From positions 16,480-48,479 of the forward strand of contig JAZRWA010000035.1 in NCBI GenBank assembly GCA_045599485.1: 32,000 nucleotides of DNA. The letters are read 5' to 3'. How positions within the stretch are numbered: position 1 is the stretch's first letter; every line of letters starts with the position of its first letter. Shown in pieces: positions 1 through 32,000 of this stretch. The stretch comes from Clostridia bacterium (GTDB lineage: Bacteria; Bacillota; Clostridia; Christensenellales; Aristaeellaceae). A model generated the notes under the pieces. It was not told where the DNA came from. It worked only from the letters and a program-made list of their open reading frames with translations, and ran no database searches. The position numbers were made by a program, and so were the translations under genes.

Positions 1-390
1 GTATTCACTTTCAGAACCCTGCTCATCGATCTGGATCAGCTTGGTTCCGGCCTTGGTGGTGGGGAAAGTAACCGCAGCATCGGCAAAGTCTGCCGTCAGC
101 ACTTCCTTCATCTGCGCCGTTTGCTCGGCAGTCAGATCGTTGAGGATATAATCGCCAAACTCCTCGCTGTATTCGATCACCAGGGTGTACTTTGCGGCAG
201 CGGGATCGTCCGGCTCAAAATCGGCCATGATCATCGTGCCGGCGAGCAGCTTGTTCATCGTGTAGCCAGCGGGTACATCGATGGTGATATCATAGTTCGC
301 GCCCATCTCTACCACGGTGCCTTCCGCCAGGGAAAGGGAAGCGGTCATCGCCAGCATCAGGGCCAGCACAACAGCAAACAGCTTTTTCAT
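1..390 (-). CDS. secreted hypothetical protein (N-terminal part; C-terminus lies off the left edge)
   Basis: ATG at 390..388 is preceded by a GGAGGA-type RBS (revcomp of tcctccttg). My translation starts MKKLFAVVLALMLAMTASLSLAEG, a typical signal peptide. The frame stays open to position 1. Confidence 0.6.
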   Translation of the reverse strand, partial: MKKLFAVVLALMLAMTASLSLAEGTVVEMGANYDITIDVPAGYTMNKLLAGTMIMADFEPDDPAAAKYTLVIEYSEEFGDYILNDLTAEQTAQMKEVLTADFADAAVTFPTTKAGTKLIQIDEQGSESEY

Positions 391-420
391 TGTATGTTCC
401 TCCTTGATAAACAGTCAGTT

Positions 421-1011
421 TCAGTGGGTCAGGAAAGTGCTCATCATAAATCCGGTAAAGCCGGTGACTTCGTCACGCACCTGGCACCAGTTGTGGCCCT
501 GGGCGATGACCGTCAGCGGGCTGCCCTGATAGTAAATGGCAATGACCTGAACGGACTTGCTGGGCGCCCAACGCAGGTTGACAAAGCCGGTGGGGCTGCT
601 GGGGCGCACATACGCGGTGTAAGGGGTCACGTACTTGAAGGAGCTGTAGTCGATCGTTTCGGGCTTGGCGGTCGGCTGGGGGCGGGGGGTGGCGGGGGGA
701 GTGGGCTTTTTGCCGGGGTGGGTGCGGGACAGATAGCGGGTCATGATGTACGCATTCACGCCATTGCCGATATCGCACAAGGCCCACTGGGTATTCTTTT
801 CATAACCGATGATCATCACCTTGAAGCCGTAGGGCAGCTCAAAAATGATGTTATCCGCATTCGTGGTGGGGGTGCGGCGGGCGTTGACGGTTTTGCCGTT
901 GGCCGTCTTGACCCAGGCTTCACCGAAGGGGTTTTCCATGGCGAGGCCGCTGAAGGGAATCGCGGTAACCAGCAGGATCATAATCAACAGAACAGAAAGC
1001 GTTTTTTTCAT
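421..1011 (-). CDS. secreted protein with two SH3b-like domains separated by a Pro/Thr-rich linker
   Basis: Internal ATG at 1011 (MKKTLSVLLIMILLVTAIPFSGLA signal peptide) follows an AAGGAG RBS. Two SH3b-like segments (VNARRTPTTNADNIIFELPYGFKVMIIGY...; VNLRWAPSKSVQVIAIYYQGSPLTVIAQGHNWCQV) flank a PGKKPTPPATPRPQPTAKP linker. Stop is TGA. Confidence 0.7.
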   Translation of the reverse strand: MKKTLSVLLIMILLVTAIPFSGLAMENPFGEAWVKTANGKTVNARRTPTTNADNIIFELPYGFKVMIIGYEKNTQWALCDIGNGVNAYIMTRYLSRTHPGKKPTPPATPRPQPTAKPETIDYSSFKYVTPYTAYVRPSSPTGFVNLRWAPSKSVQVIAIYYQGSPLTVIAQGHNWCQVRDEVTGFTGFMMSTFLTH

Positions 1012-1151
1012 CGTAGAACATCTCCTTTTCGAAAATGAATTTCGATTCAACGGCATGATTATAACACATGCCCCCTTGAATTCCGCTCCAAATGTGTACC
1101 AGAAACAGGCGATTTTGAAGTTTTTTTGCAATTTTCAACATCTTTCCAAGC

Positions 1152-1195
1152 AAAAAGAAGGGCCCGCCCCGCATTTGGGGCAAGCCCTTCTTTGC
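1152..1195 (-). terminator. rho-independent terminator downstream of the cystatin-like gene
   Basis: A 10-bp stem pairs aaagaagggc (1154..1163) with gcccttcttt (1184..1193). On the minus strand it is followed by a T-run. Confidence 0.7.
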
Positions 1196-1205
1196 ATTTT
1201 GCCGA

Positions 1206-1811
1206 TCAGTCCGCAGACACGCTCAGCTCGATGTCCTGAATGTCGTTGATGGCAGCATTGCCTTCGAGGTCCACATTCACGATCACCAGTACCCAGCCTT
1301 CCACAGGCTCGGCGGTCATGGTCACCTTGCGGCCCAGCACCGCGTAGTTCATGCCGGCCACCACCTGCTGACCCAGCAGATAGCATTCCGTAAGACCAAT
1401 ACCGGTCAGGCCTTCCATGGCGGCGGCAATCTTCTCGTAGGCGATCTTCACAGACTCTTCGTCGGTGAACTGTTCCCAGCCGCCCATCATGCCTTCACCC
1501 ATGGGCAGCACCAGCTGTTCACGCAGCAGCTGATCCTCACCGGAAACGCTGTGGTACACATAAACGATCTCAAGTCCGGCAGGAGCGGAGGCCAGAATGG
1601 CATAGTTCACACCGGCCACCACCTGGGTGCCAAGCAGCAGTTCGGGATAGATTTCTGCATCCTCACCGACAGCGCCCTTGAACGCAGCCAGCGCTTCCTC
1701 GGTCAGTTCGGTATCCTCGGGAATCATCCAGCCGCCGGCCATCTCAGCCAAAGCAGATACGCTGCACAGCAGCATTACCAGGGTCATCATCAGAGCAATA
1801 AACTTTTTCAT
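1206..1811 (-). CDS. secreted tandem (two-domain) cystatin/stefin-like protein
   Basis: Signal peptide is MKKFIALMMTLVMLLCSVSALA, with an AGGAGG RBS. There are two internal repeats of about 90 aa. Each carries the exact cystatin hairpin signature, QVVAGVNYAI and QVVAGMNYAV, and each is preceded by a GGW segment. Stop is TGA. Confidence 0.7.
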   Translation of the reverse strand: MKKFIALMMTLVMLLCSVSALAEMAGGWMIPEDTELTEEALAAFKGAVGEDAEIYPELLLGTQVVAGVNYAILASAPAGLEIVYVYHSVSGEDQLLREQLVLPMGEGMMGGWEQFTDEESVKIAYEKIAAAMEGLTGIGLTECYLLGQQVVAGMNYAVLGRKVTMTAEPVEGWVLVIVNVDLEGNAAINDIQDIELSVSAD

Positions 1812-1902
1812 AGGTCAAATCCTCCTTTTACATTCCATCGGATACGGCGATCATTCTGTTCGCCGTGTTTCCCGACTTCACGCATACAGTTTAACATCCG
1901 AC

Positions 1903-1920
1903 CTGTACCAAAAGTGCACC
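1903..1920. promoter_or_regulatory. copy 1 of an intergenic 18-mer, CTGTACCAAAAGTGCACC (TGYACC-N5-TGYACC direct repeat)
   Basis: It matches the second intergenic copy at 8413..8430 at 16 of 18 positions. It lies 92..109 nt upstream of the minus-strand start at 1811. Confidence 0.3.
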
Positions 1921-1929
1921 GCAAAAAAA

Positions 1930-2625
1930 TTATGCGGCCAGTGCCAGCGCGGTACCCAGTGTACCGAAAACAAAATGAATAATGCTGACGCCCCAGATGT
2001 TTTCATCCTTGATATACACATAGCCCAGAATGACGGAGAGGATGCCGGCACCGACCATAAACAGGAAACCGTACTGCAGGTGCAGCGCTGTAAAAAGCAG
2101 CGAGGACAAAATCACCGAGATATGCTTTTTCTTTTCGGTATCGTAAATGCTCATCAGGCAGGTCAGCAAAAATCCGCGGGCCAAAAACTCCTGCAAAATG
2201 CTGGTAAGCGGATAGAAAGGATCGGTACGTTTCCAGTCAAAGAACGGCGTTCCCGGTGCACCCGGCTTGACAAAAACTTTGGCCGCCACCATCACCGCCG
2301 CCACAACGGCCGAAATGATGCCGGCACGGATCAGGCTTGATTTGATGTTTTTGAATCCGAAGCCCAGGTCCTTTAGCTTCAGCTTGGTTTTGGTCTGGGT
2401 CAGGATAAACATCAGAATGGCAATGATCTCCACGCCATAGGTCATTTTGGGCAGCGGAATGGGTTTTCCAAGCAGGCGCCACAATTCCACCAGCATGACC
2501 CACACCGAGGTCGCCGCCAGAAAGACAGAGAAGCAGAATGTTGCTTCGCTCTTGCGGCGGTTCAGTTCCTTTTCCACCACTTCCATGATTCGCAGGTTGT
2601 TTTCCAGCATGTCGGTCTGTTGCAT
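1930..2625 (-). CDS. CPBP family (CAAX/Abi-type) intramembrane metalloprotease
   Basis: Multi-pass membrane protein with the family motifs QEFLARGF (EExxxR-like), FTALH and IIHFVFG. GGAGG RBS is present. Stop is TAA. Confidence 0.75.
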   Translation of the reverse strand: MQQTDMLENNLRIMEVVEKELNRRKSEATFCFSVFLAATSVWVMLVELWRLLGKPIPLPKMTYGVEIIAILMFILTQTKTKLKLKDLGFGFKNIKSSLIRAGIISAVVAAVMVAAKVFVKPGAPGTPFFDWKRTDPFYPLTSILQEFLARGFLLTCLMSIYDTEKKKHISVILSSLLFTALHLQYGFLFMVGAGILSVILGYVYIKDENIWGVSIIHFVFGTLGTALALAA

Positions 2626-2658
2626 TTTTGTTCCTCCTGATTATTTTGTTACTCTAAT

Positions 2659-4449
2659 TCAGACGATCTTCAGCGTCATGGTCAGCTCGTTGCAGCCATC
2701 CGCGTAGCGGTAGTTCATTTCATCCATCATTTTGCGGGTCATAAACACGCCAAGGCCGCCGATGCGGCGTTCTTCCGCGCTCTGATTGATGTCAGGGTCG
2801 GCATTCTGCAGTGGATCGAACGGCACGCCGTTATCCCGCAGAAGCAGTGTGACCCGGCTATCATCCGCCCGGCATATCACCTCAGCCCAGCCCGCTCCGC
2901 TGTAATGCACAATGTTGCTGTACATTTCATCCAATGCGATGTTGATCTTGGTGGCCTGCTTCATGGGGATGCCGGCTTGCTCCATGATCTGCGCGACATA
3001 TTCCTGTACCGTGGGAACCGATGCCGGGTCGGGACGAATCTGCAGTCCCTCCCGCTGCACAAGGCTGTTCAGACGAATCGCCAGCATGGTAGAGTCATCA
3101 AACTGCGGCGCCTTTCCGGCAAAAGCATTTACATCCTGCTGCACCGCATCCACAAGCGATTGCACATCCATCTGCGGTTTGCCCTTCAGCACCGAGATCA
3201 GCCGTTCCATGCCATACATCTGTGCGGCGCTGTTGTGGGCTTCGGGGATACCGTCTGTATACACAAACAACGTATCGCCGGGATGCAGTTGAAGGGTCTC
3301 ATCCCGGTAACGCATGCCCTCCATGCCGCCCAGTACCATGCCGTGCTTGGTATGGATGACTTCCACCGTACCGTCCCTGCGGCAAATAATGGGGTTTTCA
3401 TGTCCCGCGTTGGCACTGACCATTTCGCCGGTCGTCAGGTCGATGATGCCGATCCACACCGTGACAAACATGTCATTGATATTTTTTTCGCAAAGCTGAT
3501 GGTTGACCATCGTCAGCACCTTGCCGGGCGTACGCCCCGCGGAAGCGCTGTTATCCAGCAGAATTTTGGAGACCATCATAAACAGCGCCGCCGGCACGCC
3601 CTTGCCGGAAACATCGGCGATGACCAGTGCCAGATGCGTTGGGTCAACATAGAAGAAATCGTAAAAATCTCCGCCGACCTCTTTTGCCGGAAGGATGCTG
3701 GTCGCCAGCTCAAAGGGAGCCTCACACCCTTCGCACAGCGTCTTCGCATCAGGCAGCGATTTCAACTGGATCTGGGTCGCCGTATGCAGCTCCGTTTCCA
3801 CACGGCTGTGCTCCTGACTGATGACAGCCTGCGTTTCAACCATGGCACGTCCCCGGTGGGCAATCTCCACGCATACCGCCGAGATCAACGCAAACAAGAA
3901 CCACTTGGGCAGAAAGCTCGTCGCCATGATGTCGTAGGCATACTCGGACGCATCCAGCAGAATGTTTTTATCCACCGGGGTAAAGCCCGTCGCGGCGCCC
4001 AGATAGGTCGTAACAGAAAACACAACTGTCGTAATGGCAGCCACCACGGCCGTAAACTTGCGGGAATAATACCGCGTACTGAACACGACGGGGATCAATA
4101 TGGACAATTCCGCATTGAAGCCCAGCCCGCAGTCCAGTCGTGCCTGTCCCAGAATCAGCCCTGCCAGCAGCAGGTTCTTCAGCCACGGCTTTGCATATCT
4201 GTATCGAAAGCTCACCAGGCACGGCAGCATATGCCACACGATTGTCGCAATGCCCGTGGTATAAACTGTCTGCGCGTTCTCGGTAAAAATGCCGGCAGCC
4301 GTCAGCAGCATGCTGAACGCCATGACCGCCGCGCAGATACACATAAAAAACGTGGTCAGTCGGTTGGCTTCGATTTCATTCTGCCACAGTACCTCTCTGG
4401 TCAGGGGACTGTCGGATTGCTTTGGATGCCGTTGCAGCGGCAGCTTCAT
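2659..4449 (-). CDS. membrane-anchored SpoIIE/PP2C serine phosphatase fused to a C-terminal RsbW/SpoIIAB-like HATPase (anti-sigma kinase) domain
   Basis: N-terminal half is hydrophobic and multi-TM. PP2C motifs are GGDFYDFF, VADVSGKGVPAALFM, FVYTDGIPEA and DDSTMLAIRL. The C-terminal ATPase shows DEMYSNIVHY (N box), DNGVPFDP and GGLGVFM. Stop is TGA. Confidence 0.8.
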   Translation of the reverse strand: MKLPLQRHPKQSDSPLTREVLWQNEIEANRLTTFFMCICAAVMAFSMLLTAAGIFTENAQTVYTTGIATIVWHMLPCLVSFRYRYAKPWLKNLLLAGLILGQARLDCGLGFNAELSILIPVVFSTRYYSRKFTAVVAAITTVVFSVTTYLGAATGFTPVDKNILLDASEYAYDIMATSFLPKWFLFALISAVCVEIAHRGRAMVETQAVISQEHSRVETELHTATQIQLKSLPDAKTLCEGCEAPFELATSILPAKEVGGDFYDFFYVDPTHLALVIADVSGKGVPAALFMMVSKILLDNSASAGRTPGKVLTMVNHQLCEKNINDMFVTVWIGIIDLTTGEMVSANAGHENPIICRRDGTVEVIHTKHGMVLGGMEGMRYRDETLQLHPGDTLFVYTDGIPEAHNSAAQMYGMERLISVLKGKPQMDVQSLVDAVQQDVNAFAGKAPQFDDSTMLAIRLNSLVQREGLQIRPDPASVPTVQEYVAQIMEQAGIPMKQATKINIALDEMYSNIVHYSGAGWAEVICRADDSRVTLLLRDNGVPFDPLQNADPDINQSAEERRIGGLGVFMTRKMMDEMNYRYADGCNELTMTLKIV

Positions 4450-4515
4450 AAAAAATCAGCTCCTGTAACGCTTTGTGATCTCCGCGCCATTGCTTTGCGT
4501 GCTCCGCTGCGGGTT

Positions 4516-5331
4516 TTATTCCTGCTGCAGGAAGTTCAGCACCCGCTGTTTTACTTCGGGCGCTTCATCAAACACCGCGTGGCTGTACTGATCATACAGC
4601 TGCAGCGGGCAGTTCAGTCCCTGCGCCAGCTCCCGGGCGGAGGATACATCGATCACACGGTCATTCACATCCGCCAACACCAGCACGGGACAATGAATCC
4701 GGTCCAGTTTTTCATATACGCAAAAGGTAAGGCATGCTTCCGCCTCCACCATAAAACGCACGCAGTCCTCAGCCGATCCCTGCCGCTCCATGGCACAAAA
4801 AGCCTCCGCGTACTTCTCACGGTAAGCAGGGGAATAGACCCTCTCCGCAAAACAGCGCTGAATGCCCGCCACGTCCCCTTGTTCTGCCAAGCGCAGCCAC
4901 TCGGCAACGGTCTCGCGCATGACGTTCCCCGCCCGGGCCTGGGTGGAGCACAGTGCCAGCTTGCGCACCAAGCCGGGGTGCGCAAGTGCCAGGCTGAGTC
5001 CCATCATACCGCCCTGCGAGACGCCGTACACGTCGGCTTCCTTCACACCGAAGGTGCAAAGAGCGCGATAAACATCCTCCGCCATGTCCGCCACCTGATA
5101 ATCCTTTGGCAGCGCCTTTTTGCGGTCAAAAAGATAAACCGTATACTCCTCCGCAAAGTCGGCATAAGCAGCCGCAACGCCCGCTCCCGCTCCCTCCAGA
5201 CCGCACAGGCTGACACCCGACAGCAGAACAAACACTTTTTTTCCATGTCCAAAGCGGATGACATTCAGATAGGTGTCCTCCAAAGGCACATGGATCTCTT
5301 CCACCGTTTTCAGCAGTTCTTCGGTTGTCAT
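4516..5331 (-). CDS. alpha/beta hydrolase (RsbQ-like position next to a PP2C phosphatase)
   Basis: Nucleophile elbow is GVSQGG, and a C-terminal His lies in the context YSHAVFDE. ATG at 5331 follows an AGAGGA RBS; the track TTG start at 5352 is less likely. Stop is TAA. Confidence 0.7.
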   Translation of the reverse strand: MTTEELLKTVEEIHVPLEDTYLNVIRFGHGKKVFVLLSGVSLCGLEGAGAGVAAAYADFAEEYTVYLFDRKKALPKDYQVADMAEDVYRALCTFGVKEADVYGVSQGGMMGLSLALAHPGLVRKLALCSTQARAGNVMRETVAEWLRLAEQGDVAGIQRCFAERVYSPAYREKYAEAFCAMERQGSAEDCVRFMVEAEACLTFCVYEKLDRIHCPVLVLADVNDRVIDVSSARELAQGLNCPLQLYDQYSHAVFDEAPEVKQRVLNFLQQE

Positions 5332-5374
5332 TCTTTCTGTCCTCTTTAACAACGCTTTTGTCCTGTCCCGCCGA

Positions 5375-5671
5375 TCATTCGATGGTCAGCACATCCGCGA
5401 AGCCGGTAATTTCAAACACTTCCATGATGTTTGCATTCACATGGTATACCTTCATGCTGCCTTGTGTATTCATCACCTTCTGTGCCGTCAGCAGCACACG
5501 CAGACCGGCGGAGGAAACATACTCCAGTTTGGCAAAATCAAACACCAGCTCCTTGATGCCATCCAGAGAAGCACTCAGCTCCTTTTCCAGATTGGGAGAG
5601 GTCACCGTATCCAGTCGGCCTTCCAGCACCATTTCAAGCTTATTGCCATTCTGATTCTTGATAATGTTCAT
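5375..5671 (-). CDS. STAS-domain anti-sigma-factor antagonist (SpoIIAA/RsbV-like)
   Basis: 98 aa with the family core LEYVSSAGLRVLL, which includes the phosphorylatable-Ser context. GAAGGA RBS is present. Stop is TGA. Confidence 0.8.
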   Translation of the reverse strand: MNIIKNQNGNKLEMVLEGRLDTVTSPNLEKELSASLDGIKELVFDFAKLEYVSSAGLRVLLTAQKVMNTQGSMKVYHVNANIMEVFEITGFADVLTIE

Positions 5672-5689
5672 TGTATTATCCTTCTTTCT

Positions 5690-6859
5690 TTAAAATGTCA
5701 GTGAATCCACACGGGGCAGCAGCTCCGCCAGCTGTCCCATATAGTAGGCCGCCAGCCGCTTTCCGTCTTCCGTATGCCCCATCCGGCGGATGGTACGGCG
5801 CATCAAACGCGCATAGCCGATCACGCGCACCTTATCCAGTATTGCACGGTAGGCAGCTTCATCTTTCAGGTCAAAATACTCTTCAAAAATCAAGTGCATC
5901 AGCTCCGCGCAGGTTTCATGAGAAATGCCGAAAAAGGACGTGACCTCCCTGGGGTCCAGCTCGCCGTATCCCTGATAATCGATGTAGATCGCGGCAAACT
6001 CAAACACCGGATGCCCCTGGCTCAGGGTATCCATATCGATCAGCAGAGGCTCCCCATTCTGGAGCATCACATTCTTCACATGGCAATCCCCATGCACCAC
6101 ATGCGTATCCCGGGGTACCGCCTCGATCAGTTGACGCAGCTTCCGATACTGTTCCTGCGGAAGATGGTCCCGCAAAAAATCCGCCCAGTCCAAAGCCGTC
6201 TGCCTTGCATCGGGAAATTCCCCGGGCTTCACCTTGGTGGCATGGATCTTTTTGAGCAGCTCTGTCATCATGTGCGCACATTCCGGCAGCCGATCCGGTT
6301 CCTTTTTGAGGATATCCGCCACCGATCCGGCATTCAGCATTTCAAACACAGAGCCATAGCCGTCTCCGACACGCACCACGTCATAGGGTATGGCCGTCGG
6401 CAGACCCGCCACAAACGCCTTGCGGGCGAGTTCTCTTTCTCTCCGAATCTAAGGCAAGCTGTCGGCATGGCGGTACACCTTAATGACGGTTTCCCCATCC
6501 AGGCGGTATACCGTGCCGTTTGCCCCCTGACCGATCCTCTCACAGCCTTCAATATTCAGCCGGCGATACGCCTTGCTCACCGGGATCATTTCGGTAAAGC
6601 CGGTCATATCCAGGATATCATATACTTCGGCGGAGGCATTGATCATTTTCATTTCCGGATAGTCCTTACGCAGCCGCAGCACCACCCGAAGCCCTGCACT
6701 GGAGATGTACACCAGTTTTTCAAGGTCAAGCACAAGTCCCGGGGCAGCGTTTGCCGCGCACACGGCACGCATTTCCTTTTCCGTGCTGTCTGCGTTGGCA
6801 GAATCGATCCGTCCTTCCGGGAACAGCGTCAGCGCCCCGTCCGCAACCCGATGGTTCAC
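5690..6859 (-). CDS. STAS domain fused to an APH/choline-kinase-fold phosphotransferase domain; one in-frame TAG at 6449..6451
   Basis: Track ORFs 6449..6859 and 5690..6412 share one frame (start coordinates 6859 and 6412 are both 1 mod 3). They are separated only by TAG. The kinase N-lobe (GQGANGTVYRLDGETVIKVY) sits upstream of the TAG, and the rest (AFVAGLPTAIPYD ... HGDCHVKNVML ... LIDMD) sits downstream. GTG start follows a GGGAAGGGAG RBS. True stop is TAA. Confidence 0.75.
6449..6451 (-). other. in-frame TAG codon inside the STAS-kinase CDS
   Basis: Forward cta reads as TAG on the minus strand. Protein context is ...YRHADSLP-TAG-IRRERELARKAF... Confidence 0.9.
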
Positions 6860-6891
6860 CGGCAGTCATCTCCCTTCCCAATCAATCTTTG

Positions 6892-8364
6892 TTACAGCAC
6901 CAGATCGGCCAGCGTCAGCGTATCGGTGAATTTGCTGTCATAGCCCGAACGCATCACAATGGTAATGTATTCCTGACCGTTTTTTCGGAAAGCGGCAATC
7001 AGGCAGTTGCCCGCGCGCGAGGTCGCTCCCGTTTTGATGCCCACACAATCCGCGTCAAAGAATTCGCTTTCCTCCCGCAGGATCACATTGGTGTTTTTCA
7101 GTGTGAGCGCGGTGTTGCCCGTGCCGATCGTCATTTCAGGGGCGCTGCAGATTTCAGACAGTACCGGATCCGCCAGCACTGCTGAAGCGATTCTGCACAG
7201 ATCCTCCACCGTGGTCATCTGCCCATCGTCGTCCAGACCATCCACGTTTTTTACCGTGGTGTGCAGGGCGCCCAGGCTTTGAAGTTTTGCATTCGCCGCA
7301 GCAAGAAAAGCGTTCAGTGCCTCCGTTTCCGAAGCATTCGGGTTTCCGAGCTGCGCCCTTCCGCAAAAAACGCCCAGCACATAGGAGGCATCCGCACCTG
7401 AAGCGATCAAAGACCCCGCCAGCAGCTCCCGCACCGTATAGGTCGACCCCATGGCAATGCCTGCCCTCGAGCAGTCCATCGGCACGCGCAGGATCTCGCG
7501 GCCCACGGTGACCGTTGCATCGGGGGAAACCTCCTCCAACGTCGTCAGCCCCAGCACCAGCTTGATGGTTGAAGCCGGGAAGATGCTTGATTGTTCGTTT
7601 GCAGCAAACAGCACCTTTTCCCCGGTGCGGTCCCACAGCAGGGCATTTTCCGCATTCAGTGAAAAATGCCGCGTCTCACCATTGATTTCAGCCGAATATT
7701 CCTTTCCCATTGACCGGGTCACGATGGCGTTGGCCGACATGAGCCCAATGCCGTAGGTGACCAGCATGATCAAGGAAAGCAGCGGCACTGCCATCTTACC
7801 GCGCCAGCGCTTGGGCAATTCCGGCATCAGCTTATCCCCCAGGGGGGTGTGATCCAGCCGGGTCTTATGCCAGATGACGCACAGTGCGCCGCCCAGCAAA
7901 CCGCTCAGGGTGTTGATGATCACATCGTCAATGTCTGTGACGCGGCCGATAAACATCTGCAGCACTTCCATCGTCGCGCTGATGAGTGCCGTTCGCCACA
8001 GCACGTTCAGCAGGCGACGCCCTGCCTTGACGCGGTCATTCAGCACTGAGAAAAAGCCAAAGGGCACAAACAGAAGCAGATTGCCGATCAGTTCCTTCGG
8101 GTCGGTCATCAGCCGATGAAACGCCTTGAAGGGAATCAGGTTTACACGCGCCGTGGAAAAACGGAACGGACGCAGCATGTAGTTGGGAAACAGGATCAGA
8201 ACAAACAGCCCGCCGATGTACAGTGCGTACAATGCCAGCATGACCTTGTGCACAGTATGCCCTTTTTCAAAAAAGAACTTCCGATACAGAATAAAAAAGA
8301 GCGAAAACAGCACCACGGCCACCAGCACGCCCCAGAAAACCCTTGAAGTGATCAGCATCGGCAT
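6892..8364 (-). CDS. VanZ-like membrane domain fused to a D-alanyl-D-alanine carboxypeptidase (peptidase S11) domain
   Basis: The N-terminal 170 aa are VanZ-like (LIPFKAF..., LLLFVPFGFF, ATMEVLQMFIGRVTDIDDVIINTLSG). The C-terminal part carries the serine-peptidase motifs PASTIKL (SxxK), SGADAS and IKTGAT (KTG). The start may be the second ATG at 8358. Stop is TAA. Confidence 0.75.
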   Translation of the reverse strand: MPMLITSRVFWGVLVAVVLFSLFFILYRKFFFEKGHTVHKVMLALYALYIGGLFVLILFPNYMLRPFRFSTARVNLIPFKAFHRLMTDPKELIGNLLLFVPFGFFSVLNDRVKAGRRLLNVLWRTALISATMEVLQMFIGRVTDIDDVIINTLSGLLGGALCVIWHKTRLDHTPLGDKLMPELPKRWRGKMAVPLLSLIMLVTYGIGLMSANAIVTRSMGKEYSAEINGETRHFSLNAENALLWDRTGEKVLFAANEQSSIFPASTIKLVLGLTTLEEVSPDATVTVGREILRVPMDCSRAGIAMGSTYTVRELLAGSLIASGADASYVLGVFCGRAQLGNPNASETEALNAFLAAANAKLQSLGALHTTVKNVDGLDDDGQMTTVEDLCRIASAVLADPVLSEICSAPEMTIGTGNTALTLKNTNVILREESEFFDADCVGIKTGATSRAGNCLIAAFRKNGQEYITIVMRSGYDSKFTDTLTLADLVL

Positions 8365-8412
8365 CTCTCCCGCTTCATAGCAATGGCATTTTCATTCATA
8401 ATACTATCAGCA

Positions 8413-8430
8413 CTGTACCAAATTTGCACC
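8413..8430. promoter_or_regulatory. copy 2 of the intergenic 18-mer, CTGTACCAAATTTGCACC
   Basis: It matches 1903..1920 at 16 of 18 positions. It lies in the divergent intergenic region between the minus-strand start at 8364 and the plus-strand start at 8602. Confidence 0.3.
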
Positions 8431-8601
8431 AAAGCCGCGTGATTGGGCTTTGGGGTTCAGCACTCCAGCATCATGATAAACGATTCCATGTCATGCGTCA
8501 AGCAGGTTTCCGGACAAACAGACCGTATTTTTCCTTCTATATTTATGGATTCCATGCTATAATAAAGGGGGATTAACAATCTGTCATGGAGGGATCATCC
8601 T

Positions 8602-9204
8602 GTGAAAGTACTTTTTGCTTCCGGTTGCGCGCTGAGAAACTATAAGCCGGAAAACGTCCGGCAGATGACTGATTTTTTGAAAAGTGCTGGCCTGATCGAC
8701 GGCACCTATGAGATCTGCTGCAAGGAAGGGCCGCAAAGTGATGAGGAGCTGACCCTTATTGACTGCTGCCCAGGCTGCAGCCACAAGTTTGAAGCCTTCC
8801 CCCATGTCAAGGTGATTTCATTATGGCAAGTATTGCTGGATACTGATTTTCCCTTCCCTGATTACAACGGACGCGTCATGACCATTCACGACGCGTGCCA
8901 TGCCCGCAGCAGAAACTCCTCTGAAATGCAGCAGACCGCCCGGGCGTTGTGCAAAAAGATGAACATCACCCTTGCGGAACCCGAACGGACACGGGATGAT
9001 ACTCCCTGCTGCGGCGGCTGCAGCGGAGAATATGAGGCGCGCAAGGAGATGGCCAACCGCCGCGCCCACCAGCTGCCGCAAAAGGATGTGGTGCTGTATT
9101 GCACCGGCTGTGTGCGCAGCTTCAGCCTGACCGAAGCCGTGCCGCATCATTTGATGGATCTTTTGTTTGAAGAACCGACAGAAGGCCTGACCGTGAAAAG
9201 ATAA
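8602..9204 (+). CDS. cysteine-rich CCG-domain (HdrB/GlpC-like) Fe-S protein
   Basis: CCG-type motifs are TPCCGGCSGEY ... LYCTGCVRS, plus an N-terminal CCPGC. GTG start lies 8 nt after a GGAGGG RBS. Stop is TAA. Confidence 0.6.
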   Translation: MKVLFASGCALRNYKPENVRQMTDFLKSAGLIDGTYEICCKEGPQSDEELTLIDCCPGCSHKFEAFPHVKVISLWQVLLDTDFPFPDYNGRVMTIHDACHARSRNSSEMQQTARALCKKMNITLAEPERTRDDTPCCGGCSGEYEARKEMANRRAHQLPQKDVVLYCTGCVRSFSLTEAVPHHLMDLLFEEPTEGLTVKR

Positions 9205-9276
9205 ACAGGCGTTTTACATAGCGTTCCATCCTGTATTGTACATTCCATCCTGCCGTTTGATCCGAGGTATCACCGC

Positions 9277-10206
9277 ATGAATCTGCTTCACTTGAAATAC
9301 GTGGTCTCCATCGCCGAAAACTGCTCGATCAACAAAGCCGCCGAAGAACTGCATGTCGCACAACCCAACTTGAGCAGAGTCGTCCGGGAAATGGAAGCCG
9401 ATCTTGGCATCCAGTTTTTTCACCGTTCCCCCAAGGGCATGCTTCTGACGCCGGACGGTGAATTGTTTATCCGTCAAGCTCGCAATATTCTGGAACAGGT
9501 GGACGCGATGGAAAGCCTGTACAAAGAGAAAAAAGCTGACAAACAGCATTTTTCCATTTCTGTTCCGCGAGCCAGCTACATCTCCGACGCATTTGCCGCT
9601 TTTTCGCGCAAGCTCGGCGAAGGTGACGCGGAAATCTTTTATCAGGAAACCAACTCCTTGCAAGCCATCAAAAACATTCTGGAGGTTGGCTACAATCTGG
9701 GCATCATCCGCTACGCGAGCGCTCATGATAAACACTTCCGGCAGCTATTGGAAGAAAAAGGGCTGCAATGCGAGCTGGTTTCGGAATTCAGATACGTTCT
9801 GGTCATGCACGAGAACAGCCCCCTTGCCGCCCTCGACAACATCCGTTTTTCCGATCTGAAGTCCTGTATTCAAATCGCCCATGCCGATCCCACGGTGCCC
9901 TCCCTGCCGCTTTCCGCTGCCCGGGAGGAAGAACCGCCGCAAACGTCCCGTCACATCTTTGTCTTTGAGCGTGGAAGTCAGCTGGACCTTTTGTCCGAGA
10001 ACCCCGAAACGTTCATGTGGGTGTCTCCCCTGCCGGAGCGACTGCTGCAGCGCTCTCACCTGGTGCAAAGGGAATGCGCCGATCAGCGTCGTATTTACCG
10101 TGATATGCTGATTTACCGTCATGACTATCACCTGACAGAGTTGGACAAAACCTTCCTGACCGACCTGATGCAATCCAAACGCACCTGCATGGGGCAAAAC
10201 AAGTAA
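9277..10206 (+). CDS. LysR-family transcriptional regulator
   Basis: N-terminal wHTH is LLHLKYVVSIAENCSINKAAEELHVAQPNLSRVVREMEADLGIQFFHRSPKG, followed by a substrate-binding-like C-terminal domain. Stop is TAA. Confidence 0.8.
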   Translation: MNLLHLKYVVSIAENCSINKAAEELHVAQPNLSRVVREMEADLGIQFFHRSPKGMLLTPDGELFIRQARNILEQVDAMESLYKEKKADKQHFSISVPRASYISDAFAAFSRKLGEGDAEIFYQETNSLQAIKNILEVGYNLGIIRYASAHDKHFRQLLEEKGLQCELVSEFRYVLVMHENSPLAALDNIRFSDLKSCIQIAHADPTVPSLPLSAAREEEPPQTSRHIFVFERGSQLDLLSENPETFMWVSPLPERLLQRSHLVQRECADQRRIYRDMLIYRHDYHLTELDKTFLTDLMQSKRTCMGQNK

Positions 10207-10221
10207 TCGCCTTCCCTTATC

Positions 10222-10265
10222 AGCCTTGCTGCTGGCTTAACCGACTGCAAGGCTCTTCTTTTTTG
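10222..10265 (+). terminator. rho-independent terminator after the LysR gene
   Basis: Stem pairs agccttgc (10222..10229) with gcaaggct (10247..10254). It is followed by a T-rich tract, tcttcttttttg. Confidence 0.65.
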
Positions 10266-10282
10266 TTCAATTTCGATCTCAT

Positions 10283-10294
10283 ATAATCGATTAT
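10283..10294. promoter_or_regulatory. perfect 12-bp palindrome ATAATCGATTAT overlapping a TATAAT box upstream of adhE
   Basis: The palindrome was read directly from the sequence. TATAAT lies at 10282..10287. Confidence 0.3.
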
Positions 10295-10339
10295 GATATA
10301 ACGGTTATACTTTTTTGGTTATTCCCAAAGAACAGCCAA

Positions 10340-10360
10340 TTCGATATAATCTATATCGAA
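10340..10360. promoter_or_regulatory. perfect inverted repeat TTCGATATA-atc-TATATCGAA overlapping a candidate -10 box (TATAAT 10345..10350) of adhE
   Basis: Arms are 9 bp with a 3-nt spacer, about 60 nt upstream of the adhE ATG. A possible -35, TTCCCA, lies at 10322..10327 with a 17-nt spacer. Confidence 0.4.
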
Positions 10361-10421
10361 AGGAAAGAAGAGCCTTTCAACGCAATGCTTGGGCGAATGT
10401 ACAAGCAAGAGGAGGAACCGT

Positions 10422-13124
10422 ATGGAAACCAAAGCATTTGACATGGTGGACAGCACCGAAGCGCTGGGTGCCGCCATTGCCCGTGTACGCGAGGCACAGC
10501 GCGTTTTCGCAACCTACACGCAGGAGCAGGTGGACCGCATTTTTCTGGCCGCCGCCACCGCTGCCAATCGGGCGCGTATTCCGCTGGCCAAACTGGCCGT
10601 TGAAGAAACCGGCATGGGCGTAGTGGAAGACAAGGTGATCAAAAACCACTATGCCAGTGAATATATTTACAATGCTTACCGCGATACCAAGACCTGCGGT
10701 GTGATCGAAGAGGATAAAGCCTACGGCATCAAGAAGCTCGCTGAGCCCATCGGCGTGGTCGCAGCCGTCATTCCAACGACCAACCCCACCTCCACCGCCA
10801 TTTTCAAGGCGCTGATCTGCCTCAAGACCCGCAACGGCATCATCTTCAGCCCCCATCCCCGTGCCAAGAAAGCCACCATCGCCGCTGCAAAAGTTGTACT
10901 GGATGCTGCGGTCAAGGCCGGCGCTCCGGAGGGCATCATCGGCTGGATCGATGTTCCTTCTCTGGAAATGACCAACATGCTGATGCGGGAAGCGGATATC
11001 ATTCTGGCCACCGGTGGCCCCGGTATGGTCAAGGCGGCTTATTCCAGCGGCAAACCGGCGCTGGGCGTCGGCGCCGGCAATGTGCCCGCCGTGATCGATG
11101 ACAGTGCCAATGTGGTGCTGGCTGTCAACTCCATCATCCATTCCAAGACCTTTGATAACGGCATGATCTGTGCTTCCGAGCAGAGCGTGATCGTGCTGGA
11201 CAGTATTTACGATCAGGTAAAGGCTGAATTTGCCCAAAGAGGCTGCTGGTTCCTGACCGGTGCCGATCTGGACAAGGTGCGCCACACCATTCTGATCAAC
11301 GGTGCCCTGAATGCCAAAATCGTCGGGCAAAGTGCCTGCAAGATCGCAGCGCTGGCCGGCGTCACCGTGCCCGAGGGCACCAAGGTGCTGATCGGTGAAG
11401 TGGAGTCCGTGGAACTGAGTGAAGAATTTGCTCATGAAAAGCTTAGCCCCGTGCTGGCCATGTACCGCGCAAGGGACATTGATGATGCCTTTGCCAAGGC
11501 CGACCGGTTGATTGCCGACGGCGGTTACGGTCACACCGCTTCTCTGTATGCCGATACGCAGAAAAAGCCCGAAGTGCTGGACGCCTTTGCTGCCCGCATG
11601 AAGACCTGCCGTATCGTGGTCAACACTCCCTCCTCGCAGGGTGGTATCGGCGATCTGTACAACTTCAAGATGGCCCCTTCTCTCACCCTCGGCTGCGGCA
11701 GCTGGGGCAGCAACTCCGTATCGGAAAACGTGGGTGTCAAGCACCTGCTGAACATCAAAACCGTGGCTGAAAGGAGAGAAAACATGCTGTGGTTCCGTAC
11801 GCCGGAGAAGGTGTATATCAAAAAGGGCTGCCTGCCGGTGGCGCTGGATGAACTCAAGCACGTTATGGGCAAAAAGAAGGCCTTTATCGTCACCGATTCT
11901 TTCCTTTATCACAATGGAAACACCGCCCCCATCACCAAAAAGCTGGATGAACTGGGCATTCAGCACGTGACCTTCTTTGACGTCGCGCCCGATCCCACCC
12001 TGGCTTGCGCCAAGGCCGGCGCGGAACAGATGCGTCTGTTCCAGCCCGATGTGATCATCGCCCTGGGCGGCGGCAGCGCCATGGACGCGGGCAAGATCAT
12101 GTGGGTGCTGTACGAACATCCCGAGGTCGATTTCCAGGACATGGCCATGCGCTTTATGGATATCCGCAAGCGCGTTTATACCTTCCCCAAGATGGGCGAA
12201 AAAGCCTGTTTTGTCGCCATTCCCACCTCCGCCGGCACCGGCAGTGAAGTAACGCCCTTCGCCGTCATCACCGATGAACAGAGCGGCGTCAAATACCCCC
12301 TTGCCGATTATGCCCTGCTGCCCAACATGGCGATCATCGATACTGATTTCCACATGACCGCCCCCAAGGGGCTGACCGCGGCCAGCGGCATCGATGCCGT
12401 GACCCACGCTTTGGAAGCCTATGCCTCCATGATGGCGACGGATTATACCGACGGTCTGGCCATCAAGGCACTGCAAACGATCTTCGAATATCTGCCTCAG
12501 GCATACGATAACGGCTTGACAGATGTGGAAGCCCGTGAGAAAATGGCTAATGCGGCCACCATGGCCGGCATGGCTTTTGCCAACGCCTTCCTGGGTGTCT
12601 GCCACTCCATGGCGCACAAGCTGGGCGCTTTCCATCACATTCCTCACGGCGTGGCCAACGCTTTGATGATCGAAGAGATACTTCGCTTCAACGCCGCCGA
12701 GGCCCCCGCCAAGATGGGCACCTTCTCCCAGTACGGTCATCCCCACACCCTGCGCCGCTACGCACAGGTCGCCGAAGCGCTGGGCATCAACCAGGGCACC
12801 GACCATGAAAAGCTGGAAGCCCTGATTCAGATGATCAACAATCTGAAGACCTATGTGGGCATCAAGCCCACCATCCGGGATTACGTCCCCGATGAACAGG
12901 ATTTTCTGGTCCGACTGGACGACATGGTGGAGCAGGCCTTTGACGATCAGTGCACCGGCGCAAATCCCCGCTATCCGCTGATGAGCGAGATCAGGCAGAT
13001 GTACCTGAACGCCTATTACGGCGGCAGGCACTTTACCGAGATGTCCAAGCCCACCGAGGCTGACATTGCCGAACCGGGAAATGACGCTGTGAAAAAAGCC
13101 TATCGCCCCGGCCGCAAGCTGTGA
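10422..13124 (+). CDS. adhE: bifunctional acetaldehyde-CoA/alcohol dehydrogenase
   Basis: 900 aa. An N-terminal aldehyde dehydrogenase domain is followed by a C-terminal iron-type alcohol dehydrogenase domain (GGGSAMDAGK, CHSMAHKLGAFHHIPHG). GAGGAGG RBS lies 6 nt before ATG 10422. Stop is TGA. The gene contains no in-frame TAG. Confidence 0.95.
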   Translation: METKAFDMVDSTEALGAAIARVREAQRVFATYTQEQVDRIFLAAATAANRARIPLAKLAVEETGMGVVEDKVIKNHYASEYIYNAYRDTKTCGVIEEDKAYGIKKLAEPIGVVAAVIPTTNPTSTAIFKALICLKTRNGIIFSPHPRAKKATIAAAKVVLDAAVKAGAPEGIIGWIDVPSLEMTNMLMREADIILATGGPGMVKAAYSSGKPALGVGAGNVPAVIDDSANVVLAVNSIIHSKTFDNGMICASEQSVIVLDSIYDQVKAEFAQRGCWFLTGADLDKVRHTILINGALNAKIVGQSACKIAALAGVTVPEGTKVLIGEVESVELSEEFAHEKLSPVLAMYRARDIDDAFAKADRLIADGGYGHTASLYADTQKKPEVLDAFAARMKTCRIVVNTPSSQGGIGDLYNFKMAPSLTLGCGSWGSNSVSENVGVKHLLNIKTVAERRENMLWFRTPEKVYIKKGCLPVALDELKHVMGKKKAFIVTDSFLYHNGNTAPITKKLDELGIQHVTFFDVAPDPTLACAKAGAEQMRLFQPDVIIALGGGSAMDAGKIMWVLYEHPEVDFQDMAMRFMDIRKRVYTFPKMGEKACFVAIPTSAGTGSEVTPFAVITDEQSGVKYPLADYALLPNMAIIDTDFHMTAPKGLTAASGIDAVTHALEAYASMMATDYTDGLAIKALQTIFEYLPQAYDNGLTDVEAREKMANAATMAGMAFANAFLGVCHSMAHKLGAFHHIPHGVANALMIEEILRFNAAEAPAKMGTFSQYGHPHTLRRYAQVAEALGINQGTDHEKLEALIQMINNLKTYVGIKPTIRDYVPDEQDFLVRLDDMVEQAFDDQCTGANPRYPLMSEIRQMYLNAYYGGRHFTEMSKPTEADIAEPGNDAVKKAYRPGRKL

Positions 13125-13140
13125 GAAGGAGGACAAAGAG

Positions 13141-13890
13141 ATGAATCTGGATCGCGTTATTGCCGTACGCAACGCCAAGACCATTTATCGGGACGGCGAC
13201 CGCTGCATCAAGGTTTTCAACGAGAGCTATTCCAAAGCCGATATTCTCAATGAGGCACTCAATCAGGCCCGCATCGAGGAAACCGGTCTGCATATCCCCA
13301 AGCTTCTGGGTGTCACCATGATCGACGGCAAATGGGCCATTATCTCCGAGTTCATTGAGGGTAAAACGCTTTCCCAGCTGATGAAGGAAGACCCGGACAA
13401 TCAGTCCCAATACCTCAACCAGTTTGTCGATCTCCAACTGGAAATACAAAGCAAGACCTGTCCCCGGCTGAACCGCCTCAAAGACAAAATGGAGTGCAAG
13501 ATCAGCCAGGCCGATCTGGATGCCACCACCCGTTTTGATCTTCACGCCCGTCTGGAGGGCATGCCCAATCACAGTAAAGTGTGCCATGGCGATTTCTGGC
13601 CCTCCAATGTAATCATCAGTACCGATGGCACGCCTTATATCATCGACTGGAGCCATGTCACGCAGGGCAACGCCTCGGCCGATGCCGCCCGCACCTATCT
13701 GCTGTTCTGGCTGAACGGTAACATCGACGGTGCCAAAGAGTACCTGAAGCTGTTCTGTGACAAGAGCGGCACTCCCCTGCAGTATGTGCAAAAATGGATG
13801 CCCATCGTGGCTGCCAGTCAGTCGGTCAAGGGCAATGAAAAGGAACGGGAGTTCCTTCTGTCCTGGGCCAACGTGGTGGAATATCATTAA
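13141..13890 (+). CDS. APH/choline-kinase-fold phosphotransferase family protein
   Basis: Catalytic motif is CHGDFWPSNVII ... YIIDWS. The fold matches the kinase part of 5690..6859. GAAGGAGG RBS lies directly after the adhE stop, suggesting co-transcription. Stop is TAA. Confidence 0.7.
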   Translation: MNLDRVIAVRNAKTIYRDGDRCIKVFNESYSKADILNEALNQARIEETGLHIPKLLGVTMIDGKWAIISEFIEGKTLSQLMKEDPDNQSQYLNQFVDLQLEIQSKTCPRLNRLKDKMECKISQADLDATTRFDLHARLEGMPNHSKVCHGDFWPSNVIISTDGTPYIIDWSHVTQGNASADAARTYLLFWLNGNIDGAKEYLKLFCDKSGTPLQYVQKWMPIVAASQSVKGNEKEREFLLSWANVVEYH

Positions 13891-13927
13891 ATCCATTGAT
13901 TTTCTGTCCTGAACGATGAGGGAAAAC

Positions 13928-13960
13928 GGAGGGAACCAACACCCCTCCTTTTCCTGTTTT
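13928..13960 (+). terminator. possible (partial) terminator between the adhE-kinase unit and the hfs-like operon
   Basis: Short stem pairs ggaggg (13928..13933) with ccctcc (13943..13948), followed by ttttcctgtttt. Confidence 0.4.
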
Positions 13961-13989
13961 ATAACAAGAATCAAAAGGAGATAAAAAAG

Positions 13990-14229
13990 ATGAAGGTTAC
14001 GGTATGTATCGGTTCTTCCTGCCACATCAAGGGTTCCCGCCCCGTTGTGGAGCAGCTGCAGGCGTTGATCGCCAAGGAAAACCTGAGTGATAAGATCGAG
14101 CTGGGCGGCACATTCTGCATGGGCAAGTGCCAGCAGGGCGTTTGTGTCACGGTAGACGACGAATTCTTCTCCGTATCCCCTGAAACGGTTGGCTCGTTCT
14201 TTGAAACTGTCATTAAAACAAGGATCTAA
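13990..14229 (+). CDS. thioredoxin-like [2Fe-2S] ferredoxin-domain protein (HfsA-like)
   Basis: 79 aa with Cys pattern CIGSSCHIKG ... CMGKCQQG. AAGGAG RBS is present. It sits immediately upstream of the sensory hydrogenase gene. Stop is TAA. Confidence 0.7.
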   Translation: MKVTVCIGSSCHIKGSRPVVEQLQALIAKENLSDKIELGGTFCMGKCQQGVCVTVDDEFFSVSPETVGSFFETVIKTRI

Positions 14230-14233
14230 TACT

Positions 14234-15910
14234 ATGCAGGATTGTCTGACTTTAAAAAAATCCAACTGCAAAAACTGCTATAAGTGCATCCGCCACTGCC
14301 CGGTAAAGTCCATCCGCTTTTCCGGCAACCAGGCGCACATCATCGGCAATGAGTGCATCCTTTGCGGGCATTGCTTTGTCGTCTGTCCGCAGAATGCCAA
14401 GGAAGTGGTGGATGAGACCGAGAAGGCAAAGGTGCTCATTCAGAGCGGCGCCCCCGTAGTCGTTTCCCTGGCGCCCTCCTTTGTCGCCAACTATGACGGT
14501 GTGGGCATCGAATCCATGCGGGAAGCGCTGAAAAAGCTGGGCTTCCACGATGTGGAAGAGACCGCTTTGGGCGCCACGCTGGTCAAGCGGGAATACGAGC
14601 GCATCCTGAAGGAAGACAACAGGGATGTCGTCATCTCCTCCTGCTGCCACTCCATCAATCTGCTCATTCAGAAGCATTTCCCCCGGGCGCTGCCTTATCT
14701 TGCCGATGTGCTCTCTCCCATGCAGGCGCACTGCGAGGATATCAAACGCCGTATTCCCGGCGCCAAAACGGTCTTTATCGGCCCCTGCGTAGCCAAAAAA
14801 GACGAGGGCGAATTCTACGAAGGCATCGTCGACGCCGTGCTGACCTATGAAGAGCTGACCAACTGGCTCAAAAAAGAAGGCGTTGAGCTTCAGCCCTCCA
14901 AATAGCCCGAGGAGCACAGCCGTGCCCGTTTCTTCCCCACCACAGGCGGTGTACTGAAGACCATGGCACAGGACGCGCCGGGCTATACCTACATGGCCTT
15001 TGACGGTGTGGAAAACTGTATCGCCGCGCTGAAGGAGATCGAACAGGGCAAGATCCATCACTGCTTCATTGAGATGAGCGCCTGTGTCGGCAGCTGTGCC
15101 GGCGGTCCGGTGATGGAAAAATACGGTCACAGCCCGGTCAAAGATTATCTGGCTGTGGCTCAGTATGCCGGCAAAGAAGACTTTGTGATCGATCAACCGG
15201 AAATGCAAAAGCTGCGCAAGCTCTTTGTCCCCATCGAGCAGCGCGCCGCGATGCCCACTGAGTTTGAGATCCGCGATATTCTGCGGGAGATGGGCAAATT
15301 CAAGCCCGCTCAGGAGCTGAACTGCGGCTCCTGCGGTTACAATACCTGCCGTGAAAAGGCCATTGCCATTTATCAGGGCAAGGCGGAAGCCTCCATGTGC
15401 CTGCCTTACCTGATGGAAAAAGCGGAAAACGTCAGCGACACCATCGCCCGCAACAGCCCGAACGGCATTCTCATGCTCAACGATCAGCTGGAAGTGCAGC
15501 AGATCAACCCCGCCGCCCGCAAGATCCTGAATCTGCGTTCCGAAAGCGCTGTGCTGGGTGATCAGGTTGTCCGCATTCTGGACCCCATCCCCTTCATGAA
15601 GGTCAAAAACACCGGACGCGGTATCTTCAACGAGCGCACCTATCTGGCGGAATACAACTGCACTGTGGAGCAGACCATCGTTCCCGCCGAGGGCGGCCGT
15701 ATGCTGCTGTGCATTATGCGTGACGTCAGTGAGGAAGAGGAAGCCCGTCAGCAGAAGGAAGACATCCGCCGTCAAACGGTCGAAGTGGCTGACAAGGTCG
15801 TCGACAAGCAGATGCGCATCGTGCAGGAAATTGCCAGTCTGTTGGGTGAGACTGCTGCCGAAACCAAGATCGCCCTTTCAAAGCTGAAGGAGTCCATCAA
15901 CAATGAATGA
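14234..15910 (+). CDS. sensory [FeFe]-hydrogenase-like protein with C-terminal PAS domain (HfsB/HydS-like); one in-frame TAG at 14903..14905
   Basis: Track ORFs 14189..14905 and 14963..15910 share one frame (both start coordinates are 2 mod 3) and are joined only by TAG. The N-terminus has 2x[4Fe-4S] motifs (CKNCYKCIRHCP, CILCGHCFVVCP). H-cluster-type motifs SSCCHS and GPCVAKKDE lie before the TAG. RFFPTTGGV and EMSACVGSCAGGP lie after it, followed by a PAS-like segment. Stop is TGA. Confidence 0.8.
14903..14905 (+). other. in-frame TAG codon inside the hydrogenase-like domain
   Basis: Context is ...GVELQPSK-TAG-PEEHSRARFFPTTGGVLKTM... Confidence 0.9.
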
Positions 15911-17072
15911 CCTGACGTGTGATATCGGCTACAAAAGCATCAATCACGCCGGCGAACAGCTTTGCGGTGATCATGTGGAAGTCGTCGAGCAATAGGATGG
16001 TTCTACCGTCATCGTACTGGCAGACGGTCTGGGCAGCGGCGTCAAAGCCAGCATTCTGTCCACCCTGACCAGCAAGATCATTTCCACCATGCTGGCCGCC
16101 GGGCTTTCCATTGAGGAATGTGTGGAAACCATTGCCGCTACGCTGCCTGTCTGCTCCATCCGCGGCGTCGCCTATTCCACCTTCACCATCATCCGCCTGA
16201 TCCGCAATCAGACAGCGGAGCTGATCCAGTACGATAACCCGCAGGTCATCATGCTGCGCAACGGTGAAAACTATGAATATCCCCGCACCGATAGCACCAT
16301 CGGCGGCAAACAGATTTTCCGTTCCCTCATCCGGCTGCAGGAAGACGATGTCTTTATCGCCATGAGCGACGGCTGCCCCCACGCCGGTATCGGCATCGCC
16401 TACAACTTCGGCTGGAAGCGGGAGGATATCATCCCCTTCATGGAAGCCATGAATCTGTGCGGCTATACCGCCAAGAACCTTTCCACCCTGTTGGTGGATA
16501 AATGCAATGAGCTGTATGGCGGCGAGCCCGGGGACGATGCCACCTCCTGTGTGGTCCGTGTCCGCAAACGCGTGCCCATGAATCTGCTTTTCGGCCCGCC
16601 CAGCAACCGCGATGACGGTGACCGCATGATGAGCCTGTTCTTCTCCAAAGAGGGCAAGCACATCGTCTGCGGCGGCACCACCTCCTCCATCGCTGCCAAA
16701 TGGCTGAACAAGCCCCTGAGGGCATCGTTGGACTTCGACAGCGACATCCCGCCCATTGCCTATCTGGAGGGCGTTGATCTGGTCACGGAAGGCGTCATCA
16801 CCATCAACCGCGTGGTGGAATATGCCAAAGATTACACCGGAGACAACCAGTGCTATGAGACCTGGAGCAATGGCAAAGACGGTGCCTGTCTGATCAGCCG
16901 CCTTCTGTTTGAGGAAGCCACCGACATCAACTTTTATGTGGGCAGAGCCGTCAACCCGGCGCATCAGAACCCCAACCTGCCCATCAATTTCAACATCAAG
17001 ATGAATCTGGTGGAAGAATTGTCCCAAGCCCTCAAAAAAATGGGAAAACGAATCAAAGTTAGCTATTTTTAA
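15903..17072 (+). CDS. SpoIIE/PP2C-family serine phosphatase (HfsC-like); one in-frame TAG at 15993..15995
   Basis: ATG 15903 overlaps the hfsB-like stop (ATGAATGA). My translation reads MNDLTCDIGYKSINHAGEQLCGDHVEVVEQ-TAG-DGSTVIVLADGLGSGVKASILSTLTSKIISTMLAAG... It runs into track ORF 16089..17072 in the same frame. PP2C motifs CGDHVEVV (before the TAG) and LADGLGSG (after it) flank the TAG; MSDGCPHAG and DDATSCVV lie further downstream. Stop is TAA. Confidence 0.8.
15993..15995 (+). other. in-frame TAG codon at codon 31 of the PP2C phosphatase
   Basis: Read as caa tag gat. It is in frame with ATG 15903 and with ORF 16089..17072. Confidence 0.9.
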
Positions 17073-17081
17073 GGAGAACGC

Positions 17082-18500
17082 ATGCGCAAATTTGATACCA
17101 AGGTACAATATCTGAAATACAAGGTGCTGCGCGAAGTTGCCCGTCAGGCATGGAATGACACGCTGCTGGAAAACGTGGTGGACATTCCCAAGATGATCGT
17201 GCCGGGCAAAATCCCCACCATGCGCTGCTGTGTGTATAAGGAGCGCGCCATTCTGGCTGAACGCGTTAAACTGGCCATGGGAGGCGGTCAGGGAGGCAAC
17301 ATCATTCAGGTCATTGATATCGCCTGTGATGACTGCCCTGCCGTCGGCTATCAGGTGACTGATTCCTGCCGCGGCTGTCTGGCTCACCGCTGTGAGGATG
17401 TCTGCAAGCGCGGTGCCATCTCCTTTGACCACAATCACGAAGCGCACATTGACAAATCCAAGTGCGTGGAATGCGGCCAGTGCGCCAAGGTGTGCCCGTA
17501 CAGCGCCATCGTCAACCGCAAGCGTCCCTGCCAGAACGCCTGCAAGATCAAGGCCATTTCCATCAATGAGGATAACGCCGCCAGGATCGATGATGAAAAG
17601 TGCATTCAGTGCGGTGCCTGTGTGTATCAGTGTCCCTTTGGGGCTATCACGGATCGTTCCTTTATCATCAACGTGATCGATATACTGAAAAAAAGCCAGG
17701 ACAACAGCAACTATAAAGTCTATGCCCTGGTTGCACCTGCCATCGGCAGTCAGCTCAATTATGCCAAGCTGGGCCAGGTCATCAGCGGTATCAAGAAGCT
17801 TGGCTTCTTTACCGTGGTGGAAGCCGCTCTGGGTGCGGATATGGTCGCCCAGGCTGAATCCAGGGAACTTGCTGAAAAAGGCTTCCTGACCTCCTCCTGC
17901 TGCCCGGCATTTGTACGATACGTCAAAACGGCTTTTCCTGCGCTTGCGCCTTATATTTCGCACAACCTGTCGCCCATGGCCACCCTTGCAAAATACATCA
18001 AGGGCAATGACAAAACGGCAAAGATTGTATTTATCGGTCCCTGCACCGCTAAAAAAGCCGAGGCGCAACTGGATGACATCAAGCCCTATGTGGATGCAGT
18101 CATCACCTTTGAAGAGCTGCAGGCACTGCTGGACAGCCGTGATATTGATATTACCACCTTGCCCGAGGATGTACTGGATAACGCCAGCTACTTTGGCCGC
18201 ATCTTTGCCCGCAGCGGCGGTCTGAGCGACGCTGTCGCAGAAGGGCTGAAGGAGCAGCATCTGGATGACTTCCAGCTGAAAGCCTGTGTCTGTGACGGCA
18301 TTGAGGAGTGTCGCATGGCGCTCATCAAAAAGGCCCACAACGCCCTGGACGCCAACTTTATCGAAGGCATGGCCTGTGTCAGCGGCTGCATCGGCGGTGC
18401 CGGCAACCTGACCCACGGTGAGAAAAACAAGGCCGCCGTGGACAGCTACGGCCGTGAAGCGTTGGAAAAAACCATCCTGGATGCCATTCCGCCGCTTTGA
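17082..18500 (+). CDS. [FeFe]-hydrogenase-family protein (HfsD-like)
   Basis: Ferredoxin-type clusters are CVECGQCAKVCP and CIQCGACVYQCP. H-cluster motifs are TSSCCPAF, GPCTAKKAE and EGMACVSGCIGGAG. AAGGAG RBS is present. Stop is TGA. Confidence 0.85.
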   Translation: MRKFDTKVQYLKYKVLREVARQAWNDTLLENVVDIPKMIVPGKIPTMRCCVYKERAILAERVKLAMGGGQGGNIIQVIDIACDDCPAVGYQVTDSCRGCLAHRCEDVCKRGAISFDHNHEAHIDKSKCVECGQCAKVCPYSAIVNRKRPCQNACKIKAISINEDNAARIDDEKCIQCGACVYQCPFGAITDRSFIINVIDILKKSQDNSNYKVYALVAPAIGSQLNYAKLGQVISGIKKLGFFTVVEAALGADMVAQAESRELAEKGFLTSSCCPAFVRYVKTAFPALAPYISHNLSPMATLAKYIKGNDKTAKIVFIGPCTAKKAEAQLDDIKPYVDAVITFEELQALLDSRDIDITTLPEDVLDNASYFGRIFARSGGLSDAVAEGLKEQHLDDFQLKACVCDGIEECRMALIKKAHNALDANFIEGMACVSGCIGGAGNLTHGEKNKAAVDSYGREALEKTILDAIPPL

Positions 18501-18514
18501 TTTCCGGTTACATC

Positions 18515-18550
18515 AAAACAGCAGGTCTTTGTGATAAGACCTGCTGTTTT
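18515..18550. terminator. bidirectional rho-independent terminator between convergent genes
   Basis: A 14-bp stem pairs aaaacagcaggtct with agacctgctgtttt. It has an A-run on one side and a T-run on the other. Confidence 0.8.
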
Positions 18551-18560
18551 TGTGTGCGGT

Positions 18561-19628
18561 TTATTCCTCCGTCATCAGCACGGCATCGGACATCTCCACA
18601 ACGCCGTCATATATGTTGTATTTGGGATTGCTCACTGTCAGCACATCGCCAGGCTTCACACCCGCCTCCTCAATGTCAAGGAAATCACCATTGATCTGCA
18701 GACCATACAGGTTGACTTCACCGGTTTCATCCGTCACGAGAGCCAACGAGGGGTTGATGATCTCTTTCACCGTCACGGTCAGCAAGCAGTTGCTGTACAG
18801 GCCTTTCGCCTCCAGCCATTCGCCGATGGTAACCGTCACGGGCGTTTCGCTGTACTCCAGCACCGTATAGCTGCCATCTTCCGTCCAGAGGATCATGCAG
18901 GCTTCCATGCCTTCCGGCACAGTCATGTCATTGATACGGCCGCTGCCTTTCAGGATCACGCCGCAGCCGGCATCCACGATGACATCGCCCTCCACAGCCG
19001 CGCCGTCCGCAAGGGTCATCACACTGCTGAGTTCAAGCACCTTGCCTTCCGGCACCACCAGGTTGCCTTCGATCATACATTCCGCCTGCACCGTCGTATT
19101 TCGCAATCCGTCCGTTGCCAGGGCTTCAGCAACAGCGCTTTCCGTCACATCCATATACAAAAAACGTGTTACCTCCACATCGGGACCAAAGCCCGCCGCG
19201 GGAGCGACCAGTATGCCGGCATTGAAGCAGATGTTGCAGTCATCGCTGACCTCACCCTCACCGATATCCATCACACCGCCGTTCACATAAAACTGGGCGA
19301 TGGCAAATCCCTCTTCAAAGGTATGTACCGTCGTCACCTTACCCTTTACCGTCAGTGTCACACCCTCCGGAATTTCCCAACTCTTTACAAAAAAGCCCTC
19401 ATCCGGGGCGGGGTGGAATACTACATCCGCCAAAATGGTAATGTCCTTGGTCTGCATCACATAGGAATCGGTCACAGTCATGTCCGCGGCAATCTCAATG
19501 GCATCCACCGTCTCGTTCATCAACGCCGCCGACAGCTCCTCCGGGGTGTTCACGATTGCTTTTTCCGCCATCGCGGCAGACGTCAGCACAAGCGTCAATA
19601 CGAACAATGCAATCAGTATTTTCTTCAT
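18561..19628 (-). CDS. secreted hypothetical protein
   Basis: Signal peptide is MKKILIALFVLTLVLTSAAMA. I recognise no family. It is the last gene of the HTH/kinase operon. Stop is TAA. Confidence 0.6.
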   Translation of the reverse strand: MKKILIALFVLTLVLTSAAMAEKAIVNTPEELSAALMNETVDAIEIAADMTVTDSYVMQTKDITILADVVFHPAPDEGFFVKSWEIPEGVTLTVKGKVTTVHTFEEGFAIAQFYVNGGVMDIGEGEVSDDCNICFNAGILVAPAAGFGPDVEVTRFLYMDVTESAVAEALATDGLRNTTVQAECMIEGNLVVPEGKVLELSSVMTLADGAAVEGDVIVDAGCGVILKGSGRINDMTVPEGMEACMILWTEDGSYTVLEYSETPVTVTIGEWLEAKGLYSNCLLTVTVKEIINPSLALVTDETGEVNLYGLQINGDFLDIEEAGVKPGDVLTVSNPKYNIYDGVVEMSDAVLMTEE

Positions 19629-19725
19629 AATCAGATTCCCTTCTCATTTTTCCTTTCGTTTTTTATGGTTCCCTCTCTGTCCCGGGGCAGTGGTCTTTGA
19701 CCCTCCTTTCGCATAAATCCACCGC

Positions 19726-20364
19726 TCACTTTGATTCCATCAGGCGTTCCACCGCTTCACCGCGGCAGAAAAGAAGCGATACATCCTTGAGGCCAACCGA
19801 AGCCAGCAGCTCTTCCGCGTAGTCCGTACCAAAGTTTTCAGCAATTTCCGACGTGCTCAGAAAAGCAGTGGTGTACAGCCGATTGGAGGTCACCAGCATC
19901 AGCATCAGATTATTTTCATAGACCAGCATCACGCAGTTATATCCCTCCATGTCCTGCACTTCATGGGCTTGCGACAAACCGATAGCGTCCATCATCGCAG
20001 GGTATGCCCGGCTGTATTGGCTGTTGATTTGCTGATTCAGTACCGATAGCAGCCCGCTGATATCCGTCTTCATCATCGTACAGAGCACGTCCACCTGCTC
20101 CCCCGGCAGTTCAAACATCACCACCGCCCGGGGATTTTCGGCATCGTCAGCAGCAAACTGCTCGGCGTAGAACCGATACTCCCGGTTGGAAGGCCACTGC
20201 GTGTTGCGCATCTGTTCCTGCATCTGAACCATACCGGATACCGCCGTTTGTACAAGTTGCTTTTGCCTCGCTTCCGGAATTTCTTTTTCCGCCGCCGCGG
20301 CGCTCACAAAAGCCAACAGCAGCACAAACAGCAGTGTGGCCAGCCTTTTCATCGGATTTTTCAT
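19726..20364 (-). CDS. secreted hypothetical protein
   Basis: Signal peptide is MKRLATLLFVLLLAFVSAAAA. It starts 19 nt downstream of the kinase stop. Stop is TGA. Confidence 0.6.
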   Translation of the reverse strand: MKNPMKRLATLLFVLLLAFVSAAAAEKEIPEARQKQLVQTAVSGMVQMQEQMRNTQWPSNREYRFYAEQFAADDAENPRAVVMFELPGEQVDVLCTMMKTDISGLLSVLNQQINSQYSRAYPAMMDAIGLSQAHEVQDMEGYNCVMLVYENNLMLMLVTSNRLYTTAFLSTSEIAENFGTDYAEELLASVGLKDVSLLFCRGEAVERLMESK

Positions 20365-20382
20365 TTTCTTTTCCCCCTTGGT

Positions 20383-22095
20383 TCATTCATACTGCACTTC
20401 AAAAAGCACTTCACCCAACGCTTCCACGTCCCCCCGACGGACGGCATCAATGACCAGTATCTTCAGTTCAGGCAGCCGTTTCAGCGGTGTCAGATCCTTC
20501 ACCTCACAGCCGGACATGCGCAGGTAGGTCAGTCCCGTATGGCGCTCAATGCCCTCCAGGCTTGTGACGCGCGTATGCTCAATGCTCAATCTTTCCAGCC
20601 CCGTCACCCCGATCAGCGTGTCCAGGCTGTCCAGATTCGTCCATCCCATCCGCAGATCGCGGATGCGTTTTGTGCCAAGGTACCGTCCGCTGTCAGTGCG
20701 GTTGGAGATATCCAGCAGTTCCATATCATGAAGCCCTTCCAACCCGACCGCGTTATAAGCAGAGGCGTCACACAAATCCAGATAACGAAGTTCCGGCAGC
20801 GTCAGCAGCGCCGTCACGTCGATCACGGGGTTATCATTCAACCCCACGGAGTGAAGCCTCTTCAGCCCCTTCAGCGGCGTGATGTCGCTGATGCGGTTAT
20901 GCTTGAATTCCACCTTTTCCAATTGGGTCAGTGCGGACAAGGGCGCAATCACCTCGACTTCATTGGCGGCGATCATCACCCTGCGCAGGTTGGGCAGAAG
21001 CGCAACATCCTCCAGCCGCGTGATGGTGCCATGAGACCTGCTGCCTCCCGCATACCAGCAATTAGCCGCCTCATAAAACTCATCCTCATTCATGGCGATC
21101 ACATCACCGAAAACATAAAGCCCCTCGATCTTTTCCAGTTGCTCCCGACTCAGGGCGGTCTCGCTGTCAACGCCAAGCATTTTCCTTACCGCCTGCTCGA
21201 TCACCGGTTCCATGAAGGAGATGGGCCTTGTTCCACCCTGCCGCAGAAACGTCATCCTTCCAAGCAGCAACAGGCAGACCGGCACCGCCGCGATCAAAAG
21301 CAGCGTTCTTGGGAGGATTCTCGGTCTTATCAATGCTTTTTTCACTTCCGCCGCTGAAGAAAAACGATCTTCCGGGGAAAACGCCGTGCATTTTTTGACG
21401 ATTCTTTTTAGCCTCCTGTCGTCAATCCCTTCGTATTCCTCCTGCAGTACACTGCCGGTCAGCATCCACCCCAGTACCATACCCAGCGCGTAGAGATCCG
21501 AACGGCAATCGGTCTGACGGAAGCCGTATTGCTCCGGAGGAGCAAAATGCTCCGTTCCCATCACCCGTGTATCCTTTTCACCGTGGCGATTATAAAAGCG
21601 GGCAATGCCAAAGTCAATCAGCGCGACCGTTCCATCCCCGCGCAGCAGAATATTTTGAGGCTTCACATCCCGGTGGATCAGCGGCGGCGTCTGCCCATGC
21701 AGATACGTCAAAATATCACTCAGCTGCAAGATGATCTCTGTCGCCTTTGCCGGGGAAAAGGTACCGTCTATATCTGCCAACGTTTTCCCTTCAATGTACT
21801 CCCGCAGGATGCACAGTCTTTCGCCGTCCTTCCACACACGCATCACCTTTGGCAGCCCCGGATGCGTAAGCATACGCAGTTTTTCCGCAGGACCCATCTC
21901 ATCGTTCTCCCCCTGCATCAGCTTCAGAATCGCTTTTCCGTCGTTCTTTCGGCTGCGCAGCAAAAGCGTTTCCCCTCTTTCGCTGTGTCCCAGGCATTCC
22001 ATCGCTTCCCAGTCCGCCGCAATTTCCTCCGGCAGCGGGTCCTTGACGCCGGCCAAAGCCTCCTGCAGGGATGCCTTCACATCAAAATCGTTCAT
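20383..22095 (-). CDS. receptor-like Ser/Thr protein kinase: cytoplasmic Hanks kinase, one TM helix, extracytoplasmic leucine-rich-repeat domain
   Basis: Kinase motifs are HRDVKPQNILL, DFGIAR and GTEHFAPPE. The TM segment is LLLIAAVPVCLLLLG. The C-terminal half holds repeated LxxLxLxxN-type units (LKRLHSVGLNDNPVIDVTALLTLPELRYLDLCDA...). Its ATG overlaps the upstream TGA (ATGA). Stop is TGA. Confidence 0.85.
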   Translation of the reverse strand: MNDFDVKASLQEALAGVKDPLPEEIAADWEAMECLGHSERGETLLLRSRKNDGKAILKLMQGENDEMGPAEKLRMLTHPGLPKVMRVWKDGERLCILREYIEGKTLADIDGTFSPAKATEIILQLSDILTYLHGQTPPLIHRDVKPQNILLRGDGTVALIDFGIARFYNRHGEKDTRVMGTEHFAPPEQYGFRQTDCRSDLYALGMVLGWMLTGSVLQEEYEGIDDRRLKRIVKKCTAFSPEDRFSSAAEVKKALIRPRILPRTLLLIAAVPVCLLLLGRMTFLRQGGTRPISFMEPVIEQAVRKMLGVDSETALSREQLEKIEGLYVFGDVIAMNEDEFYEAANCWYAGGSRSHGTITRLEDVALLPNLRRVMIAANEVEVIAPLSALTQLEKVEFKHNRISDITPLKGLKRLHSVGLNDNPVIDVTALLTLPELRYLDLCDASAYNAVGLEGLHDMELLDISNRTDSGRYLGTKRIRDLRMGWTNLDSLDTLIGVTGLERLSIEHTRVTSLEGIERHTGLTYLRMSGCEVKDLTPLKRLPELKILVIDAVRRGDVEALGEVLFEVQYE

Positions 22096-22577
22096 TTGTC
22101 CTTCTCCTGTCCCAAAGGAGTCAGCTCGGCTTCCATCAGCAGATACTGGGTTTCCATCACGGAAAGCCCATGCCCGATGGCATAGATCAGGATCGCCTCC
22201 CGCTTGAGCCGGGCATACAAAGCGGTCTTTCGGGCGATGCGCAAAAGCTCACAGGTCTATGAATAATCCAGTCCGAAGCCAATGGCCAGCTGCAGCACCT
22301 TGTCCCGCGAGGGCGATTTACGCCCGTCAAAGATCTGATATCCAAATACCCGGTCCAGATTGGCACGCTGGATCACCTCGGCCCGTTTCAAGCCCTTTTC
22401 CCGCAGCAGCTGCTCCAGATGCTCCCGCAGCGAAACCTCCTGCAGTGCTTCGGCATGGGTGTTCAGATAACGTTTAAAGTCCCGCGTACGCAAAATACCA
22501 TTGGTCAGTTCATCGGTCGTGAAACGTTTTTTTGTCTTGTCCATATCGGTCTTTTCTGGCACAAACATCACATACAC
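22092..22577 (-). CDS. XRE-type helix-turn-helix regulator; one in-frame TAG at 22257..22259
   Basis: Track ORF 22257..22577 ends at TAG. My translation continues in frame as TCELLRIARKTALYARLKREAILIYAIGHGLSVMETQYLLMEAELTPLGQEKDK, reaching a TGA at 22092..22094 that overlaps the kinase ATG. The start is uncertain, at 22577, 22568 or 22544. Confidence 0.7.
22257..22259 (-). other. in-frame TAG codon in the HTH regulator
   Basis: Context is ...LAIGFGLDYS-TAG-TCELLRIARK... Confidence 0.85.
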
Positions 22578-22630
22578 TTTTCTTTCATCCCGTTTCTGCG
22601 TTCAGTATAGCATAATGCGCATCTGAATTG

Positions 22631-22647
22631 GTATGCTGTCAGCATAC
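22631..22647. promoter_or_regulatory. inverted repeat GTATGCTG-t-CAGCATAC in the HTH/kinase operon leader (candidate autoregulatory operator)
   Basis: Perfect 8-bp arms lie 54..70 nt upstream of the minus-strand start at 22577. A TGcTATACT extended -10-like box lies just downstream on the minus strand. Confidence 0.4.
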
Positions 22648-22672
22648 TTTTTGAACAATTTCGCCAATTTGC

Positions 22673-22710
22673 AAGCAAAACATCCCCGCTCCTTCCGGAT
22701 GGCGGGGATG
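22673..22710 (-). terminator. rho-independent terminator after the 22737..23774 gene
   Basis: Stem pairs catccccgc (22681..22689) with gcggggatg (22702..22710). On the minus strand it is followed by TTTTGCTTGC. Confidence 0.7.
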
Positions 22711-22736
22711 TGTGCTTTGAAACGCTGTTATTCAGT

Positions 22737-23774
22737 TCAGTCTGCCACTGTAATGTGCTCCAGCACGGTATAGAGGAAATCCACATCTGCCGCGGTCAGC
22801 GGATTCGTCTTTTTCACGTAGATGTAAACATATCCGCCGTTGATGACCGCCGCACTGCGAAGCTGATTGTCACCGGTGAAAGGAAAAACAATGTATGGAA
22901 TACCATTGATCTCCTGAATATCATATGTTCCGGAAGCGGACATCACTTCGGCGATTGCGTCTGCCAACGCCTTCAGGTCGGCAGGGCTGAACCTGCGGGA
23001 ATCATCTGAAGCATCGTATTTTTTCTCTTTGGCACGGATATAAACCATGGCATTTTCACCGGTCAAGCCATTTTCATTGAGGCGCCAGATCATCATGTCC
23101 GTGCCCTCGCCCATCCTGAGCGCGCTGTCGATCAGGTCGTACGCATAGCCGCTGCGCTGAACAGACAGGCTGTCGTATGGCATATCCTGATATACGATGT
23201 TATACTCATTTTCAGACAGATCCACCAGCAGCGGCCCATTTTGAAGATAAAATCCACGATCGGTCAGATAGTTTTTCGCCTGCGTGTTTGTCTGCGCGTT
23301 CTCCTGGGCTTGAACAGAAAGGGCGTTCATGATACTGCGGCATGCTGCATCATCGGGATATTTTCCGCTGGTGCTGTCAGTCATCGCCGCTACCAGCAGT
23401 TTTGTTCCGTTCAGCGCCATGACAAAACGGTATTCATATCCCTGCTCGGTGTATCGAAAAGATGCACAGGGGATGCCGGCGGCGATCTCCTCATTTTGAA
23501 AGCCGTCATTCGTTCCGAACATCATCACCGCCAGTGTCTCCAGCACCATGTCCGCCATGCTGTCCAGCCACTACTGTTGATAACCAAAGTCCGTCAGTTC
23601 GTATGTGTTCACAGAAAACATCACATTATCCACGTAATACCAGTTGGAATACACCGAGGTGTTTTCCGGCAGAGCGATCCGGTAGCCAGTGCCCAGATCA
23701 TAAACCGTATCCGCGCAGGCGACGGTCAATAACAGGAGCAAGCTCAAAAGCAAACATAATGCTCTTTTCATCAT
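22737..23774 (-). CDS. secreted/lipoprotein-like hypothetical protein; one in-frame TAG at 23571..23573
   Basis: Track ORFs 23571..23801 and 22737..23558 share one frame (both start coordinates are 2 mod 3). They are joined as ...ELTDFGYQQ-TAG-WLDSMADMVLE... The signal peptide MMKRALCLLLSLLLLLTVAC lies upstream of the TAG, and the mature domain lies downstream. Stop is TGA. Confidence 0.7.
23571..23573 (-). other. in-frame TAG codon in the secreted protein gene
   Basis: Forward cta is in frame with both flanking ORFs. Confidence 0.85.
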
Positions 23775-23797
23775 GGTCGTTACACCTTTCGATTTGT

Positions 23798-26644
23798 TCA
23801 TTTCGTTTCCTCAGACTCTGCCTGTTCCACCAGCATCAGCAGCTTTCGGTTGCCTTCATGCCGCTTCAGAAGCATATTATGCACATTTTTCAGCATGGCA
23901 GAGGCTTTTTCTTTATGTCCCAATGCCGCAAGGCAGCGGGAGGTATAGAATCGGCATTGCAGAACCGAGCCCTCATCCACGTTTTCAAACAGGCTCTGGG
24001 CCTCTGCCAGCAAGCCAATGGCTTCCTCCGGCTTGCCGCACTGCAGAAGTGCCCGGCCACCGGCCAGAAAAGCTTCGCCCTCCAGTTCGGGGTCTGAATT
24101 CACATAGCCGCGGCAGTATGCAATCAGGTTCCTGGCGATCTTTTCGCCCTCTTCAAACTCATCATGATCCATCAGAAGGCGAAGATAGTTGCTATACGCC
24201 CTCACAACAGCTTCAAACCGTTCATCTTTTTCAAGCACATGTTTCAGATGGTCGCTGAGTTCTTTTCGTGTCTGCTGATACTCCCCGCACTTGCTGAGGA
24301 AAAAATGATAAGTGCTGCGGATGGGGGTCACCGTAGGCGAATCATCGGCATAACCACGCTTTTTCATGTTGTCCATCACGCGGCGCATCAGTGGAAGCGT
24401 TTCCGACCACTGACCCATATCCGCCAGCGTATACGCCATGCGGGAATCATTGGCGGCCTCCTGCACCGTACCTGTCAGACAGAGTTTTTCGATCAGCTCC
24501 CGCCCTTGTCGAAGCACTTCCGCCGCGCGCTGCTGATTCTGGTCCACAGCACGCAGCTTGCCGCCAAGAAAGTTGCAGTAATCCACCATACGTTTGTCAT
24601 CGTCGGGCCGCAGCCGTTCAAACAGCATATTCAGCTGTGCAGGTTCGGCATATTTGCCGCCAACCTCCAGCACGTTGAGCAGCAGTGAATAGTTGGTGGT
24701 GCTCAAAAGATCCTTTTCTTCACAGGTGCTCAGCGTTTCCACCGCACCACGATATTGTTCAGGCCGTGATCGCAGGATCGCCCACAGCAGCTGCATGATC
24801 TGATAATCGATCTCATCCACCGCGGTATGCTCATGGGTGTCGAGCCATTTGCGGTGCAGCTTAGGCAGATCATCGGTGATGCTGCCCGTGGGACGGGTCA
24901 TCACGCTTTGTTCAAGCCCGATGATCAGGGAAAGCGCTGTCCGATCCAGATGGGCGGTATAGCGCAGCAGATTTTCGGCCTGCGGTACAAAGCTCTGCGT
25001 CTTTTCAGTCATGGGCTACGCAAACATTTTGTTCAGCTTCTGCCACAGCTTCGGATACTCGTCGCAGCTGCCCGGCTCCTGACGCAGGTTCTATGCAATC
25101 ACGGGATGCATCAGATAACCGTCCTCATTCCATACCAGCCACCCCTCAGTATTGAGGCTGTTCAGCTGAGCGGACAGTTCCTTCTCGCTGTCCGTGATGT
25201 CGCAGGTATATTCCAACAGCTCCGCCGGTTTCCAGCTTCGATAACCCAAAGCCGCGATCAAACGGATCAGCGGACGCAGTTTTCCGGCCGGCAGTACGCG
25301 GTACAAGCCATTTGCAGCAGAGTTCAGTTCAGAGGAGCCAATGAGGTTCATCATGCCAAACTCATCCACATGCCGTCTCAGTTCCTCGATTTTCCAAAAG
25401 CGAGTACAGCACAGGCTGCCCAGCAGCGTCAGCGTCAACGGATGACCGTGTACGCAGTGCACCAATGCCTTCGCCTCTTCGATCTCTTCCTTTTCCAAGG
25501 TGCGGCCCACGCTCAAACTCAGCAAGGCTACCCCCTCCTGCTCTGTCATGGGGGGCACGGTTATCGTTTCCATGCCGTCAAAGGAAGTCATATGGCCTGT
25601 GATCAGAATATCACAATTAAAGCAGGCCAGCAGGTCCAGTCCGGCATCCTCGCGGGTATTGACGTTATCAATGATCAGCAGCGCCCGTCCCTCTTCGGGG
25701 TTTTCCAGCAACGCTTTCACGTTTTTGATACAGTCCGCCCCGGAAAGGCCTGTAAAAGCGGCGGCAAATCCGGCTTCCAGGCTTTTGTCATACTGCACGC
25801 ATGCAATACGGCTGTAGGCAGATCGCCGTTTGAGGATCGCCAGTACCTGACGGGCGAGCTCGGTTTTGCCGCTTCCGTCGATACCGCTCAGATAGACTTT
25901 TCCGCTATGTTCCAGATGGCCTATGACCTGCTGCGGCGTCAGCCCAAGCGCAATATATTTCTACGATGGCAGCGGCGCACGATACAGCACGCAATTGCCT
26001 CCCGTGATCACCGCTGTCTTTTTCAAAAGCTCGGTCACCAGGGAGCAGATCACTTCAAAGGTATTTTCCGGGTCGCGGCGCAGATGATTCAGCTTATCGC
26101 TGTTCATTTCCGACCCATATAAGGCAAACAGCGACAACCAGGCCAGACGGAAGGCATCCGCCACCAGACGACGGCTGCTCTCCTACGGCACGGCGGCACC
26201 AAACGAGCGGATGCTGGTCAGATAATCCCGTACGGGCGCCGCGATAAATACATCCGTTTCTGTACACTCTTTTTCAAAGCTGTTCATATACGCCGCGAAA
26301 GTTGCCGGATGATAACCACGTCCCAGCAAAAAGCGCGCGGCGTTGCGTGTCAATTGTACAAGGCCGGTCTGTGTCAGCGGCAGCTGCTCCCGCATCAGGC
26401 GCGGCAGCGAGTTGGGACCGGTGCGGTTCATCAGGCTGGATTGAACACGGGGATGTGATCCATCGGCGGGAAACAGCGTATTCAATGCAGATTGGGGAAG
26501 CACATCGGTCAGAAGGTCACGCCAAAAGCCCACGAGCGTCAAGCCATCCAGCGCACCGGGCATATAAAGCTCCCGGCGTGCCTGTTTGCTTGTCAGCACG
26601 CGATATATGTTTTTGGGGGTCAGAATCATGTTGGTTTCTGTCAC
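23798..26644 (-). CDS. STAND NTPase: unknown N-terminal domain of about 250 aa, NB-ARC ATPase, C-terminal TPR-like array; four in-frame TAGs
   Basis: Four track ORFs (26183..26725, 25961..26164, 25091..25798, 23798..25012) share one frame, with all start coordinates 1 mod 3. They are separated only by TAG at 26183, 25961, 25091 and 25016. Walker A (GIDGSGKT) lies between track ORFs. Walker B is LLIIDNV and the GxP motif is GHPLTL. The remaining roughly 400 aa are TPR-like helical repeats. GTG 26644 lies 7 nt after a GGAGG RBS. True stop is TGA. Confidence 0.8.
25016..25018 (-). other. in-frame TAG codon (STAND NTPase, linker before the TPR region)
   Basis: Context is ...WQKLNKMFA-TAG-PMTEKTQSF... 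Confidence 0.85.
25091..25093 (-). other. in-frame TAG codon (STAND NTPase, end of the NB-ARC winged-helix region)
   Basis: Context is ...EDGYLMHPVIA-TAG-NLRQEPGS... Confidence 0.85.
25961..25963 (-). other. in-frame TAG codon (STAND NTPase, just upstream of the P-loop)
   Basis: Context is ...VLYRAPLPS-TAG-KYIALGLTPQQVIGHLEHSGKVYLSGIDGSGKT... Confidence 0.9.
26183..26185 (-). other. in-frame TAG codon (STAND NTPase N-terminal domain)
   Basis: Context is ...SIRSFGAAVP-TAG-ESSRRLVADAFRL... Confidence 0.85.
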
Positions 26645-26675
26645 GGTATGGCCTCCGCTGCGGGATGTTAGTCGT

Positions 26676-26704
26676 ATTGTATACGATTCCGGGTGGATTA
26701 TCAA
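26676..26704 (-). promoter_or_regulatory. sigma-A-type promoter for the STAND NTPase gene
   Basis: On the minus strand: TTGATA (26704..26699), a 17-nt spacer, then TACAAT (26681..26676). It lies about 30 nt upstream of the RBS and GTG. Confidence 0.55.
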
Positions 26705-26757
26705 CTGCAAGACCGAAAACCGCATTCAAGCAGTTTCCGGTCTTGCCAACACATGGG

Positions 26758-27834
26758 TTACAGGCCCTGCGTATTGAAAGTGGGCTGGGGAGTGGTCAGC
26801 GCGGCCACCAGATCAAATTCACCATTGCCGTAATACAGATCAAAGCCTGTCGAAGTCTTGAACAGCTGAATCACCGTGGTCGCCGTCGGATACCAGGAAG
26901 CTACCGCCGTCTGATAGCCTTGCAGAGAGACGCCATTGGTCTGAAGCGCCATGGCCAGCAGGCTGTTGATGGCCTCATCGCTGTGCGCTTCACCGTAAAC
27001 GGAGTTCATAGCACCGATCAGGTATTCCACATCCGCGGCAGAAGCCTTTGCGAAGAATTCCACCAGCTGCAGACCCTGATCCTCCACAAAATAGTAGACA
27101 CCGGTCGCGTTGAATTTGCTCAGAGAGGTACTCAGCGCCACCGCCTTGATCTTACCTGCGATCGTGCTGCTTTGAAGAACGGTATGATAGTTCTCGTTCT
27201 TCAGCATCTGATCTTCCGTCATACCCCAGTGAATGCCATTGCGGAAACTGAAGCCGCCCAAAGGAGCCTCCGTCGCAGGGGCAGGGGTAGCAGTGGCCAG
27301 AGCTGCCGCCAGATCGGTATTGGCATCACCGTAATACAGATCAAAGCCGTTATTGTTTTTGAACAGCTGAATCAGAGTGCCGTCGGGCAGATACCAGGAG
27401 GCCGCCGCTGTCTGATAGCCATCCATCGAAACATTGTTGGCCTGAAGCGCCATCGCCAGCAGGCTGTTGATACCGTCGCCACGATGTGCCTCGCCGTATA
27501 CCATGCTCAACGCGTTGATCAGATAATCTACATCCTCCGTGGAGGCTTTGCCGAAAAACTCCGCCAGGGCCAGCCCGTCATCCACAAAGAAATACGAGCC
27601 GTACACACTGAATTTGCTAAGCGTGGTTCTCACCTGCGTGTATTGGATATGGCTGCCGATAGATGCAGAACCCACTACATTCGGGTTGCCTTCAGCCTGA
27701 AGAACTTCCTCATTCGTCATACCCCAATGTAGACCGTTGCGGAAGGTGAAGCCGCCCTCGGCAAAGGAGGGAAGAACAGCGCCGAGCAGCAGTACAAGCG
27801 CCAGAAGAAGGGCTGCGATTCCGGATGTTTTCAT
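26758..27834 (-). CDS. secreted protein built from two tandem domains of about 166 aa, function unknown
   Basis: Signal peptide is MKTSGIAALLLALVLLLGAVLPSFA. Two units each begin GGF(T/S)FRNG(L/I)HWGMT and end GFDLYYG, joined by an Ala/Thr/Pro linker. Stop is TAA. Confidence 0.7.
   Translation of the reverse strand: MKTSGIAALLLALVLLLGAVLPSFAEGGFTFRNGLHWGMTNEEVLQAEGNPNVVGSASIGSHIQYTQVRTTLSKFSVYGSYFFVDDGLALAEFFGKASTEDVDYLINALSMVYGEAHRGDGINSLLAMALQANNVSMDGYQTAAASWYLPDGTLIQLFKNNNGFDLYYGDANTDLAAALATATPAPATEAPLGGFSFRNGIHWGMTEDQMLKNENYHTVLQSSTIAGKIKAVALSTSLSKFNATGVYYFVEDQGLQLVEFFAKASAADVEYLIGAMNSVYGEAHSDEAINSLLAMALQTNGVSLQGYQTAVASWYPTATTVIQLFKTSTGFDLYYGNGEFDLVAALTTPQPTFNTQGL
26812..27756 (-). repeat. 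intragenic tandem duplication with a period of about 498 nt (two copies)
   Basis: The GGF..FRNG..HWGMT motif recurs 166 codons apart, at aa 27 and aa 193. The DNA copies are recognisably similar, for example 27226..27258 against 27724..27756. Confidence 0.7.
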
Positions 27835-27852
27835 GGTTTTTCTCCTCTTGAT

Positions 27853-28422
27853 TTACTTTCTGATATAGTAGATGAGTTGATTGGCTCCCATGCTCAATTC
27901 CACATAGAGCGGACCGGGGCCTTCGGTCACAGCGTCGGGCAGATCGATCACGGCGGCATAGTAGCCAATATACATGGGACCGACCTCGTTCTCCTTATAG
28001 GTACAAGTGTCCTTACCCGCCTGTACCAGCGGCAGCAAGCTGCCGGTATAGGTATACCGTCCATCATAAACCGCTTTGACGCTGACACGGTCGCTGTATA
28101 CCGCGCTTTTCACGTCTGTATTGAGAAAATCGCAGTACAGAAACAGCAGTTTAGCGCCCTGTTTGGCACGGATCCACTCCGCGCCCTGCATGGTAACGGT
28201 CTTCAGCTGATCGATGGAAGCCAGCGTCACGCGTGTAGTGCTGTTCAGGAGTGCGCTTTCCCCCAGATGCAGGTCAGCCGGATTGACTTCCTCCGCCGCG
28301 ACCGTCCGGGCCAGACTGACATGGGCTCCGCAAATGCTGCAGTAGTTATTGCTGGCGCTGTGTCCGACCGGGCAGATCCAGTATTCGGCCAATGCCGGGG
28401 CCGCGCACATCACCGTCCACAT
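27853..28422 (-). CDS. secreted hypothetical protein with an N-terminal CxxxH...CxxC zinc-ribbon-like motif; start uncertain
   Basis: The ORF from ATG 28422 begins MWTVMCAAPALA, a signal-peptide h-region with no charged n-region. The frame stays open upstream to 28470 and would add (I)KRIRIFLIAA, but only ATC or ATT are available as start codons there. Stop is TAA. Confidence 0.55.
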   Translation of the reverse strand: MWTVMCAAPALAEYWICPVGHSASNNYCSICGAHVSLARTVAAEEVNPADLHLGESALLNSTTRVTLASIDQLKTVTMQGAEWIRAKQGAKLLFLYCDFLNTDVKSAVYSDRVSVKAVYDGRYTYTGSLLPLVQAGKDTCTYKENEVGPMYIGYYAAVIDLPDAVTEGPGPLYVELSMGANQLIYYIRK

Positions 28423-28595
28423 GGCAGCGATCAGAAAAATCCGAATACGTTTGATGGTGCATTCCCCCTCTCATTCTGTTGACGATACTATAACATGAAT
28501 AAAAAAAGTTTTCGTGCGAGAAAATTAGCATAATCATGCGAGTTTTGATTTTGTATACAGTTTTTTTGCAGCCTTTCAGAGCAGAACATCCCCAC

Positions 28596-28626
28596 GCAAA
28601 AACACCGCAGCAAAAAGCCGCGGTGT
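28596..28626 (-). terminator. terminator hairpin directly after the tRNA
   Basis: Stem pairs acaccgc (28602..28608) with gcggtgt (28620..28626). On the minus strand it is followed by TTTTTGCG. Confidence 0.55.
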
Positions 28627-28703
28627 TGGTACGCCCGGTGCGATTCGAACGCATGGCCTTCAGAGTCGGAGTCTGACGCTCTATCCAGCTGAGCTACGGG
28701 CGC
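28627..28703 (-). tRNA. tRNA-Arg, anticodon CCG, with encoded CCA end
   Basis: Minus-strand sequence is GCGCCCGTAGCTCAGCTGGATAGAGCGTCAGACTCCGACTCTGAAGGCCATGCGTTCGAATCGCACCGGGCGTACCA. It folds as a cloverleaf with acceptor GCGCCCG/CGGGCGT, D-arm GCTC..GAGC, anticodon stem TCAGA/TCTGA, loop CTCCGAC (anticodon CCG), and T-loop TTCGAAT. Confidence 0.9.
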
Positions 28704-28713
28704 GTACATAAAC

Positions 28714-28742
28714 ATTATACCCAAACCGCTCCGGAATGTCAA
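28714..28742 (-). promoter_or_regulatory. consensus sigma-A promoter driving the tRNA
   Basis: On the minus strand: TTGACA (28742..28737), a 17-nt spacer, then TATAAT (28719..28714). It ends 10 nt upstream of tRNA position 1. Confidence 0.75.
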
Positions 28743-28744
28743 AT

Positions 28745-28779
28745 ACCAAAAAGCGGGAGGAGCTCCTGCTCTTCCCGCT
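28745..28779 (-). terminator. rho-independent terminator after the ATP-grasp gene
   Basis: Stem pairs agcggga (28752..28758) with tcccgct (28773..28779). On the minus strand it is followed by TTTTTGG. Confidence 0.65.
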
Positions 28780-28790
28780 GTAAGAATGAT

Positions 28791-29990
28791 TTATTCCGCT
28801 GTGGCCACCGCATCGCGGTAGAAGGCATTCATCTCCTCCTCGGTGGAGAAGACGGCTACAAACATCTCATTGCCCATGGCGCCGGCCAGCGCATCCGGAA
28901 TGCGCTCCGCCATGCGCATGGCAGACGCGTACCGCTGCCGCAGCTCATCGTTGCTCATGCGGAAGGGCTTACCATCGCGGCGTCCGGCAAAGGCGCAGTA
29001 ATAATGTTCACCGCAGGGCTTGGTGGAACGGTTGAAAGCGATCATATCCGCCCAGATTTTGTACACATCGGTGCTGTTGGCGTAGTTCATCATGTCGGGA
29101 GAGAAACCGCCGCAGGGACGCATGTTGACTTCCAGCGCCACCACATCGCCCTTTTTGCCCATGCCGGGCTGATCCTCGGTCAAACGGAAGAACTCAAAAT
29201 GCACAAAGCGGCTCTTGACGCCAAAGGATTTGACGGTGGCACGACCCGCGTGACGTACGTCATCGGGCAGGTTTTTAACAATGTAATAGATGGAATTGTC
29301 GTTGTTGTTGACGATGTCCATGATGGAAAAGGGCGTCACATTGCCCGTTTCAAACAGCGGCTCACCTTCGGCATCGATGATGGCATCATAGCTATTGACC
29401 TCGGCATGAATGAACTCTTCCATGATGTAGCGCACACCGGGCTCACGCTGATCGTTGAGGAAATGCGCCAGCTGCGCGTCGTTGGACAGCTTATAGGTAT
29501 GGGAAGCACCCACGCCGTTATCGGGCTTGACGATCACGGGGTAGCCCACTTCGGCAATAAAGTCACGGCAGCCCGCATAGGCATCCACAATGTGATAGCG
29601 TGCGGTGGGAATGCCGGCCGCCTGATAATAGGGCTTCATGCCGCTCTTGTACTTGACACGCTCCATATCGCCCGTCTGGAAGCCGCTGGTGATGTGGAAA
29701 TCCGTACGCAGCATGGCGTCCCTCTCCAGCCAGTACTCGTTGTTGCTCTCCAGCCAGTCGATCCGGCCGTACTTGGCGATAAAGAAAGCCACAGCACGAT
29801 AGACCTCCTCGTAGCGCTCGAGGGAGCCCACCTTATAATACTCATCCAAGGAGCTTTTCAGCTGGGGCAGCAGCTCATCGTAGGGCTGATCGCCAATACC
29901 CAGCACGCGCATTCCATTGTTTTTCAGTTCACGGCAGAACTGCCAATAGTTGGTGGGAAAATTTGGAGAGATGAAAATGAAATTTTTCAT
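28791..29990 (-). CDS. ATP-grasp domain protein (carboxylate-amine ligase-like), function unknown
   Basis: The central segment is typical of the ATP-grasp fold (YPVIVKPDNGVGASHTYKL ..., EEFI ..., ALEVNMRPCGG). ATG 29990 follows a GGAAGGA RBS. Stop is TAA. Confidence 0.65.
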   Translation of the reverse strand: MKNFIFISPNFPTNYWQFCRELKNNGMRVLGIGDQPYDELLPQLKSSLDEYYKVGSLERYEEVYRAVAFFIAKYGRIDWLESNNEYWLERDAMLRTDFHITSGFQTGDMERVKYKSGMKPYYQAAGIPTARYHIVDAYAGCRDFIAEVGYPVIVKPDNGVGASHTYKLSNDAQLAHFLNDQREPGVRYIMEEFIHAEVNSYDAIIDAEGEPLFETGNVTPFSIMDIVNNNDNSIYYIVKNLPDDVRHAGRATVKSFGVKSRFVHFEFFRLTEDQPGMGKKGDVVALEVNMRPCGGFSPDMMNYANSTDVYKIWADMIAFNRSTKPCGEHYYCAFAGRRDGKPFRMSNDELRQRYASAMRMAERIPDALAGAMGNEMFVAVFSTEEEMNAFYRDAVATAE

Positions 29991-30007
29991 GAAATGTCCT
30001 TCCTTTC

Positions 30008-30760
30008 TCAATCCAGCAGATGCGGAATATGATAGGCGGCCTGCTTATACCACCAATCCCAGTCGTGCTTGCAATCATGGCCCCAGATGTCAAACCAGAT
30101 GTTGATACCCTTTTCGGCACAGATATCACGCAGGCGGAAGGTGCTGTCGGGAATCTCCCATGCGCCCTGTCCCACCACGATGATGCCCTTGTGACGGTTG
30201 TATTCCCCGATGAAGGGATGGTCGGACGGCATGTTCGGCAAAAAGTCTACCGGAGAATTGTTGTAGACCGTTTCATCACGGTAAGAACCGAAGCCGTAAT
30301 CGGCGGTATAGATGCCGCTCATCGCCAGCAGACCGTCAAACAGATTGGGGTAGCGCAAATAGAGGTTGACCGCGTGCGTGGCGCCCAGGCTGCAGCCGGT
30401 CACGATGATGCCCGGATACCCCTCCCAGCCGTTCTTTTCGTTGACCATCGAACGGATAAATGGCACCACTTCGCCGGTGATATAGCTGATCCAGCGCTCA
30501 TAGCTCTGTGCCTTGTCGTAGCCATTGCCATGGGTGTTGCTCCAGCTTTCGCCGTCCGCCGTGTCGATGGAGAACACCATGCAGCGTCCGTCCTCGATCC
30601 ACGGCCCCCAGACGTCATCCATGTGATAATTTTCAAAATCAAAGAAGCGTCCATCCTGGCAGGGAATAAACAGCACCGGGCGTCCGCCATGCCCCCATAC
30701 CTTCATTTCCATATCGCGGCCCAGGATGGGGCTGTACTGTTTGAAATACTGTGTTTCCAT
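30008..30760 (-). CDS. esterase-family alpha/beta hydrolase (esterase D / putative-esterase type)
   Basis: Nucleophile elbow is GCSLGA in the context IIVTGCSLGATHAVN. ATG 30760 follows a GAGGAG RBS. Stop is TGA. Confidence 0.65.
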   Translation of the reverse strand: METQYFKQYSPILGRDMEMKVWGHGGRPVLFIPCQDGRFFDFENYHMDDVWGPWIEDGRCMVFSIDTADGESWSNTHGNGYDKAQSYERWISYITGEVVPFIRSMVNEKNGWEGYPGIIVTGCSLGATHAVNLYLRYPNLFDGLLAMSGIYTADYGFGSYRDETVYNNSPVDFLPNMPSDHPFIGEYNRHKGIIVVGQGAWEIPDSTFRLRDICAEKGINIWFDIWGHDCKHDWDWWYKQAAYHIPHLLD

Positions 30761-30773
30761 CGGTTGTTTCTCC

Positions 30774-31535
30774 TCAGCCCTCATAGAGCAGCGTATTCAT
30801 GAAAAAGGGGATCTGCTTTTCCCAACTGGCCTCGCAATGCGTACCGCCGGGAATGATGCGTGCAGTTACATGGGCGCCGCAGCACATCAGCACAGCAACG
30901 CTTTGGGCAAAGTCAGGTCTCATCTCGCTGTGGTTGCCCAATTCCTCCGAGCCATAATCCATGTAGATGACGGTATCGGGATCGATCTTTGCTTCCCGGA
31001 ACATACGCCACAGGCGTTTGGGGGCGACCCACACGGAGGGGGACAAAGCAGCGCCGCGGCTGAAATAGCTGTTGAAGGCCGTCATGCCGTACAACGTCAT
31101 CAGGCCCCCCATGGAGCTTCCCCCCAGAAAGGTATTTTCCCTCTCCGGCAAGGTGGGGTAGTTTTCATCGATCTGCGGCTTGAGCGTTCCTGTCAGCCAT
31201 TCCATAAACAGTTTTCCGCGGCCATAGACCCTTCCGATAGAGGGTTCGGAAAATGTGAAGGGAGAGTATTCACTGAGCCGTCCGTTCTTCGGGGAATGGT
31301 TGCAATCCACTCCCACGATGATCATCGGCGTATGGGTCTCCTCCATGTATTCCTTCAGGCCCCAGCATTTACCGTAGGTAGTCACCTCATCAAAAAAGAG
31401 GTTATGCCCATCCATCATATACAGCACCGGAAAACGCGCGTCACCCTCGGCGGCTTCCTCCGGAATATAGACCCAGACTTTTCGTTTCTTCTTTCCGGTA
31501 ATGGCCGGAATGACGGTATCAAAACTTTCGATCAT
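30774..31535 (-). CDS. esterase-family alpha/beta hydrolase (second copy, divergent)
   Basis: Family-typical sequences are VLYMMDGHNLF and the nucleophile elbow GGSSMGG. ATG 31535 is preferred over the TTG at 31550. Stop is TGA. Confidence 0.65.
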   Translation of the reverse strand: MIESFDTVIPAITGKKKRKVWVYIPEEAAEGDARFPVLYMMDGHNLFFDEVTTYGKCWGLKEYMEETHTPMIIVGVDCNHSPKNGRLSEYSPFTFSEPSIGRVYGRGKLFMEWLTGTLKPQIDENYPTLPERENTFLGGSSMGGLMTLYGMTAFNSYFSRGAALSPSVWVAPKRLWRMFREAKIDPDTVIYMDYGSEELGNHSEMRPDFAQSVAVLMCCGAHVTARIIPGGTHCEASWEKQIPFFMNTLLYEG

Positions 31536-31643
31536 GCATGCCTCATACAAAATGAATCGCTTAACGATTTATTTTATCACAATGGTTTTCCATTCACAAC
31601 CGGAAACCGGCCGTAAAGTGCTTTTTCTTTGCATTTTCCCATC

Positions 31644-31680
31644 AAAAAATCCCTTTTACCCTTGGATCCGGGTAAAAGGG
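31644..31680 (-). terminator. rho-independent terminator
   Basis: An 11-bp stem pairs cccttttaccc (31651..31661) with gggtaaaaggg (31670..31680). On the minus strand it is followed by TTTTTTG. Confidence 0.8.
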
Positions 31681-31694
31681 AAGGAAGTACGTTT

Positions 31695-32000
31695 TCAGCC
31701 CAGAGGCTTGACGGCGACCACATGATAGAACATCACGGTGGCGCTGCCGGTGGCATTCAGCTCGTTGAAGAGCACTTCATCGGTCACGGCTTCGCACCAC
31801 ATACGGGCACCGGCCACGGCATAGGGCTTGGCATTGGGATCAGAAAAATCGGGGTTGGCAGCATACACGGCAATGCACTTGCCGGTCGCTTCCAGGTTGG
31901 CGCGGCTCTGATTGGCGGCCAGACCCAGCTGCAGATAGTATTCGCCATCCTTGGACACCATGCCATAGATGAAGAAGCCCACATTGGGGTTACCTTCGGC
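31695..32000 (-). CDS. hypothetical protein (C-terminal part; N-terminus lies off the right edge)
   Basis: The frame is open from 32000 to the TGA at 31695..31697 and is followed by a strong terminator. I do not recognise the family with confidence. Confidence 0.5.
   Translation of the reverse strand, partial: AEGNPNVGFFIYGMVSKDGEYYLQLGLAANQSRANLEATGKCIAVYAANPDFSDPNAKPYAVAGARMWCEAVTDEVLFNELNATGSATVMFYHVVAVKPLG

Follow-up and report, generated by a model that had tools for sequence, protein, structure and literature searches.

Background

Accepted changes of the genetic code in bacteria all involve UGA (Codetta paper, PMC8629427; gTranslate preprint), and the literature yielded no description of TAG being reassigned in a bacterium. 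The DNA described here, a stretch of 32,000 nucleotides (the window), comes from the uncultured rumen or gut Clostridia near Aristaeella (Christensenellaceae R-7 group). The link to Aristaeella consists of one MutS2 match to the relative L013, and the G + C content of the lineage is ~54%.

Several known systems resemble the present one in part. Codes 4 and 25, by which bacteria read UGA as Trp or Gly, are likewise stop reassignments, in which one release factor has been lost and a tRNA is new or has changed. They concern UGA and RF2, however, and are found in genomes that are small, AT-rich or CPR; here UAG and RF1 are concerned, at ~54% GC. In gut phages with code 15, TAG alone is read as a standard amino acid by prokaryotic translation in the animal gut or rumen, and suppressor tRNAs are the proposed mechanism. 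These are phage genomes, however, and the amino acid is Gln, whereas here a conserved chromosomal hydrogenase operon is affected and the alignments favour Glu. Archaeal Code 34 (10.1101/2024.09.30.615893) is a further parallel, since TAG is sense genome-wide in a cellular prokaryote, stop codons are poor in TAG, the code is sporadic among close relatives, and coding density under table 11 is barely affected, so that it is easily missed. It differs in that it belongs to archaea, uses a 22nd amino acid supplied by pylTSBCD and is linked to methylamine metabolism; in the present case Glu is the partner residue, and the organism is apparently a fermentative member of the Clostridia (AdhE and [FeFe]-hydrogenase genes). 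This TAG-to-Pyl code has not been seen in bacteria (Kivenson et al., preprint 10.1101/2024.09.30.615893).

In peritrich ciliates and Blastocrithidia nonstop (codes 30 and 31), a UAR stop codon specifies Glu, presumably through a tRNA-Glu whose anticodon has mutated, and in-frame TAGs lie where homologues have Glu, as in the window. Unlike the bacterial case with RF1 and RF2, these are eukaryotic nuclear codes with eRF1 in which TAA is reassigned too. A code in which TAA and TAG both specify Glu does not fit the window, where TAG behaves as Glu but TAA is the stop of 13 genes and is absent from the reading frames. Finally, in E. coli supE strains a tRNA with a CUA anticodon reads UAG, and in the RF1-free strain C321.deltaA the removal of TAG stops has made RF1 dispensable. 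Such strains were obtained by mutation or engineering in the laboratory; the present case is apparently natural, is kept up across divergence at the species level and has TAG re-entering genes.

In-frame amber codons in the window

The original prediction was that chromosomal genes of the window use TAG as sense, and that it marks neither gene decay nor a narrow use for pyrrolysine; every test that was run supported this. The nine in-frame TAGs that it named, in six genes (two on the plus and seven on the minus strand), were all confirmed exactly, at the following positions.

5690-6859, minus strand: STAS + APH-type kinase gene, 390 codons; TAG at 6449-6451
14234-15910, plus strand: HydS-like sensory [FeFe]-hydrogenase gene, 558 aa; TAG at 14903-14905 (codon 224)
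15903-17072, plus strand: PP2C/SpoIIE-family phosphatase gene, 389 aa; TAG at 15993-15995 (codon 31)
22092-22568, minus strand: XRE/HTH_31-type regulator gene; TAG at 22257-22259 (codon 104)
22737-23801, minus strand: secreted protein gene (signal peptide and mature domain); TAG at 23571-23573 (codon 77)
23798-26629, minus strand: STAND NTPase gene (NB-ARC and TPR), 943 aa; four TAGs
26183 (codon 149), 25961 (codon 223), 25091 (codon 513) and 25016 (codon 538), minus strand: the in-frame TAGs of the STAND gene
421-32000: all CDS 3' ends (n = 28); 15 TGA, 13 TAA, 0 TAG

Each of the nine TAGs bridges two ORFs in the same frame. As had been claimed, no frameshift was found in any of the six genes, and neither TAA nor TGA occurs in frame in the ~9,760 codons of called genes. 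The frequency of TAG as a sense codon is ~0.9 per 1000 codons; if it specifies Glu, about 1.3% of all Glu codons are TAG. The pattern extends over the 32 kb, in core as well as island genes, and no common sequence context was seen around the nine TAGs, again as predicted. The 28 CDS ends were obtained by our own gene calling with a codon-usage model, after which the terminal codons were read; this independent count was identical to the earlier one. The predicted ATGA, in which the TGA of the HTH regulator gene overlaps the start codon of the Ser/Thr kinase-LRR gene, is also real.

Domains had been said to run across the TAGs, and Pfam searches bore this out for two genes. The APH domain occupies residues 108-306 of a 391-aa model of the STAS-kinase, which also matched STAS, and crosses the TAG (codon 137 from the GTG start at 6859, about residue 138 of the model). 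Fe_hyd_lg_C covers residues 74-292 of the HydS-like protein, across codon 224. In other genes the domains begin downstream: SpoIIE (residues 32-221) directly after codon 31 of the phosphatase, and in the STAND protein NB-ARC (235-430) after two TAGs and TPR (858-919) after all four. The secreted protein had no Pfam match.

The argument that interruptions consisting only of TAG are very improbable under decay needs a qualification. With the codon usage of the window, TAG makes up ~51% of random single-base nonsense mutations, so that nine of nine has a chance probability of ~0.0025 and not (1/3)^9. When the TAGs of the collinear relative described below are added, ~16 of 16 interruptions are TAG (p ~2e-5).

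Two tests for membership of the class of stop reassignments are passed, namely in-frame TAGs in conserved genes with a constrained downstream frame (9 sites, 6 genes) and the absence of TAG from true gene ends. The second rests on a small sample and on a low background in the clade (~3-7%). Because TAG stops are rare throughout the family, their absence from the window is by itself only weak evidence, and the case rests on the TAGs that lie in frame.

Comparison with a collinear relative and independent assemblies

The collinear relative (L094/L096: GCA_024404275.1 together with a contig of that strain from Logan) is 86-89% identical to the window at the nucleotide level. Over 15 genes, 1318 synonymous and 521 non-synonymous codon differences were counted, and in every segment flanking a TAG, on both sides, divergence was mostly synonymous or at third codon positions. 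Against L094, synonymous and non-synonymous differences numbered 28 and 11 upstream of the TAG and 52 and 33 downstream of it in the STAS-kinase, 56 and 15 upstream and 75 and 18 downstream in HydS, and 65 and 2 downstream in the phosphatase. The HTH gene had 12 and 1 downstream of its TAG. The STAND gene differed from that of L096 by 201 synonymous and 54 non-synonymous changes, and showed neither a frameshift nor any further stop. Truncation of the six genes in close relatives would have refuted the prediction; in L094/L096 the frames are constrained on both sides of the TAGs. In L094 itself, TAG ends none of 17 genes (0/45 when pooled with the window), and no TAA or TGA lies in frame. Its kinase-LRR gene carries one real frameshift.

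Three TAGs of the window are common to the relative (HTH 104, STAND 223 and STAND 513), and the relative has five others of its own. The same pattern was found across independent NCBI, ENA and Logan assemblies (Logan SRR21150819, SRR28408226 and SRR17543910). Consensus error, another possible refutation, was not borne out, since the same TAG codons occur in independent samples and assemblies. By these alignments the TAGs are translated, and purifying selection acts on the frame before and after each of them; several are kept between diverged lineages, while others swap with GAG or GAA.

Identity of the amino acid

At individual sites, the codon opposite TAG was GAA in L094 for the STAS-kinase, and GAG or GAA in L094 and 17/17 close relatives for phosphatase codon 31. 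STAND codons 149 and 538 are GAG in L096, and codon 790 of L096 is TAG where the window has GAA. Four positions pair with CAG or CAA: HydS 224 (CAG in L094 and most close relatives), secreted-protein codon 77 (CAG in L081, CAA in L094/L096), a TAG of L081 in the same secreted-protein gene where the window has CAG, and an independent TAG in the HydS column of the ENA contig L097.

In total, 14 TAG positions of the window/L094 pair were informative, with Glu as the partner at 10, Gln at 2, and Asp and Lys at 1 each. This excess of Glu has p ~2e-9 against all codons (Glu = 7% of codons) and p ~5e-6 when only single-step neighbours of TAG are counted, and the test of a consistent amino acid opposite TAG is met. 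All three shared, older TAGs lie in columns dominated by Glu. The HTH 104 TAG is common to five contigs (the window, L081, L082, L094 and L096), and its column has Glu in 101/113 homologues; in distant homologues, STAND 513 is Glu in 5/5, and STAND 223 is Glu in 4/5 and Asp in 1/5. The STAS-kinase column, in 150 family representatives, is more mixed (D43, E26, M13, K11). Profile-alignment codon inference on TAG, which had been suggested as a check, was carried out in the manner of Codetta by summing hmmbuild emission probabilities over 8 sites; the posteriors were 0.98 for E, 0.018 for D and 1e-4 for Q.

In another lineage, a relaxase gene is polymorphic for GAG/TAG between 97%-identical contigs, and TAG there also takes the place of the Glu codon in the LexA 'PEN' motif. 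UAG is most likely read as glutamate in the organism and its nearest relatives, as far as aligned residues can indicate. Two reservations apply. Of the codons one step away from TAG, GAG is the most frequent, so that some of the Glu signal could reflect mutation and not function, and Gln is not excluded because of the four positions paired with CAG or CAA.

Distribution among relatives

In the family loci L001-L017, 13 of 195 gene ends were TAG, six of them in one MAG. In L006 and L008, Aristaeella-like rumen MAGs ~83% identical at the nucleotide level, conserved genes end at TAG exactly at the stop position of their homologues; L004, L009 and L097, of the same subclade, have single in-frame TAGs. 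In L083 and L084, TAG-x-TGA was found at some gene ends. Since some relatives at ~83% identity still stop at TAG, the change is recent or patchy. Elements associated with these hosts also have TAGs, in genes for a relaxase and a LexA-like protein.

Discussion

We conclude, with a probability of about 0.72, that UAG is no longer a stop but a rare sense codon, most likely for Glu, in this organism and its nearest relatives. Only the ~32 kb window and ~28 kb of one relative were examined, so that 'genome-wide' is an extrapolation. Somewhat less firmly, and at little better than even odds, we propose an undescribed bacterial code in a rumen Aristaeellaceae-like lineage, in which UAG specifies Glu through a CUA tRNA derived from tRNA-Glu and RF1 is lost or disabled.

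Under this proposal, UAG would be read by a dedicated tRNA with a CUA anticodon and glutamate identity, the simplest source of which would be a second copy of tRNA-Glu(CUC) in which C36 has become A. Non-discriminating GluRS enzymes tolerate changes at position 36, and charging is inferred to be by such a tolerant GluRS. RF1 would be lost, weakened or out-competed, with RF2 terminating at the remaining TAA and TGA. The probable route is codon capture: the clade-wide scarcity of TAG stops may have made a suppressor tolerable, and TAG could later have come back into genes, chiefly by GAG-to-TAG change. No tRNA(CUA) was seen in the 32 kb window, where the sole tRNA is Arg-CCG; pattern scans of JGI metagenomes and IMG/VR for a tRNA-Glu-like CUA gene gave nothing relevant, and no release-factor gene was found in the 1.31 Mb of loci examined.

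Decoding could instead be ambiguous, with a moderately efficient amber suppressor tRNA acting beside RF1 and UAG read partly as Glu and partly as stop (compare Pyl-encoding methanogens). Ambiguous amber use is documented in archaea and provides a precedent (PMC12626013). The TAG stops of L006 and L008 show that the change is not clade-wide and leave room for ambiguity in place of a clean reassignment, and the patchy occurrence of single in-frame TAGs around them and the TAG-x-TGA ends point the same way. We nevertheless consider this unlikely, though not to be set aside, given the 0/45 TAG gene ends, the strong purifying selection downstream of the TAGs, and the very low full-length yield that partial suppression would allow for a protein with four TAGs.

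That UAG is read as Gln, by a supE-like or phage-like tRNA-Gln(CUA), would amount to genetic code 15 in a bacterium. TAG-to-Gln is the sole reported TAG reassignment in phages and the commonest in eukaryotes, CAG-to-TAG is a transition, and the four CAG/CAA pairings agree with it. Swaps between CAG and TAG would then be synonymous and should dominate, but Glu is the partner at 10/14 positions and Gln at only 2/14, so that the expectation for code 15, TAG mainly opposite Gln in homologues, is not met. The lineage-conserved TAGs also lie in Glu-dominated columns (Gln in 1/113 in the HTH column), and the profile sum leaves Gln ~1e-4. We regard this reading as quite improbable.

Still harder to sustain is a genome-wide use of TAG for pyrrolysine, the bacterial counterpart of Code 34. 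Some Firmicutes carry pyl genes, which speaks for it. The sporadic distribution and TAG-poor stops of Code 34 are similar (10.1101/2024.09.30.615893), but the same preprint states that the code is unobserved in bacteria. The 32 kb window and the loci of relatives examined contain no pyl gene and no methylamine methyltransferase. TAG positions untied to one standard amino acid, as pyrrolysine predicts, were not found; partners are strongly Glu-specific, with Lys at 1/14, and the TAGs sit in Glu-dominated columns.

Pseudogenes with accumulated nonsense mutations are hardly credible: genes of MAGs do sometimes have a single internal stop (1 TAA and 1 TAG in 325 ortholog alignments) and L094 has its frameshifted kinase-LRR gene, but decay should bring mixed stops, frameshifts and relaxed selection, and here all interruptions are TAG, the six genes have no frameshift, dN is well below dS with mainly synonymous divergence downstream, TAGs are kept between lineages, and core hydrogenase-operon genes are hit in a window otherwise free of in-frame stops and frameshifts. 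An error of consensus, assembly or sequencing is ruled out by the identical pattern in independent assemblies (NCBI MAGs and the three Logan runs), for while GAG-to-TAG is a G-to-T change of the class made by oxidative damage, the TAGs arise only in frame and only by first-position changes, and the CAG-derived sites are C-to-T.

A sense UAG for Glu, if true, would be the first natural case of a cellular prokaryote that has reassigned amber to a standard amino acid, and would widen the known range of bacterial code changes. It could be a source of a natural RF1-independent amber-decoding tRNA/synthetase pair for biotechnology. Public gene calls break the TAG-bearing genes into fragments; an abundant rumen group would at present be mis-annotated, with distorted pangenome, pseudogene and completeness statistics. 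As a barrier, the code would bear on the host range of phages and mobile elements. Standard-code sister species would show the transition in progress, and because they are only ~83% nucleotide identity away, the codon-capture and ambiguous-intermediate models would become testable in a recent natural case.

In-frame TAG codons and gene ends

ORFs were re-derived with TAA and TGA as the only stops, and genes were called by a simple model of codon usage, for which clear-cut genes served as the training set. All nine TAGs of the original prediction were recovered in frame, joining ORFs of the same frame in six genes.

5690-6859 (-), STAS-APH kinase gene, in-frame TAG
14234-15910 (+), HydS-like hydrogenase gene, in-frame TAG
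15903-17072 (+), PP2C/SpoIIE phosphatase gene, in-frame TAG
22092-22568 (-), HTH regulator gene, in-frame TAG
22737-23801 (-), secreted protein gene (SigP), in-frame TAG
23798-26629 (-), STAND NTPase gene, four in-frame TAGs

The called genes (approximately 9,760 codons) contained nine in-frame TAGs, no TAA and no TGA, so that the predicted lack of other premature stops holds. A recount of the 28 CDS 3' ends gave 15 TGA, 13 TAA and no TAG, as had been claimed. Pfam domains span the TAGs, in agreement with the predicted domain continuity, and the ATGA overlap between the stop of the HTH gene and the start of the kinase gene is real. The TAG trinucleotide was rare in each of the three frames of the coding sequence (9, 13 and 8 occurrences). 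Long spurious antisense ORFs overlie nearly all real genes, for instance 10377-13184 (-) opposite AdhE; on the real coding strand GC3 exceeds GC1.

It had been argued that nine nonsense events, all of them TAG, are very unlikely under decay. Under this codon usage, however, TAG would account for about half of random nonsense mutations, and nine of nine then gives a p of ~0.0025. Likewise, the absence of TAG stops from the window is weak evidence on its own, since TAG stops are scarce family-wide. A shared cis-acting read-through signal was rejected, as the flanks of the nine TAGs have nothing in common, which had also been noticed originally. RNA editing was rejected as well, since U-to-G editing is not known in bacteria.

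Translation of TAG in the closest relatives

A search with the HTH protein returned a 103-aa fragment in NCBI identical to that of the window and lying on a 76,958-bp contig, two further 103-aa Logan fragments and full-length homologues. The Logan contigs L081 (84% nucleotide identity) and L082 (89%) carry the same TAG in the HTH gene; in the part of the gene downstream of this TAG, L082 departs from the window at 12 synonymous codons and a single non-synonymous one. The closest collinear relative is L094, a contig of the PGAP-annotated MAG GCA_024404275.1 (JAKSQG01), which matches window positions 2621-24422 at 86-89% nucleotide identity; L096, a Logan contig of the same strain, carries the comparison on to position 28684. 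When 15 orthologous genes were aligned codon by codon, 1318 of the differences were synonymous and 521 non-synonymous, and neither genome had an in-frame TAA or TGA. The STAND gene aligned over its full length (201 synonymous, 54 non-synonymous). In each segment flanking each TAG, divergence was chiefly at third codon positions, and therefore the TAGs are translated; the prediction that TAG is a sense codon in chromosomal genes is supported by this synonymous-dominated divergence. L094 has in-frame TAGs of its own, and none of its 17 gene ends is a TAG. The sole disruption other than TAG in this comparison was a 1-nt deletion in the kinase-LRR gene of L094 (16714-18425), which is a true frameshift or else an error of assembly.

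The amino acid inserted at TAG

The codons opposite the TAGs of either genome are listed below.

Table. In-frame TAGs (gene and codon position) and the corresponding codons in the window and in L094/L096.
TAG in the window; codon in L094/L096
STAS-kinase 137; GAA
HydS 224; CAG
PP2C 31; GAA
HTH 104; TAG (shared)
SigP 77; CAA
STAND 149; GAG
STAND 223; TAG (shared)
STAND 513; TAG (shared)
STAND 538; GAG
TAG in the relative; codon in the window
SpoIIE-HATPase 446; AAG
abhydrolase 147; GAG
abhydrolase 203; GAG
STAS-kinase 189; GAT
STAND 790; GAA

At the shared TAGs distant homologues have Glu in 101 of 113 cases (HTH 104), Glu in five of five (STAND 513), and four Glu and one Asp (STAND 223). Over all 14 positions the residue opposite TAG was Glu ten times, Gln twice, and Asp and Lys once each. 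Emission probabilities from hmmbuild, summed in the manner of Codetta for eight of the window's sites, gave 0.98 for Glu, 0.018 for Asp and ~1e-4 for Gln. In another lineage, the 97% identical loci L088 and L086 differ by TAG/GAG in a relaxase, and in a LexA-like gene of L086 one TAG takes the place of the PEN motif's Glu while a second falls on a D/E position.

Counter-examples exist: TAG stands against CAG in both L081 and L097, against Leu in L083 and against AAG in L004. If TAG encoded Gln, CAG/TAG swaps would be silent transitions and ought to be the prevailing change, which they are not. A Lys or pyrrolysine reading predicts Lys partners, of which only one was found. Tyr, Trp, Leu or Ser would be expected to leave their own codons next to TAG as partners, and there were none of these among the 14 positions. 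Provided that TAG is a sense codon, we put the probability that UAG means Glu at roughly 80%, judging from these alignments.

TAG in more distant relatives

The PP2C protein, used as query against the GTDB species representatives, yielded 80 loci, in which synteny was kept only over LysR-AdhE-APH-HydS-PP2C-HydA. Loci L001-L017 are from rumen MAGs (RUG, RGIG) with ~83% nucleotide identity to the window; the remainder are from Acutalibacteraceae-like genomes with ~80% amino acid identity. In L013 a MutS2 is encoded beside the same operon; it shares 91% identity with its Aristaeella lactis counterpart, and the relatives were therefore placed near Aristaeella (Aristaeellaceae). The best 120 matches to this MutS2 were all full length, and none was linked by accession to GCA_024404275.1. 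The 238-aa 'fragments' in the MutS2 90%-identity cluster (P0408) were discarded as an unrelated methyltransferase: the cluster also lists many methyltransferase-like proteins of this length without MutS2 similarity, which appears to be a clustering artefact of the protein collection.

Where the window has its HydS and PP2C TAGs, these relatives never have TAG; their codons are CAG and GAG/GAA, respectively. In two loci at ~83% identity conserved genes end at TAG exactly where their homologues stop, namely HydA in L006 (11087-12508) and LysR, the APH kinase and PP2C in L008 (RUG12338; 2615-3544, 7072-7821 and 9902-11077), and both are therefore on the standard code. As far as gene ends can tell, lineages in which TAG is apparently a sense codon thus have sister species that have kept the standard code.

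The subclade of L004, L005 and L009, with no TAG stop in ~46 genes, may be a second recoded lineage. L004 has an in-frame TAG at HydA codon 325 (6861-8282; AAG, Lys, in others), and L009 a single one in a 267-aa gene (18261-19064). These single TAGs were counted as weaker evidence because internal stops occur in about 1 per 150 MAG genes. They were partly reinstated because L097, of the same subclade, has a TAG at HydS codon 224 (24-1691), the same column as in the window. The patchiness at ~83% identity is compatible with multiple origins or with an ambiguous intermediate.

Among the more distant MAGs, the otherwise conserved AdhE ortholog of L078 has an internal TAA at alignment position 231, an example of the rate at which lone nonsense codons, or errors, turn up in genes of MAGs as background. 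In L083 (8385-8993) and L084 (377-895), genes end with TAG, one codon and TGA ('...RES*S*' and '...MIG*F*'), which looks like a back-up stop right behind a leaky or reassigned TAG.

A putative mobile island

The window from ~18.5 to 28.6 kb was syntenic in none of the 80 relatives. This stretch ends beside a tRNA-Arg(CCG) (28627-28703) and contains secreted proteins, a pair of HTH and Ser/Thr-kinase-LRR genes and the STAND gene. In other contigs (L086 3468-5163; L088 224-1000) the HTH-kinase pair adjoins a relaxase of the MobA/MobL type and a toxin-antitoxin pair, RelB/YafQ. Positions 18500-28700 thus look like an integrated mobile island; TAGs are present both there and in the core operon.

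Positions 2659-6859 form a partner-switching-type module of a SpoIIE phosphatase-HATPase_c_2 kinase fusion, a STAS protein and the STAS-APH kinase. Only the STAS-APH kinase has a TAG in the window copy; that of L094 has TAGs in the SpoIIE-HATPase and the STAS-APH kinase, and two in an abhydrolase gene within the stretch.

Possible mechanism and relation to known codes

It is inferred, not shown, that UAG would be read by a CUA-anticodon tRNA of glutamate identity, that TAA and TGA, still in use as stops, would be left to RF2 and that RF1 would be lost or out-competed. No release-factor motifs were found in the 1.31 Mb of loci searched. The tRNA search pattern was a guess, based on sequences of E. 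coli and Bacillus and on the tRNA-Glu(CUC) of one family member (L042 11209-11283), and its negatives are therefore weak: the scan of IMG/VR found nothing, and that of JGI metagenomes for a tRNA-Glu-type anticodon arm with CUA only L085. This candidate (576-620) was rejected, being only the 3' half of a tRNA-Glu-like sequence with a CTA 'anticodon', on an AT-rich contig and without an ARAGORN call; it is probably an attachment-site remnant unrelated to the window lineage. The route may have been codon capture, with which the clade-wide scarcity of TAG stops fits. That some TAGs are shared and others specific to one lineage is consistent with a reassignment older than the split of the window and L094, after which TAG would have been gained and lost at Glu positions by drift.

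The behaviour of TAG matches a stop-codon reassignment. It differs from code 15 in that the residue is not Gln and the setting not phage, from Code 34 in that the residue is not pyrrolysine-like and the organism not an archaeon, from codes 30 and 31 in that TAA still ends genes and the lineage is not eukaryotic, and from codes 4 and 25 in that the reassigned codon is not UGA. Bacterial code changes in the searchable literature are UGA reassignments only (PMC8629427; gTranslate preprint), and genome-wide TAG recoding is stated not to have been observed in bacteria (10.1101/2024.09.30.615893). Our literature searches for bacterial TAG reassignment, or for Aristaeella or related MAGs together with genetic code, found no report. 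Without tRNA, RF1 or proteomic evidence, and thus on comparative grounds alone, this is probably a new bacterial variant of the genetic code, in which UAG would be read as Glu.

Follow-up and report, generated by a model that had tools for sequence, protein, structure and literature searches.

The window, a 32,000-nucleotide stretch of a clostridial contig, carries exactly nine in-frame TAG codons in six genes, as revealed by six-frame scans in which TAG was read as sense; the same set had been listed in the preliminary description. Two of these genes lie on the forward strand. The gene hfsB (14234..15910) encodes a PAS-containing protein that resembles sensory [FeFe]-hydrogenases and comprises 558 codons including the TAG, in a frame that runs from the ATG at 14234 to the TGA at 15910. 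Its TAG, read directly in the context aaa TAG ccc, is codon 224 (14903..14905), at which the sister genome has CAG (Gln). The gene hfsC (15903..17072) encodes a SpoIIE/PP2C-type phosphatase of 389 codons including the TAG, from the ATG at 15903 to the TAA at 17072. Here the TAG is codon 31 (15993..15995), sits in the directly read context caa TAG gat, and corresponds to GAA (Glu) in the sister genome.

The remaining four genes are encoded on the reverse strand. The STAS-APH kinase (hereafter STAS-kinase, 5690-6865) has a TAG at codon 139 (6449..6451), where the sister genome has GAA and a paralogue within the window has Asp. The XRE-like HTH regulator (22092-22568) has a TAG at codon 105 (22257..22259, the reading frame being numbered from 22571), which is common to the loci L161-L165. 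In the lipoprotein-like protein (22737-23774) the TAG is codon 68 (23571..23573), replaced in sister lineages by CAA, CAA and CAG (Gln). The STAND NTPase (23798-26725, with the start placed between 26629 and 26725) possesses four TAGs: codon 181 (26183..26185), which is GAG (Glu) in the sister contigs L164, L168 and L169; codon 255 (25961..25963), which is TAG in the same three contigs; codon 545 (25091..25093), within the motif MHPVIAxNLR, which is TAG also in L163, L164 and L169; and codon 570 (25016..25018), which is GAG (Glu) in the sister genome.

Pfam searches confirmed the family assignments made earlier from the letters alone, and the contexts quoted with them (QPSKxPEE, VEVVEQxDG, GLDYSxTCELL, SLPxIRRERE and MHPVIAxNLR) are all present; the lipoprotein-like protein matched no Pfam family. 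The Fe_hyd_lg_C, FeS and PAS domains of hfsB are found 3' of the TAG, and the SpoIIE domain of hfsC begins directly after it. In two cases a single Pfam domain is broken by the TAG, namely the Fe_hyd_lg_C domain of hfsB and the APH domain of the STAS-kinase. Among the real genes of the window, the in-frame stops are nine TAGs, zero TAAs and zero TGAs, a pattern that exceeds chance. TAG makes up ~0.1% of codons and occurs mainly in regulatory or accessory, less conserved genes of a genome with a G+C content of 54%. Including the relatives, the sample amounts to 15 distinct TAG sites, which is small and contains many sites in poorly conserved proteins. A common sequence context was sought around these 15 sites and none was found; hence nothing points to a signal for site-specific recoding.

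The relatives compared were the sister lineage S (GCA_024404275.1 plus matching Logan/ENA contigs, L163-L169), a third lineage of the clade (L162), a fourth lineage (L170) and, as outgroups, 160 loci obtained by hydrogenase searches of genome and metagenome contigs, all of them at ~92% protein identity or less. The window's organism (W), S and L162 represent at least three species-level lineages of a clade of uncultured rumen and gut Oscillospirales-like Clostridia, which occurs, for instance, in the samples behind SRR17543910, SRR28408226, SRR21150819 and ERZ27247129/131. Independent assemblies of the sister (the NCBI metagenome-assembled genome GCA_024404275.1, Logan and ENA), at ~86-89% nucleotide identity to the window, share three of the nine TAGs and have six further ones of their own. 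A search of the orthologues across the 160 outgroup loci retrieved no in-frame TAG. TAG as a sense codon is thus phylogenetically coherent, with shared and private TAGs in W, S and L162 and outgroup orthologues that are free of them.

Further analysis of gene ends gave the complementary picture. The 26 complete genes of the window end with TAA (13) or TGA (13) and never with TAG. The ~38 genuine gene ends of S are likewise all TAA or TGA, and each TAG "stop" in the public calls of the sister genome turned out to be an internal split with the gene continuing in frame. Over W and S together, TAG stands at none of ~64 genuine gene ends; it is never a genuine terminator in this clade. In the nearest standard-code relatives ~3% of genes end with TAG, and in more distant ones ~10%. 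These nearest relatives, with ~90% identity in the hydrogenase, still terminate with TAG, though rarely; in the outgroup locus L006, the stop codon of hydA is a TAG at the orthologous position.

The coding sequence is constrained on both sides of every TAG. Between lineages that differ by a dS of ~0.3-0.5, dN/dS ranges from 0.008 to 0.25 upstream and downstream of each site. In hfsB the values are 0.074 upstream and 0.061 downstream, and L163 has a full-length orthologue with 93.5% identity; in hfsC, the segment downstream of the TAG has a dN/dS of 0.008 and the protein is 99.0% identical to that of L163. TAG therefore interrupts conserved genes that are under purifying selection on both sides. 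Altogether, UAG is an ordinary sense codon and no stop signal across this genome, as it is in two or more sister lineages.

To which residue the codon corresponds can be approached from the sense codons that replace TAG within the clade. These partners are Glu seven times, Gln three to four times, and Lys and Asp once each; Tyr, Trp, Leu and Ser were never found as a within-clade partner. Glu is encoded by GAG at Abh140, Abh196, STAND181 and STAND570, and by GAA at STASk139, hfsC31 and STAND822. Gln, as CAG or CAA, occurs at hfsB224, lipo68 and lipo165, and as CAG at HTH105 in L170. Substitution frequencies observed in those same 9,301 aligned columns give log-likelihoods of -18.7 for Glu, -39.8 for Gln, -42.4 for Asp and -44.6 for Lys. 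The spectrum of partners is the one by which Glu itself is replaced; where a TAG is gained or lost from one lineage to the next, the other codon mostly stands for Glu.

Homologues outside the clade offer an independent view of the same sites. At STASk139, the column of 119 homologues at 56-66% identity contains 117 Asp, two Glu and no Gln; STASk191, over the same number, has 50 Glu, 25 Ala, 17 Asp and again no Gln. HTH105 had been given as Glu in the preliminary description, and its column indeed contains Glu in 101 of 113 sequences, beside eight Gly, three Asp and one Gln. The expectation of an acidic or polar residue at the PP2C site likewise holds: hfsC31 is Glu in the sister genome and in 15/15 orthologues of at least 84% identity (GAG 12, GAA 3), and becomes Gly, Asn, Asp or Ser in more distant ones. 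By contrast, the view that the two hfs sites would be the cleanest tests did not stand, for the hfsB224 column is hypervariable in close relatives (Q4 S4 R3 K H at 84-88% identity, with Asp in 83/99 orthologues at 40-84%), and much more can be learned from the HTH and STAS-kinase columns. The four STAND columns weigh little because just four homologues of the protein could be detected, at 34-37% identity: these give G2 E K at codon 181, E2 D1 G1 at 255, E3 A1 at 545 and P2 H G at 570. For codon 545, three Glu out of four known homologues agree with the MHxLVQE-type motif named for this site. The lipo68 column (homologues at 27-45% identity) contains D3 E2 A K P, and lipo165 falls in an unalignable linker.

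Summed over these columns, the log-odds are ~+9 for Glu and ~+5 for Asp; Gln is negative and is missing from the top six residues, whose lowest scores lie between -7.7 and -16.7. Glu thus ranks first in both independent likelihood calculations. Tabulation of the homologue columns had been put forward as the check on residue identity, and the informative columns are indeed acidic, with Glu or Asp preferred. The earlier hint at an acidic or amide residue is therefore supported by both partners and columns and can be sharpened to Glu. Judged from these alignments, UAG most probably encodes Glu in the clade of W, S and L162.

Several other readings were weighed against Glu. Glutamine, inserted by a supE-like tRNA-Gln(CUA), is the meaning of TAG in recoded gut phages (code 15) and in several ciliates, and had been named as the conventional expectation; for crAss-like phages, metaproteomic proof is reported (PMC9523058). 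One transition suffices to turn CAG into TAG, and at fourfold sites C<->T exchanges are more frequent than any other, so CAG partners would be favoured were TAG a Gln codon. TAG is in fact paired with CAG or CAA at hfsB224, lipo68 and lipo165 among W, S and L162. The otherwise shared TAG of HTH105 is CAG in L170, the closest relative with a sense codon there, and for this site the two residues are equally parsimonious. However, Glu is the partner at seven of 12-13 variable sites, three of them with GAA, which is two steps from TAG. Since ordinary replacement between Glu and Gln affects only ~0.5-1.4% of E or Q columns, Glu at 7/14 columns is not credible for a Gln codon; at the background rate of ~1.4% for Q to E, the binomial probability of at least seven of 14 is ~1e-10. 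Gln is also nearly absent from the conserved columns STASk139, STASk191 and HTH105, lies ~21 log units below Glu in the empirical model and is not top-scoring in the column model. We thus regard a Gln code, the foremost competitor of Glu, as the weaker hypothesis here and as unlikely. Aspartate would suit the best-conserved TAG column, STASk139, and the paralogue within the window, as the preliminary alignment had indicated: BLASTP aligned the APH-like kinase (13141-13890) with the STAS-kinase at E = 3e-12, with SKADILNEA over SLPxIRRER and Asp32 opposite the TAG. Asp is second in the column log-odds and prevails among the more distant hfsB224 orthologues. Nevertheless, it is a within-clade partner once versus seven times for Glu, falls well short of Glu in log-likelihood, is far outnumbered by Glu at HTH105, and gives way to Glu (GAA) in the sister genome at STASk139 itself, which makes an Asp code highly improbable.

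A mixture of mainly Glu and Gln might arise through dual charging by GluRS and GlnRS, through incomplete transamidation, or through near-cognate reading after loss of RF1. Both residues occur as partners above background replacement rates, the rarity of TAG and its place in less conserved genes are what a somewhat costly codon would show, and the anticodon is a major identity element of both GluRS and GlnRS. Such mixed decoding is conceivable because Normanly, Kleina, Abelson and Miller reportedly found engineered tRNA-Glu amber suppressors in E. coli to carry some Gln through mischarging. Against it, TAG sits in strongly conserved acidic columns (D117/E2 and E101/113), and it is kept at three sites across lineages at a dS of ~0.4, which speaks for a residue that is inserted reliably and tolerated. 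Near-cognate read-through of UAG in RF1-free E. coli also gives Tyr, Trp and Lys; here, unlike such read-through, the partners include no Tyr or Trp and one Lys, and we consider ambiguous decoding improbable. Pyrrolysine or another non-canonical residue, as a bacterial counterpart of the Pyl-coded archaea, is a further candidate; conditional Pyl decoding exists in bacteria. By the account of the gTranslate preprint, the archaeal case (Kivenson et al. 2025) is so far the only genome-wide prokaryotic UAG reassignment reported, and such a code barely lowers coding density and is easily missed. The partners and columns are nonetheless acidic rather than Lys-like, with Lys at 1/13 although AAG is as common as GAG and CAG; were the TAG gains replacements at tolerant sites, CAG (a transition) and AAG should exceed GAG, and GAA would be unexpected. 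The window and ~70 kb of clade loci contained neither pyl genes nor methylamine methyltransferases, a result that weighs little at a coverage of ~100 kb of these genomes. We consider a Pyl code very unlikely. A last reading sees no code change at all and attributes the TAGs to nonsense mutation in genes undergoing decay, or to errors of sequencing or assembly; it would agree with the public annotation, which takes them as stops and splits the genes. It hardly deserves any credence, as TAG is the only stop found in frame, identical TAGs recur in independent assemblies and lineages, TAG is absent from the genuine gene ends, the interrupted domains look essential, and dN/dS stays far below 1 downstream of every TAG. 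This pseudogene or artefact reading is effectively refuted, the downstream segments showing neither neutral evolution nor decay of the frame.

We therefore return to Glu as the preferred reading, and propose that the clade probably uses an undescribed bacterial code in which UAG is Glu and UAA and UGA are stops. It would be the first prokaryotic stop-to-Glu code and the first assignment of amber to a canonical residue in a cellular bacterium, and would imply a natural loss of RF1 function together with a tRNA-Glu(CUA). UAG would be read by a tRNA with the anticodon CUA, probably a descendant of tRNA-Glu that GluRS aminoacylates; release factor 1 would be lost or no longer competing, and all termination would proceed at TAA and TGA, presumably read by RF2. 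An earlier depletion of TAG terminators, as in the ~3% of ends of the nearest standard-code relatives, probably eased the change. The scarcity of TAG and its location mainly in regulatory or accessory genes suggest that the reassignment is recent. ARAGORN, applied to the window and 37 loci, detected no tRNA(CUA); in the window, as in the ~70 kb of clade loci, the only tRNA is a tRNA-Arg(CCG). The RF1 gene prfA does not occur in this sequence either.

Among known systems, peritrich ciliates (NCBI table 30) and Blastocrithidia nonstop (table 31) also turned standard stops into Glu; in Blastocrithidia they are read by cognate tRNA-Glu with a changed anticodon (PMC12153298). However, these eukaryotic UAR-to-Glu codes change UAA and UAG together, whereas here only UAG is sense and UAA ends 13 of 26 genes, in a bacterium with RF1/RF2-type termination. 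The code 15 gut phages (crAss-like and Lak) resemble the present case in being amber-only, in their gut or rumen habitat, in their suppressor-tRNA logic and in leaving TAA and TGA unchanged. In these phages it is usually the late genes that are recoded, and the residue is Gln (PMC9523058); here, by contrast, the code resides on a cellular chromosome (with adhE, hydrogenases and transporters), is clade-wide and probably specifies Glu. In phyllopharyngean ciliates, UAG was reassigned to Leu or Gln while UAA continued as a stop, so that UAG is similarly uncoupled from UAA, and the change is likewise recent and lineage-specific (PMC11687900); these codes are eukaryotic and nuclear and their amino acids differ from that proposed here. 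The archaeal Pyl code likewise makes UAG a general sense codon and is the sole prior prokaryotic report in the gTranslate preprint's account, but it depends on the pyl system and the residue inserted is derived from Lys, unlike the acidic spectrum found here. Bacterial UGA codes (Trp in Mycoplasmatales and others, Gly in Absconditabacteria/Gracilibacteria) share the change from stop to sense, with one release factor lost and a cognate tRNA gained; they involve RF2 and mostly AT-rich or reduced genomes, versus UAG, RF1 and 54% G+C here.

Known bacterial stop reassignments all concern UGA, and recent screens covering 250,000 to 2.7 million prokaryotic assemblies include no bacterial one for UAG; a general sense role of amber is known only from Pyl decoding, from phages (Gln) and from eukaryotes. 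In the literature we found no report of bacterial UAG assigned to a canonical amino acid, nor of a bacterial stop-to-Glu code. If confirmed, the clade would provide a natural RF1-independent bacterium with a normal-looking genome of 54% G+C, in which amber was captured without genome reduction or AT pressure, and a natural GluRS/tRNA(CUA) pair analogous to engineered RF1-free strains. It would also bear on phage-host biology, TAG-recoded phages being common in the same habitats. Confirmation would further expose a systematic mis-annotation, since the public records of these metagenome-assembled genomes split every TAG-containing gene; one such gene is divided into MJ136_00660 and MJ136_00665, and the public gene calls P0017, P0019, P0020 and P0121 stop exactly at the HTH TAG. 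In hfsC, the peptide across the TAG reads ...VEVVEQ[E/Q]DGSTVIVLADGLGSGVK, and Gln is 0.984 Da lighter than Glu.

We show that UAG in this organism is translated, is not a terminator and evolves like a Glu codon; that it is a sense codon is nearly certain. Six-frame scans of the window (G+C 54%) with TAG read as sense recovered all nine in-frame TAGs that the preliminary description had placed in six genes. Four lie in a STAND NTPase gene, and one each in the genes for a STAS-APH kinase, the sensory [FeFe]-hydrogenase-like HfsB, the SpoIIE/PP2C-type phosphatase HfsC, a lipoprotein-like protein and an XRE-like HTH protein. Direct reading of the sequence places one TAG at 14903-14905 in hfsB (ATG 14234 to TGA 15910) and another at 15993-15995 in hfsC (ATG 15903 to TAA 17072). 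Pfam confirmed the families of these genes; TAG falls within single Fe_hyd_lg_C and APH domains, and a SpoIIE domain begins immediately 3' of a TAG. The scans found no in-frame TAA or TGA in any real gene of the window, and its 26 complete genes divide evenly between TAA (13) and TGA (13) terminators. Long antisense ORFs of 814-935 codons run at 2905-5349 (+), 10377-13184 (-) and 15897-18416 (-), opposite the SpoIIE-HATPase, adhE and hfsC/hydrogenase genes; their low-complexity, R/H/Q-rich translations suggest ORFs arising from codon bias, not genes.

In-frame TAG is not confined to one assembly but characterises a clade. A search with the HTH protein returned full-length homologues together with 95- and 103-residue proteins stopping exactly at the TAG, from the window itself (NCBI), Logan, ENA and the sister MAG GCA_024404275.1, in which the two halves of the HTH gene are annotated as MJ136_00660 and MJ136_00665. 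The clade contigs, ~70 kb in all, are collinear with the window at 86-89% nucleotide identity. With sites named by protein and TAG codon number, HTH105 is TAG in the window's organism, the sister lineage and a third lineage (L162), and CAG in a fourth (L170); STAND255 and STAND545 are common to the window's organism and the sister, and five further TAGs are private to the sister and one to L162. The TAG "stops" that public gene calling assigns to the sister are all internal splits; its genuine gene ends are exclusively TAA or TGA. The window and sister lineages diverge by a dS of ~0.3-0.5, and on either side of each TAG dN/dS is 0.008-0.25; the low ratio on the 3' side indicates that the downstream parts are translated and selected. 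No common sequence context surrounds the 15 TAG sites, which points to general decoding, not a local recoding signal.

The TAG genes of GCA_024404275.1 (contigs L163, L166 and L168) and of the window-derived proteins P0017 and P0130 are all split in public gene calls or NCBI annotation, and a 596-aa SpoIIE-HATPase protein is likewise divided into pieces of 445 and 142 aa; protein databases therefore contain truncated products for this clade. A Ser/Thr kinase-LRR gene, one 570-codon ORF in the window (20383-22095), appears in L163 as 3234-4127 and 4148-4945 in different frames, which is a frameshift or assembly error, not a TAG split.

Sense codons found in one clade lineage where another has TAG (partners) encode mostly Glu. 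Seven are Glu (GAG at Abh140, Abh196, STAND181 and STAND570; GAA at STASk139, hfsC31 and STAND822), three or four Gln (CAG at hfsB224, lipo165 and, in L170, HTH105; CAA/CAG at lipo68), one Lys (AAG at SpoIIE-HATPase446) and one Asp (GAT at STASk191); Tyr, Trp, Leu and Ser partners are absent from the TAG/sense sites, though a single step likewise separates their codons from TAG. Glu, then Gln, Asp and Lys, is the usual replacement spectrum of Glu. A Glu reading fits these data, with GAG<->TAG synonymous and CAG->TAG a one-transition conservative replacement. Three of the Gln partners lie in variable columns, where distant homologues are acidic (hfsB224, lipo68) or unalignable (lipo165).

Homologues outside the clade have D 117 and E 2 of 119 at STASk139; E 50, A 25, D 17 and no Q at STASk191, a TAG of the sister; and E 101, G 8, D 3 and Q 1 of 113 at HTH105. 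The hfsC31 column is E in 15/15 orthologues of at least 84% identity and G/N/D/S in more distant ones, and hfsB224 is hypervariable in close orthologues (Q4 S4 R3 K H) and Asp in 83/99 farther out. Smaller columns are STAND545 (E3 A1), STAND255 (E2 D1 G1) and lipo68 (D3 E2 A K P). A Codetta-like sum of log-odds over the columns gave ~+9 for Glu and ~+5 for Asp. Clade partners and outside columns, two largely independent lines, thus agree on Glu, and on these comparisons UAG probably encodes Glu. The preliminary description had expected an acidic or amide residue, a view that these data support and narrow to Glu; its alignment of the APH-like kinase with the STAS-APH kinase is real (BLASTP E = 3e-12), with Asp32 facing the TAG. 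It had also taken the hfs sites for the cleanest tests, which does not hold for hfsB with its hypervariable column; the HTH and STAS-kinase columns weigh most.

The Gln partners could instead suggest that UAG encodes Gln. CAG would then be expected as the dominant partner, since C<->T is the commonest change at fourfold sites (365/972), and half of the TAG columns would need explaining as Gln/Glu replacements, against a background of only ~0.5-1.4% of E or Q columns. Under substitution frequencies from the same 9,301 aligned window-sister columns, the log-likelihoods of the window-sister partners are -18.7 for Glu, -39.8 for Gln, -42.4 for Asp and -44.6 for Lys. Gln also fails the column test, lying outside the six best-scoring residues wherever the effective sequence number is capped. 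GluRS and GlnRS both use the anticodon as an identity element, so partial Gln charging of a UAG-reading tRNA is possible; we rank it third. Asp, second to Glu in the column score and with one partner, is a weak candidate, as is Pyl, the only prokaryotic UAG reassignment in the searchable literature (genome-wide in some archaea), given a partner and column spectrum that is acidic, not Lys-like. The view that the TAG genes are pseudogenes is also weak, given their selected downstream parts.

For UAG as Glu, we envisage a GluRS-charged tRNA(CUA) derived from a tRNA-Glu as the reader; RF1 would be lost or ineffective, and RF2 would terminate at UAA and UGA. The sole tRNA across the window and all clade loci is tRNA-Arg(CCG), encoded at 28627-28703 (-) in the window and conserved at the equivalent place in the sister (L168 11288-11364; L169 4170-4246). 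About 10 kb past the window's right end, the sister genome encodes a free-standing PF04073 (YbaK-like aminoacyl-tRNA editing domain) protein (L171 11975-12451, -), of a kind widespread in Clostridia, beside an AP endonuclease and LepA.

Bacterial code changes in the searchable literature comprise UGA->Trp, UGA->Gly, several Arg-codon changes, ACA->Asp and CGG->Ala; we found no report there of UAG->Glu, or of amber read as any canonical residue, in cellular bacteria. Amber->Gln is established for gut phages (PMC9523058) and some ciliates (PMC11687900), and UAR->Glu for peritrichs and Blastocrithidia (PMC12153298). UAG in the clade works like both the eukaryotic stop->Glu codes and phage amber recoding; however, UAA is still a stop and Gln fails the column test, which sets the clade outside both groups.

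The LysR, adhE, APH-like kinase, hfsA, hfsB, hfsC and [FeFe]-hydrogenase genes (window 9277-18500) form a conserved block, syntenic across many rumen/gut Oscillospirales contigs (~160 related loci); the flanking window genes are present only in contigs of the recoded clade. The neighbouring hydrogenase, used to scan GTDB species representatives and metagenome contigs, matched 160 loci of rumen/gut Clostridia (Acutalibacteraceae/Oscillospiraceae-like names; best ~90-92% protein identity), whose orthologous genes contain no in-frame TAG. These loci terminate some genes with TAG, including the hydrogenase gene of L006, at the orthologous stop position. By a rough gene caller, TAG ends 10% of genes in far relatives (39/381) versus 3% (4/140) in the nearest standard-code relatives (L001-L007, L081-L087 and L093), and this rarity suggests that depletion of TAG terminators came before reassignment. 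Among the four in the nearest relatives, the ORF at 7546-8448 (-) of L006 ends in a TAG beyond which 200 codons continue in frame with a positive coding score, making it a possible in-frame TAG in a lineage other than the recoded clade.
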